Part shown: positions 1 through 64,000 of the stretch, in pieces
Numbering within the stretch: position 1 is the first letter of the stretch
How the letters are laid out: each line of letters opens with the position of its first letter
NCBI GenBank assembly: GCA_963666205.1
Contig: OY762654.1
Span: 1,024,001-1,088,000, forward strand
DNA length: 64,000 bases
DNA from: Synergistales bacterium
GTDB lineage: Bacteria > Synergistota > Synergistia > Synergistales > JAFGMB01
Direction: 5' to 3'
The notes under the pieces: model-generated
Told to the model about the DNA's origin: nothing
Seen by the model: the letters and a program-made list of their open reading frames with translations, nothing else
The model's database searches: none
Position numbers and translations under genes: made by a program

Positions 1-2125
1 CGGTAAGGCATGGGCTCTTTCAAGACTCCTTCAGGAAGGCATCAATGTACCTGAAGGTATATGCATCACATCCGAAGTCTACAGTCTGTTTATGGCTCAG
101 ACAGGTCTTGGGGACATAGTTCAGCTGGAACTTAACAGAAAGTCCTTCGATGAGATGCGCTGGGAAGAGATCTGGGATGTGTCACTGAGGATAAGGAACC
201 ATTTCCTCCGGGTGGAAATGCCTCCTGAGATAACATCACTTCTGGAAGAAAATATCCATTATTATTTCGGAACATCGCCCACCGTCGTCCGTTCTTCCGC
301 CCCCTCTGAAGACTCTGCAGCCACTTCCTTTGCAGGTCTCCATGAATCAGTGGTCAATGTCAGGGGCGGGAAAGACATAATCGCTGCAGTAAGGAGGGTA
401 TGGGCTTCCCTCTGGTCCGACGGAGCCATCCTTTACCGCAGGGAACTCGGCCTTGATGTACATAAAAGCACCATGGCTGTGGTTATACAGGAGATCATAA
501 AAGGAGAAAGGTCCGGAGTCGCCTTTACCGAAGCTCCGGACAACAGCCGTAATTCCATACTCGAGGCAGTATGGGGGCTTAACCAGGGTTTTGTGGATGG
601 AACGGTTGAACCTGACAGATGGTTCTTCCTGAGAGAAACAGGCAAAACCATATCCCATACCCCTCCTTCTCAGAGAGACAGGATAGTCATCCCCTCTGGA
701 GATGGGACCATGATAATGACCCTTGATGACGAGAGGTCGAAGACACCCCCCCTTTCCGACGAAGAAGCAGAAAAACTTTTAAAACTGGGAATGAGGGTGG
801 AGGATATTTTCCTTGCACCCCAGGACATGGAATGGACCATAAGAGCAAACAGGACCTATCTTCTTCAGTCAAGGCCTGTCACAACCATAGGCAAGGCTGG
901 AGAAGACAGAAGGTCATGGTACCTTTCCCTCACCAGAAGCCTCGATAATCTCAGGGAACTTCAGGAAAAGATAGAAATGACTCTCCTTCCAGAGATGGAT
1001 GAAGACGCCCTGAAATTCAGGAGAATGGACCTGATCTCCCTTACAGATAATGAATTGTCACGTGAAATAACAGACCGTCTTTCAGTGTTGGAGAAATGGG
1101 AAAAGGTCTACTGGGATGATTTCATTCCCTTTGCTCACGGCGCCAGGCTCTTCGGACAGTTTTATAACGACAGGATCACCCCGAAGGACCCCTACGAGTT
1201 CGTCGATCTGCTTGCGGGTACCGAAATGACAAGTATCGCCCGAAACACAGTTCTGGAAGATCTGGCAGGGGAAATACGAAGGGACAGATCCCTCAGGGAA
1301 AAACTGGGTAAGGGGCTTGATATGCCGGCCCCCTTTCTGGCAAAGGTCCGGGAATTTGCATCTTCCTACGAAACCATACCTGGCTCATCAGAACCTGATG
1401 TCATCTCCGCAAGGATCATTCAGCTCCTCCTGGAAATGGCAGATTCCCAGCCTTCCTTCCATGAGGAGAAGGGAAAAAGGACTTCAGAAATGATGGACAG
1501 GTATCTTGCCGGCTTCCAGGGAAAGGAAAGACTTCTGGCACAGGATCTTCTGGAACTTGGAAGGGCAAGCTGGAAACTGAGGGACAACGACAACATATAC
1601 CTTGCAAGAATAAAGGTCGAGGTCGAGAGAGCTTCTTCAGAGGGTAAAAGAAGGATCCGGAACATGGGAAAGGATCCTGATCTTTACAGGGAACCTGGAG
1701 ATGTGGCCCGAGTCCTTGATGATCCGGACTACATGCCTCCTTCCCCGGAACCAAACCAGGATAATGGGGTCCCGGAAATTACTTCTGCCGTGGAGATAAG
1801 GGTAAGACAGGTGAAGGGACAGCCCGCCAGTCCCGGGATAGCAACAGGCACAGCCAGGGTGATCCGTCAGGATGGGGATCTCTTTGAATTTAAAAAAGGG
1901 GAGATCCTTGTCTGTGATGCCATAGAACCCAACATGACCTTCGTAGTTCCCCTTGCCTCGGCCATAGTGGAAAGAAGGGGGGGCATGCTCATTCATGGAG
2001 CCATAATAGCAAGGGAATACGGCCTCCCCTGTGTGACCGGAATACCCGGCGCCGTGGATATAATATCGACGGGAAAAAGGCTCACAGTTGACGGCCACCT
2101 TGGAATTATTATCATAGGGGATTGA
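1..2125 (+). CDS. PEP/pyruvate-binding (ATP-grasp) plus C-terminal swivel phosphohistidine domain protein (PEP synthase / rifampin phosphotransferase-like architecture), 5' truncated
   Basis: Frame is open from base 2 (GKAWALSRLLQEGINVPEGICIT); motifs VRSSAPSED..SFAG, DMEW, LLQSRPVT, GGMLIHGAIIAREYGLP. Confidence 0.85.
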   Translation, partial: GKAWALSRLLQEGINVPEGICITSEVYSLFMAQTGLGDIVQLELNRKSFDEMRWEEIWDVSLRIRNHFLRVEMPPEITSLLEENIHYYFGTSPTVVRSSAPSEDSAATSFAGLHESVVNVRGGKDIIAAVRRVWASLWSDGAILYRRELGLDVHKSTMAVVIQEIIKGERSGVAFTEAPDNSRNSILEAVWGLNQGFVDGTVEPDRWFFLRETGKTISHTPPSQRDRIVIPSGDGTMIMTLDDERSKTPPLSDEEAEKLLKLGMRVEDIFLAPQDMEWTIRANRTYLLQSRPVTTIGKAGEDRRSWYLSLTRSLDNLRELQEKIEMTLLPEMDEDALKFRRMDLISLTDNELSREITDRLSVLEKWEKVYWDDFIPFAHGARLFGQFYNDRITPKDPYEFVDLLAGTEMTSIARNTVLEDLAGEIRRDRSLREKLGKGLDMPAPFLAKVREFASSYETIPGSSEPDVISARIIQLLLEMADSQPSFHEEKGKRTSEMMDRYLAGFQGKERLLAQDLLELGRASWKLRDNDNIYLARIKVEVERASSEGKRRIRNMGKDPDLYREPGDVARVLDDPDYMPPSPEPNQDNGVPEITSAVEIRVRQVKGQPASPGIATGTARVIRQDGDLFEFKKGEILVCDAIEPNMTFVVPLASAIVERRGGMLIHGAIIAREYGLPCVTGIPGAVDIISTGKRLTVDGHLGIIIIGD

Positions 2126-2316
2126 AAACGATCGTCAGTATACTTTCACTGGTTAATTTACCCCTATTGACAGATACCCTCCCATAGTGTTAGATACCCA
2201 CATCTGGTATCATGCCAGAACATTGGACCTTAAATCTTTCATGGAGCGTGACCTGCTGATGTTACGCTCTTCACAGCGCATTCATCCAAAGACAATTTTG
2301 AACAGGACGTGATCAG

Positions 2317-3531
2317 ATGCAGTCCGATCTTCTTTCCAGGTACGGGTCTATAGTCGGAGAAGAAGAGGTCCAGGAACTCTATGACCTGGCCGCTCCCTTC
2401 AGGGGAAAGGAAATAGTCCATGTAAATTCCACAAAACAGGGCGGAGGTGTAGCAGAACTTCTGAATAGTTTTGTTCCCCTCATGAATGAACTGGGTATGA
2501 GATGTTCATGGGAGGTAATGGAAGGGAACCAGGAATTTTACCATGCCACCAAGACCATACATAACGGTCTTCAGGGTAACCCCGTCGAATTCACCCATCT
2601 TATGAAGAATAACTTCGAGGAGACCGGCCGCCAGAATGCACAGAGGCTGAAAAGCAAGCTGGAGAACGCCGACCTGGTTATCATTCACGATCCTCAGCCG
2701 GCATCTCTACTGCATTTCTGTGACAACCGGAAGGGTAAATGGATCTGGCGATGTCATATAGACGCGGCTACCCCCCATCCCGAGGTATGGGATTTTGTGA
2801 ACGGATGGGTCGAGGGATACGATGCCAGTGTTTTTTCCATGGAAGAATTCCTGAAACCCATGGCCCATCACCAGAAGATCATCTGTCCCTCCATCGACCC
2901 CCTGAGCCAGAAGAATGCCATGATGGATTTTCTACTTGTAGCGAGGGTCTGCCGCGATTTCGACATAGACATATGCAGACCTGTCATTCTTCAGGTATCC
3001 CGTTATGACTACTTCAAGGATCCCATAGGAGTTATACGTGCCTATAGACTTGTAAAGAAGGAATTCCCCGATGTTCAGCTGGTCCTGGCTGGAGGCGGCG
3101 CCGATGACGATCCCGAAGGTCAGAAGGTGCTGGAGGAAGTCTACAGGGAATCTGGCGGAGATGAAGACATCCATATCCTCCTTCTGCCACCGGACGCACA
3201 TCTAACCATAAATGCCCTTCAGAGGGCGGCAACCGTGGTCCTGCAGAAATCTCTCCGTGAAGGCTTCGGCCTTACAGTGTCAGAGGCATTATGGAAGAGA
3301 AAACCCGTCATCGGAGGAGATACTGGAGGGATCCGCCTTCAGATAGATCACGAATATAACGGTTACAGGGTGAAATCCTACGTTGAAGCAGCCCAGCATA
3401 TATGTACCCTTCTATCATGTGTGGATACCAGGTGTCAGATGGGAGAAAGAGCCTATGAACATGTCAGGGAAAATTTCCTGGTGACTAAATCCCTCAGGAA
3501 ATGGATGAACTTTGCAGGCAGTCTCGCATAA
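2317..3531 (+). CDS. treT: Trehalose synthase TreT-like GT4 glycosyltransferase
   Basis: HVNSTKQGGGVAE, IHDPQP, WRCHID, REGFGLTVSEALWK motifs. Confidence 0.8.
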   Translation: MQSDLLSRYGSIVGEEEVQELYDLAAPFRGKEIVHVNSTKQGGGVAELLNSFVPLMNELGMRCSWEVMEGNQEFYHATKTIHNGLQGNPVEFTHLMKNNFEETGRQNAQRLKSKLENADLVIIHDPQPASLLHFCDNRKGKWIWRCHIDAATPHPEVWDFVNGWVEGYDASVFSMEEFLKPMAHHQKIICPSIDPLSQKNAMMDFLLVARVCRDFDIDICRPVILQVSRYDYFKDPIGVIRAYRLVKKEFPDVQLVLAGGGADDDPEGQKVLEEVYRESGGDEDIHILLLPPDAHLTINALQRAATVVLQKSLREGFGLTVSEALWKRKPVIGGDTGGIRLQIDHEYNGYRVKSYVEAAQHICTLLSCVDTRCQMGERAYEHVRENFLVTKSLRKWMNFAGSLA

Positions 3532-3548
3532 CAAAAAGGATCACTTAC

Positions 3549-3585
3549 AATACAAAGCCCGGTGTATAACCCCGGGCTTTGTATT
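3549..3585. terminator. Bidirectional intrinsic terminator between convergent genes
   Basis: AATACAAAGCCCGG-N9-CCGGGCTTTGTATT perfect 14-bp stem. Confidence 0.75.
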
Positions 3586-3608
3586 CTTCATTAATCAATT
3601 ACCGTTTA

Positions 3609-5297
3609 TCAGAGAGGTTCTTCATAGGTTGAAACTGTATTTTTCCCCTTTGCCTTGGACTGGTAAAGAGCCCTGTCGACCCTCCTGGTGAGCTGATCGA
3701 TGGTATCTTCCCGACTTAATTCCGCCGTGCCGAAACTGGCCGTCACTCCACAATCCAGTTCTTGAATTACTCTCCTGAGCTTCTCCGCAAGTTTCAGTGC
3801 ACTGGGCAGCCTCATGGGAGTAAGGATCATGAATTCGTCCCCTCCCCACCTGACAAGGTAATCAGATTTTCGAATATTTGCATTTACAGACTCGGCTACC
3901 CTTTTAAGGACCATATCTCCCGCCATGTGACCCAGGGAGTCATTTATATCCTTGTAATTGTCGAGATCGAACATTATGAGGGAAAGACATGTCTGGTATC
4001 TCCTGGCCTTATCTATCTCCCGCAGAAGAGTTTCTTCAAAATATGCCCTGTTGAAAATACCCGTAAGTTTATCCGTTCTGGAAGCCTTGAGAAGTTCCAC
4101 CGTGAGACGGTGGGCAGCCTCTTCAGCCAGTATTCTTTCCGTAATGTCATGAACTATGGAATAAAGGTATTTTTTCCCATCCATTTCTATGGGCCCTGTA
4201 TAGACCTCAACATCCCTTGTTTCTCCATTACTCAGCCGGTGCCTGAACTGAAAGAACTTCTGCTCTCCCGTCTTTGCCCTGGTCATAGCCTCCCGCTGAT
4301 CCTTTTCGGAAAGGGCATTGAGATCCCATCCTTTCATCCGGAGCATTTCTTTCCGTGAATAGCCATAATAACGGCAGGCCGCCGGATTCGCATCTTTAAG
4401 ATCTCCCTTTTCAGGATCGATAACAAGCATTACAGCGTGATTATTCTGAAAAAGATTCGCATAAAGCCTCTCCATGCTCTCGAGAGCATCCTGCGTCTCA
4501 AGTCTTCCTGAAATATCCCTGGCAAAGGAAATGATCCCGGCTCTGCCCTCCAGATCATAGGGCCTTATTTCAACCTCCACAGGGAAAACCTCACCGTTCC
4601 CTTTCCTGTGATAGATCTGTTCCACTACCCTTTTACCCGACCAGGCTTGACTCAGCATCTCCTTTAACAGCGGGTGGCATTCAGGAATTACTATGTCCAT
4701 TGCTGACATGGCCAGTAACTCATCCCTTGTGTATCCATAACGTTCACAGGCCGTCCTGTTAACTTCCATGATCTCCCCTGAAAGACAACCTTCTTTCAGG
4801 GTCTGGATAAAGATGGCATTATCGCTGTTATCAAAAAGCTCCTTGTATTTTTCCTTTTCCTTCCTTAGCCTGTCCTGTAGTATTTCCTGCTCGGTAATGT
4901 CCCTTGTAATTTCAATGACGCCCCATATGGATCCATCTTCCTCCGCCAGGGGAAAGGAGGATATCTCATTCAGTCTGGGTCCTTCAACACTGCTGCATTC
5001 CATGACAGCCCTCTCCATGATCCCCTTCTCCAGGCTGACGATACAGGGACATCCCTCACAGGGAGCACTTCTACCTTTGAAGACCCTGTAACATTTTTCT
5101 TTCTCGGGAACTTCAGCTAAGCCGTGTTTTTTCATGGATACCTGGTTCACCCTGATGACGTTAAAATCCCTGTCCATTACCCTTACACCATCATGCAGAT
5201 TATTGAGAAGAGTCTCTATAAGTAAACGTTGGGTAACCGGAATATTACCTTCCTGTTTCTCCAATTCCTTTATGTGAGATTTAATATCAGATCCCAT
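3609..5297 (-). CDS. PAS-PAS-PAS-GGDEF diguanylate cyclase
   Basis: Three PAS/PAC repeats; DKLTGIFNR, FDLDNYK, RWGGDEF. Confidence 0.9.
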   Translation of the reverse strand: MGSDIKSHIKELEKQEGNIPVTQRLLIETLLNNLHDGVRVMDRDFNVIRVNQVSMKKHGLAEVPEKEKCYRVFKGRSAPCEGCPCIVSLEKGIMERAVMECSSVEGPRLNEISSFPLAEEDGSIWGVIEITRDITEQEILQDRLRKEKEKYKELFDNSDNAIFIQTLKEGCLSGEIMEVNRTACERYGYTRDELLAMSAMDIVIPECHPLLKEMLSQAWSGKRVVEQIYHRKGNGEVFPVEVEIRPYDLEGRAGIISFARDISGRLETQDALESMERLYANLFQNNHAVMLVIDPEKGDLKDANPAACRYYGYSRKEMLRMKGWDLNALSEKDQREAMTRAKTGEQKFFQFRHRLSNGETRDVEVYTGPIEMDGKKYLYSIVHDITERILAEEAAHRLTVELLKASRTDKLTGIFNRAYFEETLLREIDKARRYQTCLSLIMFDLDNYKDINDSLGHMAGDMVLKRVAESVNANIRKSDYLVRWGGDEFMILTPMRLPSALKLAEKLRRVIQELDCGVTASFGTAELSREDTIDQLTRRVDRALYQSKAKGKNTVSTYEEPL

Positions 5298-5432
5298 TTG
5301 CCCCTCCAGAATAGATTTATTTCTATCACAGCTAAAAGTATAGAGATTCCGGAAAGAGACCGTCGTTCCCTGTGAACCATAGTACAGATATCAATGGCAC
5401 CAAAGCATATGGGTCTTAAGAACTAAAAAAAT

Positions 5433-5461
5433 CGGGACCCTTGTCAAAAAGAGGGGTCCCG
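5433..5461 (-). terminator. Putative terminator hairpin between the two cyclase genes
   Basis: CGGGACCC...GGGTCCCG with A-run on + strand (U-run on -). Confidence 0.55.
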
Positions 5462-5499
5462 GAACATTTTATATAAAAATACTGCTTAGGGGCATACTA

Positions 5500-7620
5500 T
5501 CAGGAAAGGATATACCTGTCCCCTCCCTGCTGCTTTGCAGCATACATGGACTTGTCAGCCCGCTCAAGAAGGGAACTCAGGGAATCTCCCTGGCGGAAAC
5601 CGGTCACACCCATACTGGCCGTGACACCAAGATCCGATTCCTTTATGATGATAAGCAGCTTTTTCGCCAGACATGAAGCACTATTCTCCGAAACAGGTGT
5701 AATTACCAGGAATTCATCCCCTCCCCATCTGCCGAAGAAATCGGAACTCCTGAGATTGGAGACACATTTCCTGGCGAGCAGCTTCAGGACTTCGTCTCCC
5801 CTGGAATGTCCGTAACGGTCATTTACTGCCTTGAATCCGTCGAGGTCGAACATTATCAGAGACAGTTCATCACCATAGCGTCTTGATTTGTTCAGTTCCC
5901 AGTGAAGTATCTCTTCCAGGTGTCTTCTGTTGTTTACTCCAGTCAGCTTATCAGTGGTGGAAATTGCCAGAAGTTCATCATTCAGTCTTCTCGCCCTTTC
6001 CTCTGCCCTTAATTTTTCTGAAATATCATGAACCATGAGAAGAAGAACAGACCTGTTATCAAAGAAAAGCTTTGTACTGTAGATCTCAACATTATGTACT
6101 ATTCCGGATGACGTCACATTTTCAAGATAAAAATGCTTTTTTGTCCCCAGATTTACCTGGTTCAGCTGATCGTAAGGGTCGCGACTATCTGTACCAGGTG
6201 TTATATCAGAGAACCTGCGTCCGATGAGGTCGTCATAGTCATACTCATAGAATGAACAGGCAGCCGGGTTAGCATCCCGGATAAGACCTGTTTCAGGATC
6301 CACGAGAAGCATAACTGCCTCATTTTCATGAAAAAGGCTTGCATAGCGGCGTTCACTATCTCTCAGAGTTTTTTCCGAAGACTTTCGTTCTGTAATATCC
6401 CTGATTATGGAAAGGACCGTGGCTTTGCCGTTAAGGTTGAAGAGATGAGCATTTATCTCTCCGGGTATTCTCTTTCCATTTTTGGCAAGGGCAGTCACTT
6501 CAGTCAGGGCCATCCCATTAAGCATCAGTTTTTCCCTTATTACGGCAACAGTATTTTCATGTTCAGGAACAAGGACATTGAGTGGAGTCAGTTCAAGCAG
6601 CTCTTCCCGTGTATAGCCGAGTAGCTGGCAGGCAATGTCGTTTGCCTCGATGAAGGTGCCTGCCTCGCCATCCTGGGAAATATGGTTCACAAGGATGGCA
6701 TCGGATCCTTTGTCAAAAAGGAGCCTGAACCGGGCTTCGTTCTCGGACAACTTTACCTGGAGATCCCTCATCATCCTTATCTGCCCCATGTTCCTTTTCT
6801 GGACAAGGAAGGTCAGCCCAAGGGTCAGGAGTACCGTAAAAGCAGCGAACCAGAGGGTGAACTTTCGGGCAAGGATCCTGCTGTAACTGTAAAGTTCCGT
6901 ACCCGGTATGGAGGCCCTGAGCAGAAGTCCGGATCCGGTAACTGCCCTGTAAAAGGCTACCACATCCTCATCCCCGTCTTTTTCTGCAACCATACTGCCA
7001 AGGTGCTGAAGAGCGTCTTCATAGACAGGATCATCCCTCAGGATCATACGGTAATGGATATTGTCTTTCCGGATACGGTCCAGAATAGAAGAGACATCGA
7101 AGATGACAAGGTCATAACCGAGAAGATCACCCCCCTCGTAAATGGGAGTGCAGATTCTGACAGCTGTTCTGTCACCATTCCGTAAATATTCAACAAGGGG
7201 CTCCCTGCATTCCACAGTCATGGAAGGCAGGGATGGAGGTTTCTCTCCGTAGCTTGCTATCCTGTTGCCGGCAATATACCTTCTGGCAAAGAGAGCACCC
7301 TTGAGAGACTCCACACCTTCCGTCCATCCTGGAGCAGAAAACTGAACAAGTTCTTCAAGAGATACCTCTCCCATAACGAAAGACCAGGCCTTCTGACGTA
7401 TGGCCGTCCTGCTTGAAAGGGTCTGGGTATTCTGGATGAAATCCTGGATGGAGTTGTCCAGGATTATGAGGGAATTCTCAACCTTACCTGCGAAATTCTC
7501 CTCCAGGCTCATCTTCAGCTCCACCTGAAGGGGCCGGTAAACAAGAAGAAGGGAAGACGAAAGAAAGATCATTACCAGTAAAAACAGATAAAGGGAAAAT
7601 CTGCGGCCCGATGTAAACAT
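5500..7620 (-). CDS. Membrane sensor PAS-PAS-GGDEF diguanylate cyclase
   Basis: Two TM segments around an extracytoplasmic region, two PAS domains, RWGGDEF. Confidence 0.9.
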   Translation of the reverse strand: MFTSGRRFSLYLFLLVMIFLSSSLLLVYRPLQVELKMSLEENFAGKVENSLIILDNSIQDFIQNTQTLSSRTAIRQKAWSFVMGEVSLEELVQFSAPGWTEGVESLKGALFARRYIAGNRIASYGEKPPSLPSMTVECREPLVEYLRNGDRTAVRICTPIYEGGDLLGYDLVIFDVSSILDRIRKDNIHYRMILRDDPVYEDALQHLGSMVAEKDGDEDVVAFYRAVTGSGLLLRASIPGTELYSYSRILARKFTLWFAAFTVLLTLGLTFLVQKRNMGQIRMMRDLQVKLSENEARFRLLFDKGSDAILVNHISQDGEAGTFIEANDIACQLLGYTREELLELTPLNVLVPEHENTVAVIREKLMLNGMALTEVTALAKNGKRIPGEINAHLFNLNGKATVLSIIRDITERKSSEKTLRDSERRYASLFHENEAVMLLVDPETGLIRDANPAACSFYEYDYDDLIGRRFSDITPGTDSRDPYDQLNQVNLGTKKHFYLENVTSSGIVHNVEIYSTKLFFDNRSVLLLMVHDISEKLRAEERARRLNDELLAISTTDKLTGVNNRRHLEEILHWELNKSRRYGDELSLIMFDLDGFKAVNDRYGHSRGDEVLKLLARKCVSNLRSSDFFGRWGGDEFLVITPVSENSASCLAKKLLIIIKESDLGVTASMGVTGFRQGDSLSSLLERADKSMYAAKQQGGDRYILS

Positions 7621-7841
7621 CCCTATCCTTCTCTCCGTATGAAAGTATGAGCAACCCCGTTGTTCCCCAGGGCACAGATGGAAAATATCAGGTTATTTAA
7701 AGGTTAGTTGATAAGAAAACAAGGAAATTCATCCTTCCTGTTATCAATAATATAACCTTAATCATCTTTTTTCCATAACGCACCATTTTGAACAAACTTC
7801 AGAGACCTCAAACCGGGCCGGAAATTTATGTCAGCCCTGTC

Positions 7842-8538
7842 CGGTAAACCGATTTTGGATTTTAGATTTTGGATTTTAGATTAGATCCATTGAGTTTCTC
7901 CGTGGTGAAAAGCTTCTGGTGCTGTTTTTTTCTTTTATCGTGCAAAATAGATCCATCATTTTGCACAGTAGAAAAAAGATTTGAGGGCTTCCTCTGCGAC
8001 CTCTGCGGTAAACCGATTTTAGATTTTGGATTTTAGATTTTGGATTAGATCCATTGAGTTCCTCCGTGGTGAAAGGGTTTGGGTCCTGTTTTTTTCTTTT
8101 ATCGTGCAAAATAGATCCATCATTTTGCACAGTCGACAAAGTGGCCTATTTCTTGATCTCCTAGACCCGCGAAGCGTCCGCCCGTCCCCGGTTTATTCAG
8201 TGGTTTTTGGCGGATCTGCGGTAAAACAGCTTTTGATTTTGACCTGGTTTCCCTCCGTGCTACTCCGTGCCCTCCGTGGTGAAACAGGTTTTTGGGTTTA
8301 CGGTTCTAATCGTGCAAAATAGGTCCATCATTTTGCGCAGCACACCATTGTTTATGTTTTACATCTGCGTTACTCTGCGCAACCTCAGCGCTGAAAGTCC
8401 GCCACTACTTGGGTCTAATGGTTTTATACGATGGTTTACGGCGGATCCTCTGCGGTAAACCGATTTTGGATTTTAGATTTTGGATTTTAGATTTTGGATT
8501 AGATCCATTGAGTTCCTCCGTGGTAAAACAGCTTTTTA
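7842..8538. repeat. Modular intergenic repeat array R1
   Basis: CTCTGCG/CTCCGTG iterons, GATTTTR heptamer runs, hairpin D at 7938, 8102 and 8310, GTCCGCC..GGCGGA stems; internal ~164-bp tandem duplication. Confidence 0.9.
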
Positions 8539-9843
8539 TCATTCAACCATGTTCTTCCTGCGGTAGACCGGCAGTGCCGCCTCCCACATTCCCGGATGCT
8601 GTTTCCACAAAATAATACCCATAGCGACACATACCACACCGCCGCCCGCCAGGGTAAGGGGAGCACCGAACATGGAGGCCAGCCAGCCTGCGTTAAGGCT
8701 TCCAATGGGAGCGATCCCGAGTATGGAAACTATATATAGGCTCATCACCCTGCTCCTCTTGTTATCATCCACAAGGGTCTGGATGAAAGTATTGCATGAA
8801 ACCATGGAGGATACCATGAAAAGTCCAACAAAGACCATGAGGAACATGGACAGTGCCAGGGACCTGGAAAGGGAAAAGAGGGATACGGAAATGCCGAAAA
8901 AGGACATGGAAAAGGCCATGATCTTTCCAAGCCCCACAGGAGATCTTCTCAGGGCCAGACCGATAGACCCGGCAAGGGCTCCTATGCCGCTTGCGGCCAT
9001 CAGAAAACCCAGGGTCTGGGGACCGCCACTGAGTATTTCTCTGGCAAAAACGGGTAAAAGGACGAGATAGGGGATACCGGCAAAACTTATAACCACCAGG
9101 GCTACAATGGTATTTCGAATGGGAGAAAATCCCTTTACATAGACCAGTCCTTCCCTGAGCCCCTCAATGACCCTGCGGGGGGGACCGTCGCGATCTCCCC
9201 TGCATTCTCTAAGTTTCATTATCATAAGAGCGGCAAGGGTGGCAAAATAGCTCAACCCGTTGATAACAAAACATACACCCTCTCCAAATGCCGCGATGGT
9301 AAGCCCTCCCAGTGAGGGACCAAGGAGTCTGGCCACATTGAAAAGGGAAGAATTCAGGGCTATGGCATTACCAAGATCGTCGCTCTTATCAACAAGATGG
9401 ACCACAAAGGCCTGCCGTGCCGGTATTTCAAAGGCATTTACCACACCCAGCAGGGAACTGAGAATAATGATATGCCAGTATTCCACCCGTCCTGACAGGG
9501 TAAGAAAAGCCAGGATAAAAGCATGGACCATACTCAGTCCCTGGCATAAAAATATCACCTTTTTAAGGTCCATCTTCTCAAGGACGACCCCTGCGAACAT
9601 TCCCAGGAAAAAGACCGGGATCTGGCCCACAAAATCCACCGCACCCAGCATGAATGCAGAATCGGTCAATCTGTAGACTAGCCAGCTCATGGCAACTCTC
9701 TGCATCCACAGGCCGCTCAGGGAGACTACCTCTCCCATAAAGAATATCCTGTAGTTTCTATGTTTCATTGCCCGAAGGAGATGATGGGCTCGAACTTTTT
9801 TAAGATTTAAAACATCTGGAGCAAATCGTCCTGACCATGACAT
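8539..9843 (-). CDS. MFS transporter (MFS_3 / EntS-like)
   Basis: 12 hydrophobic segments; NAFEIPARQA, AIALNSSLFNVARLLGP. Confidence 0.9.
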   Translation of the reverse strand: MSWSGRFAPDVLNLKKVRAHHLLRAMKHRNYRIFFMGEVVSLSGLWMQRVAMSWLVYRLTDSAFMLGAVDFVGQIPVFFLGMFAGVVLEKMDLKKVIFLCQGLSMVHAFILAFLTLSGRVEYWHIIILSSLLGVVNAFEIPARQAFVVHLVDKSDDLGNAIALNSSLFNVARLLGPSLGGLTIAAFGEGVCFVINGLSYFATLAALMIMKLRECRGDRDGPPRRVIEGLREGLVYVKGFSPIRNTIVALVVISFAGIPYLVLLPVFAREILSGGPQTLGFLMAASGIGALAGSIGLALRRSPVGLGKIMAFSMSFFGISVSLFSLSRSLALSMFLMVFVGLFMVSSMVSCNTFIQTLVDDNKRSRVMSLYIVSILGIAPIGSLNAGWLASMFGAPLTLAGGGVVCVAMGIILWKQHPGMWEAALPVYRRKNMVE

Positions 9844-9873
9844 CCGGTATACCTATTCCTCTCCCTGTAAAGC

Positions 9874-9909
9874 TGAAGAGGGTTCCGAAACTGTCCGGAA
9901 CCCTCTTCT
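9874..9909 (-). terminator. Putative terminator hairpin
   Basis: GAAGAGGGTTCCG-N-CGGAACCCTCTTC. Confidence 0.6.
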
Positions 9910-9979
9910 GAATTCATTCCTCTGAAGAAAATAAAGACTGGACCGGGCAGATATTCCCCTCAGGATCAGCTGCAGATCT

Positions 9980-10816
9980 TCAGTGCTCCTTTGTACCCGG
10001 AACCTTGGGGTAGGGCATGGGAATATACTGTACGGAAGGTCTGCCCTTCCCCGACTGGGGATAAAGGCTCATTATGTTGCATATGTGTCCATCCAGTTCC
10101 GTATTGACGGGAAGGCCTATCTCCTTTGCCTCTTCGGGGGTGATGGGATAATCATGGGTCCAGCGGCCCTCGGTGAGCTTGGTGGCAATTTCCCTGGACT
10201 TATCCTCATCCATATTATCTATCAGGAGGTCAAAGACGAATTTGTTTGTCTGAACAATAGCCTTTCTTCCCACATCAGCAAGGATAAGGGTCTCGTCATC
10301 AATTTCTGCGATAGGCTTTTCCTCGACCACCTTTAGAATGGAAACGGCAGGGAACTGGCCTATCTGGGGATCCACCGGTCCGAGAACGGCATGTTTGTCC
10401 ATGAGGATCTCGTCTGCAGCGAGGGCGATCAGGGTTCCCCCTGACATGGCATAATGGGGTACGACCACCGTCACCTTTGCAGGATGATCATTCAGGGCCT
10501 TGGCTATCTGTTCCGCTGCAAGGAGAAGTCCGCCTGGTGTATGGATTATCAGGTCTATGGGTGTATCATCGGAGGTCATACGTATAGCCCTTAGAACCTC
10601 TTCTGAATCTTCGATGTTTATGTAATTGCGGGAAAACATTCCCAGGAATCCAACGCTTTCCTGCCTGTGGATAAGGGTTATTATCCGGCTTCCCCTGGTC
10701 TTTTCACAGGCTCTCAGGGCGGTGACCCTTCTATACTTCAGGATCAACTGGGTTAACTGGGGATAGATAAAGAAAAATATAAATAACAGGGGCCATATAC
10801 TGAACTGCTGACTCAT
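9980..10816 (-). CDS. SDH_sah-family ClpP-like serine protease
   Basis: IHTPGG, PHYAMSGGTLIALAADEI, LGPVDPQ, WTHDYPI. Confidence 0.85.
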   Translation of the reverse strand: MSQQFSIWPLLFIFFFIYPQLTQLILKYRRVTALRACEKTRGSRIITLIHRQESVGFLGMFSRNYINIEDSEEVLRAIRMTSDDTPIDLIIHTPGGLLLAAEQIAKALNDHPAKVTVVVPHYAMSGGTLIALAADEILMDKHAVLGPVDPQIGQFPAVSILKVVEEKPIAEIDDETLILADVGRKAIVQTNKFVFDLLIDNMDEDKSREIATKLTEGRWTHDYPITPEEAKEIGLPVNTELDGHICNIMSLYPQSGKGRPSVQYIPMPYPKVPGTKEH

Positions 10817-11007
10817 GGAAACACCTCTCTCTGCTTCTGGAATGGAATAAAAGATTCATAGCAATTATAACCGCTGGCGGATAAAACTCACAGGGTTCAA
10901 TTTTACTTTCGACTGCCATTGAAAAAAAGACCGGGAATATTAAGGTATAATATGGAGAAGACTGTATCACTTTAAACAGATTTTCAGATGATCTCGAAAG
11001 GCTTAAA

Positions 11008-14000
11008 ATGACTGAAACCAAAAAACATCTTCCTGGAAAAAAGAAACTGCCCCTTTCGAGGGTCTTTAAATATTTACTGCTCTTCCTCCTTATCATTTCC
11101 CTTGGCCTGGCATTTTTTATAAAGGACAGGGATATGGCCACCGGCATGATCACAAAGGCTATCATCAATGGTCTGGCTTCAGCCGGTTTTGATGGAAATA
11201 TCGAAAGAGTGACTGGAAACCCCTGGAAGGGATACCGTATAGAGGGACTGGACTTTGCTTCCGGGGATATCTTCAGTGCCTCCATCCGGACAATAGAGAT
11301 CGATCTGGATCTGCTGAAGATCTTCAACTGGGACCCCGTCGAAAAGATCGGTCTCTACGATTCAATGATAGATATCAGGGATCCCGCAAAACTGGCCCTT
11401 TTGAGATCGGAGCCATCCGGGAAAAAACTGCCCATCCCTCCCCTGCCCCTTGAGATCGAGAGTTTTGACGTCAGAATTCCAGGACATCAGGTCCTTGCTG
11501 ACAGGGGCAGTATATTATATTCCTCAAGGGCGATAGACATGGACATCTCCGGCAGAGTTGACACCCTGCCCTGGAAGATGGGAACAGTTCTTGAAATGGG
11601 AGACAGGATCCATCTCGCCAAAGGCATGTTCGACCTGGGGGCAGAAGGAAGGATCATCCTTTCGGGTGACATAAGTCCCTTAATGGATATAACCGGGACT
11701 GTGGAGAGTCTTGACCTCTACGCCCTCAGCAGCCTGGATAAAAGATTTATGGATGCAAGGGGGATCTTCAGTTCCACCCTCTACGGAAAGGGAACTCCGA
11801 GTGAACCCGAGGCTGGAGGGACATTTTCCCTGGCAGGAGGCGAAATAGGAGGAAGGTCAATGGGATCCATATCCGGCCGATGGTCCTTTGCTGAGAATAC
11901 CTTCAGAATTGATGAGATGGTCAATGAGATCCTGGGAAGCAGGATCGAAGGGGACCTTTCCATAAACACAGAGGGAGAACTGAAGCTAAAGGCACAGGGC
12001 AGGGACCTGGACCTGTCAAAAGCACAAGAACTGAAAATGGCCATCCCCGAAATGAATGGCAGGATAGACACCCTCCAGCTGAACCTGTCCGGGAAACTTC
12101 CCTGGCTGACTGGAAGAGTGGATCTTGTTTCAGGCGGTTTTTCAGTTTCGGCACAGAAATTCGATTCAATGAACCTCAATATCCTTCTGGAAGGAAAGAA
12201 GATCCTTCTGGATTCATCCCTCTCCTGGTCAGGAACCAGGGCACAGGCCGGTGGGACCCTGGACCTGTCGAAAGAACCAGCTCTGGAGTTCAGCCTCAAG
12301 GCCCCGGTCATTGACCTTGCAATTCTGCCAAAGATGGCACCGTCACTCTCTGCACTGGAACCTGAGGGGTCCATGGCCTTATCCCTGGAGGTCCGGGGCA
12401 GTATCAGGGATCCAGACATAAAGGGATCCCTTTCATCAAGGAAATTCAGTATAAGGAAGGAACCCATTGAAGATCTCAGCCTCTCCTTTTCGGTAGTTAA
12501 GGGAACTCTGAACATGGACAGGCTATATGCAAAAATGCTGGGAGGAGAATTAACGGGCAGGGGGGAAATACTGGACATATTCGCATCTCCCCTTCTGGAT
12601 CTCGGGGTCTACGGTAAAGACCTGGACCTTGAAAGGGCATCCCGTCTTGTTCCGTCCCCGCCTGAAGATCTGGGCGGAAGAGCCGATCTTGAGGCCCATA
12701 TCCGCGGCTCCCTTGAGAACCCCCTCATTGAAGGCACTTTACAGGGCAGACAGTTTAGAATGGGAGACCTCGTAAGAGTCGAAACAATAGATGCAAAGGT
12801 GTCGAAAAAAGGTCAGGAAGAACCTGTTCTCGAGATATCCACCCCCCTCGCCACAATAAGCGATGTGGTCCTGCAGGATGTAAATGCCAGCATTTCATGG
12901 AAGGCACCTGACCTGATAATACAGAATATCAGCACTTCCATTCTTGACGGGGAATTTTCAGCCGCTGGCAGGATCATTACAGCACCCTCTCCCCTTCTTG
13001 ATCTCCAGGCTTCCTTCGAGAACCTGGAACTGGAGGATCTTCCCTTTGCTGGCCTTCCTGAAACAGAGGGGACTACGAAGGGAACTCTCACCATAAAAGG
13101 GCCTCCCTCCGACCCGGAAATTTCTTTCCAGGCATTATCTCCCCTTGTCTCTTCCGGCTGTGCTGAGCTGAGGTCCATAGATCTCAGGGGAAACGCTTCC
13201 AGAAAAAAAATAGACATAACCAGTGTCAGTGCAAAGGTGGGAGAAGGCCTCCTGAAGGGAGGTATGTCCCTCATTCTCCTGGAGAAAGGGACAGATATCT
13301 ATTTCAATCTTGCAGGCAGCGGACTGGACCTTGCCTATCTGCTTCCCGGGGAGGATGGATCCTGCCCGGTGGATATTTCCGGCAATATAGACCTGCAGAT
13401 CCAGGGAGATTTTACGAAGGGTAAATTGAACGGTGAGGGAGATATCAGTTCCCAGGCTCTGGTTATTCAGAACTTTGCCCTGGAGAGCATGGATATTCCC
13501 CTGGACATCACCGCGAACAAAGCAGAGATAAAGGGAATGAAGATAAGTGCTTTCGGAGGAACCCTGTCCGGTGATCTCTCCCTGAACTTCGACGACCTCC
13601 AGTGGAACTCATCCTTTGAAGGGGCAGATCTGGATCTTGCCAGGGCAATGGACACCATTCCGGCCCTTTCAAAGAAACTCACGGGAAAAACCTTTTTTGA
13701 TGTTAAATTCAAGGGAAAGGGTTTCAATCCTTACAACCTTTTCGGATACGGTCTTCTTGAAATAAGGGAAGGGGACATAGGAGACATCCCGGCTATAAAG
13801 GCCGCCGCCGCTACAGCAGGGGAAGAGAGGATCAGGTTTCAGAGGCTGAGAAGCAACTTCCTTGCAGACGGTTTCGGTCTTACCATCCTTGGAGGAAGCC
13901 GGGTGGAAGCCCCCCGGAAATATCCTCTCTATAGGCAGATAGAAATGGATGGGAACATACAGTACGACGGAGATCTGGATCTGAAGGGAGCTGCAGAAGT

Positions 14001-14391
14001 GAATATCCAGGCTTTCAATGCCTTCATGGGAACCCTGCAGATAGCATTGAAAACAGTCCTCTCCCAGGGAGACCTGGTTCAGGACATCCTGGGAAGCCTC
14101 ACCGGAATAGGACGAAAGGACTTTCGGACCATAAACTTTGAAATAGGAGGGAACAGGACCTCTCCCGAGATAAAGAAGCTGGAAGTTGAGGGCGGTCAGG
14201 AATACCTGAGCAACCTCCTGGATATGGAAGACTCCGACAAGGACAGGCAAAAGGTCGACAACAGGCAGATCACCATAAAACTTAATTTCCCGGTCGGCCC
14301 CGGGGGCAGTAAAAAAGACGATGAAACGGGTGAGCAGCTGCAGGAACAGTTCCTTGAAGGAATACTTAAAAACCTCTTCCCCAAGGAATAA
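11008..14391 (+). CDS. AsmA/TamB-like periplasmic beta-taco protein
   Basis: N-terminal TM anchor followed by ~1100 aa of amphipathic beta repeats (G.LxxPxIxG). Confidence 0.75.
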   Translation: MTETKKHLPGKKKLPLSRVFKYLLLFLLIISLGLAFFIKDRDMATGMITKAIINGLASAGFDGNIERVTGNPWKGYRIEGLDFASGDIFSASIRTIEIDLDLLKIFNWDPVEKIGLYDSMIDIRDPAKLALLRSEPSGKKLPIPPLPLEIESFDVRIPGHQVLADRGSILYSSRAIDMDISGRVDTLPWKMGTVLEMGDRIHLAKGMFDLGAEGRIILSGDISPLMDITGTVESLDLYALSSLDKRFMDARGIFSSTLYGKGTPSEPEAGGTFSLAGGEIGGRSMGSISGRWSFAENTFRIDEMVNEILGSRIEGDLSINTEGELKLKAQGRDLDLSKAQELKMAIPEMNGRIDTLQLNLSGKLPWLTGRVDLVSGGFSVSAQKFDSMNLNILLEGKKILLDSSLSWSGTRAQAGGTLDLSKEPALEFSLKAPVIDLAILPKMAPSLSALEPEGSMALSLEVRGSIRDPDIKGSLSSRKFSIRKEPIEDLSLSFSVVKGTLNMDRLYAKMLGGELTGRGEILDIFASPLLDLGVYGKDLDLERASRLVPSPPEDLGGRADLEAHIRGSLENPLIEGTLQGRQFRMGDLVRVETIDAKVSKKGQEEPVLEISTPLATISDVVLQDVNASISWKAPDLIIQNISTSILDGEFSAAGRIITAPSPLLDLQASFENLELEDLPFAGLPETEGTTKGTLTIKGPPSDPEISFQALSPLVSSGCAELRSIDLRGNASRKKIDITSVSAKVGEGLLKGGMSLILLEKGTDIYFNLAGSGLDLAYLLPGEDGSCPVDISGNIDLQIQGDFTKGKLNGEGDISSQALVIQNFALESMDIPLDITANKAEIKGMKISAFGGTLSGDLSLNFDDLQWNSSFEGADLDLARAMDTIPALSKKLTGKTFFDVKFKGKGFNPYNLFGYGLLEIREGDIGDIPAIKAAAATAGEERIRFQRLRSNFLADGFGLTILGGSRVEAPRKYPLYRQIEMDGNIQYDGDLDLKGAAEVNIQAFNAFMGTLQIALKTVLSQGDLVQDILGSLTGIGRKDFRTINFEIGGNRTSPEIKKLEVEGGQEYLSNLLDMEDSDKDRQKVDNRQITIKLNFPVGPGGSKKDDETGEQLQEQFLEGILKNLFPKE

Positions 14392-14423
14392 TTTCCACAC
14401 CTCTTTATACAATAAATGAGAAA

Positions 14424-14449
14424 GGGCCGCTTCGTAACTGAAGCGGCCC
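14424..14449. terminator. Terminator hairpin between convergent genes
   Basis: GGGCCGCTTC-N6-GAAGCGGCCC. Confidence 0.65.
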
Positions 14450-14480
14450 CGGATATATACAGACACAGAAGCTTGAACAG

Positions 14481-15758
14481 TTATTTTTTGTTCCTTTCGT
14501 GACGGTCGAGATGGGATGGTTCGAGGGAAAGTTCCTGGCCATTGAAGAGTTTGATCAGTCCCTCGTTGGACAGACTCTTCTGGCGCGCAACATATTCTTC
14601 GTGGTGATAAAGTTCTTCAGGCCTGCTCAGGTTATCCTCAGGCTCCTTGTAGGTGGTAATGACACCCTCGTAATTCCTTAGAAGGACCGTCCTGTCTGAT
14701 CTGGACACGATGTAGTTGGGCATTACAGGGATCTTGCCCCCGCCGCCTGGAGCATCCACTATGAAATAAGGTACAGCAAGGCCTGATGTGTGGCCCCTGA
14801 GGAACTCGATTATCTCGATGCCCTTGCCGATGGAGGTCCGGAAGTGCTCGATTCCCTCGGAAAGGTCACACTGGTAAATGTAGTAGGGTCTTACCCTTAT
14901 TTTCAGCAGCTGCTGATTCAGTTCCCTGAAGATGAGGGGACAGTCGTTGACGCCCTTAAGAAGAACCGACTGGTTTCCGAGGGGCACTCCCGCATCTGCC
15001 AGCATATTGCATGCCCTTGTGGATTCCGGAGTTATTTCCTTGGGATGGTTGAAATGGACATTGATCCATATGGGATGATATTTTTTAAGCATATTGCACA
15101 GCTTCTCCGTCACTCTCTGGGGACATACCACTGGAGTTCTTGTCCCGATGCGTACAAAATCAACATGGGGAATGGCTGAAAGTTCTGCGATGGTCCATTC
15201 AAGAAGGTCTTCATCGATGGTGAATGGATCTCCTCCTGAGAGGAGTACATCCCGGAAGGTGGGTGTATTTTTCACATATTCAATGCATTTAGCGATCTGT
15301 TCCTGAGAATATGCCCTGTCAGTTTCTCCCGCATGTCTTCTTCTCGTACAGTGCCTGCAGTACATGGAACACTGGTCAGTAACAAGGAGAAGCCCCCTGT
15401 CGGGATAACGGTGGGTCAGTCCTGGCACGGGAGAATCCACATCCTCATGTAGGGGATCGCAAATGTCCGAATCTGCTATATGAGTTTCTGAAACCGTCGG
15501 GACAGCCTGCATGCGCACAGGACAGGCGGGATCATCCGGATCCATGAGGGAAGCATAATATGGAGTTATGGCCATACGGAGCCTGTTCAGGCTTTTATCG
15601 ATGACCCCTGCCTCTTCATCTGAAATATTGATTACCTGCCTGAGTTTCTCCACAGAGGTTATCCTGTTGGCTATCTGCCATTTCCAGCTGTTCCAGTCTT
15701 CATCTGAAACATCCTTCCATATGGGTACTGACCGCCTGTCTCGATATTTCTGCATCAT
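14481..15758 (-). CDS. kamA: Lysine 2,3-aminomutase (radical SAM)
   Basis: THRYPDR, CSMYCRHCTRR, LLSGGDP, DAPGGGGKIP. Confidence 0.93.
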   Translation of the reverse strand: MMQKYRDRRSVPIWKDVSDEDWNSWKWQIANRITSVEKLRQVINISDEEAGVIDKSLNRLRMAITPYYASLMDPDDPACPVRMQAVPTVSETHIADSDICDPLHEDVDSPVPGLTHRYPDRGLLLVTDQCSMYCRHCTRRRHAGETDRAYSQEQIAKCIEYVKNTPTFRDVLLSGGDPFTIDEDLLEWTIAELSAIPHVDFVRIGTRTPVVCPQRVTEKLCNMLKKYHPIWINVHFNHPKEITPESTRACNMLADAGVPLGNQSVLLKGVNDCPLIFRELNQQLLKIRVRPYYIYQCDLSEGIEHFRTSIGKGIEIIEFLRGHTSGLAVPYFIVDAPGGGGKIPVMPNYIVSRSDRTVLLRNYEGVITTYKEPEDNLSRPEELYHHEEYVARQKSLSNEGLIKLFNGQELSLEPSHLDRHERNKK

Positions 15759-15990
15759 ACTTTCCTCCCCTGTATTCTATGAAATATAATTTTATGCGGT
15801 TTGCAAAACTTGTTCAGAATAATCTTAACACAAAGAATTGTACCTATTTCCACGGATTCCAATGACACATTCATACAAACTCACCAGTGCTGATCGTTCA
15901 AGTCCAGATCATCCTCGATCTGATATGATCATATCAACACGGAGGGGACCATTAATATAACAAAATACTAAAAATAAAGGGGGAACCCCT

Positions 15991-17571
15991 ATGTATTATA
16001 AAGACCTTCTTATCTCCGGCGGAACCATTCTTACAGGAGACCCCGAAACTCCACTGGCAGGATCAATTCTCATCTCAGGAAACAGGATAGCCTCCATAGG
16101 CAGTTCCCATGAAGTGAACTGTCATCCGGGAGCAGAACAGGCCCTGAAGATCGATCTGGGCGGGAACACCCTTATTCCGGGGCTCACGGATTCCCATCTC
16201 CACCTGGCTTCAGTGGCAAAACAGATGGAGGCCCTTTCGTTGAAAGAAGCATCATCCCTGGAGGAGATGCTGGAGATCATAAGAGAGAAAGCATCCCGTA
16301 TCAACCCAGGGGATTGGATATACGGAGTGAGATTCGATGACTCTTCATGGCCCGAGAAAAGGCTTCCCAGCAGACAGGATCTCGACGGACTGAACCTGGA
16401 TAACCCAGTGATACTGGTAAGGGTCTGTGCCCATATTCATGTGGCCAACTCTATTGCTCTTAAAAAGGTCAGCCTTCCTGCTAATATAGATGTCCTTTAT
16501 GAAGACCAGGCATCAAAGATAACGGAAATGATTCAGCTTCAGATGTACGATCGCGACAGGATGAAAGATGCCATCCACCGCACATGCCTGAAACTGGCAT
16601 CACAGGGTCTGACCTGTGTCCACACATGCGGATGCAGTTCCTACGGGCTCGAGGAAGATATGGATATATACCGGGAACTGAAAAAAGAGGGAAAACTTCC
16701 CCTTAGAGTGGTCTATTACAATGATGAACTCCCCGAACCCGGCCTGGAGAGCGGGGATGGAGACGACTGGATCCGCTACGGAGGTTACAAGATGTTCCTT
16801 GACGGCTCCCTGGGAGGACGAACTGCAGCCCTCACCCTGCCCTATGAGGATCATCCCGGCAACATGGGTGTCCTCAACCATACTGCCGCAGAGGTCAGGG
16901 AACGTATGCTGGAAATGCACTCGAGAAATATTCAGGTCCAGGTCCATGCCATTGGCGATGCTGCCATTGACCAGTTCATAGAAGCCCTGGAATATGCCTA
17001 TGCCCATGGACCCCGGAGCAGTTCCAGCCTTCGTCACAGGATCGTCCATGCGCAGGTATGCCGCCCCGAACAGGTGGTGTCTCTCCGAAAACTGGAGGCC
17101 ATTTGCGACATCCAGCCAGGTTTTGTACCCAGCGACATAGACATAGCCCGCCAGAGACTCGGGAAGGAAAGGGAACCCTGGGCCTACGCCTGGAAGGACT
17201 TTCTGAAAGCAGGCCTTCTACTCACCGGATCCAGCGATGCCCCCGTAGAATCCACGGACCCCTTCCGGGGGATCTGGGCAGCCATGAACAGGACAGACGA
17301 TAATGGATCTCCCGAGGGCGGATGGAGGCCGGAACAGAAACTCACTCTGGAGGAAACGCTGCCCCTCTTCACCTCCAACCCATGGAAGGCCATTGGCCTT
17401 TCCTCCCCCTTCGGTATGCTGAAGAAGGGTTATGCTGCCGACCTTGTCATTCTCGACAGGGATATAACAATTGCACCGCCCCATACATTAAGGAATGTAA
17501 AGCCTCTCCTCACCATGGTGGGCGGCACTGTAAGCTACGGGAAACTGGAGGGATGGCCCTCCATCCTATAA
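15991..17571 (+). CDS. Amidohydrolase 3 family (YtcJ-like)
   Basis: PGLTDSHLH, KMFLDGSLGGRTA, HAIGD, RIVHAQ, SSDAPV. Confidence 0.88.
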   Translation: MYYKDLLISGGTILTGDPETPLAGSILISGNRIASIGSSHEVNCHPGAEQALKIDLGGNTLIPGLTDSHLHLASVAKQMEALSLKEASSLEEMLEIIREKASRINPGDWIYGVRFDDSSWPEKRLPSRQDLDGLNLDNPVILVRVCAHIHVANSIALKKVSLPANIDVLYEDQASKITEMIQLQMYDRDRMKDAIHRTCLKLASQGLTCVHTCGCSSYGLEEDMDIYRELKKEGKLPLRVVYYNDELPEPGLESGDGDDWIRYGGYKMFLDGSLGGRTAALTLPYEDHPGNMGVLNHTAAEVRERMLEMHSRNIQVQVHAIGDAAIDQFIEALEYAYAHGPRSSSSLRHRIVHAQVCRPEQVVSLRKLEAICDIQPGFVPSDIDIARQRLGKEREPWAYAWKDFLKAGLLLTGSSDAPVESTDPFRGIWAAMNRTDDNGSPEGGWRPEQKLTLEETLPLFTSNPWKAIGLSSPFGMLKKGYAADLVILDRDITIAPPHTLRNVKPLLTMVGGTVSYGKLEGWPSIL

Positions 17572-18588
17572 AGACAGGTCCCCCGCCTTGATCAGTCCCT
17601 TTTTCCTCATATACTCGGAAAAGAACAGGGTGAGAAGGGCGGGGAGAACAAAATGAAGAAGGATAATGCCCGTCCACGCCTTTGAACCCATAACGGCAAG
17701 GGTGCCGAACTGCCCAACCAGACCACTGGTGCCCATTCCCGCTCCTATCTTGTTATTCTCCATCCTGAAAAGCAGGGTGGCAAAGGGGCCCAGTATGGCC
17801 GAACTCAAGGTCGGCGGTACCCATATCCAGGGATTTTTCACGATATTGGGGATCTGGATCATTGAAGTGCCAAGGCCCTGGGATATAAGACCTCCCGGCC
17901 CATTTTCACGATAGCTCTGAACGGCAAAACCGATCATCTGGCATGAACAGCCCACCGTGGCCGCACCGGCGGCCAGACCGCTCAGTCCAAGGGAAATGGC
18001 CAGGGCCGCACTGCTTATGGGAAGGGTGAGGATCATCCCCATCATCACCGAAACGAGGATACCCATGGGCAGTGGGTGGAGCCTGGTGGCCATGTTTATC
18101 ACGTTTCCCAGGAAATACATGAGATCCGCTATCCACGGCCCGGCATATATACCGGCCAATCCCCCTGCGAGAATCGTTCCCGCTGGCACCAGGACTATAT
18201 CCACCTTGGTCCTCCCCCGTATAAGCTTTGATATCTCTGCTCCTGTAAGTGAAGCTATAAGGGCCCCCATGGGCTCGCCTATATGGAGAGTGGGTGCACC
18301 TCCACCAAGACCTATGGTACCCGCTCCAATGGCTCCCGTGATTATGGAAGCGAATATTCCCAGGGGTGAAGCGCCCACGCTGTAGGCAACACCGGCACCT
18401 ATGGCAGGACCCATCATGTACTGGGCAACCTGGCCAAAGGAAGCGGCCATCTCGAAACCGGTGTAATTTGCTATCTGTTTTATTATCAGGCCGATGATAA
18501 GTGAAGAAAAAAGGCCAAGGGCCATTCCATTCAGAACCTTTACTACGTAATCCTGTATATCAAGGGGTTTAACTGTTTTGCCGGACAT
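17566..18588 (-). CDS. PTS EIIC_2-family membrane transporter (stand-alone IIC-like)
   Basis: LNGMALGLFSSLIIG, LTLPISSAA, GTSMIQIPNI, GMGTSGLVG. Confidence 0.8.
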   Translation of the reverse strand: MSGKTVKPLDIQDYVVKVLNGMALGLFSSLIIGLIIKQIANYTGFEMAASFGQVAQYMMGPAIGAGVAYSVGASPLGIFASIITGAIGAGTIGLGGGAPTLHIGEPMGALIASLTGAEISKLIRGRTKVDIVLVPAGTILAGGLAGIYAGPWIADLMYFLGNVINMATRLHPLPMGILVSVMMGMILTLPISSAALAISLGLSGLAAGAATVGCSCQMIGFAVQSYRENGPGGLISQGLGTSMIQIPNIVKNPWIWVPPTLSSAILGPFATLLFRMENNKIGAGMGTSGLVGQFGTLAVMGSKAWTGIILLHFVLPALLTLFFSEYMRKKGLIKAGDLSL

Positions 18589-18617
18589 GAGGACCTCCTC
18601 GGGAATATAAATGACTT

Positions 18618-18639
18618 TACAGCTGTCTTGTCACCAGCA
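18618..18639. promoter_or_regulatory. Probable NiaR operator
   Basis: TACAGCTGTCTTGTCACCAGCA resembles the NiaR box (ACA-N2-TGTCWWGACA-N2-TGT) and lies ~30 bp upstream of the permease, just downstream of niaR. Confidence 0.6.
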
Positions 18640-18667
18640 GCTAAAAAAATATACCAGTCCGCAGGGT

Positions 18668-19189
18668 TTATATCAAGTAGTTTCTTTTTTTCAGTTCCCG
18701 AAGAATACGTTCATAGGTTTCCTCATCGGGAACTTCAATGGTGTGAAGATGCAGACCCTCCGTGAGGGATGAAAGAGGTTCTGCCCTGTCTTCCCTGACC
18801 TTCTTCATGAACTGTTCCACATCATACCTTGTGGCCACCATGAGGTTTCCCCTTATCTCCCCGTATACTGGATGCTCCACTATCACATCGAGGATCTTTC
18901 CTCCATTGTCCACGATGGTGACAAGTTCCCCTTCAATGGAATCCACCCCTTCATGTTTCGTTACAATGGTCTTTCTGAGAGAAACGCTCTCCCTGGAAGG
19001 GGTAACGAAGTAGCCCGTGGGAGTGGCTATGATAGCCTCGCCGGAAGCCCTGAGGACAGCGATATCCTGGACGATCACCTGTCTGCTCACATTGAAGATC
19101 TCTGCAAGCTCTATACCCTTAATGCACCCGCCCCTGGTTTTCAGCAGCTCCATTATGGAAACTCTACGCTCATCCGAAGTCACGGTCAT
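18668..19189 (-). CDS. niaR: Niacin-responsive repressor NiaR (HTH + 3H domain)
   Basis: VSRQVIVQDIAVLRA HTH; VEHPVYG and GLHLHTI 3H motifs. Confidence 0.9.
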   Translation of the reverse strand: MTVTSDERRVSIMELLKTRGGCIKGIELAEIFNVSRQVIVQDIAVLRASGEAIIATPTGYFVTPSRESVSLRKTIVTKHEGVDSIEGELVTIVDNGGKILDVIVEHPVYGEIRGNLMVATRYDVEQFMKKVREDRAEPLSSLTEGLHLHTIEVPDEETYERILRELKKRNYLI

Positions 19190-19323
19190 ACCCCCCTATC
19201 CATCGGGATACCTGTATTTATCCATTGCCGCAATACCCTTTAAAGTCCGGATTTAGAATAACATAAAAGCTGGAGTGCCGGTATGACCTGGTATAGAATA
19301 AGTCCAGAGAGGAGGGATATCCC

Positions 19324-20454
19324 TTGTCCACAGTAGCGCTGATGACGCAGAGAACTTACTCTGAAAAGGAACTTGAAGTCTCCATGGAAAAACTTCTCCA
19401 GGAACTTGGAGGGATGGATCCCCTTATCAGGCCCGGAGACAGGGTTCTCCTCAAACCGAACATGCTCTCGGCCAGGCCTGTCGCAAAAAGAATAACCACC
19501 GATCCCATGGTGGTAAGGATCATTGCCCGCATGGTACTGGACTGCGGAGCCAAACCCTTCATAGGTGACAGTCCCGGAATAGAACCCTTTCCCCAGGTGG
19601 CTAAAGCCTCAGGCATAGCGGAAATAGGAGAGGAACTGGGCATACCTGTGATCGAGCTGGATGATCCCGTTCCACTGAACAGGAATGACGATACAAGGTT
19701 CAGGAACATAGAAATATCCTCAAAGGTCATTCAGGCGGATAAAGTAATAAACATCCCAAAGCTCAAGACCCATGCCCAGATGCTTCTCACCCTCGGAGTA
19801 AAGAACCTTTTCGGAACAGTCGTAGCGCAGAGAAAGGCCGAGTGGCACTACAAGGTCGGGCTGGACAGGGACATCTTTGCCTCCCTTCACCTGGACATAT
19901 ACCATGCTATAAGACCTGTTATTACAATTCTTGACGGGATCTGGGGAATGGAAGGACACGGTCCCGGGAGCGGAACCCCCCGGAACTTCGGGATCCTTGC
20001 CGCTTCTGCAGACGCCGTAGCCCTGGACTGTTCCATCTGCAGAATACTCGGTGTACCCCTTGAGGACTTCCCCCTTTACCGGGAGGCAAAACGCAGAAAT
20101 ATAGGCCAGACAGACCTGGAGGAAGTTATTTACAGGGGAGATATGGATCCCCTCTCCGTAATTGAAGGAGTGGATATCCCCCGTCTCGACAGCCTTCACG
20201 TACTGCCCGGCTTCCTTAAGTTCTTTGGGAATACCATGATATCCCGTCCCGTCCAGGACCCGAACAGATGCATAGGGTGCGGGGAATGCGTCAGAATCTG
20301 CGCCGCCCATGCCATAAAGCTGGAGGGGAAAAGGCTTGACTACGATTACAGCAAATGCATCCGCTGCTTCTGCTGTCAGGAAGTATGCCCCATCAACGCC
20401 ATAGGGTTCAAAAAGGGATTCTTTCTGAAAGCGATGGAGATCTTCAGAAGGTAA
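19324..20454 (+). CDS. DUF362 protein with C-terminal 2x[4Fe-4S] ferredoxin domain
   Basis: VLLKPN, PKLKTH, GMEGHGP; CIGCGECVRIC and CIRCFCCQEVC. Confidence 0.88.
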   Translation: MSTVALMTQRTYSEKELEVSMEKLLQELGGMDPLIRPGDRVLLKPNMLSARPVAKRITTDPMVVRIIARMVLDCGAKPFIGDSPGIEPFPQVAKASGIAEIGEELGIPVIELDDPVPLNRNDDTRFRNIEISSKVIQADKVINIPKLKTHAQMLLTLGVKNLFGTVVAQRKAEWHYKVGLDRDIFASLHLDIYHAIRPVITILDGIWGMEGHGPGSGTPRNFGILAASADAVALDCSICRILGVPLEDFPLYREAKRRNIGQTDLEEVIYRGDMDPLSVIEGVDIPRLDSLHVLPGFLKFFGNTMISRPVQDPNRCIGCGECVRICAAHAIKLEGKRLDYDYSKCIRCFCCQEVCPINAIGFKKGFFLKAMEIFRR

Positions 20455-20458
20455 CAAT

Positions 20459-20720
20459 GAATCGAAAATCTAAAATCCAAAATCCAAAATCGGTTAACCG
20501 CAGAGGGTCCGCCGTAAACCATCGTATAAAACCATTAGACCCAAGTAGTGGCGGACTTTCAGCGCTGAGGTTTCGCAGAGTAACACGCAGGAAGACAAGA
20601 ACCGTAGGGTGCTGCTTTAGCGCACCGAAACGACCAAGGTTGATAGATGTCACGAAATCGTAAATTTGTACCAGGAAGGACTTTCGGATCGGAGGGCACA
20701 GAGGAAAACATAAGACATAA
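20459..20720. repeat. Modular repeat array R2 (opposite polarity to R1)
   Basis: 20470-20585 is the near-identical reverse complement of ~8366-8480; contains GTAG REP 20604-20626 and a degenerate hairpin E. Confidence 0.9.
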
Positions 20721-20805
20721 AAACCGTAGACCTTTTCACCTATATCATGAAATCCCTGCCTTATTCATTGAATAAACATAATGTACATGATAATATTTAA
20801 CCATA

Positions 20806-20833
20806 CTTCAAAAATATCATGATAATTTTGAAG
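20806..20833. promoter_or_regulatory. Palindromic operator upstream of ATPase gene
   Basis: CTTCAAAAATATCA|TGATAATTTTGAAG (1 mismatch) with extra half-sites near 20786 and 20842. Confidence 0.55.
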
Positions 20834-20865
20834 TTGACTTAAAAATTATCATAAGAGGTACCTCG

Positions 20866-22044
20866 ATGATCAAAAGATATATTGCAGATATTATCAGGGA
20901 AGATCTCCAACATAAAATGGTGTTCATAGGCGGCCCAAGACAGGTAGGAAAAACTACCCTCGCAAAAATGATAGGTGAAGATTACCCCTCTTTCACCTAT
21001 CTGAACTGGGATTTCCGCCCCCACAGAGAAGCTCTTGTAAGATCGACACTACCTGCTGAAACAAATCTCCTGATCCTTGACGAGATCCACAAATATCCTG
21101 ATTGGAAATCTCTGATAAAGGGGATCTGGGACACCAGGACAGGCGACGAATCCATTCTGGTAACTGGAAGCTCCAAGCTGGACATTTACAGAAGAGGCGG
21201 GGATTCTCTCCTTGGCAGGTACCACTATTTTCGACTTTATCCTTTGACTCTGAAAGAACTGAATTCTCAAGCTCCCGTAGGCATGGATTTCCCGGATAAA
21301 GCTCCGAAACTTGATCTGGACTTATCGGGGAAAGGATTGGACAAGCTCCTTTTTTTTGGAGGTTTTCCAGAACCTCTGCTTTCGGAAAGCGAAAGGGTAT
21401 TGAAAAGGTGGCAAAGAGAAAGATTTGAAAGGGTCTTCAGAGACGATATCAGGGAAACAGAGAACATAAGATCTCTTGCACAGATAGAGCTTCTGGCAGC
21501 TATGCTTCCATCCAGGGTGACATCACCCTTATCTCTGAATTCTCTGGCTGAAGACCTGGAAACCAGTTCAAACACAGTAAAAAGCTGGATGGATCTTCTT
21601 TGCAGAAATTATTTCACCTTTAAAATACCTCCATATCACAAGCGTCTTGAAAGGGCTCTCAAAAAAAGTTCTAAATACTATCTTTGGGACTGGTCCGAAA
21701 TAAAGGATGAAGGTGCACGTTTTGAAAACCTTATGGCAGTTCATTTGTTGAAATATGCACATTTTATCCAGGACAGCCATGGAATTTCTGTTGAACTGTA
21801 TTACCTCAGGGATACTGCTAAACGGGAAGTGGATTTTCTGCTGACTTGGCAAGACAAACCCTGGATTCTTGTCGAAACCAAGGTTAACCATGGTGATAGT
21901 TTAACCTCTCTGAACTATTTTGCAGATAAGCTTGGAGTTGATGAAAAATATGTAGTATGTCTGAATGATAAAAAAGATTACCTCGACAGGAACTCCGGCG
22001 TAAGGGTAATACCTGCAAGCAGATTTCTAATGTCCCTTGTGTGA
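20866..22044 (+). CDS. AAA_14 ATPase with DUF4143 C-terminal domain
   Basis: GPRQVGKTT Walker A, LILDEIH Walker B, VTGSS, SLLGR, GGFPE, REVDFLL..ILVETK. Confidence 0.9.
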   Translation: MIKRYIADIIREDLQHKMVFIGGPRQVGKTTLAKMIGEDYPSFTYLNWDFRPHREALVRSTLPAETNLLILDEIHKYPDWKSLIKGIWDTRTGDESILVTGSSKLDIYRRGGDSLLGRYHYFRLYPLTLKELNSQAPVGMDFPDKAPKLDLDLSGKGLDKLLFFGGFPEPLLSESERVLKRWQRERFERVFRDDIRETENIRSLAQIELLAAMLPSRVTSPLSLNSLAEDLETSSNTVKSWMDLLCRNYFTFKIPPYHKRLERALKKSSKYYLWDWSEIKDEGARFENLMAVHLLKYAHFIQDSHGISVELYYLRDTAKREVDFLLTWQDKPWILVETKVNHGDSLTSLNYFADKLGVDEKYVVCLNDKKDYLDRNSGVRVIPASRFLMSLV

Positions 22045-22047
22045 TCA

Positions 22048-22929
22048 GTCGTTTCGGTGCGCTAAAGCAGCACCCTACGGTTCTTGTCTTCCTGCGTGTT
22101 ACTCTGCGAAACATTTGCGCTTACAGTCCGCCTTAACGTCTTTGTAAGATGGTTTGCGGCGGATCCTCTGCGGTAAACCGATTTTAGATTTTGGATTTTA
22201 GATTTTGGATTAGATCCATTGAGTTCCTCCGTGGTGAAAGGGTTTTAACGGTTCAGCTTTACGGTTCTTAGGTTTAACTCGTGCAAAATAGTATCACCGT
22301 TTTGCGCAGTAGAAAAAAGATTTGAGGGCTTCCTCTGCGCTCTCTGCGCCCTCTGCGGTAAAATAGCTTTTGATTTTGACCTGGGTTCCCTCCGTGGTGA
22401 AAGGGTTTAACGGTTCAGCTTTACGGGTTTTCATGGCACAAAGCTGCGCTTTCGTGCCTCCACAAAACCTTTATCTCAGTAGCATCTGGTCCGAATGTAC
22501 GAATCTTTCATCTTACTCCTGAAGAGTTACCCCAAGGGTTTATGTCTTCCTCTGCGCTCTCTGCGCCCTCTGCGGTAAAATAGCTTTTGACTTTGACCTG
22601 GGTTTCCCTCCGTGTACCTCCGTGCCCTCCGTGGTGAAAAAGTTTGGGGTGGATGTTATAGTTACTGGTTTTATTGTTTCCATGGCACAAATCTCCGATT
22701 TCGTGCCTCCCCAAAACCTTTATCTCAGTAGCATCTGGTCTGAATGGATGTTGACATGGAACTCAACTTTATCTTACCGGCCCGAAGGTCCGCCCGTCCA
22801 CGGTTTGTTTAGATGGGTTTTGGCGGATTTCCTCTGTGCTCTCTGCGCCCTCTGCGGTAAAACAGCTTTTGACTTTGACCTGGTTTCCCTCCGTGGTACT
22901 CCGTGTCCTCCGTGGTGAAAAGGTTTGGG
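22048..22929. repeat. Modular repeat array R3
   Basis: REP, GTCCGCC stems, heptamers, hairpin D 22279, hairpin E 22435 and 22684, several iteron blocks. Confidence 0.9.
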
Positions 22930-24294
22930 TCAGGATCTCCAATAATCACATACCAGGTCTTCCAGCCTTACCAGGTTAATATCCTCTGATGATTCCAACC
23001 CCTTGAAACCTGACCTGGAGAATATATAAAATACCGTTCTGCTGCAATCCCTTCCGACTACTTTCCGGATCTTGTCAGCCTTACCTGCCAGATCCATGAA
23101 AACCCTTGAATTTGCCGGCTCACGAGTCCATTTACATTCACCAAGCACCAGGGTCTCGCCCTTTACAGCCACTATATCAACCTCATCCTCACCATCCCAC
23201 CACCTGCCCATACCTTCAGGGTTTATCCAATCTTTCAGAACCTGCCTGCAGATCTTCTCCCAGGTAAAGGAAGTATGCATAGAAAGAGTGGATGAGATCT
23301 TTTCCTGGACATCAGACCCTCTCTCCCTATAGATAAGTTCCTGATCGTCCAGCAGATACCTGAAATAAAAACGCAGATACTCATCCTCGATGAAGTACAG
23401 GGGGATCTTTTTAGGTCTTTTCAGGGAGAAGGGAAGTTCCTTGCGGATCAGTCCAAGCTCAAGGAGATTCCTCAGGTAAGTTGAAATGTTCTGATGGGGA
23501 ATACCAGTGATCTGTGCTATTTCGGATGCCCTGGTCCTGCCCTTTGCAATTGTCCTCAGGATCGAAAAATATGAAGTTGGATCCTTTTTGAACTCCTCCA
23601 TAACCAGAAAACGGCCCTCTTCCACTAGAAATTCACCAGGGCTCAGCATCGATTCCTTCAGTGCATTATTAAAAGAACCGTGTCCAGACATCTTCTTGAG
23701 ATAAAGAGGAATTCCCCCAACTGCAGAATATGTTTTTACCTGGTCTTCCATGTTCAGGTCAGGTAAAAATTTTCTTGCCTGCAGAAATCCCATAGGATCG
23801 ATACGGTATTGCCCTGTTCTTCTGCCATATATGGGACTGCTCTCTGCCAGGGTGATTCTTTCCATCATGCCGATAAAGGAACCGCAAAGCACCATCATCA
23901 CCGGCAGTTTACTGAATACCTGATCCCACCATCTCTGAAAAAGGGAAAGAAAGGAATCATCCTTGATGGGAATATACTGAAATTCGTCCCATACGATAAC
24001 CAGTTTTTCTCTGGATAATTTGATCATCTTTTCCAGAAGGGAGAACATCTCATCCCATTTAGTGACTTCCAGAGACAAAGGCAGTTCTGCTTTTTCTTTA
24101 AGGGGAATAGAGAACCTGTTGATCAGCTGCTGCGGTTCAGACATATCAGCAGTCAGGAAAAGAGCTCCGGGAAATGTGTTCTCAAGGAGGAAAGTCTTCC
24201 CTACCCTTCTCCTGCCATATATAACGACCAGCTCTGCATTTTCAGACCTGAACTTTTTTTCAAGAAATTCTTTCTCCTGTATCCGATCTATCAT
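22930..24294 (-). CDS. Archaeal-type ATPase (ATPase_2) + wHTH + DUF234 PD-(D/E)XK-like domain
   Basis: YGRRRVGKT, WDEFQY, CGS, PIYGRRT, GGIPLYL, GRWW..EVDIVA..GECKW; ATG at 24294 with GGGGGTG RBS preferred over TTG 24381. Confidence 0.88.
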   Translation of the reverse strand: MIDRIQEKEFLEKKFRSENAELVVIYGRRRVGKTFLLENTFPGALFLTADMSEPQQLINRFSIPLKEKAELPLSLEVTKWDEMFSLLEKMIKLSREKLVIVWDEFQYIPIKDDSFLSLFQRWWDQVFSKLPVMMVLCGSFIGMMERITLAESSPIYGRRTGQYRIDPMGFLQARKFLPDLNMEDQVKTYSAVGGIPLYLKKMSGHGSFNNALKESMLSPGEFLVEEGRFLVMEEFKKDPTSYFSILRTIAKGRTRASEIAQITGIPHQNISTYLRNLLELGLIRKELPFSLKRPKKIPLYFIEDEYLRFYFRYLLDDQELIYRERGSDVQEKISSTLSMHTSFTWEKICRQVLKDWINPEGMGRWWDGEDEVDIVAVKGETLVLGECKWTREPANSRVFMDLAGKADKIRKVVGRDCSRTVFYIFSRSGFKGLESSEDINLVRLEDLVCDYWRS

Positions 24295-24314
24295 ATGCGC
24301 ACCCCCAAAATCAA

Positions 24315-24357
24315 AAAATACAGAAGATATATTCTGCAAATATATCTTCTGTATTTT
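24315..24357. promoter_or_regulatory. Perfect 19-bp inverted repeat (putative operator) upstream of ATPase
   Basis: AAAATACAGAAGATATATT-CTGCA-AATATATCTTCTGTATTTT. Confidence 0.6.
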
Positions 24358-24388
24358 AAGGGCTGCTCTTATAAATTGCAAATAGTCC

Positions 24389-24770
24389 TTTCGGTGCGCT
24401 CTCTGCGGTAAACCAGCTTTTGCCTTAGGTTTTATGTTTTCCTCAGATATTCCTCCGTACCCTCCGCAGTAAAAGTGTCTACTGTTTTCAGGTTTTATGT
24501 TTCCCTCTGTGCCCTCCAGGTCTAATCTTTACCATGGCACAAAGCTGCGCTTTCGTGCCTCCACAAAACCTTAAAGTTAAGATGTAATCTATCTGAACTG
24601 TCAAAAAAGGAATAAATCCTGAATATTATGTCAAAGAAGTCTTGTTTTCCTCATGTTTTACCTCTGCGGTACTCTGCGTGACCCCTGCGCCCTCTGCGGT
24701 AAAACAGGTTTTGACTTTGACCTGGGTTTCCCTCCGTGGTGAAAGGGTTTTAACGGTTCAGCTTTACGGG
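24389..24770. repeat. Modular repeat array R4
   Basis: Iteron blocks, hairpin E 24536-24559, shared A-B linker. Confidence 0.85.
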
Positions 24771-26905
24771 GTATCTCCCCTTCGGTAATTCCCGCTCAGG
24801 TAATCATACAACCCATACACCCGCACCGGATCCTCCAATACCCTGCCCCCCATATCCGCACAGTACCTCTCCAGTTCCTGGTATAGATTCTTCCCCAGCA
24901 CATCCGGGTTAAGCTGCCTCAGAAGCTGTTCCGGGGTCTGCCAGGCACCGGGCTGACGGGCAGCATAGTAATTCCATGTAGACAGAAGGGTGAATTCCGA
25001 AGTCCATGTGTGGGCACTTTCCCTGCCGAACCAGTAATCCGCCGGTATCTCCAGATACATGCCAGCATTGCTGTAACTTTTGTCCATGGTCAGGTTATCC
25101 GTTCTGGCGATCCAGAATCCCACACCAAGGTTGTTCCACCACCTGGTCGCAGAAAACCTGGCACCCCAGTCACCGTCTATAAAGACACCGTACTCTCCAG
25201 TAAGGTCAAGGTCATAAACAGGATCATGATAACCGGCCTGGGCCCAGTACTCCCACCACCACTCATCATCCGGATAACCTCTTCCCACGGTTATCCTGCC
25301 CGTTCCTCCGAATGTCACCGGCTTATCAGCCAGGGAAGCGAAACCCTCGGGGTCCCTTTCATGGACCACGCTCATCCGGCCCCCTACCCACCATCGGCCG
25401 TCATCGCTGTAAAACCTGGCCCATGCATTTCCGCCGAACCACTGGGCATCCAGCCACCCGGCCTCACCCAGGGCAAAGAACCTGTCGTTTATCTTGTAAA
25501 GGTAACTGAGAACACCCTTCCATATGCGGGTTTCGTCATTGGTCTCGGGTTCCCAGTAAATATCTATATCGTTATCGATGGGCTGGCGGATATCCATAAT
25601 GGCCTCCCAGCCATGGCTCGACCTCATGCGGTAGATCCAGTCAACACTCCAGCGGTCCATATAATCTTCCTGGAGGGTCCTGTCGATGCGGGGTTCGTAG
25701 ACAAGCATGGCCTTGAATTCCGAATTGCCCTTATGTCCCGACCTGCCAGGACCATAGTGGACAGGCCACTTGTCACGGAAAAGATCATCCCGGACCCAGG
25801 TGATTTCAGCCCCGGCCGCATCGGTTGCACTTATGTCGCCAAGGCGCAGTAGACCGCACTGGTAACCGGGAACTTCAAGAACACTGATGGCCTCGCCTCG
25901 AAGCCTTGGCACCAGGAAAAGGCTTTCCGTATCCCATGGAAGAAGCAGGGAAGTAAGGGTCATAACCCGGGCCATGGCCTCAGCCTGGGACGTATAGCCG
26001 ATATTCTCGTAGGCCACAAGGACTCTCCTGTCACCGATGAACACCTCCACATCCCGAACACCGACCCTGTTTCCGACATACTCCACAATCTGCTCTGCAA
26101 GACCTTCCAGGTCAGTTTTCTCCCAGTCGGGAAGGGTTACATCTGAAGATTCGGGAAGTGCATATTTCTTTTTATTTTTCCCGAAAAAGGGCTTCGTGAG
26201 GTCAAAATTGTATGAAAGGCCGAAACACCACTCCTCACCCCTCTGATAACTCAGGGAAGCATCCACACCCCAGGGGGTCTTCGCCACAAATCCCGCATTT
26301 ACCTTTGAATCGACATCCTCCGCGATGATCCGTCTGGAACCTATAGTATCCTGGCTGTAATCCAGAGGGCTGTACTCAGCCTTGACCTCAAGCCAGTCAT
26401 AGGGCTGCCATGAAAGGCCGCCGAAAAAGCCGTTAAGTCTGTCGCTGCCATAACCCCATGTGAGGGCAAGCCTGTCCCATTCCCAGGTGGCCACGCTGTA
26501 ATAGGCCTGCATTATCTTCGTACCCAGAATGTCCGTAACGCCAAAGGCAACACTGGGGCGGCACTCATCCTGTTGAAACATGAGAAATTTAAGGTCAATG
26601 GCCTTGTCCTTGTATTTTCCGTAACCTTCCGATATCTGTGGCCCCGTAGCGAAACGGGTAAGGCGCAGGTTCAGTTCCATCCAGGGAAAATAACCGAGGG
26701 AAATGTAGTATGGCCTGTAGGGCTCGAACCATGAAATGCCCACCCTGCCCATACCGTCACCGGGCACCTGTGCCGTGGGGTACTCCCACAGGCCGAGGAA
26801 TCCAGCATTGGAAGGACTTGCTCCGTATGAACTGCCTGTAAAGGCTGTAATAAGTAACAGAGAAAAGACAAAGACCGTTAAAAATATCCTGCGAAAAATG
26901 ACCAA
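24764..26905 (-). CDS. YjbH/GfcD-like outer-membrane exopolysaccharide protein
   Basis: Signal peptide; GLWEYPTA, FPWMELNLR, YKDKAIDLK, FGVTDILGT, GVFIDGDWG. Confidence 0.75.
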   Translation of the reverse strand: MVIFRRIFLTVFVFSLLLITAFTGSSYGASPSNAGFLGLWEYPTAQVPGDGMGRVGISWFEPYRPYYISLGYFPWMELNLRLTRFATGPQISEGYGKYKDKAIDLKFLMFQQDECRPSVAFGVTDILGTKIMQAYYSVATWEWDRLALTWGYGSDRLNGFFGGLSWQPYDWLEVKAEYSPLDYSQDTIGSRRIIAEDVDSKVNAGFVAKTPWGVDASLSYQRGEEWCFGLSYNFDLTKPFFGKNKKKYALPESSDVTLPDWEKTDLEGLAEQIVEYVGNRVGVRDVEVFIGDRRVLVAYENIGYTSQAEAMARVMTLTSLLLPWDTESLFLVPRLRGEAISVLEVPGYQCGLLRLGDISATDAAGAEITWVRDDLFRDKWPVHYGPGRSGHKGNSEFKAMLVYEPRIDRTLQEDYMDRWSVDWIYRMRSSHGWEAIMDIRQPIDNDIDIYWEPETNDETRIWKGVLSYLYKINDRFFALGEAGWLDAQWFGGNAWARFYSDDGRWWVGGRMSVVHERDPEGFASLADKPVTFGGTGRITVGRGYPDDEWWWEYWAQAGYHDPVYDLDLTGEYGVFIDGDWGARFSATRWWNNLGVGFWIARTDNLTMDKSYSNAGMYLEIPADYWFGRESAHTWTSEFTLLSTWNYYAARQPGAWQTPEQLLRQLNPDVLGKNLYQELERYCADMGGRVLEDPVRVYGLYDYLSGNYRRGDTP

Positions 26906-26939
26906 CCACTCCCCGAAGAAAAGTCAAACAAAAAACGAA

Positions 26940-27110
26940 CCAGAACAATTTTACCGCAGAGGACGCAGAGAACGCAGAGGAAAGCGTAACCCTGAGTGAA
27001 CCATTTTTCTTTAACCTGCTGCGTATATATTTCCGAGTTCATCCGCTCAGACCTTATCCAACTTAGACTGAGGTTAATGGATGTCACATAATCATAGATT
27101 TGTGCCAGGA
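26940..27110. repeat. Modular repeat array R5
   Basis: TTTTACCGCAGAGGACGCAGAGAACGCAGAGG + ~90-100 bp element + hairpin E (reverse). Confidence 0.85.
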
Positions 27111-27149
27111 GAAACTCTAGCCATAAATTCTGGCTGGTTACTGGATTTA

Positions 27150-27527
27150 CTACAGCCCGTTGGCAAATCGGGTTATACCATCCTTAAGTTTGACTACATT
27201 GAAATTAATAAGCAATCCTAGTTTCTTGCCGCTCAGTTTCAAGTAAGAAAGGATCTGAGCCTTATGTATATCCGTTATTTTTTCAACGGATTTAAGTTCA
27301 ATAATAATCTCGTCCTCTACAACCAGATCCAGACGATAACCCAAGTCTATTTTGACTTCATCATAAATCACAGGAAGAACTTTCTGGGACTCAACTTTAA
27401 AGCCTCTTTTATTTAATTCATAACAAAGACAAGCTTCATATGAACTTTCGAGAAGACCCGGACCTAAAGCAGAATGTACTTTAACAGCGCTATCAATAAT
27501 TTCTTTGCTTATCTCATTTATCTCCAT
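27150..27527 (-). CDS. GxxExxY protein (PD-(D/E)XK nuclease superfamily, PDDEXK_3)
   Basis: LGPGLLESSYE, YRLDLVVEDEIIIELKSV, AQILSYLK, GLLINF; 125 aa. Confidence 0.92.
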   Translation of the reverse strand: MEINEISKEIIDSAVKVHSALGPGLLESSYEACLCYELNKRGFKVESQKVLPVIYDEVKIDLGYRLDLVVEDEIIIELKSVEKITDIHKAQILSYLKLSGKKLGLLINFNVVKLKDGITRFANGL

Positions 27528-27599
27528 AGGTCTGAATACCCCCCAATTCAGTCATGACAAAACCCTAACCATTCTACAACAAAATTGTTTTTGGTTTTG

Positions 27600-28105
27600 C
27601 CTCTAAGTCGTGCAAAACCGAGTCTGGTTTTGCGCAGTAGGAAAAAGATTTGCGGGTTTCCTCTGCGCTCTCTGCGCCCTCTGCGGTAAAACAGGTTTGA
27701 GGGTAGATTTTATAGTTTCCGTTTTTATTGTTTCCATGGCATAAATCTACGATTTCATGCCATACATCAACTTTGAGGTAAAGTAGTATCTAGTCCGAAC
27801 ATTCTGAACCCAGAATTGGGAAAATCCCATATTCCGCAATGTTTTAAGCTTTTCCTCCGCGGTACTCTGCGCTCCCTCTGTGTCCTCTGCGGTAAAACAG
27901 GTTTGAGGGTAGATTTTATAGTTTCCGTTTTTATTGTTTTCATGGCACAAATCTACGATTTCGAGCCTCCCCAAAACCTTTATCTTCGTAGGATATGGTC
28001 TGTCCGGACAAATATCACATGTTATTCATGAACAGTTATACCAAGGTTTTACGCCTTCCTCCGTGGTAAAAGGGTTATAACGGTTCAGCTTCACGGGTTT
28101 TACTC
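27600..28105. repeat. Modular repeat array R6
   Basis: Hairpin D 27608, hairpin E 27738 and 27944, iterons; ~79-bp tandem duplication at ~27679 and ~27884. Confidence 0.9.
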
Positions 28106-28142
28106 TTGAAAAAGGAAACTTCATGTTTCAAAGTAAACCATT

Positions 28143-28724
28143 TTATTTTACTCTCATTACAACTCCGCCATTGCCCCCAACATTTGCTGGATTTTCCGAT
28201 GCTATAAATAAACTCTTCGAAGGATCATCAAGATTCTCGCTCAGGGAACCATCATAGATCCCGCTTTCGGGAGACATCCTTTCCAGCTGTTTTCTGATCG
28301 AATAATCCGCATAGGTATTAGTAACATTGGCTGCAACATAAATATGAACATCTGGAGTGGCATAGGAAGGATCGCTTCCCGGCCCGGAAACATAGATAAA
28401 GTACGGGTTCTTTGAAGCATTATTCCAATCCTTTGGACCCGTTATACTGTGAGGTTCAGGTATACCCCTGTCCAGGTATTGGCTCAGGCTGTTTATGCTA
28501 ATTACACCCCAACCCTGCTCACTCTGGGAAAACCACTGCTGATTATCAGCATAGTACATAACTACTGCAGTCTTGAGAACTTCCAGGTTTGAGACTATCT
28601 TTGTCGCCTCGCTCTTACTGGTCGCGCTTCCGATTGTGATCATAAGAGAACCTGAGAGAATGCCTATAATGATGATTACAATGAGGATCTCTATAAGGGA
28701 AAAACCTCTGCTGCGCTTTTTCAA
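28143..28724 (-). CDS. Prepilin-type N-terminal cleavage/methylation domain protein (pilin/pseudopilin)
   Basis: RSRG|FSLIEILIVIIIIGIL class III signal peptide. Confidence 0.88.
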   Translation of the reverse strand: MKKRSRGFSLIEILIVIIIIGILSGSLMITIGSATSKSEATKIVSNLEVLKTAVVMYYADNQQWFSQSEQGWGVISINSLSQYLDRGIPEPHSITGPKDWNNASKNPYFIYVSGPGSDPSYATPDVHIYVAANVTNTYADYSIRKQLERMSPESGIYDGSLSENLDDPSKSLFIASENPANVGGNGGVVMRVK

Positions 28725-28917
28725 CTCTCAATTACCTCCCTGGCTGATTAGTATGTGGGATCTTGAACACCATTGAATAGTGTACAGACCTGTTTTCTAA
28801 CCACCAGGGCAAAAAAGCCTGTTTTCCAGGGGACAGGAAGACCAATTTCCCAGGGACTTATGGACCATTTGTATTTCTCATTCGCTCAAGTCCCCCATAC
28901 CTGGGTGTATTTAGCCT

Positions 28918-29525
28918 TATCGGTGCGCTGGAGCGCACCCTGCAAAACTTTATCTTACCGGGCCGAAGGTCCGCCCGTCCTCGATTTGTTTAGTGGGTTT
29001 TGGCGGCTTTCCTCCGTGGTAGAAAGGTTTACGGTTCTAAGGTTCCAATCGTGCAAAATAGTATCACCGTTTTGCGCAGCATGTATTATAACAAGTGGTT
29101 ATGACTTTCCTCCGTGCTACTCCGTGACCTCCGTGGTAGATAGGTTTTAGCGTTTGGGCTTTACGGGTTTTCATGGCACAAATCTACGATTTCGTGCCTC
29201 CCCAAAACCTTTATCTTCGTAGGATATGGTCTGTCCGGACAAATATCGGATGTTATTCCTGTTCAGGTATACCAAGGTTTTACGCCTTCCTCCGTGTCCT
29301 CCGTGGTGAAAGGGTTATAACGGTTCAGCTTTATGGGTTTCCATGGCACAAATCTTCGATTTCGTGCCTCTCAAAAACCTCAATCTTAGTAGTATTGGAT
29401 CTTGCAAAACATAACCAAAGATTAGTCGCAGCATATTTATACAAAAGGGGTTAAGCTTTCCTCTGCGCTCTCTGCGCCCTCTGCGGTAAAACAGGTTTTG
29501 ACTCTGATTTTGACTTTGGTTTTGA
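28918..29525. repeat. Modular repeat array R7
   Basis: REP 28922-28943, GTCCGCC stem, hairpin D 29049, hairpin E 29175 and 29345, iterons. Confidence 0.9.
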
Positions 29526-29532
29526 TAAAAAA

Positions 29533-29559
29533 AGAGGATAGCCTTTCGGCTACCCTCTC
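29533..29559 (-). terminator. Intrinsic terminator of Synergist-CTERM gene
   Basis: AGAGGATAGCC-TTTC-GGCTACCCTCT preceded by A-run on + strand. Confidence 0.65.
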
Positions 29560-29579
29560 TCAATTATCTTCTCAGCTTA

Positions 29580-30137
29580 TTACTTCAGCAGCCACACCAG
29601 CGGTAAAGCCAGCAGACCCATCAGAGGGCTTACAGCCCCGGCGTTACAACCGCCGCCACCGCCACCACCGGAAGTCTCTTCTTCTGCATTTACAAGATAG
29701 ACCTGGGAAGTTGAAAAATACAGAGAAGGATCTGTTATTGTGGCAACTCCATTCACGACCTCGATAAAATCATAATAATCAGAATGATTCTGGATCAATA
29801 TACCATCGGGATCAAGACCGGTACCCCTCACATCAATGGTTACTGTTCCAACAGGCGTAGTATCGTAGACTGCTTCCACACCCGCAAGGACGACGATCGT
29901 ATAAGTTCCGCTTACCGGCATATTAATATGATCACTGGTCACGCTGGAACTTAAAATACAAGAGGCACAGGAGTCCGTATCTGGAGAAAATATGATAGTC
30001 CCTGGATCAATGGACGTGTAAATCTCCGTATCGACATGTCCAACATGGCCTATATCATGACCTACCACAGCCATACCTACCGACGCAAAAACAAGAACAA
30101 GTGCTGCAGAAACTGCAAAAAGAACAACTTTTTTCAT
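29580..30137 (-). CDS. Synergist-CTERM sorting-domain surface protein
   Basis: Signal peptide; C-terminus SGGGGGGGCNAGAVSPLMGLLALPLVWLLK. Confidence 0.85.
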   Translation of the reverse strand: MKKVVLFAVSAALVLVFASVGMAVVGHDIGHVGHVDTEIYTSIDPGTIIFSPDTDSCASCILSSSVTSDHINMPVSGTYTIVVLAGVEAVYDTTPVGTVTIDVRGTGLDPDGILIQNHSDYYDFIEVVNGVATITDPSLYFSTSQVYLVNAEEETSGGGGGGGCNAGAVSPLMGLLALPLVWLLK

Positions 30138-30304
30138 GAATATATCCCCCTCCAGAAGAGAAATGATAAAAAATCAGTTATAACGTATACAGAAACGAAC
30201 CAACCCGGATTATAAACCTAACAACTTTATAGAGCAATATTAAAAAGATCTGAATACCGGAAATGTTACATTAGACCTATCCACCACAAAGGAAATATTT
30301 AAAA

Positions 30305-30460
30305 ACATGTTTAACCGCAGAGGACGCAGAGAAAACCGGGAGGAAAGCATAAAAACATCGCTATGTAGATTTTATTAATCTCCTGTTTTATATATACATG
30401 ACCTGATCCTACTAAGATAAAGGTTGATGTATGGCATCAAATCATCGATTTGTGCCAGGA
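30305..30460. repeat. Modular repeat array R8
   Basis: Iteron + 89-bp element + hairpin E; similar to 34059-34200. Confidence 0.8.
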
Positions 30461-30659
30461 AGCAAATATTTACAGTGGGCATCGAAGAAAATAACCTGGT
30501 TTTTTACCTGGAATATTTTAAATTGACTTAATTTTTATGTTCCATCATGTGATACCAGCGGCAGAAAAAGGTTCTCTTTTCTGCCGGCAGTCAACCTTAA
30601 AAAACAAAGAAATATTGTAATAAAACCGTAGAGTCAAAAACATTGCCCAAATTAAGTTT

Positions 30660-31490
30660 CAGTACTTGGGTTCCCTCTGCGCTCTCTGCGCCCTCTGCGG
30701 TTAGCTTAGGGTTAATAGGGGTAAAAGGTTTACGGTTCAGGTTTACGGGACCAATCGTGCAAAATAGTTCCATCATTTTGCGCAGCATAACAAGGAGTGT
30801 TAAGGGCCGAATGTCCGGCCAACCCGGCTTTAAGTTTTTTAGGAAGATCTTTGACGGAGGTTTTTGGCGGGTTTCCTCTGCGGTAAAAGAAAGATACTGA
30901 ATTTGTTTTTGACTTTGGTTTTATTGGTTAAGAGGTTTTCCTCTGTGACCTCTAGTTCGAAAGCACTACCTGGCACAAATCTACGATTTGGTGCCATACA
31001 TCAACCTCAGTCTAAGTAGCATAAGATCTGAGTGGACGTAACATCGGAATAAACACGCAGTATATGGATAAAATGGTTTGACGGGTTTCCTCAGGGTCTA
31101 CCTCTGCGAAACTCTGCGTAACCTCAGCGTCCTCTGCGGTAAAACAGCTTTTGATTTTGACCTGGTTTCCCTCCGTGTCCTCCGTGGTAGATAGGTTTTA
31201 GCGTTTTGGCTTTACGGGTTCCCATGGCACAAATCTCCGATTTTGTGCCTCCGGAAAAACTTGTTCACCAGGTTTTGTAAGTTTCAGGTTCTCGTTCTTA
31301 ATCGTGAAAAATCTAGTCTGATTTTTCGCAGCATGTTTCTTAAATCATTTGGTCTCGTTTTCCTCTGCGCTTCCTCTGCGCTCTCTGCGCCCTCTGCGGT
31401 AAAATAGCTTTTGACTTTGACCTGGTTTCCCCTCCTGCAAAGTTATCAGTCTTGCATACATACGGTTAAAATCAAGGTCTGACCCCATTC
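30660..31490. repeat. Modular repeat array R9
   Basis: Hairpin D 30755 and 31302, hairpin E 30972 and 31226, iterons; ends in a 34-bp element 31456-31489. Confidence 0.9.
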
Positions 31491-31827
31491 TTTTTTTATA
31501 CTGATAATTCTTTTCATAAATTTCACAGGACCTTTTTCCCACTTTTTTCGGGTCAGGATCTGTATTTAATCTTGACCCTATGGTAAAACTGAATAAAAGT
31601 TCAAATATTTAATATTCCATACTTTTAAGAATATACATTATAATGTTTTTCTCTTGACTTTCCTTATTTAACTGCACATAATGAAATCATTGAGAGTATC
31701 ACGAGTTAGAGAACAAACCCTTCCCCTGTAAAACTATTACAATTAAATCTGAAGAGTTAGACAGTTGAAGTCAAAATTCAATGACCTTTTCTTTCTTACT
31801 TAGAGTAATTACACTTAAACGTCGGGA

Positions 31828-34044
31828 GTGTCTAACGTGCATTTATGTTTTCGTCGTGGCATGGTATTTGCCATAGCCTTGTTCTTGTTACTGTTTTTAT
31901 CCATACCATCCTTTGCAGCAGGTGAAGGTGTATCAGGAGTTACCGGACCATCCTCTGCCCCATCGGGGTCAACCGGCAGTGATGCCGGACCTGGAGGCAT
32001 GGAAATAACCGGTCCAACCATAGACGGTTCCATATTCACCCCCGACAACCAGGGTCCCGGCCAGATCGAGTTCCTGGACATGACAGGTTCCCAGGTACAG
32101 GACGCAACAGGACAGGTCCAGGCACCGGGCCAGCAGATGGGCGTTGATGACAGTAACAAAGACTACGTCTCGGGCGCCCTTCCGTCCGTTATCACCGATA
32201 AGCTTCCCCGTTTCGGATATAACTTCTTCAGCAGACCCTCTACCGCCTTTGCACCCGTAAGGAATGTTCCGGTGGGACCCGATTACGTGGTCGGACCCGG
32301 TGACACCGTCCGCATCGACATCTGGGGGCTTGAAGAGGGCCATTACACCGTACCCGTTGACCGAAACGGTAACCTTTCCCTTCCCAGGGCAGGCGTTGTA
32401 GGTGTTACAGGCCTCACCTTCGACCAGGTGAAAATGGCCGTCACAAGTGCCTATTCCCGCTACTACAGCAATTTCCAGATAAATATAACCATGGGTCAGC
32501 TGAGGACCATAACCGTCTACGTTGTTGGCCAGACCAACCGGCCAGGCGCCTATACCCTTTCATCCATGTCCACAGTGATCAATGCCCTTATCGCATCTGG
32601 AGGTCCCAGCTTTTCCGGAAGCCTGAGGAACATCCAGGTCAAACGCAACGAACGGATAGTGTCCCGGTTCGACGCCTATGAACTTCTCCTCCAGGGCAGC
32701 AAGAAAAAAGACATCCGCCTCATGGACGGCGACGTGCTCTTCATCCCCACCGTGGGTCCCCTGGTGGGCATTACCGGCGACATAAAGAACCCTGCCTACT
32801 ACGAACTCAATGGGCAGGCAAGGATCTCCGATCTTGTGGAGATGGCGGGAGGGTTCACCAACCGCTACTTCAAGGGCCGGGTCCAGGTTGACCGCACCAT
32901 GGGCAACGAATACCGCACATCCTTCGAGAACGACCTCGCAGGGCTCAAGGAGAATCCTGCAAAGAACATACCCCTGGAGAACGGCGACCTCGTCAAGATC
33001 TACTCCGTTTCCGTCCAGGAATCCAAGATATACCTTTCCGGTGCCGTCGCCCGTCCGGGCCAGTACTCCATCCAGCTGGGCAGAACCAGGGTCGGCGATG
33101 TACTTCGCCGCGCAGGAGGCCTTCTCTACATGGCATCCAATGAGGGCGAGCTCACCCGGGTAAAGGTCACACAGGCCGGCCCCGAAACAAGCCGTTTCCG
33201 CTTCGACATATCAAAGGCCATGGCCGGGGATCCCCAGAGCAACATGATCCTCGATGTCAACGACTACATAACCATCCGCACCGTACCCGACTGGACCCTC
33301 TACCGTACCGTAAGGGTACAGGGAGAGGTGAAGTATCCCGGCGTATACACCATCCAGAAGGGCGAAAGGCTCACAGACCTCATCGAGCTTGCTGGAGGAT
33401 ACACGGATGAGTCTTTCCTTCCCGGTGCGACCTTCACTCGTGCCAGCGTACAGCGCAAGCAGCAGCAAAGGATCGACGAAATGATCGACCGCCTGGAGAA
33501 ACAGCTTTACGGCGCATCCGTTGAAGGTACAGCAACAGCCCTCACAGAAGGGGATGCCCGCATGACCCAGATGGAGACCCAGCAGCGCCAGCGATTCCTC
33601 GACAGGCTCAGGGAAACAAAGGGAACGGGCCGCATAGTGGTGAAACTGCCCGAGAACCCCAGGATGCTCAAGGGAACACCCTATGATATAGAACTCGACC
33701 AGGGAGATACCCTGGTTATTCCTAAAAGGCCCCAGACCGTACAGGTGGTGGGTTCCGTCTATAACCCCATGGCCTTCGTGTACCGTCCCGACCAGCCCTT
33801 CACATACTACGTGAAGCAGGCCGGCGGATATTCATACAATGCCGATACAAAGAGGATCTACATCATCAAGGCCGATGGAACGGCAACGAGGTCCTTTGTG
33901 AACAAGAAACCTGTGACCATCGAAGATGGAGACAGCGTGATCGTGCCGGAGAAGATCGATGTCAAGGGCAAGCTGAGGGATACCAGGGACATCGTGGACA
34001 TCGTGTACAAGGTCGCCGTCGGCGCCGCCGTGTTACTCGACTAA
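31828..34044 (+). CDS. Polysaccharide export protein with multiple SLBB domains (Wza/KpsD-like)
   Basis: RFGYNFF, DYVVGPGD Poly_export motif, repeated V.GEV..PG.Y SLBB units. Confidence 0.88.
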   Translation: MSNVHLCFRRGMVFAIALFLLLFLSIPSFAAGEGVSGVTGPSSAPSGSTGSDAGPGGMEITGPTIDGSIFTPDNQGPGQIEFLDMTGSQVQDATGQVQAPGQQMGVDDSNKDYVSGALPSVITDKLPRFGYNFFSRPSTAFAPVRNVPVGPDYVVGPGDTVRIDIWGLEEGHYTVPVDRNGNLSLPRAGVVGVTGLTFDQVKMAVTSAYSRYYSNFQINITMGQLRTITVYVVGQTNRPGAYTLSSMSTVINALIASGGPSFSGSLRNIQVKRNERIVSRFDAYELLLQGSKKKDIRLMDGDVLFIPTVGPLVGITGDIKNPAYYELNGQARISDLVEMAGGFTNRYFKGRVQVDRTMGNEYRTSFENDLAGLKENPAKNIPLENGDLVKIYSVSVQESKIYLSGAVARPGQYSIQLGRTRVGDVLRRAGGLLYMASNEGELTRVKVTQAGPETSRFRFDISKAMAGDPQSNMILDVNDYITIRTVPDWTLYRTVRVQGEVKYPGVYTIQKGERLTDLIELAGGYTDESFLPGATFTRASVQRKQQQRIDEMIDRLEKQLYGASVEGTATALTEGDARMTQMETQQRQRFLDRLRETKGTGRIVVKLPENPRMLKGTPYDIELDQGDTLVIPKRPQTVQVVGSVYNPMAFVYRPDQPFTYYVKQAGGYSYNADTKRIYIIKADGTATRSFVNKKPVTIEDGDSVIVPEKIDVKGKLRDTRDIVDIVYKVAVGAAVLLD

Positions 34045-34455
34045 AACCAAGAGCTGTTTTACCGCAGAGGTCGCAGAGAGCGCAGAGGAAACCGAAAGGC
34101 AGGCATAAAAATTTCGCTGTGTAGGTTTTTATTAATCTCCTGTTTTATACATGCATGACTTGATCCTACTAAGATAAAGGTTGATGTACTTTTGTGCCAT
34201 GGGCATAAAGAAAATCATCAATTCTAAGAGCAAAACATGTAGTTACCTCAGAGGACGCATCGGAAAATTATAAAGAATGCAATGTTGTTTACTCTTTTGA
34301 CCGTTTATTATTCTAGAAGGTTTTGGCGGATTTCATGTAGACAGGAAGTTCTAGGGGGCTAATCGTGAAAAATCTAGTCTGATTTTTCGCAGTAATACAG
34401 ATTTTACAGGTTTAACGGTTTCCTCTGCGCTCTCTGCGACCTCTGCGGTTAGCTA
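34045..34455. repeat. Modular repeat array R10 (internal polarity switch)
   Basis: ACCGCAGAGG iterons at ~34060, then hairpin D' 34363 and CCTCTGCG iterons 34422-34451. Confidence 0.85.
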
Positions 34456-34498
34456 AGGGGTTTAGGTTTCACGGTCGAGAAGGGGTTTTATTCAATTT

Positions 34499-34876
34499 AT
34501 GGAAATTAATGAAATTAGCAAAACAATTATCGACAGTGCTTTCCAAGTTCACAAAGCATTAGGACCAGGTCTCCTCGAAAGTGCATATGAAGCCTGCCTC
34601 TGCTACGAACTCAAGAAAAGAGGATTTACAGTAGAATCCCAGAAAGTTCTCCCGATAATTTACGATGGACAACAAATTGATGTTGGTTATCGCCTGGATC
34701 TTCTTGTACAAGATCAGGTCATAGTAGAACTCAAATCTGTTGAACATATAAATGAGGTACATAAAGCACAGATACTCTCGTATCTCAAACTTGGTAATAA
34801 GAAACTCGGACTACTTATCAATTTCAACGTAGCCAAAATCAAGGACGGGATAACCCGTATCGTCAACGGTTTGTAG
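34499..34876 (+). CDS. GxxExxY protein (PD-(D/E)XK nuclease superfamily), second copy
   Basis: LGPGLLESAYE, YRLDLLVQDQVIVELKSV; about 98/125 identical to 27150-27527 by manual count. Confidence 0.92.
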   Translation: MEINEISKTIIDSAFQVHKALGPGLLESAYEACLCYELKKRGFTVESQKVLPIIYDGQQIDVGYRLDLLVQDQVIVELKSVEHINEVHKAQILSYLKLGNKKLGLLINFNVAKIKDGITRIVNGL

Positions 34877-35024
34877 GTTTTTTCGTCTTATAATATCAAG
34901 GTTTTGATTTACAAAGAAAATTGTTAATTAGGTTTTATCTAGTTATGCATATTTGAGGGTTTAGTCGGTCAAAATGGGTTGATCATTTTGACCAGTAGAG
35001 ATTTTTATACAAAAAAGATGTTTT

Positions 35025-35185
35025 TAGGTTTTCTCTGCGCTCTCTGCGGTTAGACAGGATTTAGACTTTAGGGTTGCCGGTTTTATTCGTGAAAAATCTA
35101 GTCTGATTTTTCGCAGTAATACAGATTTTACAGGTTTAACGGTTCCCTCTGCGCTCTCTGCGACCTCTGCGGTTAAACAGTATTT
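35025..35185. repeat. Modular repeat array R11
   Basis: 35087-35175 is a direct repeat of 34363-34451. Confidence 0.9.
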
Positions 35186-35212
35186 GATTTTAATAGATTT
35201 TGAGGGGTAAAC

Positions 35213-36442
35213 ATGACACCAGAAGAACAACTCGCACAACAAAACAACCAGCAATATTACTACGAAGACGACGAGATCGACATCCTCGATCTGCTCATTG
35301 TCCTTGCCAAACACAAAAAACTCATCCTTGGCCTCACTACCCTATTTGCGGTTCTTTCCATCGCCTATGCCCTCCTGGCCACACCCATCTACCGGGCAAC
35401 CACAAAGATACTGCCCCCCATGGCTGGCAAACAGAGCATGGCCATGAGCATGATCGCCCAGGCAGGCGTACCCGGCTTTGCCGCCGATGCCCTTGGCATC
35501 AAGACCCCCGGAGACCTTGTGGTGGGTATCGTCAAAAGCCGTACAATCATGGATAAACTGATAAATAAATTCGACCTTCAGGCCAGGTATGAATCCGAAA
35601 ACATGGATCTCACCAGAGAGACTCTTTCCACCTCCACTTCTGCCGCAACCGATGCAAAAACGGGCCTTGTTTCCATTTCCATTGAAGACAAAGACCCTGC
35701 CTTTGCTGCCCAGCTTGCCAACAGCTACGTGGAGGAACTGCAGAACTTCATCCAGCAATTAGCCATAAGCGATGCCGCCCAGCAGCGTCTGTTCCTGGAA
35801 GAACAGGTAAAGGAAACCCAGGTAAACCTTTTGAAGGCCGAAAATGAACTTACCGAATACCAGAAAAAAACGGGGATCCTCAATGCCGGCCAGCAGGCAT
35901 CGTCCCTTATGTCTGCCATCGCCACCTTCCGGGCCCGCATATCCGCCAAGGAAGTGGAACTCCAGGCAGCAGAGACCTTTGCCTCTCCAAACAACCCCAG
36001 GATCCAGAAACTCAGGGCCGAGGTCAAGGGCCTTAAAGAACAGATCCAGAAACTGGAAGCCCAGGCAACGGAGGGCAGCGAAGAATCCTTCAACCTAAGC
36101 GAACTTCCAGATGCAGGCATGGAATACCTCCGTAAGATGAGGGACCAGAAGTTCTACGAGACCTTATACGGCATGCTCCTGAGCCAGTTCGAGCAGGCAA
36201 AGATGGCCGAAGCCCAGGAACCTGCCATCATACAGGTTATAGATGAGGCAGTGCCTCCACAGCTCAAGGCAAAACCAAAACGGAAACAGGTTGTGATCCT
36301 TGCCACGGTTCTCGGATTTTTCCTGTCCATATTTATGAGTTTTGTGATGGAATTTATTGAGAATGCAACAACGGATAACGAACGCAATGAAAAATTAAAA
36401 CTGTTAAAAAAACATTTGAGTTTAAGAAAACAGCAGAACTAA
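35213..36442 (+). CDS. Polysaccharide chain-length determinant (Wzz/GumC, GNVR domain)
   Basis: DEIDILDLL, TPIYRAT, coiled coil, IQVIDEAVPP..AKPKR, two TMs. Confidence 0.88.
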   Translation: MTPEEQLAQQNNQQYYYEDDEIDILDLLIVLAKHKKLILGLTTLFAVLSIAYALLATPIYRATTKILPPMAGKQSMAMSMIAQAGVPGFAADALGIKTPGDLVVGIVKSRTIMDKLINKFDLQARYESENMDLTRETLSTSTSAATDAKTGLVSISIEDKDPAFAAQLANSYVEELQNFIQQLAISDAAQQRLFLEEQVKETQVNLLKAENELTEYQKKTGILNAGQQASSLMSAIATFRARISAKEVELQAAETFASPNNPRIQKLRAEVKGLKEQIQKLEAQATEGSEESFNLSELPDAGMEYLRKMRDQKFYETLYGMLLSQFEQAKMAEAQEPAIIQVIDEAVPPQLKAKPKRKQVVILATVLGFFLSIFMSFVMEFIENATTDNERNEKLKLLKKHLSLRKQQN

Positions 36443-36547
36443 AGTCTGAGAGTAAAAAGTTTTGAATATCATTTCCAGAAGAATCCAAGGATAAGAGCCA
36501 TATTTCACTCGATTCAACGAATACTATCGAGAAAGGAACGTGTACTC

Positions 36548-38011
36548 ATGAATGGCTCAACATATGCAATAAAGAAGGAAGAACATGTTTTTTCGGGGTC
36601 AAGGTATGGCTATCTTCAGCAATGGATGATGCCCTTCACTTTATTGTCTTCAGATATTATGGCTTTCTTCTTCTCATGGGCAATAGCGATAGTTGTTGCG
36701 ACCCTTATGGGTAAAAACATTGCTTTAGCAGACTATCTGAATTTCCTTTATTTCATACCACTATTTCTCTTTGCCTTTTTGCTAAGCGGACTCTATTCCA
36801 GAACAAGTACAAACCCTGTAGAAGAGATCAGAAAATTATCATTGATAACGTCCTTTTCATTCTTTTTTTTGATCACAGGCATATTTATCATGCATCGGGA
36901 AAGCCTCTTCTTTTACTCAAGGTTTACAATTTCCCTGGCAGGGCTCTCATCTCTGGCAATTATTCCTCTATTGCGAAGCTTTACAAGACATCTTTGCGCC
37001 CATAACGCATGGTGGGGGACTCCAGTCCTGATCCTGGGTGCTGGAAAAACTGGACAGATGATCGCCAGAAAAATAAATGAAACACCATCTTTAGGTTTGA
37101 AATTGATTACTATTCTGGATGACGATCATGATAAACAGCTTGATACACTGTATTTCCCTGCATCAGGTCCCATTTCTGATATGCGAAATATAGCTATAAA
37201 CAACAGGCTCTGTAAAGTGCTTATTTGCATGCCTGGAGTGAGTAAAGAAAAAGTCATCTCCATCATGGACGAATGCACCAGGTATTTTAACCATGTGACA
37301 GTGATTCCGGACCTTTTTGGTATGTCTTCTCTCTGGGTAAACGCAAAAGATATTGGAGGGGTATTAGCCCTTGATATACAGAATTCTTCTCTCTCCACCA
37401 GTGCTCAGTTTATTAAGAGGACTGTGGATGTATTTTTGGTACTAACGGGTGGATTTTTGATTCTCCCTCTAATTTTAATTGTCTCTTTATTTGTAAAACT
37501 GGACTCACCTGGTCGTATCTTTTATGGCAATAAACGAGTTGGAAAGAATGGAAAAAACTTTCTTTGCTGGAAATTTCGAAGTATGAAACAAAATGCAGAT
37601 GAATTACTCAATTCCTATTTAGCTAAAGATCCCACGCTTCAAAAAGAATGGGATAAAACACAGAAACTTCAGAATGACCCTCGCATAACAAAGATCGGGA
37701 AATCGCTAAGGAAATGGAGCATTGATGAACTACCCCAACTCTGGAATGTTTTAAAAGGAGAAATGAGTCTGGTTGGACCCAGGCCATGTTTTGAAGAACA
37801 GTTGAAGATGTACGGGAATAATCAACATCTTTATACCAGCGTTAAGCCAGGTATCACAGGGTATTGGCAGATATCTGGAAGAAACTCTCTTAACTTTGAA
37901 GATCGAGTCAGACTTGAGAGATATTACGTAAGCAACTGGTCAATATGGCTTGATATATATATCCTCGCCAAAACGATAATGGTTGTAATTAAAGGCGAAG
38001 GGGCTTATTAA
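36548..38011 (+). CDS. wbaP: Undecaprenyl-phosphate sugar-1-P transferase (WbaP-like)
   Basis: KRTVD, KFRSM, DPRIT, SIDELPQLWNVLKGEMSLVGPRP, KPGITGYWQ. Confidence 0.85.
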   Translation: MNGSTYAIKKEEHVFSGSRYGYLQQWMMPFTLLSSDIMAFFFSWAIAIVVATLMGKNIALADYLNFLYFIPLFLFAFLLSGLYSRTSTNPVEEIRKLSLITSFSFFFLITGIFIMHRESLFFYSRFTISLAGLSSLAIIPLLRSFTRHLCAHNAWWGTPVLILGAGKTGQMIARKINETPSLGLKLITILDDDHDKQLDTLYFPASGPISDMRNIAINNRLCKVLICMPGVSKEKVISIMDECTRYFNHVTVIPDLFGMSSLWVNAKDIGGVLALDIQNSSLSTSAQFIKRTVDVFLVLTGGFLILPLILIVSLFVKLDSPGRIFYGNKRVGKNGKNFLCWKFRSMKQNADELLNSYLAKDPTLQKEWDKTQKLQNDPRITKIGKSLRKWSIDELPQLWNVLKGEMSLVGPRPCFEEQLKMYGNNQHLYTSVKPGITGYWQISGRNSLNFEDRVRLERYYVSNWSIWLDIYILAKTIMVVIKGEGAY

Positions 38012-38052
38012 GACGTCGCCCTCAATTAATTAAGGCTACATGGTGAACTTAC

Positions 38053-38610
38053 TTGAATAAAAAAATTATAGATTTAAGTCAAGCTGGATATGGGAAATTT
38101 AAAAGGACGAGATCCAAATGGATTGAGGCTTTATGGATTATAGTGGAATTTTGCTTTGTAACAAATCCCATACAAGTTTCAAGTAAATTACGTATTCTGC
38201 TTATCAGGATGTTTGGAGGAAAAATCGATAAAAATGTAATCATGAGGCCCAGAGTTCGGATCAAGTTTCCTTGGAATCTGGAAATCGGAAATAACTGCTG
38301 GATTGGTGAAGGTGTTTGGATACATAACCAGGATAAGGTCTACATTGGCAATAATACAGTTATTTCACAAGAGGCATTTATAACAACTGGTTCCCATGAT
38401 CATTACAAAACCATGGATTTGATCACAAAACCAGTCAGGATTGGTTCTGGTGTCTGGATAACCTCCAGAGCAATGATATTGCTAGGTGTTTCAATAGCTG
38501 ATAATGCAATAATTACACCCAACAGTGTTGTACATCGAAACATAGAAAAAGCCGGAATTTATTGCGGAAATCCTGCTGTTTTGATAAAAGAGAGGAAGAT
38601 CACAGATTAA
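38053..38610 (+). CDS. wcaF: WcaF-like hexapeptide acetyltransferase
   Basis: RIKFPWNLEIGNNCWIGE, ISQEAFITTGSHD, GNPA. Confidence 0.8.
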   Translation: MNKKIIDLSQAGYGKFKRTRSKWIEALWIIVEFCFVTNPIQVSSKLRILLIRMFGGKIDKNVIMRPRVRIKFPWNLEIGNNCWIGEGVWIHNQDKVYIGNNTVISQEAFITTGSHDHYKTMDLITKPVRIGSGVWITSRAMILLGVSIADNAIITPNSVVHRNIEKAGIYCGNPAVLIKERKITD

Positions 38611-39853
38611 TCTTCTTGTAATAAGTCTTAATTATGCACCGGAACTTGTTGGTGTTGGAAAGTATTCTTCGGAAATGTGTTCCTGGTTTGTATCGAGGGG
38701 GCATTCAGTAGATGTCATAGCCGGATTACCACATTACCCCGAGTGGGAAATACATCAAGAATACAAGAATAAAGGATTCTACACAGAAGCGATTGATGGA
38801 GTAAATATTTTAAGAGTACCCCATTTTGTTCCTCCAGCAGATAGAGTTAATGCTAAAACCAGAATTAAACTTGAAACAAGCTTTCATTTAAAATCATTGA
38901 GATATGCGTTGCCAATTTTATTCAAAAAGAAGAAATACGATGCTGTTATAGCAGTCTGCCCTCCAATGCAGTCAGGTTTGTTCCCAATGATATACAAGAT
39001 CTTTAGAAATGTCCCATGGATATTTCATGTACAGGACCTCCAGGTAGATGCCGCCCTAAATCTTGGTATTTTAAAAAATCACACTATCATTAGAAAAATG
39101 CTATTTGGGATTGAAAAAATGCTTTTTAAAAATGCTACAAAGGTTTCAACGATCACTGATGCGATGAAACAGAAGATCATTAATAAAGGTATTGATCCAA
39201 ACAAAATGGTTCTTTTCCCAAATTGGGCTGATCTGGATTTTATTAAACCTATGGATAGAAATAATCCCTTAAGAAAAGAATTTGGCTATACAGAAGACGA
39301 TACTGTAATCATGTATGCCGGTAATATGGGTGAAAAACAGGGACTCGAAATAATTATTGATGCAGCATGTCATTTTACACAAGATTCAAACATCCAGTTT
39401 GCCATGGTTGGCGACGGGACTGCAAAAAAAAGGTTAACTAAATTAACTCGAGACAAAGGGCTTACCAACCTTCATTTTTTCCCATTGCAACCTCTTCAGA
39501 AATTACCGAATCTCCTAGCCATGGCAGATATTCATCTGGTTATCCAAAAAAGGGAGGCTTGTGACTTAGTTATGCCATCGAAATTAACTAATATTTTGGC
39601 TGCTGGAAGACCTATTATAGCAACTGCAAAATATGGAAGCCACTTATATCAAGTTATTGTTGAAAACCAATGTGGTTTGGTTTTAAAGTCACACAGGACA
39701 GTTGAACTAATTGAAGGCATCAAAAATCTCACCAATCAAGCCCTGATGGTAGAACAAATGGGACAAAAATCTCGATTTTATGCCATAAACTATTTTGATA
39801 AAGAAAAGATCCTCCAAGAAATGGTATATAACATAAATCGGATAATGACCTAA
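38606..39853 (+). CDS. wcaI: WcaI-like GT4 glycosyltransferase, probable ATT start
   Basis: In-frame N-terminal INLLVISLNYAPELVGVGKYSSEM upstream of ATG 38675; PHYPEW, HVQDLQVDAA, YAGNMGEKQG, VMPSKL. Confidence 0.8.
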   Translation: MNLLVISLNYAPELVGVGKYSSEMCSWFVSRGHSVDVIAGLPHYPEWEIHQEYKNKGFYTEAIDGVNILRVPHFVPPADRVNAKTRIKLETSFHLKSLRYALPILFKKKKYDAVIAVCPPMQSGLFPMIYKIFRNVPWIFHVQDLQVDAALNLGILKNHTIIRKMLFGIEKMLFKNATKVSTITDAMKQKIINKGIDPNKMVLFPNWADLDFIKPMDRNNPLRKEFGYTEDDTVIMYAGNMGEKQGLEIIIDAACHFTQDSNIQFAMVGDGTAKKRLTKLTRDKGLTNLHFFPLQPLQKLPNLLAMADIHLVIQKREACDLVMPSKLTNILAAGRPIIATAKYGSHLYQVIVENQCGLVLKSHRTVELIEGIKNLTNQALMVEQMGQKSRFYAINYFDKEKILQEMVYNINRIMT

Positions 39854-40006
39854 TTGTGATGGATACATAAATATAGATAAAAATGCAAATTATCCCTGCT
39901 AGGAATTGGTAACTTATTTCCCTAAAAGAATATGAATTGACCTTAGGTTTTACTATTTGTAAACACAAGATTTCTCGTAGTATTAAATTATTAGTATGAG
40001 AAAGGA

Positions 40007-41125
40007 ATGGAAATGAAAGAAGAAGACGGCCGCGTAAAGATCGTGTTATTATCACCTCTCCCACCTCCATCCGGAGGTATTGCTACTTGGACAAGCTCTA
40101 TCTTAAGAAGCAGATTGACCAAGCACTATAAATATATTCTTGTTAATACCAGGATAACAAGTCAAAGAGGGACGAGTGAATCATGTTGGCAATTTCCTTT
40201 TAGTGAATTAGCTAGAAATGGAAAGATAATCTTTAATTTTCTTTATGCTATTTTTTATCATTCACCTAAGCTTGTCCATATAAACAACGCTTCATGGAGT
40301 TTTGGTGGTATTTTCAGGGATTTACTCTTAGCTACCATATCAATAATTTTTAGGAAAAAAGTAATCATTCATTTTCATGATTGTTTAGTGTATCGACCAA
40401 AGTCTTTGTTCTATAGATTTTTATTAACTCAGTTAATTAAAACTTCAACTCTGATTATCACCTTAGACAAAAAATCAGAGAAATTTATAGAGAATCTTTC
40501 GATAAAACATAAGAATTATAGTTTCTCTCTATGTAACATTCCAAATTTTATTGACAATAACAAAATATTACTAGATTCAGAAAATATGCATTCAATAAAG
40601 AATGTCAAAGTTTTATTTGTTGGAAGTATAACAAAAAACAAAGGATGTCGCGACATCCTTGAAGTTGCAAGATCATTACCAGAGATACAGTTTACGCTTA
40701 TTGGTAAGGTCCAGTCAGATATGATCGAATTGGTCAGAAAAATAGCTGAGCCCAACATTAAGTTTATCTCTGAAATATCGAATCGAGAAGTATTGAAAGA
40801 AATGCAAAAAGCCAATATTTTTTTGTTACCTTCATATAAAGAAGGATTCCCATTAGTTATTCTTGAAGCAATGGCAAACAGATTACCTGTAATAGCAACA
40901 AATGTAGGAGCTATACCTGAAGTTATCATTCAAAACAAGGGTGGATATGTGCTTAAACCAGGTGATGTTCAATCGATGAAAGAATTGTTAACAAAACTTA
41001 GATTAAACCTAGATTTAAGGTTGGAAATGGGTGAGTTTAATTTTGACTTTGTTTCTAAGAAGTTTCTTCTGTCAAACATTGAAAAATACCTTTACGAAGC
41101 ATATCAGAAAGTCCTCTCGAAATAA
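40007..41125 (+). CDS. GT4 glycosyltransferase
   Basis: SPLPPPSGGIATW, EGFPLVILEAM. Confidence 0.85.
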   Translation: MEMKEEDGRVKIVLLSPLPPPSGGIATWTSSILRSRLTKHYKYILVNTRITSQRGTSESCWQFPFSELARNGKIIFNFLYAIFYHSPKLVHINNASWSFGGIFRDLLLATISIIFRKKVIIHFHDCLVYRPKSLFYRFLLTQLIKTSTLIITLDKKSEKFIENLSIKHKNYSFSLCNIPNFIDNNKILLDSENMHSIKNVKVLFVGSITKNKGCRDILEVARSLPEIQFTLIGKVQSDMIELVRKIAEPNIKFISEISNREVLKEMQKANIFLLPSYKEGFPLVILEAMANRLPVIATNVGAIPEVIIQNKGGYVLKPGDVQSMKELLTKLRLNLDLRLEMGEFNFDFVSKKFLLSNIEKYLYEAYQKVLSK

Positions 41126-41231
41126 AAGCTAAGTACAGAGAAAATAGGTTTTCAAGAACCTTTTGGATTATAACATTGATTGATTGATTGATTTCTTGAA
41201 CAGTACCAAGAGATCGGATTAATAAAATTGG

Positions 41232-42359
41232 ATGGTGAAAGATTTGCGAAAAGTCCTCTTTTATACTGGGAGTCTGGCATCAGGGGGGGCAGAGAGACAG
41301 TTGATATACACTGCGCTATCCGCTCAATTAAATGGTTATAAGGTGCTTATAGTAATCGATCATGACCACTGCGACTACACCAAAATGTTGGAAGGTACAA
41401 ATATTGAAATCTATTGCACTCATTCGAACAAGTACAATCCAATAAAACGTTATATTAAATTAAATGGAATAATACAAGAATTTAAGCCTGAAATTTTCCA
41501 TTCATTCCTAGCAAACAAAAATTTATGGGGTATGTTATTAGCATATTTGAACAAAGTTCCGATTAAAATTGCCTCGATAAGAAACACTAATTCTTCAGCT
41601 TTTAAGGGAATTCAATTCTACAACAAATGGGCAGACAAGATAATATGCAATTCAAGGTTTGCATATGAAATTGCTCATTCCACATACGGAGTCCCAAGAA
41701 AAAAATTGGAAGTCATCTATAATTGCATCGATATGGATCGCTTCAACAATACAATGATCTCTCTAGATATAAAACATAATTTGGGACTTTTGGACAACAC
41801 CAAACTTGGTATAACTGTAGCTCGTTTTTCCAAACAGAAAAATCATCTGGGTTTTGTCAAAGCTTTTAGTAATTTTGTTGGAGAAAATTCAAGTGTTTGT
41901 CTGCATCATTTGTTTGTAGGCAATCAAAAAGATATAAAAATAGTGCAGCCGGTAAGAGCAACCGTTGATACCTTGAATTTATCTGAAAACATAACCTTTT
42001 GGGATACCAGAGAAGATATTCCAGAAATAATAAAAGCCTGCGATTTTCTTATACTCCCTTCTCTATATGAAGGTTTTCCAAATGTTGTTATGGAAGCGAT
42101 GGCTTCAAAAACATTTGTAATTGCAACAGCAGTAGGGGGTATACCAGAACTGGTTAAGCATATGGAAAATGGAATCTTAATTCCTAGCCCACGTGCAAAA
42201 GATATTGCAAAATCAATTGAATTATATCTCTCTCTTTCTGCTGAAAAAAAAGAACGAATAATTAATCAAGCATATATCGATATACAAAGCTACGGTATTG
42301 AAAACATGTTTAGACAAACTGAAGAGCTCTACACAGTATTTAATTTCTCCATAGGATAG
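41232..42359 (+). CDS. GT4 glycosyltransferase
   Basis: LASGGAERQ, EGFPNVVMEAM. Confidence 0.85.
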   Translation: MVKDLRKVLFYTGSLASGGAERQLIYTALSAQLNGYKVLIVIDHDHCDYTKMLEGTNIEIYCTHSNKYNPIKRYIKLNGIIQEFKPEIFHSFLANKNLWGMLLAYLNKVPIKIASIRNTNSSAFKGIQFYNKWADKIICNSRFAYEIAHSTYGVPRKKLEVIYNCIDMDRFNNTMISLDIKHNLGLLDNTKLGITVARFSKQKNHLGFVKAFSNFVGENSSVCLHHLFVGNQKDIKIVQPVRATVDTLNLSENITFWDTREDIPEIIKACDFLILPSLYEGFPNVVMEAMASKTFVIATAVGGIPELVKHMENGILIPSPRAKDIAKSIELYLSLSAEKKERIINQAYIDIQSYGIENMFRQTEELYTVFNFSIG

Positions 42360-42418
42360 CGCTGTCATAATCTCCCCCAAAAGGAACTTACCTAATCAAT
42401 AGCAACATTAGGAGGATT

Positions 42419-43339
42419 TTGCTCATGCCCAGAACCTTCATAAAATCACCAAAGAATCATAAAAGTCTAATCGCTATGCTTTTCAGCTATATAAAACCTT
42501 CTATTTGGCATATTTGCGAAATGCTACCAGATAGACTTTTTATTTCGCTTATATTTAGGAAGTCAATGGGTTATTTTCCGAACTTAAATCAACCCAAAAC
42601 ATATAACGAAAAGATTCAATGGTTAAAGTTAAATGACCGGAAACCTGAATATCATGAGATGGTTGATAAATACGAGGTTAGGAAGTTTGTTTCAGAAAGA
42701 ATAGGAAGCAAATATTTAATTGACTTGTATGGGTTATATAACTCTTCTGAAGAAATAGATTTTTGCCAGTTACCCAACCAATTCGTTATGAAATCGACAC
42801 ATGGCTCTCATTCAGTCTACATTTGCAAGAATAAAACTGAAGAGGATTACAACAAGATAAGAAATTTGAGCAAAGATTGGTTTAATCAAGACATTTATAC
42901 AAGATATAGAGAATGGGCCTACAAAGGTCTTAAAAAAAGAATAATTGCGGAAAAGTTATTAGTCGATTCAGAAGGGAAAACCCCAGATGATTATAAAATA
43001 ATGTGTTTTAATGGAAAACCAATGGTAATACAACATCATCAGAATCGTTTTGGGAACTATACCTTGGATTATTATGATTGTAATTGGAAACGATTAAGTG
43101 TTTATAGACCATATGCCCCAAATTCTTCGAACCCCAAACCTAAACCAATCAATCTAGAGAATATGGTGAACATAGCTAAATCTCTATCCAAAGGAATCAA
43201 GTTCGTTAGGGTAGATCTTTACAATTTAGGAGGAATAATTAAGTTTGGGGAAATGACTTTTTATCCAACAAGCGGTCTGACCCCATTAGAACCACCAGAA
43301 TGGGATATCTTATGGGGACAGTTAATTGATATTAGTTAA
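42419..43339 (+). CDS. TupA-like ATP-grasp protein
   Basis: NEKIQWLKL, VDKYEVR, KSTHGS, DYKIMCFNG, FVRVDLY, FGEMTFYP. Confidence 0.88.
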   Translation: MLMPRTFIKSPKNHKSLIAMLFSYIKPSIWHICEMLPDRLFISLIFRKSMGYFPNLNQPKTYNEKIQWLKLNDRKPEYHEMVDKYEVRKFVSERIGSKYLIDLYGLYNSSEEIDFCQLPNQFVMKSTHGSHSVYICKNKTEEDYNKIRNLSKDWFNQDIYTRYREWAYKGLKKRIIAEKLLVDSEGKTPDDYKIMCFNGKPMVIQHHQNRFGNYTLDYYDCNWKRLSVYRPYAPNSSNPKPKPINLENMVNIAKSLSKGIKFVRVDLYNLGGIIKFGEMTFYPTSGLTPLEPPEWDILWGQLIDIS

Positions 43340-43371
43340 TGGTCCCTTCTCAAAATTCAGAAGGGACCATT
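43338..43371 (+). terminator. Hairpin immediately after tupA-like stop
   Basis: AATGGTCCCTTCT-N8-AGAAGGGACCATT. Confidence 0.55.
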
Positions 43372-43372
43372 G

Positions 43373-43467
43373 TTGATGCCATACTTCTTGTATATGGAAG
43401 CGGGAGAGTTGCTTTATGCTTCAGCAATAATAGCCACCTTTTGATCTTGATTATAGTTTCGTAACTG
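43373..43467 (-). pseudogene. Possible transposase HTH (OrfA) fragment
   Basis: Translates QLRNYNQDQKVAIIAEA*SNSPASIYKKYGI, resembling an HTH_Tnp_1 N-terminus with an internal stop. Confidence 0.35.
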
Positions 43468-43663
43468 TAGCCTTGTTGGCCTTATTATAATTTTTCGAAT
43501 GATTTAGTACAACTCTTCTGGTGATCAGGAAGTATCAGTAATTATCAACTTCGAAATACATTTTTTCTTGAAAGCATAAGGATTCACAAAGATTTGACAT
43601 TCGAGAATTAGCTAATCAGCACTTCCTCATGTATAGGAAGCTTACCGAGAGGAGTAAGACGAA

Positions 43664-44995
43664 ATGGTAATATCCCTTTTCCAGAATTGTATAGTTTTAT
43701 TATGGTTTTCAATTGGTATATACCAGGTATACACAGGAAACAAGAACTTTTTACTTATTGGAATGCTAATAAGTTTAATTATCCCTAGATTTGTGTTAAA
43801 CGCAAATATAAAGATACCACCGCATTATTTCGTTTTTTTGCTCCTGGCAATCTGGACATTTTTCAATTTCATAATAAAAAAACAAAAAACCTCATTAGAG
43901 ATAGGATTTTTCATATTACCAATAACATATTTTTTCTTATTATGCCTTGTTTTTACAGGTTCATTAAATGGAATTTTATCAGTGGAACAAAGAGAATTTT
44001 TTGGAGCATCTCTATTTGGCCTGTTCATCTTTGTAGTAGAATTATTGTTATTTTCCTTATTTATATCCGAGTTTAGGCATCAGTATTATTGTCTGGTTAA
44101 ATCAATAGATATTATTTTTTTTACTTTGGTACTAGCCAATTTAGGCACTGCTATTTTTCAACTGTTTTTTGGCCAAATTAATATTTTCCAAAACCTTTAC
44201 AGCAGTCAGACTAATAATGTATTAGGTATAATGAGTAGAATGGGTGGTTTCCACAGAGCTACAGGCCTATTTCCAAGTCCCGTTAACCTAGGCGTTTTTA
44301 CGCTGCTAAGTTTTGCATATTTTATATATAGAAAGCAGTTTTATATCTCCTTATTATCTTGCTCTTTAGGTATATTGGCAGCTAGCAAAACCGCCATCAT
44401 TGGAATTCCTTGTCTCTCAATCCTTGTCTTGGTATTTATTTCCATAAAAAAAGTAACTACATTCACCACAAAAAAAAGCTCGATTAGATTTGCTATCTTT
44501 CTCAGTTTTACTTGCCCCATTTTATTAGTCTTAATTTATTTTTTGGGCCAAAGCAAGGGTGTGTATATAAATTATTACTTGAAATATTTAATAAAACCTT
44601 TCGATGCACTACATAGTCGATACACTGGTGACATCACTTTTCTAAAAATAACATATGAATCAATTAAACAACATTGGCTAATAGGATCAGGCTTTACATT
44701 TCTCCCGAGAGAAAATCTTGGTGACTCCATGTATATTTTTTGGTTGAAAACAACTGGTATTCTTGGTATGTGCATATTATTTACAGGCATTCTCACTCTG
44801 TTACACCATTTTCTCAACGGGGAAACCGGGATATTGATTTTTATTCTAGCTTTCCTGTTTAGTGGACTTGCACTTACTAATACAGATTTTTTTAGTAATT
44901 CAATTATGTCAGCCCTACTCGTAACAAGCAGTTCTAATAAACATAAAAACCTGCTTACAAACATTCATGTTGTTACGACATCTGATCAAAATTAG
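43664..44995 (+). CDS. Wzy-like polysaccharide polymerase
   Basis: ~11 TMs, RATGLFPSPVNLG, low GC, position in the cluster. Confidence 0.7.
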   Translation: MVISLFQNCIVLLWFSIGIYQVYTGNKNFLLIGMLISLIIPRFVLNANIKIPPHYFVFLLLAIWTFFNFIIKKQKTSLEIGFFILPITYFFLLCLVFTGSLNGILSVEQREFFGASLFGLFIFVVELLLFSLFISEFRHQYYCLVKSIDIIFFTLVLANLGTAIFQLFFGQINIFQNLYSSQTNNVLGIMSRMGGFHRATGLFPSPVNLGVFTLLSFAYFIYRKQFYISLLSCSLGILAASKTAIIGIPCLSILVLVFISIKKVTTFTTKKSSIRFAIFLSFTCPILLVLIYFLGQSKGVYINYYLKYLIKPFDALHSRYTGDITFLKITYESIKQHWLIGSGFTFLPRENLGDSMYIFWLKTTGILGMCILFTGILTLLHHFLNGETGILIFILAFLFSGLALTNTDFFSNSIMSALLVTSSSNKHKNLLTNIHVVTTSDQN

Positions 44996-45109
44996 ACATG
45001 CTTTAAACAATACCAAATATATTTAATTATTTATTAATATTTTTTCATAGATTTATCTGAACACAATATCTTATTGAACAAGTGACAAACAGGGGATATC
45101 TATTTCTAA

Positions 45110-46118
45110 TGACCTGCTCCCAGAAAAGTGGTCCAGTTGAAATGCGAGAAAGTTGCTAAAATTGGGCCCCTCGAGAAGGAATATTCATGAAGAAGAGATT
45201 TTGGAGAGGAATAGATCGTCTCCATATTGAAAGAACACAAAACAGGAATACCCGGTAAAGAGCTGGCAAGATACGGATTCAGTGAAAGACGGACGTGCGG
45301 GCTACTGAAAATACACTGAACGACATTGAGATACAACAGCAGGAAAGACAGGCAGGATGGACAGGAAAGGACAAGGTTTAAAGAACTCCCCTAGTATGGA
45401 AACGCGATCACTACATAAGGCTTCATACCCTGATTTACAGGTAAGGTTATGAGATAAACCATAAGAAGGGTGACCGGCTGTACTGTGAGGAAGATCTCAG
45501 GTTCAGGAAGAGAAGGAAGAAACGGTTGGCAAGACCACGATTATCAGAACCACTCGTTCTGGATAGAGCCAACCAGAGATGGTCGTTGGATTTTGTTTCC
45601 CATAACACAGCCATAGGGAGCAGGATCAGGATATTGACAGTAATAGATACATTTACGAGAAAATATCTTGCACTGGAAATGGAAACATACATAAGGAGAA
45701 GCCGTGTTTCCACGGTATTGGACCGGATAAGTATGAAGAGAGGTTATCCTGAAGAGATCCTTACCGACAAGGGACCAGAATTCACAAGTAAAGTAATGGA
45801 TGCCTGGGCTTATATCAGAGGAATAACCCACAGGTTTATAGAACCTGAGAAACCGTCACAGAACGGATATAGAGAGTTTCAACGGTAAGTTACGTTATGA
45901 ATGTCTAAACGAACAATGGTTTTTTAACCTTAAAGATACCATGAATATCATTGGCGAATGGAAGAAGACCTATAACGCGGAAAGACGTGACAACTTATTT
46001 GATAATATGACACCGTCGGAATTTGCTAAGAAAATAACGGTAAAAGAAGAAGCCCTCTGTGCTTAAAGATGTCAGGAAACTCGCATAGAAACTGGACCTA
46101 ATGCAGGAGGACAGGTCA
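45110..46118 (+). mobile_element. Degenerate IS3-family (IS407-like) element
   Basis: Imperfect terminal IRs TGACCTGCTCCC..GGTCCAGTT and AACTGGACC..GGACAGGTCA; frameshifted OrfA from 45188 (MKKRF..IVSILKEH) and OrfB relic (NQRWSLDFV, LTVIDTFTR, TDKGPEF, P.QNGY). Confidence 0.85.
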
Positions 46119-46347
46119 GGTCATCAAGAGGAGAATCTAAAATGAGAAGATTCTCTATTATTAGTCGATTTTTTATTCCTTCTGAATTCGCTCTGAAATA
46201 TGAAGGGGGAAAAGAAGTCACTGTTACATAGCAAGAATAAGAAACTTGTATCTATACTTACTTAAACATAAAAAGCAGATAATAGTGGCATGTCTCTTGC
46301 ATTATCTAATATCTAAGAAATAATATTTATCCTACAAATCGAAAGAG

Positions 46348-47613
46348 TTGACAAATTTAATGAAAAAGCTATCAAGTTTTTTGAAGATACGAAAAACTTT
46401 TATTTTATATGCATTACTTAAACTATTAATAATGGTTCTAGGCTTAATTACAAATATCTTCATTGTTAGGAAATTAAGCGTTAATGATTATGGAGTATTT
46501 TCAGTTGCACTTATGTTAATTGGCTTAATAACAACATTTGGATTTAGCTGGAGTTCGTCCTCGATACTGTATTATGGGAGCAAAGAAAAAACTAGGTATG
46601 GAAATATAAATAAGACATTTTGGACTAGGAACATAATTATATTTTTCAGCTTAATCATAATTACTACTATATTTATCTTATATTGGGAACAAATTAATAA
46701 TTACATAGGAATGAGAGTTTCTTTTGTAATACTAATTTGGCTATATGTAAGTGTCACAGAAGATTACTTAAGTCAATATTTTCTAGCTGTTAAAAGACAA
46801 TTATTGTCCAGCATGCTTTCGGTTACAGCAAAGATTATTTATATTGTTTTGATAATATTTATCCCATTTGATTTAGTTACACTTATCAAACTTAACATTA
46901 TCAGTCATGCTACAGTATTATTGTATATTTTTGGAATAAACAGAAAAGATGTAGGACGTTTTGATTTCGATAAAGAGTGGTTTAAAGAAGTGCTAAACTT
47001 TTCTTTGTGGCAATTATTTGGTTTTTCTGGGCTTTACCTGATAAATTTTGGTGATACGGCAGTTATAAAGTATTTTATGACAACTGAAGACGTAGGTATA
47101 TATAACGCTGCATATAAATTATTCATCGCAGTTGCTGGATTTGCATTTGTTATTTCTAGTTATTATGCATCCAACGTGTCAGAGTACTTTGTTAAAAATG
47201 AGCATGAAAAAATAAAGAACTTTTATTATCGAGAAAGGTTTTATATTTTTGCCCTAAGTACAATATTACATATTTTAGTCATGATTTTTGCTAAGCCTAT
47301 TATTTCAACTTTATACGGTGAAAGATATATTCAATCTGTGCCAATATTTAACATACTTATGGTCGGTAGTATGGCAAGATACTTCTCAGTGTTTTACATG
47401 TTATATTTCAACACAAATGGGAAATATAGAATCCAACAAGGCATTAATATTCTAAGAGCACTATTGAATCTGGTTTTAGATGTCATATTTATTAATATAT
47501 TTGGACTTATTGGACCAGCTTTAGCTACTACAATAGCAATCATAATCTCATTTATTTTTTCAATGGCTTACTGCGAAAAACAAATAATTACAAGCTCTCA
47601 GGGAGGGGAATAG
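46348..47613 (+). CDS. wzx: Wzx oligosaccharide flippase
   Basis: ~12 TMs, LSVNDYGVF, VGIYNAAY, FGLIGPALAT. Confidence 0.8.
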   Translation: MTNLMKKLSSFLKIRKTFILYALLKLLIMVLGLITNIFIVRKLSVNDYGVFSVALMLIGLITTFGFSWSSSSILYYGSKEKTRYGNINKTFWTRNIIIFFSLIIITTIFILYWEQINNYIGMRVSFVILIWLYVSVTEDYLSQYFLAVKRQLLSSMLSVTAKIIYIVLIIFIPFDLVTLIKLNIISHATVLLYIFGINRKDVGRFDFDKEWFKEVLNFSLWQLFGFSGLYLINFGDTAVIKYFMTTEDVGIYNAAYKLFIAVAGFAFVISSYYASNVSEYFVKNEHEKIKNFYYRERFYIFALSTILHILVMIFAKPIISTLYGERYIQSVPIFNILMVGSMARYFSVFYMLYFNTNGKYRIQQGINILRALLNLVLDVIFINIFGLIGPALATTIAIIISFIFSMAYCEKQIITSSQGGE

Positions 47614-48542
47614 TGAACACATCTTTAAGAGAATTGTTAAAGAATAGTGATTTGATAGTCAACCTATATGATTTCATACAAGAATTGTATTATAAACATT
47701 TCATCTCAGATGTTGGCTTAATTAAAAAAAGATTTAAAGAATCAGTCGGCAGGGAAGTAGAGCTTAACAATCCCATTAGATTTACAGACAAACAACAGTG
47801 GTTAAAGTTGAATTGGTATGATCCTTTAGCAGTAAAGTGCGCGGATAAGTATGCAGTAAGAGAATTTATAAAAGAAAGGATAGGGCAAAAATATTTAAAT
47901 GACCTGTACGGAATTTATGAATCAGTCAATGACATTGATATAGATAAATTACCTAATGCATTTGTTCTAAAGGGAACTCATGGTTCAGGTTTCAACATTA
48001 TCTGTAAAGATAAAACCCAAATGAATTGGCATGAAGAATTCAAAAAGATAAAAAGATGGCTTAAGAAAAATTATTATTGGCAAAACCGTGAATGGGTGTA
48101 CAAGAACATTAAACCTCGAATCGTCTGTGAGAAATATTTAACGGAGGAGAATTACTACAATAGCCTAACTGATTACAAAATATATTGTTTTAATGGAATA
48201 CCAAAATATTGTCAAGTAATTAGAGGACGAGGAGTTAATGAAACAATAGATTTTTATGATACTGAATGGGGTCATATGCCTTTTACAGGGTTAAGACCAT
48301 TGACTATGTCAGATAAAAACTACACAAAACCTAAAAAATATGAAAAGATGCTCGATCTAGCAAAAAGATTATCCGAAAACTTTCCATTTGTACGAGTAGA
48401 TTTTTATTATATTAAAGATAAGATTTATTTTGGAGAATTAACATTCTTCCCACTTAGTGGAATAGGGAGATTTGAACCACCAGAGTGGGATTTAATCGTT
48501 GGAAATCTGTTACAACTCCAAAAGCTCGATAAGTCGGGCTAG
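47613..48542 (+). CDS. TupA-like ATP-grasp protein, second paralog
   Basis: QWLKL, ADKYAVR, KGTHGSG, DYKIYCFNG, FVRVDFY, FGELTFFP. Confidence 0.88.
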   Translation: MNTSLRELLKNSDLIVNLYDFIQELYYKHFISDVGLIKKRFKESVGREVELNNPIRFTDKQQWLKLNWYDPLAVKCADKYAVREFIKERIGQKYLNDLYGIYESVNDIDIDKLPNAFVLKGTHGSGFNIICKDKTQMNWHEEFKKIKRWLKKNYYWQNREWVYKNIKPRIVCEKYLTEENYYNSLTDYKIYCFNGIPKYCQVIRGRGVNETIDFYDTEWGHMPFTGLRPLTMSDKNYTKPKKYEKMLDLAKRLSENFPFVRVDFYYIKDKIYFGELTFFPLSGIGRFEPPEWDLIVGNLLQLQKLDKSG

Positions 48543-48669
48543 TGTTTAAGATGTTAGCACAAATGGGTTCAGGCCTTGCATGAACAGTTTGACACAAGAA
48601 TTGGGGTCTACTATTGAAATCGTAGATAATTGTAGCCCCAGGTGATACCCCGGAAAAGGACTTAACTAC

Positions 48670-49533
48670 ATGAGAGATTATTTGCAGTTGATGAGAATCC
48701 AACAGTGGATGAAGAACCTTTTTATTTTCACTCCAGTAATATTTGCATTTCAGCTTTTTGATCTGCCTTCCCTTTTTTCAGCACTAGTAGCCTTTATTTC
48801 CTTTTCTCTTACCGCGAGCAGCCTGTATATTTATAACGACATTCATGATATACAGATGGACAAGCTTCATCCCCGAAAAAGATCCCGTCCCATTGCCTCA
48901 GGGAAAATAGATATTAAGCAGGCGCACAGGATCTCTGTAGTCCTTGCCGTTAGCGGCCTTGCTCTCGCAACTTTCCTTGGTGCAGGCTGCATGGCCGTTA
49001 TTCTTGTTTATCTCGTGATAAATATTGCCTATACTTTGAAGCTGAAACATATAGCCCTTATTGACATTTTCTGCATAGCCACAGGGTTTGTGCTGAGAAT
49101 ATTAATGGGAGGTTATGCAACTTCCATAGCCCTGTCTCAATGGATAATAGTGATCACCTTTCTCCTTGCTGTTTTCCTTGCCCTTTCGAAGCGAAGAGAT
49201 GACATGCTCATCTTCATCAATGGGGGAAAGGTGCGAAAATCCATTGAGGGTTACAACATCAAAATGATAGACTATGCCATGGCAATTTCAGCTGCAATGG
49301 TTCTGGCTGCTTACCTGATGTATTGCATCTCGCCAGAAGTTACATCCAGAATAGGCAGCTCATACGTATATATTACTTTCCCCTTTGTTCTCCTGGGACT
49401 GATGAGGTATCTTCAGATCACTTTTGTACTTGAAGATTCCGGTTGTCCTACGGAGATACTTCTGAAGGACAGATTTATACAGTCTACCCTGGTCGGCTGG
49501 CTTATGACTTTTCTTTTACTCATATATAAATAG
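48670..49533 (+). CDS. UbiA-family polyprenyl-phosphate phosphoribosyltransferase
   Basis: RIQQWMKN, YIYNDIHD..DKLHPRKRSRPIASG, LALSKR. Confidence 0.82.
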   Translation: MRDYLQLMRIQQWMKNLFIFTPVIFAFQLFDLPSLFSALVAFISFSLTASSLYIYNDIHDIQMDKLHPRKRSRPIASGKIDIKQAHRISVVLAVSGLALATFLGAGCMAVILVYLVINIAYTLKLKHIALIDIFCIATGFVLRILMGGYATSIALSQWIIVITFLLAVFLALSKRRDDMLIFINGGKVRKSIEGYNIKMIDYAMAISAAMVLAAYLMYCISPEVTSRIGSSYVYITFPFVLLGLMRYLQITFVLEDSGCPTEILLKDRFIQSTLVGWLMTFLLLIYK

Positions 49534-49554
49534 GTTTTACCTGGAGGATCCTTA

Positions 49555-49929
49555 ATGATAGACAGATTTGCATTTACCATTCTCTGCGGAGCCATCTTTT
49601 TTAATGCAGCTGCAAACATTCTGATAAAGTTGGGGATGCTCAACAAGGCAGACCTCTTTGATGATGGTTCGATCAGCGCTTTTGCAAGGATCCTGACAAA
49701 CCCCTTTGCCTTAATGGGCATTACGAGTTTTGGTATAGCCTTTGTGCTTTACAGCGGGGTTTTGTCGAAACTGGACCTTTCCATAGCTTACCCGATCATG
49801 ACAGGTGTGGGATTTCTCCTGGTTCTCCTGGCTTCTATTCTGTTCTTCAGAGAACAGGTTAATATTTACAGGCTCGCAGGCAGTATGGCAATTATCCTCG
49901 GGATCTGCCTGATATACATTAAGGGATAG
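49555..49929 (+). CDS. SMR/EamA small membrane protein (ArnE/F-like flippase candidate)
   Basis: 4 TMs, [11 protein letters not shown]. Confidence 0.75.
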
Positions 49930-49966
49930 GTCTTACTCTATATTTCGAAGAAGGTGTTCCTGCGAA

Positions 49967-51013
49967 ATGGCAGATAAAAGGGTACTTGTTACCGGCGGCT
50001 CAGGTTTTTTGGGCATAAATCTTATTCGGCACCTTTTTGAACAGGGATACGACATTTCAGTAATTGACTTTGCCCCCTTCACTTATGAAGACTGTAAAGG
50101 CCGGATCAGGATGATAGATGGTGACATCCGGGACATTGAAAAGGTCATGGAAGCTATGGCAGATGTGGATATGGTTGTTCACTGCGCGGCAGCCCTGCCC
50201 CTCTACAGCGAGGAAGACATATTATCCACCGACGTGCAGGGAACCAGAAATCTTATTTCCACGGCTCACAGTTATGGGATTAAGAGGTTCGTTCATATTT
50301 CATCCACGGCTGTTTACGGAGTTCCAGACACCCACCCCATATACGAATATCACCCTGTGGTCGGCGTTGGCCCTTATGGAAAGGCAAAGATCCGGGCCGA
50401 AGAGATATGCCGGGAGTTTCGCAGAGAAGGAATGACCGTACCTGTTATCAGGCCTAAATCATTCGTCGGGCCCGAAAGGCTGGGCGTATTTGCCATGCTC
50501 TACGACTGGGCTTATACGGGTCATAACTTCCCTATCCTGGGCAAGGGAAATAACCTTTACCAGCTTATGGATGTTGCTGACCTTTGTAGAGCCATATATT
50601 TTTGCCTCACCCTTCCCGATGATCAGGTAAACGATGAATTCAACATTGGTGCCAGAGAATTCACCACCCTTAAAGAGGATTTTCAGGCTGTTCTGGATGA
50701 GGCAGGTCACAGCAGAAAAATGATATCCATTCCAGTTAGACCAGCTATAGCGATCTTGAAACTTCTGGAAAAGATGGGCATGTCTCCCCTTTATGGATGG
50801 ATCTATGACACCGTGTTCAGGGAATCCTTTGTATCCATAGAAAGGGCCGAACAAAAACTGGGCTTCAACCCCAAATACTCCAATAAGGAAGCTCTGGTCA
50901 GAAATTATCGCTGGTATGTTGACCATCTGGACGATTTTAAGGGAGAGGCCGGTGTTTCACACAGGGTTCCATGGAAACAGGGGGCATTGAAAATTGCTAA
51001 ACTTTTCTTTTAA
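49967..51013 (+). CDS. NAD-dependent epimerase/dehydratase
   Basis: [23 protein letters not shown]. Confidence 0.85.
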
Positions 51014-51155
51014 GTCTGAGAGCGACAAGAAGACGGCCATAAGGGATAAAAAGGGGATTCACAACTCGAGTGCGTCAGAAGAACTCGAGTCCATACCGAT
51101 CCAGGAAACGAAGAGAATCTCTTTCGAGAAGGTGGGTTCTTCCATTTCAGTAAGG

Positions 51156-52253
51156 ATGGAAAAGTCAGTTTTTCTGATCCTTTCTCTGGCGGCTTCGGTC
51201 ATTGGCATGTATGTGGATAATCTGGATCTGGCAAATGGTATCACTCCTGTAGGAGATTGGAAATTTGCCCAGTTCGTTCTGTCTTTTCAGGAATGGGGTT
51301 TCTTGAAAAGAGGCGCTGTAGGGTCCCTGATGAAAGGTTTTCATGTACCGGCAACGAATTTATCCGTATTCGCTGTATCCTGCCTGATATTGCCTGGCTT
51401 TATATATTGCTGCATGTCCTATGTATTTTTAAAGAAAGAGCAGTTATCGAAAGATTTTTATTTCTTCTGTCTGCTGATACTGCTGAGCCCTGCTGTTTTC
51501 CTTCAGGCTGGCTATGATCTGGGACGTTATGACTATATCAATTACATTATTTTCTTTCTCTCCCTGCACTTTGCACGAAGAGGCAATATGATAATATGCG
51601 GTCTTCTCTCATCTCTGGCAATTCTTTTTATTCATGAGACTTACATATTTTTATGGTTACCGGTAATTATCTGCTACTTTATTGCTCATGATAAGAATTT
51701 ATGGTTTCGGGTTTTATGTTTTATTGTTATCCCTTCATTCATCGCCCTGATGGTGGTGATAGGATTCGGGGGATTGGACGACCAGGCAATAGTCGCAATT
51801 TATAACAAATATCCGGTTTTAGGAATGGGAAACACTCCTTCTTCTCCACTTTATGTCTGGAAATCGACCTTAATCCAAAACCTGAAGTTTACCCTTGATC
51901 ACTGGTGGAGTGCGAAACAGGTGATCAGATTCTTTATAGGAACAACTTATCCCATATTTGTGTTTGTTTATCTGCGAAAAATATACAAAGCGAATTCATT
52001 GGCGATTGACCTGTTCCTGTTATCTCCTTTTTTCTGTATTCCCTTATTTTTCGTAGGTATTGACTTTTATCGATGGATGGCAATACTTTCCTTCAACCTG
52101 ATCATTGTGGGTATTGAAAGATTAGATATGCATCAAAAAGCAACTGCCCGCCCTTTGAACATTCCACACTCTAAAAAACTCTACCTGGTTCTGATATTTT
52201 TCTTTCTGACCGGCCCTTTGGGAATTGACTGCCCATTCCCACTGCTGTTCTAA
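51156..52253 (+). CDS. Polytopic membrane protein, possible GT-C glycosyltransferase (ORF open from 50994)
   Basis: WGFLKRG, GRYD, IHE, GIDFYRW; ~10 TMs; start uncertain. Confidence 0.55.
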   Translation: MEKSVFLILSLAASVIGMYVDNLDLANGITPVGDWKFAQFVLSFQEWGFLKRGAVGSLMKGFHVPATNLSVFAVSCLILPGFIYCCMSYVFLKKEQLSKDFYFFCLLILLSPAVFLQAGYDLGRYDYINYIIFFLSLHFARRGNMIICGLLSSLAILFIHETYIFLWLPVIICYFIAHDKNLWFRVLCFIVIPSFIALMVVIGFGGLDDQAIVAIYNKYPVLGMGNTPSSPLYVWKSTLIQNLKFTLDHWWSAKQVIRFFIGTTYPIFVFVYLRKIYKANSLAIDLFLLSPFFCIPLFFVGIDFYRWMAILSFNLIIVGIERLDMHQKATARPLNIPHSKKLYLVLIFFFLTGPLGIDCPFPLLF

Positions 52254-52268
52254 ACAGCACCTTAATAA

Positions 52269-53270
52269 AATGGGGTCAGACCTTGATTTTAACCGTATGT
52301 ATTCAGTATTATGTAAATATTTTAGCCCTGCGAAAACCATGAAACCATAAAATCCAACCATCACCCTTTCTCACCACGGAGGTCACGGAGGAAGTTCGGA
52401 GGAAACACTGGAGCAAGACCAAAAGACATATTTTACCGCAGGGACTCTCCGAGTCCGCGCAGAGGCCGCAGAGAGGAGCACGCAGAGGGGATCGTTATCC
52501 TTTAACCCAGGACATCTGAGCAATCTGGAGCCATTGCTCATCTCGCAATAATAAATTTCCAGGCAAAATATAGATATTTCCCCTGTTCATTGTTTTATTG
52601 CCTTGAAAAATATACTTCATATTTTTCATTATTGTCCTAGGCTTTCAAATGCAAGGAGATGAAAAAAAATTTAGAAACAGGAGGCTTTGGCAATCTTTCC
52701 CGTGAATTTATCCATTACCTGGAAAATGATTTCATCATTTTCCTAATGTCCCGGGTTTTCAAGAAAACCTATTTACAAAGGAAAACTACAGGGACCATTA
52801 CACCCAAACCATAAATCCTGGGTGGTTAATGAACCCATGACATCTTCCAAGGGCATTTCGATGCGTTGAAGTCCGCCGCAAATCCGTCAAAGATCTTCCA
52901 AAAACTTAAAGCAGGATGGCCGGACATTCTGCCCTTTCATATAAAACCGTCAGGCCCGAGTAGTGGCGGACTTTCAGCGCGGGTCTAGAAGATCAAGAAA
53001 TAGGCCACTTTGTCGGCTGCGAAAAATAAGACTAGATTTTTCACGAATAAAACACCGGGAAAAGTTTAAGATGCGCTGAAGCACATCCTATGGATTGCTG
53101 TCGCGTAGGAAGGCACAAACCTTGAGGTAACTGTTCAGGAGTAACATCCTATTTTCGTCCGGACAGACTATCGGTGCGCTGAAGCACACCCTATGACCAA
53201 GGTTTTGGGGAATAAACATAAAAATATTATTGAGCGTTTTGGTGCGCTGAAGCGGCACCCTATGGAGGGA
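52269..53270. repeat. Modular repeat array R12 (partly degenerate)
   Basis: 34-bp element 52269-52302, iterons 52370-52490, GTCCGCC stem, hairpin D' 53017, three REP-like palindromes 53070-53263. Confidence 0.8.
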
Positions 53271-53288
53271 GAACTACGAGAAAAAAAG

Positions 53289-53316
53289 AACCTGCTCCCA
53301 TCGGGGGGAGCAGGTT
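53289..53316 (-). terminator. Intrinsic terminator of etf-lctD operon
   Basis: AACCTGCTCCC-N6-GGGAGCAGGTT with A-run on + strand. Confidence 0.7.
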
Positions 53317-53328
53317 AAAGTCTGGAGT

Positions 53329-54753
53329 TCAGCAGGAACAGCTGATGTCGAAGATCTTGCCGGGGTTCATGATGTTGTTGGGATCCAGAGCCTGCTTGAT
53401 CTTCCGCATCATTTCAACCTCTGCTTCGCTTGTTACTATGTTCAGGTATTTTTTACGTTTACATCCTATGCCATGTTCTCCAGTTATCTTTCCTCCGAGC
53501 TTTTTACAGAGGGTGTAGATGTCACGCAATGCCTGTTCTTCCGTTTCAAACCACTCTTCCATGGTGGAGTCGGGGTTTTTCAGCAGGGTCGGATGAAGAT
53601 TTCCGTCGCCTGCATGTCCAAATATAGGTATCAGGATATCGTGTTTTTCAGCGATCTTTTCCATTCCCTCTACAAATTCTGTTATGGCCGCAATGGGAAC
53701 TACCGTGTCCTCGTCTGTCATTACAGGGCTAAATACCCGGAAGGCTTCATCGATGTTCCTTCTTACGCTCCAGATCCTCTCCCTCGTGGTGTTGTTATCT
53801 GCAACATAGACTTCTATGGCATCGTTCTGGAAGCAGAGCTCACCGATAAGATCGGCATCAGCATCCACCTGCTCTTCCCGGTTGCCGTCAACTTCGATGA
53901 GGAGCATGGCTCCGGCATTATGATAGGGAAGGCTTTCATTCAGGTATTCACATGTGGTTTTCACTGAAAGATGGTCCATGTACTCTATGGATGTGGGTGT
54001 TATTCCGCATTCCATCATTATTTTGGGAACTACGCTTATGGCAGACCGGGTGTCCTTGAAGAGTACGAGAAGGTCCACCATATACCTGGGCATGGGGGAT
54101 AGCTTGAGTATTATTTTGGTCACTATTCCCAGCGTTCCCTCTGAGCCGACTATGAGCTGTTTGAGGTTATAACCGGTAACATCCTTTACCAGTTTTCCAC
54201 CCAGTTGAAGGATCTCTCCCGTTGGCGTGACTATTTCTAGGCCTATGACATATCTGCTTGTGACTCCGTACTTGATGGCTTTGCCGCCTCCTGCATCTTC
54301 GGCGACATTACCGCCGATGAAACATGACTGCAGGCTCATGGGGTAACCTGCATAAAACAATCCGCTTCCTTCTAGGGCAACATTGATCTCACTGGTAACT
54401 AAGCCTGGTTCCACCACAATTAGCATATTGTTGTAATCGATCTCCAGGATGCTGTTCATTCTTTCAAAGGAGATGACAATTCCTCCAAAGGAGGGTATGG
54501 ATCCGCCGGAAAGACCCGTCCCCCCTCCGCGGGGGGTTATGGGTATTAGCTCACGATTGGCAAGCTTTACAATTTCTGCGATCTCTTCAGCCTTTCGTGG
54601 AATTACTACGACTTCAGGCATGTGGGCATATTGAGGAGGGGTTTCGTCATGAGAATAGGTCGACATTTTCTCTTCATCGGTGATGACATATTTTTTCCCG
54701 ACTATGTCAGAAAGCTGCGACAGTATTGCAGGGGTCACCTGGTTGTATTTCAT
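53329..54753 (-). CDS. FAD-linked alpha-hydroxy-acid dehydrogenase (LctD/GlcD-like)
   Basis: [44 protein letters not shown]. Confidence 0.85.
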
Positions 54754-55775
54754 CTGGATCGGACCTCCTCAAGTTTTTCGTTCAGGGATGGGAGTACTTC
54801 AAAAAGGTCTCCCACGATCCCGAAATCGGCAACTTTGAAGATCTGTGCTTCAGGATCGGAATTTATGGCAACGATGATATCTGCGGTCTTCATACCGGCC
54901 AGATGCTGGATGGCACCCGATATGCCCACTGCAAGGTATAGTTTTGGCGTCACGGTTTTACCGCTTAACCCGACCTGATGGGGATAGCTTATCCATCCCC
55001 TGTCAACTGCATCCCTGCTTCCGCCAACTACCCCATCTAGCCTGGCTGCCAGGTCCCGAATCAGCGCGAAGTTCTCTTTCTTCTTCAATCCCTTCCCGCC
55101 TGATACGACCACGTCGGCTGACTGTATGTCGATATCCTGGTCATCATTCTTCCTGAAACCGATCCTCCGAACCCGTTTATCTTCAAGGTCCTCTTTGAAT
55201 TTCACCCTGATGATCCTGCCTGCATTGTTTTCATCAAGGGGTGCGGGCCTGGTCGAACGGGGTCTGACCGTTGCCATCTGAGGCCGGTGTTCAGGGGTCT
55301 TTATGGTGGCGAGGATATTGCCGCCGATGGCAGGCCTGGTCTGCAGGAGGTTACCGGTGTCGCCTTCGATCTCCAGACCGGTGCAGTCTGCCGTAAGGCC
55401 TGTATTGGCCCTTATGGAGACATGGGGCATAAGGGTCCTTCCCGTTGTTGTTGCTGCAGCGATAAGTATCTCCGGCTTGTATTGTTTTATCAGGTCCAGC
55501 AGTACATTGCTGTGAGTTTCAACTGTAAAATTCTCGAGTACAGGGGCTTCAACCACATAGACCTTGTCTGCGCCTCTTTTTATAAGCTGCTCCAGATCCT
55601 CATCTGACATGCTGCCGGTAAGGAGCACTGAACATAACTGTGTTTTCAGCTGGTCTGCCAGCTTTCTTCCTCTTGAAAGCAGTTCAAAGGATACCTGGCG
55701 GAGTTTTCCTTCTCCGGCTTCGGCAAGGGTCCATACTTCTCTATGGGACATTGAAAGATCCTCCTTCTGATACAT
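54750..55775 (-). CDS. etfA: Electron transfer flavoprotein alpha subunit
   Basis: [33 protein letters not shown]. Confidence 0.92.
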
Positions 55776-56573
55776 CTAGATCAGTTCCTTCATGACCAGG
55801 AAATCCACAAGTTCATGTACGGCTCTGTCCAGGCTTTCTTCATCCTTTGCTGCAAAGATCTTTCCACCCCTTGTAACCTTTGGGGTTTCGATCTTCACCA
55901 CCCGGGTGGGCGATCCGTTCAGGCCGATCCGATTTGTATCAAGGCCTACAGAATCGACTGACCATCGGGGCACTTCTGTGAGTCTGGCCTTCTGTTTTCC
56001 TCTAAGGGTGGGCAGACGGGGATAGCTTATCTCCTTTACCACTGTAAGAAGGGCGGGGAGTTCCATCTGGAGTTTTTCATAACCACCTTCGACAAGACGT
56101 TCTACCACCATGAAGCCATTATCGATCTCCTCGACAGAGCTCACATATGTCGCAAGGGATATGTCCAGAAAGGATGCTATTCCAGGGCCGACCTGCCCTG
56201 TGTCTCCGTCGGTAGCCCTTTCACCACATAGGACAAGATCATAGGTTCCGATCTTTCTGATGGCCTCCGAGAGGGCATAAGAGGTAGCCCACGTATCTGA
56301 CCCGGCAAATTCTTTCCCGGTAAGAACGATACCCCTGTCGCAACCCATGGCCATTGCTTCCTTAACTGCTTTTTCAGCTGCAGGGGGGCCCATTGATATT
56401 ACAGTTACAAGGCCTCCGAATTTCTCCTTCAGCTGAATGCCCGTTTCTATGGCGTAAAGATCAAGGGGGTTGATTATGCTTTCAACACCATCTCTTATCA
56501 TGGTTCCTGTTTTTTCATCCATTTTTACGTTGCTGGTCTCCGGTACCTGTTTGACCGGGATAATAATGTTCAA
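55776..56573 (-). CDS. etfB: Electron transfer flavoprotein beta subunit
   Basis: KQVPET, INPLDLYA, DGDTGQVGP, GLNGSPTRV. Confidence 0.92.
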   Translation of the reverse strand: MNIIIPVKQVPETSNVKMDEKTGTMIRDGVESIINPLDLYAIETGIQLKEKFGGLVTVISMGPPAAEKAVKEAMAMGCDRGIVLTGKEFAGSDTWATSYALSEAIRKIGTYDLVLCGERATDGDTGQVGPGIASFLDISLATYVSSVEEIDNGFMVVERLVEGGYEKLQMELPALLTVVKEISYPRLPTLRGKQKARLTEVPRWSVDSVGLDTNRIGLNGSPTRVVKIETPKVTRGGKIFAAKDEESLDRAVHELVDFLVMKELI

Positions 56574-56664
56574 ACTCCATTCACCTCCAGAACTCTGATG
56601 GAAAGGGTCTCGATGGTTCTGTTAATAAAGAGATTATACCGGACGGGGGGAAGATATGAGGAAA

Positions 56665-57000
56665 ACAGGTCAAAAACAAAATCAAAGTCAAGATATGTTT
56701 TACCGCAGAGGACGCAGAGTAACGCAGAGGAAATCAAACATGAGGGAACCCATGCTGCGAAAAATCAGACTCGATTTTTCACGAATAACCCCCGAATCAT
56801 AGCCCATAAAACTGTTTACCACGGAGGGACACGGAGGAAGGCATAAAGAATGGTGTGCTGCGCAAAATGATGGACCTATTTTGCACGATTAGAACCGTAA
56901 ACCTTGTAACCCTGTCTAACCGCAGAGGGCGCAGAGGAAAAGAAAATCGCACATTAACAATAGAATGATGCGCTGAAGCACATCCTATGGAAAACTAACA
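56665..57000. repeat. Modular repeat array R13
   Basis: Iterons, hairpin D' 56755, hairpin D 56858, REP-like 56967-56988. Confidence 0.88.
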
Positions 57001-57085
57001 TCAAGATAATATAGAGTTATAGGTGCTCTGAAACCCACACCAACAGGAGACGCTACCTGAAACCCGAAATCCTGACAGGAATTTT

Positions 57086-58012
57086 TCAGAAATGAAGGAT
57101 ATTACAGGCCCGCTTAAGACCATAGAGGATGGCTGCTCCGGGATGGCGGTAACAGTAGCGGAGAGCCTGGTAAAACCATGTGGTCCGGCCAACATCTTTC
57201 CAGGGGCCCTTTTGACGGTATTGAAGGTATTCTTCGGCAAAGGTGATCTTTTTCGTACTGAATAGCCAGGGTTTTCTGTTGGTAGTGAAATGAACTATGA
57301 CCGGGTCGGGCATGGGAAGATCTTTCTGGCCTGTTTCCCGGGATAAGTCGTCAAAAATATGGGTTATGAAGTTCCACCTGTTTTCGACATATAAAACATC
57401 ATTTTTAAGGATATTGTTCAAAATATCCTGGTCGTGAAAGGGCGTATCAGCAAGAAAGGTCCTATCCAGGTTAAAGGCTTTATTCTCATAGTCCTTTTCA
57501 CGCCACTGTTTAAGGTCAAAAAGAATAACCCCGGAGTTGAAATACTTGTCACAACCGGGCAAACTCTTGTATTTTTTACAAAGAAAAGGACTATCTTCGA
57601 CAGCTGCAATGGTTTTACCCTGGAGATCGAGGTCCCAGAGATCTTTCAGACTTCCCCGAACTATAGTGTCACAGTCAAGATAAAGGGCCCGGTCGATCTC
57701 TGGAAGGAGTGAGCCTATTTTGAGGCGGAAGTATGTAGGAATGCTAACATGGGTCGAAGAGGGATCCAGTGAAGATATGTGTAAGAATCCGTCTATAGAG
57801 GTTATGGAAATGTGGGTGAAGTCGAAATCCCTTATGCTCCTGAGGCTCAGGATCCTTTGCTTTTCCAGTTCGGGGAGGGATTCGGAAAGTACAAAAAAGT
57901 GTATCCTGTCATCACGGGCAGTATTTGTGAGAATTGAGGTCATGGTGACCCCCATATGGGGTATGAATGTCTGGTCTGTTGAAAAAACTATATTCATACT
58001 TGGACACACCAC
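57086..58012 (-). CDS. GT8 glycosyltransferase
   Basis: TYFRL, LYLDCD, YFNSGV, DQDILN, VHFT..KPW. Confidence 0.9.
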   Translation of the reverse strand: MVCPSMNIVFSTDQTFIPHMGVTMTSILTNTARDDRIHFFVLSESLPELEKQRILSLRSIRDFDFTHISITSIDGFLHISSLDPSSTHVSIPTYFRLKIGSLLPEIDRALYLDCDTIVRGSLKDLWDLDLQGKTIAAVEDSPFLCKKYKSLPGCDKYFNSGVILFDLKQWREKDYENKAFNLDRTFLADTPFHDQDILNNILKNDVLYVENRWNFITHIFDDLSRETGQKDLPMPDPVIVHFTTNRKPWLFSTKKITFAEEYLQYRQKGPWKDVGRTTWFYQALRYCYRHPGAAILYGLKRACNILHF

Positions 58013-58094
58013 CTGTTTCCGGGAGTTCGGAGATTCGACTGCTGAGCATTTAACCTTGATCAGTTTAGCATAGACTTTAACGAGGGCAGGGCAA

Positions 58095-58555
58095 AATCAG
58101 GATCAAGACATATTTTACCGCAGAGGAAACCGAAAGACTGAGAACCGTAAACCAAAAAACCTGTTTCACCACGGAGGACACGGAGGAGGATCTGAGGAAA
58201 ACCAGATCAAAATCAAAACACGTTTTACCGCAGAGGGCGCAGAGAGCGCAAAGGAAAGCATGAACCCTTGGTTAGAACAGACTGTTTCTGAATTCTGAAT
58301 GAGGTATGTTCGGATGATATGCTACTTTACCGATAGGTTGTTGGATGTCACGAAATCGGAGATTTGTGCCATGGAAACCCGTAAAGCCCAAACGCTAAAA
58401 CCCTTTCACCACGGAGGACACGGAGGTACACGGAGGAGACCGTTAAACCAATAAATCCTTGTGTTACTGCGCAAAATGATGGACCTATTTTGCACGATTA
58501 GAACCGTAAACCGTTTAACCCTGTCTAACTGCAGAAGGCGTAGGGGACAAAAACC
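58095..58555. repeat. Modular repeat array R14
   Basis: Iterons, 92-bp element + hairpin E 58347, hairpin D 58467. Confidence 0.9.
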
Positions 58556-58605
58556 TGGAGGTAAGGGAACCGGTTGAAATCTGCTGGCCTGCTTCGCCGA
58601 ACTCC

Positions 58606-59613
58606 TTAGACTTTGTAATAATCCCGGTACCAGGAAACGAACCTTTCAAGGCCAACTTCTATGGGGGTGTCTGGCCTATAGCCCACTTCTGCTGCGAGAT
58701 CATCGATATCTGCAAAGGTTTCCACCACGTCTCCGGGCTGCATGGGAAGAAATTCCTTTTTTGCTTCCCTGCCTGTACACTTTTCAAGAGTTGTTATGAA
58801 ATCCATAAGCTTTACGGGTTTATTATTACCTATGTTATACACCCTGTAGGGAGCATAGCTTTTTCCTGGTTCAGGAGAATTGCCGCTCCAGTCGGGATCG
58901 GGCTGGGGAGGCCTGTTCATTGTCCTTACAACACCTTCGACGATATCATCGATCCAGGTGAAGTCCCTTTTCATTTCTCCGTTGTTGAAAACCTTTATGG
59001 GCCGGTCTTCAAGGATGGCTTTGGTGAAGAGGAAATAGGCCATGTCGGGTCTGCCCCAGGGTCCATATACGGTAAAGAACCGGAGTCCGGTGCAGGGAAG
59101 TCCATATAGGTGGCTGTAGGAATGGGCCATTAGTTCGTTTGCCTTCTTGGTGGCAGCGTAAAGACTTACAGGGTGGTCTACGTTGTCTGATACCCTAAAG
59201 GGTTTGCTGGTATTTGCTCCATATACTGAACTGGAGGAAGCATAAACCATGTGCTCTACTCCATTATGGCGGCATGCTTCAAGGATGTTGAGGAACCCTG
59301 TCAGATTGCTCTGGCCGTAGGCCTGGGGGTTGGTTATGGAATACCTTACTCCGGCCTGGGCGGCAAGGTGGATAACCCTCCGGGGTCTGTCATTACTGAA
59401 CAGGCTGCTGACTGCCATGCTGTCTGAAATATCCATTCTGTGGAAGGTGAACTCCGGATAGTTTTTAAGGACTCCGAGGCGATCTTCCTTGAGGGTCACG
59501 TCGTAGTAATCGTTGAGATTGTCGATGGCCGTGATCTTGTGTCCTTCCTGCAGGAGTTTCAGAGAAACATGGTATCCGATAAAACCGGCGGCACCGGTGA
59601 CAAGTATTTGCAT
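58606..59613 (-). CDS. UDP-glucuronate 4-epimerase
   Basis: TGAAGFIG, HLAAQAGVRYS, YAATKK, FFTVYGPWGRPDMA. Confidence 0.88.
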   Translation of the reverse strand: MQILVTGAAGFIGYHVSLKLLQEGHKITAIDNLNDYYDVTLKEDRLGVLKNYPEFTFHRMDISDSMAVSSLFSNDRPRRVIHLAAQAGVRYSITNPQAYGQSNLTGFLNILEACRHNGVEHMVYASSSSVYGANTSKPFRVSDNVDHPVSLYAATKKANELMAHSYSHLYGLPCTGLRFFTVYGPWGRPDMAYFLFTKAILEDRPIKVFNNGEMKRDFTWIDDIVEGVVRTMNRPPQPDPDWSGNSPEPGKSYAPYRVYNIGNNKPVKLMDFITTLEKCTGREAKKEFLPMQPGDVVETFADIDDLAAEVGYRPDTPIEVGLERFVSWYRDYYKV

Positions 59614-59754
59614 GGGTTCCTCCTGGAAATTAAAGCATTATTGTTTATTGTAATGCATTTTGAAGAGGAAAATGAAGATTTTACCTTATTGAAACGGTTT
59701 TAATAATATAATATTACAGTTAAGGTAGTAATGGAAAACCGAAGAAAATTGAGT

Positions 59755-59776
59755 GGTGCGCTGAAGCGCACCCTGC
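59755..59776 (-). repeat. Isolated REP-like palindrome
   Basis: GCAG-GGTGCGCT-TC-AGCGCACC on - strand. Confidence 0.7.
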
Positions 59777-59829
59777 TCTAAAAGTTGTAGACCATATTAT
59801 GAAATCTTAATTTTTCTGGGGGGATAGAT

Positions 59830-61161
59830 TTGAACAGTATGAAAATAGGTGTAATAGGGACAGGTTATGTGGGGCTGGTTTCAGGACTTTGCCTGGCAGA
59901 CTTCGGCTTCACCGTTACCTGCGGTGATATAGATGTTTCAAAGATCGAGAGGCTCAACAGTGGAGAGATTCCCATATACGAGCCAGGGCTCAAGTCCGTT
60001 TACGATCGGGTAACCGAGCTCGGGAGAGTTACCTTTACCACTAATATCGATACCCTGGTAAACGACAGCGATGTGATCTTCATCTGCGTCGGAACTCCTC
60101 CTGAAGAAGACGGTTCCGCTGACCTCAAGTACGTCTGGCAGGTAGCAGAGACCATAGGAAAGAACCTGGAAACTTACAAGGTCATAGTAGATAAATCTAC
60201 CGTTCCAGTTGGTACGGCCCGAAAGGTTTATGACATCATCAAAGGTCAACTGGCTGAAAGAAATATGGATTCTGCCTTCGATGTGGTTTCAAATCCGGAA
60301 TTTCTCAGGGAAGGGAAAGCCGTCCATGATTTCACCCATCCGGACAGGATAGTTATAGGTTCCGATTCAGAGAGGGCCTGTGAGATCATGAAAAAGGTTT
60401 ACAGTCCCTTGAAGCTCAATGAGGTTCCCTTCGTGCTGACAAATCCCGAGACGGCGGAATTGATAAAATATGCCTCCAACGCTTTTCTGGCCACAAAGAT
60501 CGGTTTTATAAACGAAATAGCAAACCTGTGCGAGGCTGTTGGTGCAGATGTCCATAAGGTGGCAAAATCCATGGGTATGGACGGACGGATAAGCAGCAAG
60601 TTCCTCCACCCTGGCCCCGGTTACGGCGGCAGCTGTTTTCCCAAGGACACCATGGCCCTGGTGAATATGGCCAGAGAAAATGGTGTGGACTCCCTGGTGG
60701 TTTCTGCCGTGGTGGACTCCAATATCAGGCAAAAGGTCAGAATGGCAGAGAAGATAAAAAAGGCCTTTGGCGGAGATGTAGCAGGAAAGCAGATAGCGAT
60801 CCTGGGTTTGAGTTTCAAGCCGGAGACGGATGACGTTAGGGAATCCCCTGCCCTGGTAATAATCCCCGAGCTTCTGCAGAGGGGTGCTTTGGTACACGCC
60901 TACGATCCCCAGGGGATCGGTGAAACAAAGAAGGCTCTTACTGAGAGTGATGCAGATATTCTGTACACTGCTGATGAATATGACGCGTGCAAGGGTGCGG
61001 ATGCTGTTGTTATACTCACCGACTGGAACCAGTTCCGCAGGCTCGATCTTCAGAGGCTTAAAGACCTTATGAAAGGGAACAGGTTCTTCGACTTCAGGAA
61101 CATCTACGACCGGGAAGAGGTTGAAGGTATGGGGTTCTATTATGAAGGGGTGGGAAGGTAG
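59830..61161 (+). CDS. ugd: UDP-glucose 6-dehydrogenase
   Basis: GTGYVG, KSTVPVG, NPEFLREG, GYGGSCFPKD, FKPETDD. Confidence 0.92.
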   Translation: MNSMKIGVIGTGYVGLVSGLCLADFGFTVTCGDIDVSKIERLNSGEIPIYEPGLKSVYDRVTELGRVTFTTNIDTLVNDSDVIFICVGTPPEEDGSADLKYVWQVAETIGKNLETYKVIVDKSTVPVGTARKVYDIIKGQLAERNMDSAFDVVSNPEFLREGKAVHDFTHPDRIVIGSDSERACEIMKKVYSPLKLNEVPFVLTNPETAELIKYASNAFLATKIGFINEIANLCEAVGADVHKVAKSMGMDGRISSKFLHPGPGYGGSCFPKDTMALVNMARENGVDSLVVSAVVDSNIRQKVRMAEKIKKAFGGDVAGKQIAILGLSFKPETDDVRESPALVIIPELLQRGALVHAYDPQGIGETKKALTESDADILYTADEYDACKGADAVVILTDWNQFRRLDLQRLKDLMKGNRFFDFRNIYDREEVEGMGFYYEGVGR

Positions 61162-61910
61162 TTCGATTTTAGATTGGGGATTTTGGATTAAAAGATAGAA
61201 AACAACACCCAGAGCTTAAAAACTGTTTTACCGCAGAGAACGCAGAGGAAATCCTCAAATCTTTTTTTACTGCACAAAATGATGCACCAGTTTTGCACGA
61301 TTAGAACCGTAAACCTTTTAACCCTGTCTAACCGCAGAGGGCGCAGAGAGCGCAGAGGGAAGCATGAACCCTTGGTTAGAACAGACTGTTTCTGAATTCT
61401 GAATGAGGTATGTTCGGATGATATGCTACTTTACCGATAGGTTGTTGGATGTCACGAAATCGGAGATTTGTGCCAGGAGTCTAACTTCTAACCTGGAGGA
61501 CACAGAGGAAAACATAAAACCTAAGTCAAAATCTATTTTACTGCAGAGGATCCGCCGTAAACCATCGTATAAAACCATTAGACCCAAGTAGTGGCGGACT
61601 TTCAGCGCAGAGGAAAGCATGAACCCTTGGATTTGAAAATCTACTGCGCAAAACGGTGATACTATTTTGCTCGAGTTAAACCTAAGAACCGTAAAGCTGA
61701 ACTGTTTAAACCTTTCACCACGGAGGGCACGGAGTGCCACGGAGGTAAACCAGGTCAAAATCAAAAGCTGTTTTACCGCAGAGGGCGCAGAGGAAGGCGT
61801 AAGCCCTTGGGGTAACTGTTCAGGGATAACATCCCATATACATCCGGACAGATCATATCCTACTATGATAAAGGTTTTGGGGAGGCACAAAATCGGAGAT
61901 TTGTGACATG
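61162..61910. repeat. Modular repeat array R15
   Basis: Hairpin D 61270 and 61644, hairpin E 61451 and 61884, GTCCGCC stem, iterons; segments shared with R1, R2, R3, R7 and R14. Confidence 0.9.
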
Positions 61911-62043
61911 CTAAAGACTGGACCGGGATGTGGGGGAGAAAAACAATGACCGCCTGGAATTTCATGTTGAAGAATGTCACGTTAGGGTACACAATATAAG
62001 ATGATCTGCCTGAAAATACTATTTTTGAACATTTCATATAGAG

Positions 62044-63447
62044 GTGACTGATTTGAATAACCTGTACACCCTTATTCTTGCGGGGGGAAGCGGGACCCGG
62101 CTGTGGCCCCTTTCCCGTGAGGAACTGCCCAAGCAGTTCCTGTATCTTACCAATCACTCTACCCTCCTTCAGAATACAGTAACAAGAACCCTCGAATTTA
62201 CAGATTCCAACAAGCTTTTTGTCGTGGCTGGCCAGAACTGGAGAGCCCTGGTGGACCACCAGGTCAGACAGGCCGGCAATTTTAAAGAAAGTATAGTAAT
62301 TACCGAGCCATTGGGCCGGAATACGGGACCAGCCATCGCACTGGGTATTTCCTACCTCCTCGACAGGGCTGGAGCCAAGAAAGAAGACTCTGTCCTGATC
62401 TGTCCAAGCGACCATATCATCAATGATGTACCAGCATTTTCTTCAGCTGTGGGAAATGCTGTCAAGGCAAGCGAGAAGGGCTATATTTCCACCTTCGGCA
62501 TTGTGCCTACAGGACCGGAAACGGGCTTTGGATACCTTCATGCCGGGGACATCAACGGTGAAGGTTACTCCGAACTTGAGGAGTTCGTGGAAAAACCGGA
62601 TCTCGAAAGGGCAAAGAGCTACTTGGAGGACGGGAATTATTACTGGAACAGCGGCATGTTCGTCTTCCGGATCGGCGACATGATGGATGCCCTGAAAAAA
62701 CATATGCCCCAGCTGGGTGAAGCGGCGGAAAGGGGTTACGAGTTTCTTCTTGGTTCCTTCGAGGATATGCCCTCCATTTCCATAGATTATGGCGTTATGG
62801 AAAAACTTGAGAAGACTGCCATGGTTCCCCTGGATGCGGGATGGTCCGATGTGGGTTCCTGGGATGCGGTATATGACATTTCTGAAAAGGAGACTTCGGG
62901 CAATGCTGTTCATGGCGATGCCATTCTCAAGGACAGCACCAACAATCTGATGTTTTCCAGGGAAAGGCTGCTGGTGGGTGTGGATCTCCATGACATGCTT
63001 GTTGTGGATACACCAGATGCCCTTTTTGTAGCCCCCAAGGGAAGTTCCCAGAAGGTTCGGGATGTGGTAAAGGAACTGAGGTCAATGGGACGGAAGGAAG
63101 CAACAGAAGCACCTGAAAGCGCAAGGCCCTGGGGGACATACAAGGTCCTTACAGAGGCAGATAGGTACAAGATCAAGAAAATAGCAATTGAACCCGGCAA
63201 GAGATTGAGCCTGCAGTATCACCATCATAGAAGTGAACACTGGGTGGTTGTAAGGGGTACTGCCCTGGTCACCCTGGATGATAATGAAGTTTTTGTCCAT
63301 GAGGGAGAGAGCATCTTTGTTCCCAAGGACAGTCATCACAGGCTGGCAAACCCCGGCAAGATCCCCCTGGAGATAATCGAGGTCCAGAACGGGGAATACC
63401 TGGGCGAGGATGACATTGTCCGCATTCAGGACGATTACAAGCGCTGA
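62044..63447 (+). CDS. manC: Mannose-1-phosphate guanylyltransferase / mannose-6-phosphate isomerase
   Basis: ILAGGSGTRLWPLSR, WNSGMF, SIDYGVME, RPWG, LSLQYHHHRSEHW. Confidence 0.93.
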   Translation: MTDLNNLYTLILAGGSGTRLWPLSREELPKQFLYLTNHSTLLQNTVTRTLEFTDSNKLFVVAGQNWRALVDHQVRQAGNFKESIVITEPLGRNTGPAIALGISYLLDRAGAKKEDSVLICPSDHIINDVPAFSSAVGNAVKASEKGYISTFGIVPTGPETGFGYLHAGDINGEGYSELEEFVEKPDLERAKSYLEDGNYYWNSGMFVFRIGDMMDALKKHMPQLGEAAERGYEFLLGSFEDMPSISIDYGVMEKLEKTAMVPLDAGWSDVGSWDAVYDISEKETSGNAVHGDAILKDSTNNLMFSRERLLVGVDLHDMLVVDTPDALFVAPKGSSQKVRDVVKELRSMGRKEATEAPESARPWGTYKVLTEADRYKIKKIAIEPGKRLSLQYHHHRSEHWVVVRGTALVTLDDNEVFVHEGESIFVPKDSHHRLANPGKIPLEIIEVQNGEYLGEDDIVRIQDDYKR

Positions 63448-63449
63448 AG

Positions 63450-63545
63450 AAAAACCAGGTCAAAGTCAGAACCTTTTTCACCACGGAGTATTACAGAAGA
63501 AAACATGGGGTCTAATCGAAAATCGCAAATCTAAAATCTAAAATT
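63450..63545. repeat. Short modular array R16
   Basis: A-B linker + CACCACGGAG + AAATCTA heptamers right after manC stop. Confidence 0.7.
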
Positions 63546-63618
63546 CTCAGGTGGGTATTTTTTTGAGTGAATTTGCTTTAACCTTGAGAGGGAATAATTC
63601 CTCGATGGGTGGTTGACC

Positions 63619-64000
63619 ATGAATCTGAAGTCTCTGATGTACCGGATGCTGGATTTTATACATATTCCTGAGGAGATAAGGGATCTCCGGGGTAAGGTGA
63701 TCCTCCATGTTTCTGATACTCCTTCCTCCTTCTACCAGGCTCTTGATCGGCTGATCAAGGTGCTCGATCCGCCCTGGGTCATCCACACAGGTGACCTGGC
63801 CGACCAGATAAAGCTGGAGATCCGTCCAAACCAGAAAGAGCTTTATGCGCTGAAGCTGAGACGGCTTCGCAGCATCCTTGAATACGGCGTACATAATGAA
63901 AAACGCGAAAGTATTCTTGTTATGGGAAACCATGACTGTGAAGAGATAGTAAGGAGCCTGTTCCGAAGGAGCAGGATAATAAGCCAGACTGGAGAGGCTC
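63619..64000 (+). CDS. Calcineurin-like metallophosphoesterase, 3' truncated (not in ORF track)
   Basis: MNLKSLMY..ILHVSDTP..VIHTGDLAD..VMGNHD. Confidence 0.8.
   Translation, partial: MNLKSLMYRMLDFIHIPEEIRDLRGKVILHVSDTPSSFYQALDRLIKVLDPPWVIHTGDLADQIKLEIRPNQKELYALKLRRLRSILEYGVHNEKRESILVMGNHDCEEIVRSLFRRSRIISQTGEA

Follow-up and report, generated by a model that had tools for sequence, protein, structure and literature searches.

The closest studied analogue of the genetic unit described here is the Ssn nuclease of Neisseria with its NTS repeats. Ssn proteins are GIY-YIG single-strand nucleases whose NTS/SRM repeats correspond to dRS3 of the Neisseria intergenic mosaic elements, and Chenal et al. 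(2025) point out the resemblance of this system to an insertion sequence (PMC11893778). A second precedent concerns RNA: the intervening sequences (IVS) of 23S rRNA are reported to hold an S23p ORF between terminal inverted repeats that form a 28-bp stem, with tandem heptamers upstream of the ORF, and are excised by RNase III (PMC4990558). Heptameric simple-sequence repeats have also been described in Xanthomonas and Nostoc, with 70-75 convergent inverted pairs in Xanthomonas (PMC4692102).

Our window, the whole 64,000-nucleotide stretch analysed from a Synergistales bacterium (GCA_963666205.1, OY762654.1:1024001-1088000; positions are counted from its first nucleotide), contains intergenic arrays assembled from modules that a first-pass annotation had named A to G. 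Genome-wide counts on the 2.95-Mb single contig find these modules where that annotation had placed them and far above chance, which confirms the arrays. About 16 had been claimed; 15 intergenic regions of the window carry mosaic arrays, and the sixteenth lies about 5.4 kb past the window end (window-equivalent 69150-69560). The window holds 32 of the 33 genome copies of CTCTGCG-N2-CTCTGCG (module A), where an even spread would give 0.7, and 17 of the 18 copies of CTCCGTG-N2-4-CTCCGTG (module B), together with 14 of 18 strict copies of D and all 8 of E. With nhmmer models built from the strict D and E copies and run genome-wide, 17 of 26 D hits fall in the locus, 16 of them in the window as had been counted, and 19 of 22 E hits fall in the locus at about 15 places, again the number proposed. 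When the region was searched by BLAST against the genome, 482 of about 580 non-self hits lay within 1.0-1.1 Mb. The modules are almost restricted to one 62-kb island; about 40 small scattered sites elsewhere carry the same families, some of them adjoining ordinary metabolic genes. An Rfam search of the window matched no rRNA and no other family.

Table 1. Coordinates of cassettes, arrays and associated features in the window.
Feature	Position	Strand	Gene
Array 1: A, C, B, D, F in tandem, with 164-bp higher-order repeat	7835-8528	+	
DUF4143-unit left inverted-repeat arm: C, A, F, A, REP-like modules, all reversed	20460-20634	-	
AAA_14-DUF4143 ATPase gene, within ~175-bp inverted repeat	20866-22044	+	
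Array 3: DUF4143-unit right arm, then three A-linker-B-(D or E)-tail super-units	22048-22929	+	
ATPase_2-DUF234 gene, directly between B arm and A arm	22930-24381	-	
Array 4: A, E, A, B	24401-24770	+	
GxxExxY cassette 1, with internal E-type and D hairpins	26949-27691	-	27150-27527
Array 6: E, A, E, B	27692-28101	+	
Array 7: F, B, D, B, E, B, E, A	28946-29512	+	
Array 8: gene-less inverted arm pair, then A, E, A, B, E, D, A, 31-mer last	30311-31496	+	
31-bp terminal repeat of Y1-transposase-like element, solo copy	31456-31486	-	
GxxExxY cassette 2, filling the wza-wzz junction	34037-35197	+	34499-34876
rve integrase-core fragment (IS remnant) in low-GC glycan cluster	45526-45888	+	
Array 11: 31-mer, B, A, F, D, REP (module G) copies, polarity reversed	52267-53167	-	
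Array 12: A, D, B, D, A, REP	56673-56991	-	
Array 13: A, B, A, E, B, D	58114-58549	-	
Array 14: A, D, A, E, F, D, B, A, E	61227-61910	-	
Array 15: B arm and degenerate C repeats	63477-63545	-	

Two GxxExxY genes in the window are each framed by inverted arms made of at least two tandem CTYNGYG words and a GTDAA end. Both ORFs match PF13366 (E 6e-45 and 1e-43) and TIGR04256 (158 and 153 bits, cut-off 35). The arms of cassette 1 are 35 nt long (26949-26983 and 27657-27691) and 94% complementary. Cassette 2 occupies the gap between wza and wzz, from the wza stop at 34044 to a point 16 nt short of the wzz start (35213), with outer inverted arms of 58 nt (34037-34094 and 35140-35197, 86%) and an inner perfect 34-nt pair (34061-34094 and 34416-34449). 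Residues D67, E77, K79 and E27 are invariant among 20 aligned homologues, and a structure model with pLDDT 94.7 finds its best PDB neighbours, all weak, in Cas4, lambda exonuclease and Hjc. GxxExxY is a family of PD-(D/E)XK fold and a putative nuclease. The first-pass annotation had taken these two to be the only short genes embedded in the arrays, which does not hold, as short genes for a pilin (193 aa) and a Synerg-CTERM protein (185 aa) are embedded as well.

The enrichment of CTCYGYG iterons beside GxxExxY genes across genomes, a check set beforehand, is strongly positive among the best 80 of 595 matches. These loci come from Planctomycetota, Bacteroidota, Verrucomicrobiota, Acidobacteriota, Chloroflexota, cyanobacteria, Geobacteraceae, Zetaproteobacteria, Methanosarcinales and others, and with many from Flavobacterium they are neither independent nor a random sample. 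In the form seen among them, the gene stands between TTCAC-(CGCAGAG-N)x3 and (CTCTGCG-N)x3-GTGAA. With a heptamer pattern written after viewing TRF output on the same 80 loci, a reversed arm lies upstream in 47 of the 80 and a forward arm downstream in 50, against wrongly oriented arrays in 14 and 13, and a background of 35 arrays in 276,369 bp (0.032 per 250 bp). Both arms are present at 39 of these best 80 of 595, compared with the 42% of Ssn homologues given as flanked on both sides (PMC11893778). A motif-free test agrees: an inverted flank score of at least 16 is reached by 42 of 77 GxxExxY genes but by only 3 of 108 other ORFs of the same loci. The identical word occupies both arms in 37 of 39 cassettes, whereas 1000 rounds of shuffled pairing average 12.2 and never exceed 22. 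The association of arms with the gene therefore holds across bacterial and archaeal phyla, and the two arms of one cassette co-vary.

The cassette also exists without its gene. Among 12 fetched loci of one Flavobacterium operon junction, the cassette is present in seven, an arm-arm hairpin that lacks the gene in three, a small GIY-YIG-like ORF in one and other repeats in one; gene-less hairpin derivatives thus occupy the same sites as cassettes. In two Flavobacterium genomes the protein sub-clusters track the arm word, and one genome can hold different arm words side by side. Within the order, where 41 genomes were searched, PF13366 and dense arrays both occur only in genus g1. The modules are also present in a genome from another genus of the family (97% complete) in which PF13366 is undetected; arms can therefore remain where the gene is absent, unless it lies in an unassembled part, and this counts against the explanation given below. 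Modules A and B are right-arm-type, conserved terminal ends of GxxExxY cassettes. The explanation that best accounts for the whole, and that we consider probable, is that the arrays are mainly piled-up gene-less ends of such cassettes. Our literature searches found no published description of an armed GxxExxY cassette, and this nuclease-plus-repeat system is apparently undescribed so far.

The position of the cassettes in operons raises the possibility of an element acting as RNA. GxxExxY genes share the direction of the upstream neighbour in 65 of 76 loci and of the downstream neighbour in 57 of 75, with a median gap of 80 nt from the upstream stop to the start codon. As in the IVS precedent (PMC4990558), the cassette is a small ORF between terminal inverted repeats, with heptamers near the ORF and inside a host transcript; a like build frames the only four-helix-bundle gene of this genome, and four-helix-bundle genes elsewhere in Synergistota have arms of the same build. 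The cassette would then be read through from the host operon, its arms would form an RNA stem of about 25-35 bp, long enough for cutting by RNase III, and the arrays would be RNA processing or stability elements of polysaccharide operons, with the nuclease fold taking no part in their spread. We regard this as unlikely. Most arms of the window are tandem, same-direction ends (A, B, A, B) instead of inverted pairs and so cannot pair together, array polarity does not go with gene direction, and both the movement of cassettes and the invariant catalytic residues are left unaccounted for. The cassettes differ from IVS, moreover, in lying outside rRNA, not in helix 25 or 45 of the 23S, and in encoding another protein family. 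RNA-library contigs (X18) do touch arrays at 22244-22363 and 30875-31154, which is not a sign of transcription.

The remaining modules have mixed sources. D and E are hairpins located between arm and gene inside the cassettes of the window, and the 9-bp stem of D is kept through a C-G to A-T exchange (22 versus 10 of 34 distinct copies). Module C, (GATTTTR)n, is a heptamer repeat spread over the whole genome, and it matches the arms of the four-helix-bundle gene. Module G is a REP, copies of which flank a RAYT gene (genome position 2458047-2458601). The first-pass annotation had named a known REPIN or MITE family with a transposase elsewhere as the outcome that would speak against it; this applies to G, with its RAYT at 2.458 Mb, and to G only. 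Besides this RAYT, the genome has two further Y1-type genes outside the locus. Of the three, two had their flanks searched by BLAST against the genome, and these contain no A, B, D or E. The 31-bp repeat of Table 1 has an inverted partner at 52272-52302. The statement that the window lacks an integrase, a RAYT and an intact transposase stands in so far as PF00589 and PF01797 are absent from the locus, and has to be amended for the rve fragment, apart from which no DDE transposase was found. Neither a target-site duplication nor a clean empty site could be defined; inverted ends and gene-less arm-arm hairpins are present. A search of the arrays for decayed GxxExxY coding remnants found none, so that a simple origin from dead cassettes is not supported.

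The layout of the arms is less easily reconciled with our reading. The earlier claim of one polarity per block is mostly true, with exceptions at the inverted units at 20494, 26950, 30311 and 34058, the third being the gene-less pair of array 8 (30311-30331, minus; 30675-30704, plus). At 7.9-35.2 kb, 32 arms are plus and 6 minus; at 52.4-69.5 kb, 15 are minus and 1 plus. Minus-strand genes stand beside plus arrays in the left half and beside minus arrays in the right. Both the tandem same-direction layout, for which no producing step can be named, and the mirrored polarity of its left and right halves, seen over the island as a whole, count against an origin from cassette ends. Tandem higher-order periods of 164 bp (7842-8140) and of 217 and 282 bp (22332-22831), the raised contig depth over the arrays, as repeats would give, and duplicated tandem arms in other taxa (loci L111, L112 and L063) would suit a neutral local satellite, in which a super-unit of about 160-290 bp spreads by unequal crossing-over and gene conversion without a dedicated enzyme, the GxxExxY cassettes being merely the source of part of its sequence. 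This appears improbable to us, given that the scattered genome sites and the second locus of the sister species require transposition-like spread and that compensatory changes keep the hairpin stems.

Arms also stand 40-50 nt ahead of the start codons of several genes (YjbH, wzz and GxxExxY-2), with three direct heptamers at 9-10-bp phasing, as would be expected of host transcription-factor sites controlling exopolysaccharide genes. We give this very little credence: these arms also enclose the GxxExxY genes of unrelated operons across phyla (methionine, purine, transport and others), arm words differ within one genome, and the scattered copies lie beside ordinary metabolic genes. Comparable intergenic tandem heptamers, often in convergent inverted pairs, are the cyanobacterial STRR repeats, whose words differ. 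The repeats of Xanthomonas and Nostoc share the same features; they have other words and, in the published account, are tied to no gene family (PMC4692102).

Comparison with the sister species bears out the expectation that gene content differs and that break-points fall in arrays; since arrays fill nearly all intergenic gaps, this does not separate the readings. Cassette 1 is about 99% identical between the two species, against about 90% for its neighbours (90.4% for the adjacent YjbH gene), which indicates that it was exchanged or converted as one unit. Module order differs as well, and the turnover of modules between the two species is rapid. A second GxxExxY gene of the sister species lies outside the island, where D-like hairpins and iteron arms with the word CTTTGCG again surround it. 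In the DUF4143 unit the arms pair 20460-20537 with 22134-22211 (87%) and 20550-20634 with 22048-22132 (94%), so that one non-GxxExxY gene sits in inverted arms like a cargo. The DUF234 gene, missing at the syntenic site of the sister species, is an insertion or deletion exactly between two arms. These observations, the differing module order and a 92-nt direct repeat around GxxExxY-2 (34360-34451 and 35084-35175, 98%), such as a Campbell-type insertion leaves, would favour the integrase-free, integron-like system proposed at first, in which GxxExxY is a site-specific recombinase that inserts, excises and reshuffles island genes at the arms.

The locus resembles integrons in its single genes split by imperfect bulged-hairpin repeats and in a gene order that varies between relatives. 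It has no IntI, however; the six PF00589 matches of the genome all lie outside 1.02-1.10 Mb, no tyrosine recombinase is present in the locus, the cassettes have no common orientation, and the repeats are long composites instead of single attC sites. Some arms end in GTTAGAC or GTTAAAC, resembling the attC core GTTRRRY; an inverse core to pair with it was not found, and the genes do not share one orientation. The DUF4143 block of high identity to the sister species (97.9%, 20691-22084) stops short of the arms at 20494 and 22166. In the other phyla, at the 14 of the 80 loci whose flanks were inspected, the arms close directly around the GxxExxY ORF, with no space for a second gene. Contig joints at arrays occur in metagenome DNA and RNA runs alike (assembled contigs only), as assemblies give at repeats, and the insertions and deletions are accounted for just as well if dense repeats undergo homologous recombination. 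To our knowledge, no strand-joining activity is known for the PD-(D/E)XK fold family, and we consider a recombinase of this kind quite unlikely. The first interpretation is partly supported overall; that the arms are recombination sites, or that GxxExxY cuts or joins them, is not among the supported parts.

Returning to the origin from cassette ends, the likeness to Ssn lies in a gene for a small, single-domain nuclease with repeats of its own on either side and, as that work describes, in hundreds of orphan oriented repeats beside surface-protein genes and repeat variants matched to nuclease variants (PMC11893778). The differences lie in the fold, as GxxExxY is PD-(D/E)XK and does not qualify as GIY-YIG, in a tandem-heptamer array in place of a single hairpin repeat, in orphans confined to one island and not genome-wide, and in the activity of GxxExxY being putative. 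REP/BIME elements with RAYT (REPINs) share a gene flanked by its repeats, orphan copies that form intergenic mosaics, and module G itself, a true REP; yet A, B, D and E are absent from the flanks of the two searched Y1 genes, the arms are direct heptamer arrays instead of single palindromes, and the candidate enzyme is not HUH/Y1.

The cassette is a unit of about 0.45-1.2 kb in operon junctions, with an ORF of about 125 aa and PD-(D/E)XK fold between two inverted arms, each of about three tandem 7-nt words (CTYNGYG, period 8-10) ending in GTDAA. On the analogy of RAYT/REP and Ssn/NTS, we propose that GxxExxY may be the nuclease that recognises these arms in DNA form, possibly when single-stranded or extruded, and could be responsible for their spread. 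In this genus about 50 arms stand against only 2 genes, the ends having probably multiplied. They are mixed with three unrelated repeats (REP, the (GATTTTR)n four-helix-bundle arms and the 31-bp element end) and follow one another head to tail at every junction within a single accessory/exopolysaccharide island. Arrays so dense, homologous and polar may then expose the island to recombination and to the gain or loss of genes. With about 50 gene-less ends in one surface-polysaccharide locus, it would be a good place to test the function of a nuclease-plus-repeat system.

The source genome is a single contig of 2.95 Mb with a GC content of 44%, and the presence of the Synerg-CTERM domain places it in the Synergistota. 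The intergenic repeat modules that the first-pass annotation had described were recovered where it placed them by tandem-repeat and pattern searches. The window holds 32 of the 33 genomic copies of the module A doublet, CTCTGCG-N2-CTCTGCG, and 17 of the 18 doublets of module B (CTCCGTG), together with 14 of 18 D hairpins and 8 of 8 E hairpins found with strict patterns. nhmmer models gave 26 hits for D, of which 17 fall in the surface-polysaccharide island that carries the arrays (about 7.9-69.5 kb in window numbering), and 22 for E, of which 19 fall there, at about 15 places, and 482 of some 580 non-self hits of a BLAST search of the region against the genome lie within 1.0-1.1 Mb. The CTCTGCG word itself occurs 314 times genome-wide and is not over-represented. 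Fifteen intergenic regions of the window are taken up by arrays, as is one more 5.4 kb beyond its end, and about 40 short repeat patches are dispersed over the rest of the genome; the A, B, D and E modules are not a genome-wide repeat family. A tie of the scattered copies to polysaccharide loci was rejected, the neighbours of the nine patches checked being mostly ordinary metabolic and transport genes. Scanning the window for Rfam families and for tRNA genes returned no match.

The heptamers belong to a signature shared by genes of the GxxExxY family (PF13366/TIGR04256), two of which lie in the window. A protein search with a GxxExxY query gave at least 8000 matches, all 8000 scored candidates belonging to the family (62-78% identical to the query among the hits listed, from bacteria and archaea), and GxxExxY is among the commonest prokaryotic proteins without an assigned function. 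A profile built from 20 of these proteins led to 595 confirmed loci in species genomes. The 80 best-scoring of these were analyzed; they come from many bacterial phyla and from the Methanosarcinales and are not independent of one another. Of the 283 short-period repeats that Tandem Repeats Finder reported at these best 80 of 595 loci, 109 are no more than 400 bp away from the GxxExxY gene, their units being CGCAGAG-like upstream and CTCTGCG-like downstream. With a heptamer pattern written post hoc, after this output on the same best 80 of 595 loci, a reversed array was counted upstream at 47 of 80, a forward array downstream at 50 of 80 and arrays on both sides at 39 of 80; by this post hoc pattern wrongly oriented arrays were present at 14 and 13 of the 80, and the background far from the gene was 0.032 arrays per 250 bp. 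A motif-free test detected flanking inverted repeats (score of at least 16) at 42 of 77 GxxExxY genes versus 3 of 108 other ORFs from the same loci.

A typical cassette reads TTCAC-(CGCAGAG-N)x3, the ORF, then (CTCTGCG-N)x3-GTGAA. The arm word varies by taxon (CTTTGCG, CTCTGTG, CTCCGCG, CTTCGCG and others), yet left and right arm share their word in 37 of 39 cassettes, compared with 12.2 under shuffled pairing. The gene is co-directional with its upstream neighbor in 65 of 76 cases and with its downstream neighbor in 57 of 75, and its start codon lies a median of 80 nt past the upstream stop codon. Right-hand arms of such cassettes are exactly what module A, (CTCTGCG-N2)n-GTWAA, and module B, (CTCCGTG-N2-4)n-GTRAA, consist of. 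Paralogues within single genomes bear different arm words, and sub-clusters of the protein, three only, from two Flavobacterium genomes track the arm word (identity of 48-89% within and 28-49% between clusters). Twelve loci were fetched for one Flavobacterium operon junction: seven hold the cassette, three an arm-arm hairpin without a gene, one a small GIY-YIG-like ORF and one other repeats. The GIY-YIG-like ORF (about 95 aa; locus L117, which shares its junction with L061) stands where related species have the cassette or the gene-less hairpin and, as read by eye, may encode an Ssn-type nuclease. Arms and gene are inherited together, as a unit that is gained and lost; derivatives lacking the gene exist, and the cassette ends have been locally amplified in the genus studied here.

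Within the window the arms are chained into super-units of 160-290 bp that run A, C or linker, B, D or E, tail, and A again. The 9-bp stem of the D hairpin is maintained through compensatory change: among 34 distinct copies drawn from both species, pair 4 is C-G in 22 and A-T in 10. A pattern that requires one to six heptamers and then GTDRV locates 54 arms from 7.9 to 69.5 kb. Left of the low-GC glycan cluster 32 are on the plus and 6 on the minus strand, and to its right 15 are on the minus and 1 is on the plus strand. Replication polarity was ruled out as the source of this mirror orientation, as the extremes of cumulative skew fall at 0.07 and 1.71 Mb and the island therefore sits mid-replichore. 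Array polarity does not track gene direction either. The E, D, A and B modules were also compared, by eye only, with sigma-54 promoters, intrinsic terminators, Chi-like sites and CsrA sponges; these readings were dropped because spacing or strand logic was a misfit and because CTCTGCG is not enriched across the genome.

A six-frame HMM search for decayed GxxExxY genes in the arrays returned only the two intact genes. The syntenic island of the sister species, G001, holds 31 A doublets; its genes are 85-93% identical to those of the window and cassette 1 is about 99% identical. Module order differs throughout. The two species also differ in the pilin region and in the glycan cluster at the center, where G001 carries other genes, as is typical of variable polysaccharide cassettes. 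A DUF234 ATPase gene, missing in G001, is placed exactly between two arms, and an inverted repeat of about 175 bp, arms included, frames the DUF4143 ATPase gene, whose block is closer to G001 (97.9% identity) than its neighbors are (88-93%), which suggests that this gene, like cassette 1, was recently exchanged or converted. The second GxxExxY gene of G001 is not in the island; it separates gpsA from a ferredoxin gene and is again framed by iteron arms (CTTTGCG) and D-like hairpins. In both species this junction is a landing place for small nuclease genes. A clean empty site for the window cassettes was sought in G001 and none was found. The modules at its wza-wzz junction are rearranged, a RAYT gene occupies gpsA-ferredoxin in the present genome, and no insertion boundaries or target duplication could be defined. 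G002, a genome of another genus of the family, has the modules, and no GxxExxY/PF13366 gene was detected in it; two further doublets lie within 50 bp of contig ends, and the repeats evidently break assemblies.

Positions of cassettes, neighboring features and related loci (G001, sister species; G002, other genus of the family; L-numbers, fetched loci)
Feature	Window position	Genome or locus position	Observation
Cassette 1 (GxxExxY-1)	26949..27691		35-nt arms, 94% complementary
Cassette 2 (GxxExxY-2)	34037..35197		1.16-kb unit occupying the whole wza-wzz junction; 58-nt outer arms, perfect 34-nt inner pair, 92-nt direct repeat
AAA_14-DUF4143 block	20691-22084		97.9% identical to G001; neighbors 88-93%
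Central glycan cluster	35213-52253		GC 30-37% (genome mean 44%); Wzz, priming transferase, three GT4, two TupA-like ATP-grasp, flippase, UbiA-type gene
rve integrase-core fragment	45526-45888	genome 2369330-2369756 (DNA 74% similar)	120 aa; GC spike within the low-GC cluster
Inverted solo 31-bp copies	31456-31486 and 52272-52302		Bracket wza and the whole low-GC glycan cluster; "inner" sides toward arrays
1.9-kb element, master copy		genome 1555575-1557458	31-bp terminal repeat; 332-aa Y1_Tnp-like gene
gpsA-ferredoxin junction, this genome		genome 2457914-2458789	RAYT and REPs
gpsA-ferredoxin junction, G001		L025 5669-6639	GxxExxY cassette
Four-helix-bundle gene (23S_rRNA_IVP/TIGR02436)		genome 1513901-1514753 (L023 3999-4851)	Only one in genome; between HlyD and AcrB genes
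Modules in G002		L006 1480-1858	Modules a, d and b as in the window, with linker; at contig end

Other repeat families also reach the island. Module G is a REP with about 12 genomic copies, five of them in the island, and copies lie on either side of a RAYT frame of 184 aa at 2.458 Mb. The 31-bp terminal repeat is present in 15 genomic copies, 13 of them perfect, and the rve fragment is probably an IS remnant. Modules A, B, D and E were not found flanking any of the three Y1 genes of the genome, and no tyrosine recombinase was found in the locus; the integron-like reading of the first-pass annotation is possible but unsupported.

About 20 sites across the genome carry module C, (GATTTTR)n, and an inverted pair of it frames the four-helix-bundle gene between HlyD and AcrB. 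The 25 other Synergistota loci of this gene type have arms of tandem 6-8-nt words (score of at least 15 in 14 of 25), the word differing from locus to locus. An RNA-level role of the arrays, resembling that of rRNA intervening sequences (PMC4990558), is a live rival to recognition of the arms as DNA. RNA-library contigs overlap two arrays, an overlap that in assembled contigs does not itself show transcription, and joints at repeats occur equally in DNA and RNA runs, again in assembled contigs.

GxxExxY, a protein with invariant PD-(D/E)XK residues and a structure model of compact nuclease fold, is inferred to recognize the arms. A PDB sequence search with it gave no match, a fold search gave weak PD-(D/E)XK neighbors only (best E 1.2e-3), and PDDEXK_3 is listed as "function unknown, multiple transfers" (PMC3424549). 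The best-studied parallel is SsnA of Neisseria, a small nuclease framed by oriented NTS repeats that cluster near surface-protein genes and modulate transformation (PMC11893778). We tentatively propose, as a reading that we ourselves hold to be rather unlikely, a site-specific nuclease activity of GxxExxY directed at the heptamer arrays of its own cassettes, which it would read on one DNA strand, single-stranded or as an extruded hairpin. In this genus the arrays would have been co-opted as polar control points, closing off the polysaccharide island and dividing it into sections, with incoming or resident DNA cut or recombined per module. If the proposal holds, the island would represent an integrase-free, nuclease-guided exchange of surface genes and an independent second invention of the Ssn/NTS role.

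Of the papers found to name GxxExxY, PDDEXK_3, PF13366 or TIGR04256, none treats the repeats; searches for STRR repeats, heptamers and the four-helix-bundle protein yielded only the papers on IVS (23S rRNA intervening sequences) and on Xanthomonas, and no search turned up a description of the arms. The GxxExxY family bears a DNA signature that is conserved and consists of phased heptamers in inverted arrays; special to the window are the scale (about 50 arms versus two genes), the confinement to one polysaccharide island and the mirror polarity. Together with the family signature, these roughly 50 polarized orphan arms around a polysaccharide cluster provide a defined substrate for the enzyme and a natural setting in which to test it. 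Should the nuclease read the arms, they would constitute a nuclease-plus-repeat system beside RAYT/REP and Ssn/NTS and a possible source of new sequence-specific nucleases, and this would account for the gathering of such genes and repeats in variable surface loci.

Follow-up and report, generated by a model that had tools for sequence, protein, structure and literature searches.

Hairpin D, a junction module of NIME-like mosaic arrays in a Synergistales genome, trades linkers on its 3′ side

The way in which mosaic intergenic arrays such as NIMEs and BIMEs are built and reshuffled is a long-standing question. According to the 2007 description (PMC1797815), NIME arrays had been observed in Neisseria alone, where a phage-encoded recombinase makes use of the dRS3 repeats. 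For REP sequences, another report describes cleavage by TnpA-REP at a C|T on either side of the REP, 5′ or 3′, and the joining of a 3′-C (PMC8266576). The stretch of DNA analysed here (64,000 nt from a Synergistales bacterium; hereafter the window) carries a short hairpin, named D, between the genes of a surface-polysaccharide region. Hairpin D spans 30 bases with the pattern TC-N4-AAAA-loop-TTTT-N4-AG, and has a 9 bp stem and an asymmetric TC/AG foot. The window contains 17 copies, against 0.005 expected (at most 1 in 200 dinucleotide shuffles). A preliminary description had quoted 13 positions for this hairpin, and its observation was confirmed: all 13 bear D, three of them (53017, 56755 and 61644) on the minus strand. 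The coordinate quoted is the T of the 5′ TC, the GTG of the stem beginning 2 nt further on. Four copies (34965, 56858, 58467 and 61270) are additional to that list. The features of the window are as follows.

7938..7968, plus strand: hairpin D with C-G stem and 9-nt loop; 5′ flank and core as at 8102, other 3′ flank
8102..8132, plus strand: hairpin D; 3′ flank family YCGACAAAG
8310..8340, plus strand: hairpin D
22040..22930, plus strand: example of a mosaic array, with REP, heptamer arrays, hairpins C and D, and linkers
22279..22309, plus strand: hairpin D with loop AGTATCACC; 3′ flank common to 7938
27150..27527, minus strand: GxxExxY nuclease-like gene P0002 (PF13366, TIGR04256), 125 aa, with D 81 nt upstream
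27608..27637, plus strand: hairpin D, inner pair T-A changed to C-G
29049..29079, plus strand: hairpin D; related populations depart from the window sequence directly after 29079
30755..30785, plus strand: hairpin D
31302..31331, plus strand: hairpin D with A-T stem and 8-nt loop
34363..34451, plus strand: D (34363-34392), linker and CTCTGCG triple, forming the left 89-bp direct repeat around a GxxExxY gene
34499..34876, plus strand: GxxExxY nuclease-like gene P0001, 125 aa, between wza and wzz
34965..34995, plus strand: hairpin D with a double compensatory change (GGTC/GACC)
35087..35175, plus strand: D (35087-35116), linker and CTCTGCG triple, forming the right 89-bp direct repeat
53017..53046, minus strand: hairpin D with a RAYT-type ATAG REP 24 nt upstream; 3′ flank common to 8102
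56755..56784, minus strand: hairpin D with A-T stem
56858..56888, minus strand: hairpin D
58120..58160, minus strand: site without D, a D 5′ flank being joined straight to CAG-T
58467..58497, minus strand: hairpin D
61270..61300, minus strand: hairpin D with one G.T and one C.A pair
61644..61674, minus strand: hairpin D with one pair broken (A.G)

The genome of the window (G000) contains about 27 copies of D, that of a sister species (G001) 34, and a further genome compared (G002) three; about 30 copies are clustered in islands. Among the genomes scanned and the matches listed, multi-copy D was restricted to the family of the host. Elsewhere, 98 of 113 loci among the matches listed from a genome-collection scan, which covered 48 of 64 parts, behaved like chance and were rejected. 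A covariance model run on 61 genomes gave, outside the family, single weak matches in G004 (a variant, D′) and G006; the latter, being AT-rich, was rejected as D. A ‘degenerate D’ at window position 29400 was dropped, since the sister genome shows it to be the tail of hairpin C, and the pattern matches at G000 1052104 and 1639749 were removed by eye ahead of counting. In some metagenome copies a small open frame runs across D, but other copies have it frameshifted, and it was also rejected by eye. The resulting set comprised 62 copies; linkage tests used 60, the other two lying at contig ends without 5′ flanks. Ten of 40 metagenome loci were left out of the comparison.

As the preliminary description had claimed, D keeps its pairing while its sequence changes. 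The variable pair at stem position 6 (C-G or A-T) was matched in 45 of 45 strict-pattern matches from the three genomes, and in 51 of 98 chance matches from unrelated genomes. Among 49 distinct D cores, all 27 two-sided stem changes kept pairing, while one-sided changes kept it 23 times and broke it 13 times. A covariation check (36 of the 62 copies; five of nine pairs varying on both sides) gave a score of 0.260, compared with 0.101 after shuffling, with none of 500 shuffles as high, and its significance, like that of the pairing, is overstated because the copies are related and were picked with a pairing filter. Two G001 copies found later each have pair 5 broken. Some changes are symmetric and involve several bases (GGTC/GACC, ACAC/GTGT). 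In the copy at G000 2469529, three changes in the 5′ foot have made it exactly complementary to the 3′ foot plus flank, unlike the G001 counterpart. Two-sided changes in D thus need not reflect selection alone, this copy being a case of arm-to-arm copying.

Folding of D is weak and nearly symmetric (−6.2 kcal/mol for the top strand, −5.5 for the bottom), the top strand being the better fold in 37 of the 49 cores. A T.G pair is present in 27 of the 49, and both it and the TC/AG foot persist uncorrected. On the top strand G.T pairs outnumber A.C by 36 to 3 (stem positions 3-11; 9 to 3 without position 4), as might be expected if D were an RNA element (a terminator, processing or protein-binding hairpin) with an incidental flank pattern. 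That reading is highly improbable: D has no orientation to transcription (9, 7, 6 and 5 copies across four gene contexts), no U-run follows the stem, and the inversion breakpoints described below would go unexplained. Selection at the RNA level is unlikely because 13 of 27 copies are sense to the upstream gene and no Rfam match was found in the window. Of the earlier suggestion that the structure is selected in ssDNA or RNA, what stands is a stem held by two-sided changes; the RNA part is unlikely.

The flanks of D behave differently on its two sides. The two flank swaps first described (one 3′ flank shared by 7938 and 22279, another by 8102 and, in reverse, 53017) were both exact, and the 5′ flank does mostly go with the loop type: loop distance was 2.2 for pairs of copies sharing the 5′ flank and 4.3 for those sharing the 3′ flank, against 4.0 by chance. 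Of 32 pairs of copies with a common 5′ flank, 27 were of the same core class (7.5 expected by chance); of 50 pairs with a common 3′ flank, 13 were (chance value 11.7). At stem position −6, the mismatch was 0.06 relative to the 5′ flank and 0.46 relative to the 3′ flank, the chance value being 0.48 for both, so there is no linkage to the 3′ side; position +1 already differed in 21 of 32 pairs. The core therefore tracks the 5′ flank and not the 3′ flank, which places the exchange within the last five bases of D (CRCAG). Exchange at D is polar and confined to these last 5 nt of the 3′ arm. The idea of strand exchange at a fixed point was borne out to that extent; the exchange point is placed no finer than the 5-nt window, a single base being beyond resolution. 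Switches on the 5′ side do exist but are rare, being seen in two of 50 pairs (34363/35087; G001 38740/57617).

The flanks could be grouped into 10 families of 5′ linkers and nine of 3′ linkers, with a single stem type in eight of the former and five of the latter; the pair counts are not independent, and the contrast between the two sides weakens when families are counted. Past the foot the motif reads CAG-Y-A, with Y at +1 in 59 of 60 copies and A at +2 in 44 of 60. Inside the arrays, no 3′ linker was found without D in front (0 matches with up to 4 mismatches in 24 nt). Linkage tests on position −4 and on hairpin C gave no clear signal. Swapping does not happen everywhere: on related metagenome contigs (19 loci besides locus L169), D mostly retains a single type of flank on each side. 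One alternative is ordinary homologous recombination at any point of the 30-bp repeat, followed by loss or repair of the hairpins left mismatched. It would be suited by the 89-bp direct repeats around 34499, by longer shared blocks and by the rare 5′-side switches; the mismatched stems of two copies (G000 2125868 and G001 574695) would fit a crossover in mid-hairpin. It predicts symmetric linkage, however, whereas loop and stem track the 5′ flank only, and we consider it very unlikely.

Hairpin D serves as a junction module within mosaic arrays of the NIME/BIME-like type. The array at 22040..22930 combines REP, CTCTGCG, CTCCGTG and GATTTTR heptamers and hairpins C and D, all co-oriented, with linkers of 20-45 nt. 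In 31 of 47 cases the next heptamer array lies 21-40 nt past the D foot, a fixed spacing that could stem from common descent of the linkers. The CTYTGCG/CTCCGTG heptamers and the D foot have the same CTGCG core on opposite strands; the heptamer of D itself (CRCAGYA) deviates from the usual CRCNRAK units, which counts against the reading favoured below. A direct source of D would be the back-to-back joining of two heptamer arrays; no such junction was found. Flanks are decoupled by heptamer arrays too: of 168 and 244 pairs, 23 have both flanks in common.

This last observation bears on the possibility that no dedicated enzyme is involved, and that a polymerase stalls at the foot of a template hairpin and switches copy over 5-7 nt of microhomology. 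Template switching from arm to arm would give two-sided changes, including symmetric multi-base ones, and the foot change at G000 2469529 is a template-switch signature as characterised in PMC5941160; the better folding of the top strand would also agree. Yet heptamer arrays swap flanks without a hairpin, so weak and near-symmetric a hairpin hardly accounts for a one-sided bias, the T.G pair and the TC/AG foot stay uncorrected, and there is no lagging-strand-template bias (~13 of 27 copies, from GC skew). We judge this explanation unlikely.

Comparison of genomes revealed further rearrangements at D. A D-spacer-D block at G000 2469528-2469651 is inverted relative to contig C7 of G001 (91.9% over 124 bp); the ends of the inversion are the 3′ feet of both D copies, and the outer arrays and genes are collinear. 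Contigs from related populations diverge from the window exactly after 29079 and 35116, those of run X4 after base 35116; paralogous copies may be the source of these joints. A joint of X4 at 27600 was indistinguishable from mis-mapping and was not used. Syntenic arrays of G000 and G001 differ in content, and the array at 22040..22930 is rebuilt in G001 from the same parts. Between these two genomes, arrays have been rebuilt and genes between arrays gained or lost.

The two GxxExxY genes of G000 both lie in the window. CTCTGCG/CTCCGTG/CTTTGCG arrays frame both of them, those around P0002 being inverted CTCTGCG arrays; inverted heptamer arrays also frame the GxxExxY gene at G001 C7:581009 and many other loci. 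The P0001 gene is missing from the wza-wzz junction in G001 and is bridged over in runs X4 and X5. In G000 and G001, D lies 79-106 nt from all four GxxExxY genes, and at metagenome locus L169 it lies ~100-120 nt ahead of one, so that five of five GxxExxY genes of the lineage have D within ~120 bp. The gpsA-ferredoxin site holds a RAYT with inverted REP pairs in G000, and a GxxExxY gene with inverted D-linker-heptamer pairs in G001. Residues D67, E77, K79, Q91 and Y95 of the GxxExxY proteins are invariant. The predicted structure of P0001 (pLDDT 95.5; the single-sequence model was poor) has a PD-(D/E)XK fold resembling BpuSI and Cas4 SSO0001 (Z 8.0-8.1, rmsd 2.9-3.3, 93-99 aligned), and fold Z-scores near 8 are commonplace. 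No solved structure matched P0001 by sequence. For this widespread nuclease family no described function was found in the literature searched, nor, in main texts from mostly non-subscription journals, any paper on GxxExxY-linked repeats or hairpin D.

Several observations count against a link between D and the nuclease. The flanks of 37 GxxExxY genes located in other lineages lack any D-like hairpin, which means that D does not belong to the GxxExxY cassette in general; the 41 such loci examined yielded one weak, unrelated hairpin. No GxxExxY gene was found in G002 (97% complete, with its three D copies), and 15 of the 32 G001 copies in the set are on contigs without one. The closeness of D and GxxExxY may merely reflect shared arrays.

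The reading we favour, which falls a little short of an even chance, is that D is a one-directional junction whose 3′ linker is exchanged through a putative nick, most plausibly made by the neighbouring GxxExxY nuclease; that this protein cuts at D we infer from the nearness of its gene to D, its catalytic-type residues and its modelled fold. D would keep its 5′ linker and trade the 3′ one inside its five terminal bases. Nicking within CRCAG or right next to it would free an end able to pair with another D foot and to be extended or joined, the core and everything 5′ of it being retained. PD-(D/E)XK nucleases form no covalent intermediate and therefore cannot join strands themselves; host repair would likely finish the exchange. 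The CTYTGCG/CTCCGTG arrays that start 21-40 nt past most D feet might position the nuclease. Two-sided stem changes would arise by arm-to-arm templated copying and be retained because the extruded hairpin is needed, and accessory genes between arrays would be moved by array-array exchange. The stronger proposal is rather doubtful: that GxxExxY proteins are heptamer-guided, site-specific nickases which cut the D 3′ foot, do the job of RAYTs with unrelated PD-(D/E)XK chemistry, and drive polar shuffling, inversion and cassette exchange.

A Y1 enzyme had been suggested for D, but RAYT and long Y1 genes have other repeats as their own. The sole RAYT of G000 (2458047-2458601) is flanked by ATAG-type REPs, not by D, the nearest copy of which is 11 kb off, and two long Y1 genes are flanked by GGGGTCAG inverted repeats. 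A RAYT (Y1 HUH) might nevertheless cut the bottom-strand C|T at the D foot and join other C-ended strands. On the bottom strand, all 60 copies have an invariant CT at the hairpin's 5′ foot, and it lies inside the crossover window. REPs are also present in the arrays; in one 5′ family, which has four copies, they lie 24 nt ahead of D. Besides the RAYT's own flanks, three facts make this quite unlikely: neither strand of D carries a GTAG foot (NNTC on top, with one CGTC among 60, and NRCT below); G001 has 34 D copies, yet its Y1 complement consists of only two long genes with GGGGTCAG repeats; and joining any C-ended strand leaves the Y at +1 and the D-only 3′ linkers unexplained. The guide tetranucleotide that pairs with the cleavage site in IS200/IS605 ends and PATEs has no counterpart in D, where only TC is conserved 5′ of the stem, and D does not share their lagging-strand bias.

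The attC core motif is RYYYAAC ... GTTRRRY. It was absent from all 62 D copies on either strand, and the search for integrase genes suggested along with that for Y1/RAYT genes, which did turn up the RAYT and the long Y1 genes, yielded no IntI in G000, G001 or G002 (TIGR02249, best 72 bits against a cut-off of 265); six PF00589 matches read as Xer- or phage-type. The proposed attC/IntI link was therefore abandoned; nor does D, lacking a GTAG foot and any strand bias, qualify as a classic REP. IS110 is absent from these three genomes and present in G003 and G004. Fused ends of IS1182/IS5 type were rejected, as G000 has no DUF772 or DDE_Tnp_1 transposase, and no multi-copy IS was found among repeats of at least 300 bp. 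An imperfect hairpin between exchangeable genes and, by analogy, the use of dRS3 by a phage recombinase would favour D as an attC-like site or IS110-type target; lacking IntI, attC core, IS110 and those transposases, this is barely credible and, for the resident gene set, largely refuted. A visiting phage or plasmid recombinase acting at D is possible. Overall, the interpretation given in the preliminary description was partly supported.

A sequence-mapped exchange window of 5 nt offers a concrete substrate and a predicted cut site for a small, assayable protein. If the GxxExxY link is true, a nuclease without transposase chemistry would organise the turnover of repeats and cargo genes at surface loci; if it fails, what is left is still a clear case of arrays like NIMEs, with a polar junction, in a host other than Neisseria. 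Should the nickase reading be true, the RAYT/GxxExxY swap would represent two enzyme families competing for one niche, and the shuffling of NIME-like arrays around surface-polysaccharide loci would be GxxExxY-driven.

Among known systems, attC sites resemble D in being imperfect hairpins that separate exchangeable genes and have their crossover fixed close to one end; D differs in having no GTTRRRY core and no IntI, many copies per spacer, no one-gene-one-site order and no lagging-strand bias. REP/BIME/REPIN sequences and their RAYTs, as presented in PMC2817692, PMC8266576 and PMC6006769, are likewise imperfect intergenic palindromes of 20-40 nt with complementary changes, forming mosaic arrays and inverted pairs around a small nuclease gene. 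D, in contrast, has no GTAG/CGTC foot, its neighbouring gene is PD-(D/E)XK and not HUH Y1, and it numbers ~30 copies in islands where REPs number hundreds. For NIMEs (dRS3 plus RS), PMC1797815 describes an inverted repeat, short and variable at its centre, that alternates with linkers of many families, syntenic arrays whose content differs between strains, clustering at surface-structure genes, and a proposed site-specific enzyme at the repeat, as for D here. The dRS3 sequence (ATTCCC-N8-GGGAAT) is different from that of D, which is set apart by its 9 bp covarying stem, asymmetric TC/AG foot, one-sided swap, several other modules in its arrays, and a host among the Synergistota that has no IS110-type enzyme.

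Hairpin D, a 30-base intergenic hairpin with a 3' CRCAG foot, had been described from the window as keeping its pairing while its sequence changed, and this held. Its consensus is TC-GTG(C/A)-AAAA-Y-loop-R-TTTT-(G/T)C(G/A)C-AG (30–32 nt), and 17 copies lie in the window against 0.005 in shuffled sequences. Copies were collected from the source genome, G000 (27), the fetched parts of that of a sister species, G001 (32), and a further relative, G002 (3); a covariance model matched 25, 34 and 3 copies in these genomes, respectively, and gave two weak single matches only in the other 58 genomes searched. Stem position 6 was paired in all 45 strict matches from the family's three genomes, compared with 51 of the 98 chance matches listed from other genomes; in 49 distinct cores, all 27 two-sided stem changes kept pairing, spanning at least eight pair types and six of the nine stem positions, and 13 one-sided changes broke it; the pair count (36 copies) exceeded 500 of 500 shuffles on four measures and 499 of 500 on a fifth, all these figures being descriptive because a pairing filter had selected the copies, which are moreover related to one another. 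Two further hairpin types were recorded. Variant D' has the loops of D and a CG...CG base without the TC/AG foot, and occurs in relatives of D's host family. Hairpin C, with 40 copies across G000 and the portions of G001 that were fetched, is bulged and has two-sided changes of its own.

Variant D' loci and hairpin C copies
L166, L168, L169, L172, L174, L175, L199, L204, L240: variant D'
Window 22433, 22682, 24534, 27736, 27942, 29173, 29343, 30970, 31224, + strand: hairpin C
Window 20649, 27083, 30433, 58347, 61451, 61884, - strand: hairpin C

The window spans positions 1,024,001–1,088,000 of the closed 2.95-Mb genome, which a Synerg-CTERM protein assigns to Synergistota, and contains an exopolysaccharide and surface-protein region. 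Almost all intergenic gaps there, the low-GC core excepted, are filled by a co-oriented mosaic of heptamer arrays (CTCTGCG, CTCCGTG, GATTTTR), hairpin C, RAYT-type REPs, hairpin D and 20–45 nt linkers, and the window holds the majority of the genome's copies of these modules. The low-GC (30–40%) glycosyltransferase block (36500–48500) lacks D arrays and contains an integrase-core (rve) fragment (45526–45888). Inverted GTAG-type REPs bracket an AAA_14/DUF4143 ATPase gene (20570–22112), and a Synerg-CTERM surface protein (29580–30137) differs from its G001 counterpart in the middle and keeps both ends. Inverted GATTTTR arrays frame a four-helix-bundle (PF05635) gene at G000:C1:1513900-1514680; such arrays are also gene-less in the window (7850, 8016, 8470, 22186).

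The preliminary description also placed one-sided flank switching at the 3' CAG end. Flanks were clustered over 25 nt at a threshold of 12 (99.9% of shuffles scored <7). Pairs of D copies with a common 5' but not 3' flank shared stem type and length in 27 of 32 cases (7.5 expected; reached by 0 of 20,000 permutations), whereas pairs with a common 3' but not 5' flank did so in 13 of 50 (11.7 expected, P 0.37). Position -6 tracked the 5' flank but was independent of the 3' flank, position -4 showed no clear linkage, and position +1 already differed in 21 of the 32 pairs with a common 5' flank. Since linkage extends up to -6 for the 5' flank only and +1 differs, exchange falls within the last five bases; the switching is thus confirmed as polar and mapped to 5 nt. 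The contrast was softer per family (one stem type in 8/10 5' families versus 5/9 3' families). A 5'-side switch was seen in 2 of 50 pairs, and two copies had mismatched stems. No 3' linkers lacking D were found; one 5' linker family had two occurrences fused directly to CAG, the hairpin being absent.

Orthologous spacers of G000 and G001 contain the same parts in a rebuilt arrangement. A 124-bp D-spacer-D block (G000 2,469,528–651) is inverted in G001, the match stopping at both CAG feet with outer arrays and genes collinear. At G000 2,469,529, three changes make the D 5' foot complementary to its 3' foot plus the adjoining flank. Enzyme-free template switching, an unlikely but live explanation of the exchange, would give this change if it occurred between arms (PMC5941160); loss of the centre between two inverted copies could be another source (PMC6006769). 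Three window genes that lie between arrays are missing at the corresponding places in G001: a DUF234 ATPase gene (22930–24381), a pilin-like gene (28143–28724; its depth is low in X4 and X5, runs of related populations) and the GxxExxY gene at 34499, over which related-population contigs bridge. Contigs depart from the window sequence directly after D at 29079 (X4, X5) and 35116 (X4), and may be paralogues. At L138 (G001:C14:138548-143800), a 5-kb segment lies between two REP-linker-D copies, as if inserted at this unit, G000:C1:1418192 having a single copy; at L125 (G001:C3:54931-55530), a 298-bp array unit reaching from one CTCTGCG array to the following one is tandemly duplicated without any difference.

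Exchange at D initiated by GxxExxY, a small nuclease-like family, is, tentatively and at somewhat under even probability, the best mechanism. G000 has two such genes, both inside the window; D lies 79–106 nt from each of the four GxxExxY genes that G000 and G001 carry, and about 100–120 nt ahead of one at the related metagenome locus L169. The gpsA-ferredoxin spacer holds a RAYT with inverted ATAG REP pairs in G000 (C1:2457900-2458830) and a GxxExxY gene with inverted D-linker-CTTTGCG pairs on both sides in G001 (L141, C7:580670-581660); the outer junctions are common to both, and G000 retains one terminal CTTTGCG unit. The protein is predicted to fold as a PD-(D/E)XK nuclease (pLDDT 95.5). 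Against the link, D-like hairpins accompany 0 of 37 GxxExxY genes located in other lineages, and no GxxExxY gene was found in G002; against GxxExxY-driven exchange, D flanks are stable in most related metagenome loci. This fold is not known to have joining chemistry, which counts against GxxExxY completing the exchange. None of the publications found on GxxExxY/PF13366/TIGR04256 concerns repeats, judged by titles and abstract openings.

The attC-type site proposed earlier was rejected, with neither IntI nor an attC core found; IS110, DUF772 and DDE_Tnp_1 were not found in the genome either. G000 has three Y1 genes: a RAYT with ATAG REPs on its flanks, and two long HTH-tailed forms carrying GGGGTCAG repeats, which fit the TIRYT/subclass 2.1 description; D flanks none of the three, and was therefore rejected as the cognate repeat of a Y1 enzyme. 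RAYT cutting at the foot CT stays a live rival, of low probability. A near-identical 30-nt element ending CAAGGTCTGACCCC (window 31473, +; 52272, -; about ten more in G000) is the inverted-repeat type preceding long Y1-HTH (TIRYT-like) genes and marks array edges.

As for selection of the structure in ssDNA or RNA, a role at the DNA level is favoured. Orientation to transcription (13/27 sense) and to replication (about 13/27) is unbiased, the top strand is only slightly more stable than the bottom, and a window search of Rfam gave no match for D.

The available parts of PMC3733652 and PMC3184786 do not mention the D array. D is not the dRS3 of Neisseria NIMEs, the GTAG REP of REP systems or the attC of integrons, but its arrays work like a NIME (PMC1797815) or BIME (PMC2817692) array, as far as the available parts of those sources describe them.

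Follow-up and report, generated by a model that had tools for sequence, protein, structure and literature searches.

A bulged hairpin that looks like a building block of a REP-like mosaic intergenic repeat in a Synergistales bacterium

Introduction

Neisseria intergenic mosaic elements (NIMEs) consist of repeat units separated by dRS3 inverted repeats, and dRS3 is also a target for phage integration; we know of no covariation or bulge described for it. The attC sites of integrons have R''/L'' and L'/R' boxes with a conserved core as their consensus. In the IS608 geometry, an imperfect hairpin carries an unpaired base, and a tetranucleotide stands at a set distance from it. In group-2 REPs, what counts for TnpA-REP is that the region is unpaired, not which bases it contains, and the E. 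coli TnpA-REP requires the bulge (PMC8266576). Many REPs are regarded as working at the RNA level (PMC3733652).

The window analyzed here is a stretch of 64,000 nucleotides from a Synergistales bacterium (GCA_963666205.1 OY762654.1:1024001-1088000). Its repeated stem-loop, hairpin E, had been predicted to be a folded single-stranded DNA recognition site for an enzyme, by analogy with attC sites and IS200/IS605 ends. The source genome (G000) is complete and 2.95 Mb long, and one congeneric genome (G001) was available for comparison.

Hairpin E in the polysaccharide locus

Hairpin E is a 24-base stem-loop with a 10-bp stem, a 1-nt bulge, and a 3-nt loop. The pattern GGCACAAATC-N3-GATTTCGTGCC, searched with at most three mismatches, gave 15 matches in the window and none in each of 100 dinucleotide-preserving shuffles of it (Table 1). 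The strands are 10 plus and 5 minus, and no replication-strand bias is clear, with the pattern strand plus in 10 of the 15 window copies and the locus lying mid-replichore by GC skew. All coordinates and variants of the original prediction were correct: the exact copies at 22684, 29175, and 29345, AAAGC..GCTTT at 22435 and 24536, GGCAT..ATGCC at 27738, and the last end at 61907. The bulged G at 30972 and T at 31226 were found as described, and so was the copy near 34190 said to have lost its core: at 34180-34201 the usual flanks enclose just TTTTGTGCC, which leaves the copy about 16 nt short, without the loop and one of its arms.

Up to three copies occur per intergenic gap. The copy at 27083..27106 lies 44 nt downstream of the stop codon of a GxxExxY gene, and nearly the same flanks surround it in G001. 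GxxExxY genes number just two per genome, too few for any test of their association with hairpin E. A small-ORF reading, with ATG at the hairpin foot on either strand, was ruled out because frames and stops vary among copies.

Table 1. Hairpin E copies and related hairpins in the window
Feature	Position	Strand	Basis
Hairpin E, GGTAC..GTGAC, two G-T wobbles; REP-type hairpin after right flank	20649..20672	-	pattern search
Hairpin E, compensated variant AAAGC/GCTTT, bulge C	22435..22458	+	pattern search, alignment, folding
Hairpin E, exact consensus, bulge C, GTAG 20 nt downstream	22684..22707	+	pattern search, folding
Hairpin E, compensated variant AAAGC/GCTTT	24536..24559	+	pattern search, alignment
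Hairpin E, GATTATG type, unpaired base moved to A18	27083..27106	-	pattern search, folding
Hairpin E, compensated variant GGCAT/ATGCC	27738..27761	+	pattern search, alignment, folding
Hairpin E, A-A mismatch at pair 4 (GAGCC)	27944..27967	+	pattern search, folding
REP-type hairpin of the same mosaic, GGTGCGCTGGAGCGCACC type, family flanking the genome's RAYT gene	28922..28942	+	hairpin search
Hairpin E, exact consensus	29175..29198	+	pattern search, covariance model
Hairpin E, exact consensus; 170 nt from the 29175 copy (tandem units)	29345..29368	+	pattern search
Hairpin E, C5/A20 type; unpaired base at position 20 by folding	30433..30456	-	pattern search, folding
Hairpin E, bulge G; divergent gap upstream of wza	30972..30995	+	pattern search, gene context
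Hairpin E, bulge T; can slip to unbulged 8-bp stem	31226..31249	+	pattern search, folding
Degenerate hairpin E unit, flanks retained, one arm and loop deleted, TTTTGTGCC left at 34190-34198	34166..34201	-	direct reading
Two REP-type hairpin sites, RAYT-associated family, inside the mosaic	53067..53193	.	hairpin search
Hairpin E, GTGAC type, G-A mismatch at pair 2	58347..58370	-	pattern search, folding
Hairpin E, GTGAC type	61451..61474	-	pattern search
Hairpin E, GTCAC..GTGCC, bulge T	61884..61907	-	pattern search

Pairing, fold and bulge

Two alignments were used, A1 with 42 sequences and A2 with 47 loci. In A1, 94.8% of the cells pair and two pairs carry a compensatory change. In A2, 94.5% of the cells pair, and four of the ten stem pairs, together with 17 cells, have changed on both sides; the covariation score was reached by none of 500 shuffles, and slid controls pair at 28-47%. 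Because four of ten pairs have changed on both sides and no shuffle reaches the score, intrastrand pairing is either under constraint or templated in vivo. As few as about five events may lie behind the compensated variants, and templated (quasi-palindrome) mutation could yield compensation without selection.

The bulged stem-loop is the minimum-energy DNA structure on both strands (-6.3 kcal/mol; z-scores of -4.4 and -3.6). On average the two strands fold equally well (means of -7.25 and -7.10 kcal/mol). The bulged base had been said to vary while its position is kept. The base does vary (C in 25 copies, T in 9, and G in 7), and the one-base asymmetry is on the same arm in 45 of the 47 loci; on the other hand, folding displaces the unpaired base by one position in the C5/A20 (30433) and GATTATG (27083) copies, and the T copies can slip. 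In the latter the extra T adjoins a T run. With RNA parameters, an unbulged alternative of similar energy (8-bp stem, 8-nt loop) is open to these copies and, on the complementary strand, to most copies. The bulged register is supported because pair 9-15 covaries.

Individual loci showed the extra base on the opposite arm relative to the flanks (L116, in G001), a C-G pair gained beside the bulge (L113, in G001), and, in a divergent copy, full pairing with two compensated pairs and the bulge kept (L112). Hairpin E is more conserved than its own flanks and its loop, which has nine variants, and the invariant columns of A1 are concentrated in the hairpin, where AAA/TTT and G1/C24 do not vary. Since stem identity among the copies does not drop below about 75%, part of the bulge conservation simply reflects common descent.

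A mosaic unit in turnover

Hairpin E belongs to a mosaic intergenic repeat and is its best-conserved module. In a typical unit, a short-repeat block of the CGCAGAGG/CACGGAGG type and then a variable spacer precede hairpin E; a conserved spacer of 20 nt, GTAG, and a REP-like segment follow it. The units stand about 170-430 bp apart, in tandem or inverted, in the intergenic gaps of one exopolysaccharide/accessory locus. CAT/CCT directly adjoins hairpin E at one end and TCC/ATA/ATC at the opposite end, and clustering of the flanks joins 14 left-flank clusters to one dominant right-flank cluster holding 40 of the 47 loci. GTAG is found at +20 or +21 from hairpin E in 27 of the 47 loci. In four loci an 18-nt REP-type hairpin follows exactly after RTAG at this spot, where such hairpins come and go. 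The two REP-type sites at 53067..53193 gave three matches, since the palindromic site 53067/53070 matches both strands.

The core genes of the orthologous loci of G000 and G001 are 85-94% identical; the cassettes differ and are bounded by repeats. Outside the locus, orthologous sites have the unit in one species and a replacement or half-deletion in the other. Two independent half-hairpin deletions were seen. Cassette boundaries, where readable, fall within the short-repeat blocks and not in hairpin E. One contig from a relative has a joint (22745 to 28006) that falls within the homologous right flank, with the hairpins about 38 nt away.

Distribution among genomes

At three mismatches or fewer, G000 contains 17 hairpin E copies, 15 of which are in the window, that is, in the polysaccharide/accessory locus. 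Covariance model R1 gave 18 matches in G000, of which 15 are within 41 kb, and 30 in G001, where one locus was counted twice, leaving about 29 loci. Most of the G001 copies are in the orthologous locus, with 21 loci (22 matches) at 24 to 82 kb of a single contig. The same model had no match in 39 other genomes of the order. A GTDB-wide pattern scan returned 63 loci: 19 (22 matches) in one record, at positions coinciding with G001, and 44 beyond it as single matches in unrelated taxa, close to chance as estimated here. A metagenome scan returned 22 stretches, none with hairpin E flanks, and nine of these belong to an unrelated perfect-palindrome family in two assemblies, so no larger copy set was gained. 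Judged from these sequences, the hairpin E family is small, young, and genus-restricted. Literature searches on Synergistetes intergenic repeats and hairpins and on GxxExxY found no published account of the repeat.

A probable REP- or NIME-like module

Hairpin E is best explained, with a probability of roughly 0.55, as a REP/BIME- or NIME-like structured module of a genus-restricted mosaic intergenic repeat, distinct from a canonical REP, which would fold on single-stranded nucleic acid and be recognized by a protein. It looks like a building block of a REP-like patchwork repeat and not like a new kind of recombination site. The units would multiply and be shuffled locally via recombination or gene conversion between copies, with no dedicated transposase. 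Hairpin E may be kept because a protein in the cell recognizes the hairpin once it has formed on a single strand, and the bulge would give it polarity, as in group-2 REPs. As to the level at which it acts, DNA (replication or repair intermediates, cruciform) is slightly ahead of RNA. Against this explanation, the family is small and sits in one locus, whereas REPs are normally dispersed and numerous, and the REP analogy leaves that unexplained. The breaks of pair 2 count against it too.

Transcripts and gene context

A distinctly less probable explanation is an RNA stem-loop in the transcripts of the locus, where it would act as a barrier to decay, as a site of processing, or as the operator through which an RNA-binding protein controls how strongly each cassette is expressed. 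Every one of the 35 copies examined is intergenic or at most within a short ORF that matches no family, and for 24 the neighboring genes are co-directional, as this explanation would have it; their orientation, however, is unbiased with respect to transcription (14 one way and 10 the other). The remaining copies are in convergent (7) and divergent (4) gaps, and copies are also present 430 nt or more upstream of where the wza promoter is predicted, which argues against a role in transcripts. The compensated pairs are consistent with an RNA helix, as are three one-sided stem changes in A2 that yield G-U when read on the pattern strand. The RNA role proposed for many REPs (PMC3733652) also speaks for this explanation. 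In contrast, hairpin E has no U-tract, and Rfam 15, including the eps-associated RNA, had no match in the window at gathering thresholds. The sequencing runs compared, three metatranscriptomes and one of a second organism, were all contigs, and uncovered parts or repeat joints were not counted as evidence of transcription. RNA-library contigs of relatives span several hairpin E copies, yet such contigs show neither ends, strand, nor expression level and thus cannot establish these RNAs or their ends. In the window, ARAGORN found no tRNA or tmRNA gene, and terminator-like sites are not enriched (13 vs 17.2 +/- 5.0 in shuffles).

Search for a partner enzyme

It is somewhat more doubtful that hairpin E is a folded single-stranded DNA site at or near which a hairpin-specific enzyme (RAYT or another HUH protein, or a tyrosine recombinase) cuts or joins, moving units or cassettes. 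The kept bulge with its varying base fits this, as a bulge is required for E. coli TnpA-REP (PMC8266576), and so do the fixed GTAG spacing with REP-type hairpins appearing and disappearing exactly there, the species-differing cassettes bounded by repeats, and the two half-hairpin deletions. G000 also encodes one bona fide RAYT (C1:2458242-2458547), which scores 179.5 bits on NF047646 (cut-off of 80). However, this RAYT is flanked by GATGCGCTGAAGCGCATC-type hairpins and not by hairpin E, no hairpin E copy is within 300 kb of it in G000, and it was not found in G001, which holds more copies. Two other Y1-like genes are also present in 11 further genomes, all without hairpin E.

No tyrosine recombinase or HUH gene is in the window, with no Phage_integrase match among its 49 ORFs, and Y1_Tnp has no match in or near the locus. 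Phage_integrase matches the genome six times, at 0.198 Mb and from 2.53 to 2.80 Mb, and none of these sites comes within 800 kb of the locus. Of the original prediction, the fold is supported by the intrastrand pairing and the persisting asymmetry; the enzyme part is not supported. Moreover, GTAG is not adjacent to hairpin E, and both the readable cassette boundaries and the relative's contig joint lie away from the hairpins. A more specific version is improbable: an integron-like cassette platform of Synergistota without IntI, in which hairpin E with GTAG at 20 nt would be read by a putative trans-acting single-stranded DNA enzyme (RAYT-like HUH or an unrecognized recombinase) that shuffles, inserts, and deletes cassettes of the surface-polysaccharide/defense locus.

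Neutral module or duplex operator

It is also unlikely that hairpin E has no function of its own, being a selfish or neutral palindrome carried along by a repeat that amplifies locally, with template switching within the palindrome producing the compensation. The small, young family of one genus agrees with this, as do the frequent breaks of pair 2 (G-A in 14 of 46 distinct rows of A2) and the units gained, replaced, or half-deleted between species. Template switching should, however, erase the bulge, and yet the bulge keeps to the same arm in 45 of 47 loci, the most divergent copies among them; nor does neutrality agree with a hairpin more conserved than its flanks and loop.

In the least credible explanation, a dimeric regulator of the locus would bind hairpin E as a duplex-DNA operator, which might stand next to a promoter: the inverted repeat, the stem conserved beyond pairing needs, and a sigma-70-like TGGAAA-N18-TAAAAT starting directly beside the hairpin (site 27736-27707) speak for it, but symmetric compensated changes within one genome are unexpected for single-protein sites, the covarying pairs follow the bulged register with two different symmetry centers, and promoter-like sites are not enriched in the window (25 vs 20.6 +/- 4.8 in shuffles). 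As the TGGAAA-N18-TAAAAT motif is confined to one flank subtype, a promoter was dropped as a general explanation. None of the sigma-54, IHF, dif/Xer, parS, and matS sites fits, by eye against their consensus sequences.

Comparison with known systems

Integron attC: Like attC, hairpin E is a folded single-strand site with extrahelical bases between the gene cassettes of one locus. However, attC needs adjacent intI and attI, and the hairpin E locus has neither; direct reading of A1 against the general attC consensus shows no R/L boxes. In attC arrays there is one site per cassette, in one orientation, at the 3' end of ORFs. In contrast, hairpin E occurs in both orientations, often two or three times per gap and in convergent and divergent gaps too, and the cassette boundaries are in other modules.

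IS200/IS605: Elements of the IS608 type and PATE-like elements share with hairpin E an imperfect hairpin with an unpaired base, and the GTAG at +20 or +21 in 27 of the 47 loci may be comparable to the IS608 tetranucleotide about 20 nt off. IS200/IS605 elements carry TnpA (Y1) between distinct left and right ends, whereas no Y1_Tnp match lies in or near the hairpin E locus and all copies are of one hairpin type. The analogies originally drawn with attC and IS200/IS605 are not borne out by these comparisons. The GTAG at fixed offset doubles as the tag of the neighboring REP-type module, which is probably the better explanation of it.

NIMEs: The hairpin E repeats resemble NIMEs in forming modular arrays punctuated by a short inverted repeat, a likeness by description only, and in being clustered in particular intergenic regions near surface-structure genes and tied to recombination. 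The sequences are unrelated and the phylum is different, sequence relatedness not being expected across phyla, and no phage-integration link like that of dRS3 was seen for hairpin E.

REP/BIME and REPIN: Like enterobacterial REPs and BIMEs, hairpin E is a short, imperfect intergenic palindrome that occurs in either orientation in mosaics with other motifs, and it is within the 20-40 nt of an imperfect palindrome with an unpaired stem zone (group 2). The presence of this zone, and not its sequence, is what matters in group-2 REPs (PMC8266576). A RAYT and GTAG-tagged hairpins are in the same genome and the same mosaic, as in REP/RAYT systems. In contrast, REPs have GTAG/CGTC directly at the palindrome end, and hairpin E has no tag at its foot and GTAG 20-21 nt away; REP/REPIN palindromes flank their RAYT, and hairpin E does not. 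REPs also number hundreds of copies dispersed over the chromosome in tight doublets, whereas hairpin E has 18-29 copies, most of them packed in one locus, in widely spaced units.

The published REP rule that the bulge and not the sequence counts recurs in a hairpin with no REP tag. If the fold is read by a protein, hairpin E would be a compact, genus-specific REP-like repeat tied to one variable surface-polysaccharide/defense locus and not chromosome-wide, and would offer a setting in which to study how repeats of this kind drive cassette turnover. As things stand, it adds a Synergistota example to the known mosaic intergenic repeats.

Copies of hairpin E and their pairing

Hairpin E, a 24-nt stem-loop with a 10-bp stem, a single bulged nucleotide and a 3-nt loop, is best read as one structured building block of a mosaic repeat, REP/BIME-like or NIME-like, that has been locally amplified and shuffled. 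Its pattern, GGCACAAATC-N3-GATTTCGTGCC with up to three mismatches, has 15 matches in the window and none in 100 shuffles. A pattern search recovered the exact copies of the original prediction at 22684, 29175, and 29345, and its AAAGC/GCTTT (22435 and 24536) and GGCAT/ATGCC (27738) variants are likewise present, as are the differing unpaired bases, G at 30972 and T at 31226. The copy near 34190, described as having lost its core, still has its flanks but lacks the loop and one arm, about 16 nt in all. By DNA folding, the bulged stem-loop is the minimum-energy structure on both strands (-6.3 kcal/mol; z -4.4 and -3.6).

The covariance analysis proposed with the prediction was carried out on two alignments. 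In the alignment of 42 copies, 94.8% of cells pair, with compensated changes at two pairs. The enlarged alignment covers 47 loci in 48 rows; it was fitted to the model and takes in divergent copies added by model search. In it, 94.5% of cells pair, against 28-47% in slid controls. Changes on both sides affect four of its 10 pairs and 17 cells: pair 2 (G-C to C-G or U-A), pair 5 (C-G to U-A), pair 7 (A-U to G-C), and pair 9 (U-A to G-C), the last with nine G-C rows and no one-sided intermediate. None of 500 shuffles reached the covariation score. One copy outside the locus in the source genome (L112) carries six stem differences with full pairing and the bulge kept, and a copy in the congeneric genome (L113) has gained an extra C-G pair next to the bulge. 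Counting against a pairing constraint, 14 of 46 distinct rows have a G-A mismatch at pair 2, and about five events may account for the compensated states. Judged from these alignments, the single-strand pairing of hairpin E is real in evolutionary terms.

The unpaired base

The prediction that the bulge keeps its position while its base varies stands for the one-base asymmetry in mid-stem and for the base variation, and fails for the exact position, which shifts. Among 44 standard-length copies, position 19 is C in 25, T in nine, and G in seven; the other three are of the GATTATG type, in which folding moves the unpaired base one position inward, and in four C5/A20 copies it lies one position outward. 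In 45 of 47 loci the extra base falls on one and the same arm relative to the flanks; L116 carries it on the opposite arm, and L115 is degenerate. Under RNA parameters, an unbulged 8-bp stem of similar energy is also open to the T copies and, for most copies, to the complementary strand; the bulged register is backed by covariation at pairs 7 and 9. Common descent explains part of this conservation, given how closely related the copies are. Template-directed correction inside the palindrome, however, would remove the bulge, which has persisted.

Distribution

The source genome (a single contig of 2.95 Mb, 44.5% G+C) holds 17 copies at up to three mismatches, of which the window has 15. Built on the 42 aligned copies, a covariance model matched 18 times in this genome, 30 times in the congener (one locus on both strands), and not at all in 39 other genomes of the order. 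In the congener, 22 matches (21 loci) map to the orthologous locus, at 24-82 kb of one contig. When one genome per GTDB species was scanned with a degenerate pattern, 63 loci came up. Nineteen of these (22 matches) belong to a single record, listed as an Acetomicrobium hydrogeniformans MAG, with positions that coincide with those of the congener, and the remaining 44 are single matches in unrelated taxa, a number close to the 35 or so expected by chance on our own estimate. The scan of JGI metagenomes gave unrelated sequences only. Given these searches, the family is, as far as searched, restricted to one Synergistota genus, with its copies concentrated in one locus.

An unrelated repeat in two metagenome assemblies (contigs L083, L086, L088, L089, L095, L096, L098, L100, and L101) contains a perfect palindrome, GGCACAAATC-N3-GATTTGTGCC, with the same stem sequence as hairpin E, no bulge and other flanks; the palindrome sits between two other hairpins.

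The locus and its transcription context

Pfam annotation of the 49 window ORFs identifies an exopolysaccharide cluster preceded by accessory genes. Copies of hairpin E in the window occur only in gaps at 20.6-31.3 kb and 58.3-61.9 kb, and none lies inside the glycosyltransferase block.

Features of the locus and associated repeats (window positions unless a locus handle is given)
Feature	Position	Basis or remark
AAA_14/DUF4143 ATPase, accessory	20866-22044	Pfam
ATPase_2/DUF234, accessory	22930-24381	Pfam
YjbH, accessory	24764-26905	Pfam
GxxExxY PD-(D/E)XK proteins, two	27150-27527 and 34499-34876	Pfam
Pilin-like protein	28143-28724	Pfam
Wza-type exporter	31828-34044	Pfam
Wzz-type protein	35213-36442	Pfam
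Priming transferase	36548-38011	Pfam
Glycosyltransferase block, low G+C	38-52 kb	Pfam
UDP-glucose dehydrogenase, ManC, epimerase, GT8	57-63 kb	Pfam
RAYT-associated REP hairpins	28922-28942, 53067-53193, 56967-56987, 59755-59775	
REP-hairpin site, filled	L014:14660-14700, L015:14850-14890, L117:357-400, L104:547-590	compared with window 29199-29240
Short-repeat blocks	27650-27700, 34050-34095, 34420-34450, 35140-35180	many others

Considering 35 copies of the two loci, 24 lie between co-directional genes, seven in convergent gaps, and four in divergent gaps. For the co-directional copies, the mRNA would carry the complement of the pattern strand in 14 cases and the pattern strand in 10, and no clear replication-strand bias was found. 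The strongest sigma-70-like match in the region, TTGACT-17-CATAAT (10 of 12 positions), is just upstream of 31700 and is possibly the wza promoter (31654-31682); the hairpins at 30972 and 31226 both lie upstream of this predicted promoter, by at least 430 nt. An RNA-library contig covering wza starts at 31700, in data that consist of contigs from related strains and carry no end or strand information.

Mosaic structure and turnover

BLAST of five 324-nt units against the source genome gave a patchwork of shared segments, mainly within the window, in which hairpin E is the best-conserved block; the right flank is also conserved over its first 22 nt. Fourteen left-flank clusters are joined to one dominant right-flank cluster (40 of 47 loci), and exchange therefore took place at or near hairpin E. 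A plain GTAG occurs exactly 20 or 21 nt past the hairpin in 27 of the 47 loci. In four loci, by direct reading, an 18-nt GGTGTGCTTTAGCGCACC-type hairpin fills the exact interval from RTAG to GATAG, at 20 nt from hairpin E, and its presence or absence looks like insertion or excision of a REP hairpin at the tag. The same hairpin family, as GATGCGCTGAAGCGCATC-type hairpins with RTAG tags, flanks, in locus L107 (G000:C1:2457970-2458766), the gene of the only bona fide RAYT of the source genome (182 aa, 2458242-2458547; 179.5 bits on NF047646, cut-off 80). This REP family has 25 matches at up to four mismatches, palindromes being counted on both strands. Since it recurs in the window, the mosaic contains canonical GTAG-tagged REPs, with hairpin E as a separate module beside a REP landing site.

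Between the two genomes, core genes of the locus share 85-94% identity, whereas the segments with the DUF4143 ATPase (20691-22084) and GxxExxY (26942-27756) reach 97.9% and 98.0%, which suggests recent exchange of these cassettes between species. The source genome has two pieces that are missing from the congener at those places: the cassette with the DUF234 ATPase and a segment of 2.3 kb (27.7-30.0 kb). Conversely, a 677-aa gene of the congener (L014, G001:C3:32104-34637), bracketed by same-orientation copies of hairpin E at 32104 and 34614, is missing from the orthologous place in the source genome (window ~63471-63520). Readable cassette boundaries fall in CGCAGAGG-type short-repeat blocks, and the cassette differences seem to break inside them. 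Tandem 8-9-mers, two to three per block (CGCAGAGG / CACGGAGG, GGAGG-rich), bound most repeat units. A CsrA gene is located at G000:C1:1647074-1647235.

At an orthologous site outside the locus, the congener has a full unit (L113), and G000:C1:2464564-2464721 has the flanks only, with one arm and the loop deleted. This remnant is the mirror image of that at 34190 and constitutes a second half-hairpin deletion.

Candidate readers and comparison with known systems

A genome search for a tyrosine recombinase or HUH protein associated with hairpin E had been suggested; it found no co-occurring enzyme among the Y1_Tnp, RAYT, and Phage_integrase matches. Y1_Tnp matches in the source genome are the RAYT and two longer ORFs (311 and 297 aa), both below the RAYT cut-off, with orthologues in the congener and also in 11 other genomes of the order, none of which has hairpin E. 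The Y1_Tnp search found no RAYT in the congener, which holds more copies of hairpin E. Six Phage_integrase matches lie at 0.198 Mb and 2.53-2.80 Mb, and among the window ORFs Pfam detected no recombinase gene except an rve fragment (IS3-type integrase core, 120 aa, 45526-45888) within the low-G+C glycosyltransferase block. The original proposal of a folded site for an ssDNA enzyme is unlikely, and it has no candidate enzyme. The analogies with attC and with IS200/IS605 fail on the defining features of those elements.

The favoured reading is that the fold of hairpin E would be read by a protein, with the bulge supplying polarity. Recognition at the DNA level is slightly ahead of recognition at the RNA level. 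Four observations underlie this preference: orientation is unbiased, copies lie outside likely transcripts, half-hairpin deletions occur, and hairpin E is physically coupled to a REP landing site. According to published work, the TnpA-REP of E. coli requires a stem bulge, whose unpaired state matters and whose sequence does not (PMC8266576), and a GTAG or CGTC tag at one end is the defining mark of REPs (PMC3733652). By these accounts, hairpin E shares the bulge property with REPs but lacks their terminal GTAG/CGTC tag.

Follow-up and report, generated by a model that had tools for sequence, protein, structure and literature searches.

The window analyzed here, a stretch of 64,000 nucleotides, carries at 27150-27527 on the minus strand a 378-nt open reading frame (ORF) for a protein of 125 amino acids, GxxExxY gene 1 (TIGR04256/PF13366). 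The gene lies within a compact cassette of 743 bp in all (cassette 1, 26949-27691), the ends of which are two 35-nt arms. On the 3' side of the gene, the terminal array at 26949-26983 reads on the plus strand TTTTACC(GCAGAGGAC)(GCAGAGAAC)(GCAGAGGAA)A, that is, TTTTACC followed by three 9-nt units of the form GCAGAGnnC, with the ACC end outward. Its inverted partner on the 5' side, at 27657-27691 on the minus strand, also has three 9-nt units, and the two arms are identical at 33 of 35 positions. This is in agreement with the initial annotation, which had given both strings at these coordinates as inverted around the gene. The annotation had also seen a hairpin on either side of gene 1. Hairpin D (CGTGCAAAACC...GGTTTTGCGC, about 27605-27632), which is contained in the 5' internal spacer (27528-27656, minus strand), folds better than shuffled sequences (z of -2.4), whereas the TGGCAC...GTGCC module of the 3' internal spacer (26984-27149, minus strand; similar to 30400-30460) is degenerate, and its fold at about 27083-27108 is at the shuffle level (z of -0.43). 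A sigma-54 promoter was rejected as the identity of the TGGCAC hairpin module, since the -12 element, judged by eye, does not fit. The promoter and terminator scan of cassette 1 returned no more than in shuffles. Gene-less copies of the array-plus-hairpin-D module are found at 7992, 22333, and 61233.

The gene 1 product matches the TIGR04256 GxxExxY model with 153.4 bits (cut-off, 35) over model positions 1-115 of 116 and PF13366 (PDDEXK_3) with 148.9 bits (cut-off, 22). Judged from its sequence, it is a PD-(D/E)XK nuclease of the RecB/Cas4 type with intact catalytic residues. The motifs E...D...ExK and then QxxxY are present as E27, D67, E77-x-K79, and Q91-xxx-Y95; D67, E77, K79, Q91, and Y95 do not vary in an alignment of 11 sequences, and E27 hardly does. 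The AlphaFold model has a pLDDT of 93.8, and its best Foldseek matches, all weak, are Cas4 SSO0001 (E of 1.3e-3), lambda exonuclease, and Hjc, while the sequence search against solved structures gave no match below an E of 0.4. Cas4 proper was rejected, because the protein has two cysteines only, both in helix 2, as against the four-cysteine Fe-S module, and there are no cas genes among the 47 window ORFs. The TIGR04256/PF13366 scans place it in no known family of transposases. Phage carriage was also rejected, with just 3 distant loci among viral contigs and no PHROG match. The GxxExxY/PF13366 family is large, with 21,947 representatives at 50% identity with an E of up to 1e-3 and 7,654 with an E of up to 1e-10, and the passage on it in one survey that names it (PMC3424549) gives its function as unknown. 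In full-text literature searches by family names and identifiers and by array sequence, the flanking arrays were nowhere described; this kind of cassette is seemingly undescribed in print.

A paralog, GxxExxY gene 2, lies at 34499-34876 on the plus strand. It scores 152.8 bits in the family search, and its computed amino acid identity to gene 1 is 78%, the value that had been estimated before. It had been described as bounded by direct repeats, and this is true of the nearest ones: a 92-nt hairpin-plus-array module at 34360-34451 (minus strand; array 34423-34447) upstream of the gene and a second copy at 35084-35175 (minus strand; array 35147-35171) are 98% identical and in direct orientation. 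However, an outer inverted pair also brackets gene 2. Its left arm is a gene-less 3'-end-type module at 34050-34190 (plus strand; array 34063-34087 plus flank), similar to 26942-26989 and 30303-30431, and its right arm is the minus-strand array at 35147-35171, which adjoins a low-GC variable core. The sister species (G001) does not have gene 2 at this site, and coverage of the region by a metagenome strain (X4) is very thin.

The initial annotation made its reading depend on whether other GxxExxY loci have flanking repeats with a consistent geometry, and they do. Among the best 80 of 589 matches, which were taken by similarity to the query and are not a random sample of the family, an array lies within 300 nt of the gene in 42 of 80 loci from many phyla, and in these same loci the array density is 1.81/kb near the gene, compared with 0.10/kb further away. 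A flanking inverted repeat scoring at least 16 was found for 42 of 77 GxxExxY genes and for none of 142 shifted controls, and a 7-mer repeated in both flanks in the inverted sense for 87 of 101 genes compared with 12 of 163 controls. The arrays consist of two to four tandem units of 8-10 nt; the usual unit is 9 nt long with the core C-R-C-A-R-A-G, and T-rich sequence and ACC stand at the outer end. The outward position of the ACC end in flanking inverted arrays is the rule across phyla, and so is the inverted-array architecture for the GxxExxY family. Arrays as codon repeats were rejected, since unit periods of 8, 9, and 10 nt all occur. The minimal relatives of cassette 1 measure about 450 bp.

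The upstream array often stops 0-20 nt short of the start codon. Short "hypothetical" N-terminal, peptide-like extensions in database entries are explained by mis-called starts that translate the arrays, and spurious ORFs in databases likewise by arrays being translated. The same closeness would suit an operator, in which case the nuclease would be a stand-alone defence or toxin-like gene, the upstream array its operator, and the downstream copy incidental. Weak matches of PADLOC Cas4 models to the gene 1 protein (residues 55-102 only, E of 8e-4 or weaker) and the unusual conservation (97.9%) of the neighboring AAA_14/DUF4143 gene point in this direction. We nevertheless consider such a defence or addiction gene very improbable, as the cassette contains no partner gene, the inverted array on the downstream side is no less regular than that on the upstream side, there are far more gene-less arrays than genes, and the gene 1 protein gave no significant PADLOC system match and no PHROG match.

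The units differ from paralog to paralog. One genome (G272) has eight paralogs with units such as CGCAAAG, CGCAGAG, CACGAAT, CACTGAC, CACCGAAA, and CACGGAT, each matched upstream and downstream, and the second GxxExxY gene of the sister species has the unit GCAAAG. One unit type per protein variant makes the family a candidate for sequence-programmable recognition. The comparison of the protein tree with the repeat variants, which the initial annotation had proposed, showed moderate clustering of unit types (43 changes; over 200 shuffles, the mean was 58.8 and the minimum 53). Shared descent alone could yield this clustering, which does not separate the hypotheses.

Gene-less forms, either solo arrays or pairs that resemble hairpins and lie 12-150 nt apart, carry the unit of the resident gene and greatly outnumber the genes. 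In one genome (G271), 44 three-unit arrays of the gene's own unit accompany 3 genes, and a reversed control pattern gave 0 matches. When metagenome loci were chosen by the array alone, a gene was present in 2 of 80 and an inverted partner array within 150 nt in 31. The only other cargo seen between array pairs of the array-selected loci was one small RHH-like ORF, and there was no four-helix-bundle gene among the 65 ORFs scanned.

In operons and polysaccharide clusters, cassettes occupy the short spacers that separate co-oriented genes. Neighboring ORFs are co-oriented with the GxxExxY gene in 188 of 242 cases, and both immediate neighbors in 47 of 73 loci. The insertion sites include the junctions sufD|sufS, gatA|gatB, pyrH|frr, cbbL|cbbQ, mraY|murD, thiG|thiH, sdhA|sdhB, and gltB|gltD. 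Filled and empty sites can be compared at sufD|sufS, which holds a cassette in two genomes (G268 and G295) and a spacer of only 0-12 nt in six relatives (G329, G282, G316, G324, G279, and G313). The 3 insertions inspected showed no target-site duplication. The alignments of two intergenic comparisons between this genome (G000) and the sister species were too poor to define insertion borders. An empty site for the second cassette of the sister species was discarded, because the orthologous site here is a RAYT/REP element with one residual unit and the comparison is not clean.

The cassettes are also more conserved than their surroundings. Between species or strains, cassette identity is 98-99.8% and that of the flanking genes 85-97%. 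Cassette 1 and its counterpart in the sister species are 98.0% identical; for 14 of the other 15 colinear blocks, the value is 76-94%. In metagenome contigs, cassette 1 shows 1 difference in 555 nt (X4) and 1 in 586 nt (X7), with flanking genes that are 91-97% identical; long pieces and mismatch counts were used for this mapping, as joints are dominated by repeat-induced contig junctions. The high conservation of cassette 1 could also mean recent co-acquisition. The neighboring variable gene mentioned above (AAA_14/DUF4143) is unusually conserved too.

A position within operons would also suit an RNA-level intervening sequence, in which the arrays pair in the operon transcript, RNase III cuts, the cassette RNA is excised, and the host cistrons stay usable; the nuclease ORF would then be passive cargo or have a cellular role unrelated to the arrays. 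Co-orientation in operons puts both arms on one transcript, many of the gene-less pairs amount to simple long hairpins with loops of 12-60 nt, and size and layout are those of the Coxiella intervening sequence (PMC4990558). In addition, genes for four-helix-bundle proteins, the intervening-sequence protein family, have the same architecture outside rRNA: an inverted repeat of at least 15 was found in 11 of 16 such loci, with inverted tandem arrays of other repeat units, and the copy of this gene in the present genome has inverted tandem arrays as well. Since these proteins are not nucleases, their sharing of the architecture suggests that the ends may work without a nuclease and that the ORF may be cargo. 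Against RNA pairing, however, stands the structure of the arms. A stem does not require tandem units, and mismatches between arms show no wobble bias (32 G:U-compatible versus 24 incompatible transitions), which together favor recognition by a protein over an RNA stem. Moreover, most gene-less arrays in the window are in direct orientation and unable to pair, the arrays of the right half run antisense to the local genes, and the metatranscriptome contigs (X11), which cannot reveal transcription or transcript ends, gave no usable ends. We therefore regard excision at the RNA level as unlikely, although it deserves more weight than a defence gene.

The window itself is unusually rich in arrays. 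The motif CGCAGAGRNCGCAGAG occurs 39 times with up to 2 mismatches, compared with 0.09 expected from shuffles, and the arrays number 32, all in a chromosomal locus. A gene-less mosaic at 22100-22930 (minus strand) combines three CGCAGAG arrays with CACGGAG arrays, TTTTRGA heptamer and TTTGAC repeats, and TGGCAC hairpins in a single orientation. Next to cassette 1, at 27692-31450, come more gene-less mosaics with two small genes interspersed (minus strand; arrays at 27876, 29120, 29290, 29461, 30316 [plus strand], 30675, 31171, and 31374). Eleven arrays lie beyond the low-GC core, at 52375-61792 on the plus strand (52375, 52458, 56704, 56921, 58170, 58229, 58410, 61232, 61333, 61719, and 61777). 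The initial annotation had placed a flip of array polarity at gene 1; this is true locally, but across the locus the flip is at the low-GC core (36-52 kb; 33-42% GC versus 44.5% for the genome), to the left of which nearly all arrays are on the minus strand and to the right of which all are on the plus strand. Replication direction was rejected as the cause, since the skew extremes are at about 0.06 and 1.70 Mb and the window lies within one replichore. The term "iteron" used by the initial annotation has to be dropped as a misnomer, because it implies a replication origin: there is no Rep gene among the 47 window ORFs, and the 32 arrays are chromosomal and far from the skew extremes. Over the whole window, Rfam at gathering thresholds detected no rRNA or other family.

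All arrays fall within non-homologous gaps between blocks conserved in the sister species, where the low-GC core is wholly replaced, with arrays of opposite polarity at its borders. The mosaic-flanked segments 22084-24757, 28013-29014, and 34025-35026 are missing from the sister species or from strain X4, although the low X4 cover of the latter two, with no clean joint across, is a hint of absence only. Where strain-variable segments border on their surroundings, the intergenic mosaics consist of concatenated ends of several cassette types. Genome-wide, this one exopolysaccharide locus holds 22 of the 24 exact arrays, and that of the sister species 11 of 13, which is unlike an active transposon. 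We therefore think that genome-wide transposition is not occurring here, and that the restriction of the cassettes and about 30 gene-less arrays to one exopolysaccharide locus looks like local accumulation and recombination.

The same observations could be taken to mean that the arrays, with or without the nuclease, have been domesticated to serve the exopolysaccharide locus in this genus, either as recombination handles for segment swaps between strains or as shared regulatory sites. The concentration of exact arrays in the locus, their position in gaps between conserved blocks, the replaced core with arrays of opposite polarity at its borders, and the missing mosaic-flanked segments would all be in agreement with such a function. 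Elsewhere, however, the same cassettes lie in housekeeping operons unlinked to polysaccharides, and arrays are dispersed over many contigs. Intergenic repeats by nature fall in nonalignable gaps, and the scan of 47 window ORFs revealed neither a regulator nor a NusG-like gene. A domesticated function is improbable in our view. JUMPstart/ops was rejected as the identity of "...CTGCGGTAAAA", the resemblance being loose and no NusG/RfaH-like gene being present among the 47 ORFs scanned.

Taken together, these results lead us to suggest that cassette 1 is, on balance, probably a member of a widespread selfish family in which one small RecB/Cas4-type nuclease gene lies between terminal inverted tandem arrays, which is intervening-sequence-like and has nonautonomous derivatives. 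The arrays would be the functional ends of the cassette, recognized unit by unit by the encoded protein; the nuclease would break DNA at or near the arrays, and recombinational repair would then copy or move the cassette in a homing-like spread. Homologous recombination via the conserved flanking genes may transfer it from strain to strain, and the gene-less arrays may be decayed or nonautonomous derivatives. We infer that the nuclease itself drives mobility. The initial annotation had proposed an autonomous element of nuclease and terminal arrays with gene-less nonautonomous forms; the flanking arrays, the excess of gene-less arrays, the empty sites, and the cassette identity above that of the flanks speak for it, but a role of the nuclease in mobilizing the arrays found no support, the 3 cases inspected have no duplication, and the arrays are confined to one locus here. 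It is also possible, although more tentative, that the cassettes with GxxExxY genes and those with four-helix-bundle genes represent two classes of cargo in a single widespread and undescribed type of prokaryotic mobile cassette, the ends of which are arrays of short tandem units read specifically by its own protein and which occupies operon spacers across many phyla. The 23S rRNA intervening sequences would then be a special case in rRNA, breaks directed by the arrays and copying by recombination would spread the version with the Cas4-like nuclease, and the ends accumulated in polysaccharide loci would be joints for the exchange of gene blocks between strains.

The GxxExxY family thereby gains a testable context, with a cassette of defined ends, natural empty sites, and paralog-specific units. 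In the exopolysaccharide locus here, cassette copies and gene-less ends have piled up; the repetitive intergenic mosaic of about 4-5 kb is explained, and the joints of species and strain difference are marked. The architecture also ties the family to rRNA intervening sequences, long a puzzle in their origin and mobility.

Among known systems, integron attC cassettes are similar in that small promoter-poor genes are parted by inverted-repeat sites of 60-140 nt that are structured and variable in sequence, and the same-orientation mosaic arrays and the direct repeats of gene 2 recall an integron cassette array. However, the sites described here are built from tandem units and are usually present on either side of the gene, and an integron was rejected, as Pfam found no integron integrase among the 47 window ORFs, only a 120-amino-acid rve fragment (45526-45888). 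With insertion sequences and DNA transposons the cassettes share inverted ends, but duplications in the 3 insertions and a known transposase family are absent. The Correia/NEMIS and ERIC MITEs are small, gene-less, intergenic elements with terminal inverted repeats that are co-transcribed with their neighbors; they derive from DDE-type insertion sequences and make target duplications. The cassettes differ from them in lacking a duplication (3 inspected) and in having a 125-amino-acid nuclease as the candidate autonomous partner. REP/RAYT systems (REPINs) are similar in that one gene lies between inverted copies of a short repeat, many gene-less intergenic hairpin-like pairs occur, and each gene has a repeat population of its own; a separate RAYT-like ORF with REPs (named from its translated motif) is present elsewhere in this genome. 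Here, however, a RecB/Cas4-like nuclease (PF13366) takes the place of the Y1 (IS200-like) transposase, the repeats are tandem-unit arrays instead of single palindromes, and they are confined to one locus.

Free-standing homing endonuclease genes, such as the phage seg and mob genes and that of the PD-(D/E)XK enzyme I-Ssp6803I, have as their targets unique sites of the allele that lacks them. Like the cassettes, they are small nuclease genes between conserved genes, present or absent in close relatives and more conserved than their flanks; to our knowledge, none has flanking inverted repeat arrays or gene-less derivatives. The 23S rRNA intervening sequences of Coxiella, Leptospira, and Salmonella differ in cargo (an S23p protein instead of a PD-(D/E)XK nuclease) and in site (helix 45 or 25 of 23S rRNA instead of a spacer between protein-coding genes), and the arms of the cassette are made of tandem 9-nt units. 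Such intervening sequences are reported to occur sporadically, to show signs of horizontal transfer, and to be seen as selfish elements with an unknown mechanism of mobility, and that of Coxiella, which RNase III excises, is 428-444 nt long, with one small ORF and a terminal stem of 28 bp (PMC4990558). Cassette 1 has the same layout of inverted repeats around one small ORF within about 0.4-0.75 kb, and the two kinds of element share terminal inverted repeats of about 25-35 nt, one small ORF, and a minimal form of about 430-450 nt. The protein family of the intervening sequences (four-helix bundle, TIGR02436) has tandem-array ends outside rRNA too.

In the terminal array at 26949 to 26983, three 9-nt units (GCAGAGnnC) come after TTTTACC, and the array ends in GAAA. 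Its partner at 27657 to 27691 has the same build and is inverted relative to it; the ACC ends of both face outward, and the arms are identical at 33 of 35 positions, which confirms exactly the inverted strings proposed in the initial annotation. Between both arrays lies a 125-amino-acid ORF on the minus strand (27150 to 27527), GxxExxY gene 1, whose product matches NCBIfam TIGR04256 ("GxxExxY protein") with 153 bits against a cut-off of 35 and Pfam PF13366 with 149 bits. In the window, CGCAGAGRNCGCAGAG was found 39 times at no more than two mismatches compared with 0.09 expected, far beyond chance. A hairpin had also been claimed on either side of the gene. The 5′-side spacer does form a good one (z of −2.4), but its 3′-side counterpart, a degenerate version of a different module, is no more stable than shuffled sequences. 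The paralog, gene 2 (34499 to 34876, plus strand), encodes a protein 78% identical to that of gene 1. It is bracketed by a 92-nt direct repeat with copies 98% identical, as had been suggested; however, it also lies inside an outer inverted pair of arrays at 34063 (plus) and 35147 (minus).

The association between gene and arrays is found far beyond this genome. From 589 matches, ranked by how similar they are to an alignment built from the query with its relatives, we took the best 80, which come from many phyla, and searched these loci for arrays with the generic unit C-R-Y-R-R-A-K at 9-nt spacing. In this best 80 of 589, an array lies within 300 nt of the GxxExxY gene at 42 loci, and array density is 1.81 per kb near the gene versus 0.10 per kb far from it. 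The commonest layout is an upstream array with an inverted downstream array, often 5 to 50 nt off the ORF; where database proteins have 10 to 20 extra N-terminal residues, these are translated arrays. Many other GxxExxY loci have the flanking repeats that had been expected of them: an ungapped inverted repeat with a score of at least 16 brackets 42 of 77 genes (50 of 88 with own-phylum loci included) and none of 142 pseudo-gene controls placed 1.1 kb away. By a looser measure, a 7-mer found at least three times in the two flanks together and inverted between them, the figures are 87 of 101 genes and 12 of 163 controls. Units mostly recur every 9 nt, in some arrays every 8 or 10 nt, and the arrays are therefore neither coding nor helically phased.

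The ends are matched within each cassette. The eight paralogs of genome G272 have eight different units, and the upstream and downstream arrays agree within each. Gene-less arrays carry the unit of the GxxExxY gene resident in the same genome, and a reversed control pattern gave no match in any of five genomes. In G271, 44 three-unit arrays stand against three genes, with many inverted pairs about 75 to 170 nt apart. Among metagenome loci selected by array (the first 80 returned, with one unit type and on short contigs), 2 of 80 have a GxxExxY gene within 1.5 kb and 31 of 80 an inverted partner array within 150 nt. The comparison of protein tree with repeat variants, which had been put forward as a check, required 43 changes of unit type, whereas 200 shuffles needed 53 or more (mean 58.8); unit type is clustered on the tree, though shared descent would give clustering too.

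GxxExxY genes sit inside operons: 188 of 242 neighbouring ORFs share the orientation of the gene, as do both immediate neighbours in 47 of 73 loci. Insertion sites include sufD|sufS, gatA|gatB (in three phyla), pyrH|frr, cbbL|cbbQ, mraY|murD, thiG|thiH, sdhA|sdhB, gltB|gltD, hsdR|hsdM, and polysaccharide clusters. Within one family, the sufD|sufS junction holds a cassette in two genomes (G268 and G295) and a spacer of 0 to 12 nt in six relatives. The cassette, about 455 nt, begins at the sufD stop codon and stops 4 nt before sufS. No target duplication was seen at this filled site or at two gene-less copies in G271. Three genomes flagged as unpublished contribute to none of the conclusions. 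The same junction carries unrelated small ORFs in G288 and G315 (L124 and L125), one ribbon-helix-helix-like and one a small membrane protein; junctions of this kind seem to serve generally as landing sites.

Across the phylum, the gene is present in 15 of 268 genomes, and among this genome and 40 relatives only in two of the 41, namely this one and its congener and sister species G001. Cassette 1 stands at the equivalent place in G001 and is 98.0% identical over 815 nt, whereas the other 15 colinear blocks are 76 to 94% identical, with the exception of one ATPase gene. In contigs of two metagenome strains, the cassette shows one difference in 555 nt (X4) and one in 586 nt (X7), with flanking genes 91 to 97% identical. 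The exceptional gene, an AAA_14/DUF4143 ATPase (20866 to 22044) adjoining the first mosaic of intergenic repeats, is 97.9% identical to its G001 copy and differs at 3 of 550 nt in X4; its conservation, like that of cassette 1, far exceeds that of its neighbours. An ATPase_2/DUF234 gene (22930 to 24381) lies between two mosaics within 22084 to 24757, where G001 has 581 nt instead. All arrays of both genomes fall in gaps between colinear blocks, in numbers varying from gap to gap. In G001, a 15-kb block without nucleotide similarity to 36355 to 53107 takes the place of the whole low-GC core. Gene 2 is absent from the equivalent site in G001 and barely covered in X4, a hint of absence only. G001 has its second GxxExxY gene at another site, and the arrays on either side of it are built of another unit, GCAAAG. 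The corresponding site here (contig positions 2,457,700 to 2,459,000) contains a RAYT-like ORF and REPs, with one leftover GCAAAG unit at the border. REP palindromes (GATGCGCTGAAGCACATC) stand on both sides of this ORF, whose translation contains the motif HYIHYNPVKHGL; further REP copies lie within the window, such as those near 56950 and 59700.

The genome is one contig of 2.95 Mb in which genes 1 and 2 are the only GxxExxY genes. Exact arrays (two or more GCAGAG units) are concentrated in the 100-kb bin containing the window (22 of 24). A looser unit definition gives 32 arrays in the window and 27 matches elsewhere, the latter mostly poor and around chance level (roughly 22 expected by arithmetic). 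The window is an exopolysaccharide locus encoding YjbH, a Wza-like exporter, Wzz, a priming transferase, glycosyltransferases, a flippase, and sugar-nucleotide enzymes. Its mosaics combine GCAGAG arrays with a second array type (CACGGAG), the heptamer repeats TTTTRGA and TTTGAC, and two hairpin modules. One module, TGGCACAAATC-TAC-GATTTCGTGCC, has nine copies in mosaics between 22418 and 31262 with a conserved 3′ flank; judged by eye, it is no match for a sigma-54 promoter. The low-GC core (36 to 52 kb) has 33 to 42% GC compared with 44.5% genome-wide; nearly every array to its left is on the minus strand and every one to its right on the plus strand, a switch which replication direction does not explain. 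The central block (36355 to 53107) carries glycosyltransferase, flippase, and related genes and a 120-residue rve integrase fragment (45526 to 45888). A 185-amino-acid ORF at 29580 to 30137, without a Pfam match, has a signal-peptide-like start; its C-terminus, with a glycine run, a hydrophobic tail, and basic residues, may be a sorting signal.

In an alignment of 11 family members, D67, E77, K79, Q91, and Y95 are invariant and E27 nearly so. We take these E, D, ExK, and QxxxY residues to be the motifs of RecB/Cas4-type PD-(D/E)XK nucleases. AlphaFold predicts the fold with confidence (pLDDT 93.8); the best structural matches to this model, all weak, include Cas4 SSO0001, lambda-type exonucleases, and the Hjc resolvase. 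PADLOC gave weak partial Cas4 matches only, and neither PHROGs nor a sequence search of solved structures returned a match. The protein thus looks like an active minimal nuclease. The family numbers 21,947 representatives at E up to 1e-3. Some library proteins of about 265 to 295 residues (P0001 to P0005, P0008, and others) match the query in two stretches and are either GxxExxY proteins with two tandem domains or the products of read-through across two adjacent genes.

Equal ends are found around another cargo. Four-helix-bundle genes belong to TIGR02436, the family to which the ORFs of 23S rRNA intervening sequences also belong. In genomes from other phyla (G268, G270, G271, and G272; L279 to L297), they lie between inverted arrays of tandem, gene-specific 7- to 8-nt units. 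Of 16 such loci, 11 have an inverted repeat scoring at least 15, and inspection by eye shows arrays at most of the remainder. The sole such gene of the present genome (L298, 1300 to 2075; contig about 1,513,900 to 1,514,680) lies between inverted TTTTRGA arrays. Five of the genome's ten TTTTRGA arrays are in the window mosaics (7853, 8017, 8464, 20469, and 22182); the mosaics thus consist of concatenated ends from several cassette types.

We infer that the nuclease would recognise its own arrays and that the cassette would spread through breaks and recombinational copying. We prefer this mechanism because the arms are made of repeated units, each cassette has matched ends that differ from those of its paralogs, the nuclease keeps its catalytic residues, and cassette sequence is better conserved than the flanking DNA. 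Points that weaken it are the equal ends of non-nuclease cargo, the lack of target duplications, and the restriction of arrays to one locus here. In the main rival explanation, the arms would form an RNA stem that is cut by RNase III; the tandem units of the arms, the many arrays in direct orientation, and the lack of a G:U bias between arms (32 compatible against 24 incompatible transitions) make this less likely. Of the autonomous nuclease element with gene-less derivatives originally envisaged, the bracketing ends are confirmed and the derivatives probable, whereas movement driven by the nuclease is kept here as the preferred mechanism.

Full-text literature searches, with subscription journals and database family notes outside their scope, returned no description of the arrays or the cassette; an earlier one is conceivable. 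The sole survey found to name the GxxExxY family lists its function as unknown (PMC3424549). The intervening sequence of Coxiella is reported to be a selfish element of 428 to 444 nt with a 28-bp terminal stem and one small ORF; it is excised by RNase III, and its mode of spread is unknown (PMC4990558). In structure, cassette 1 probably belongs to a widespread family of selfish cassettes that resemble such intervening sequences and have tandem-array ends, with the gene-less arrays as their derivatives.
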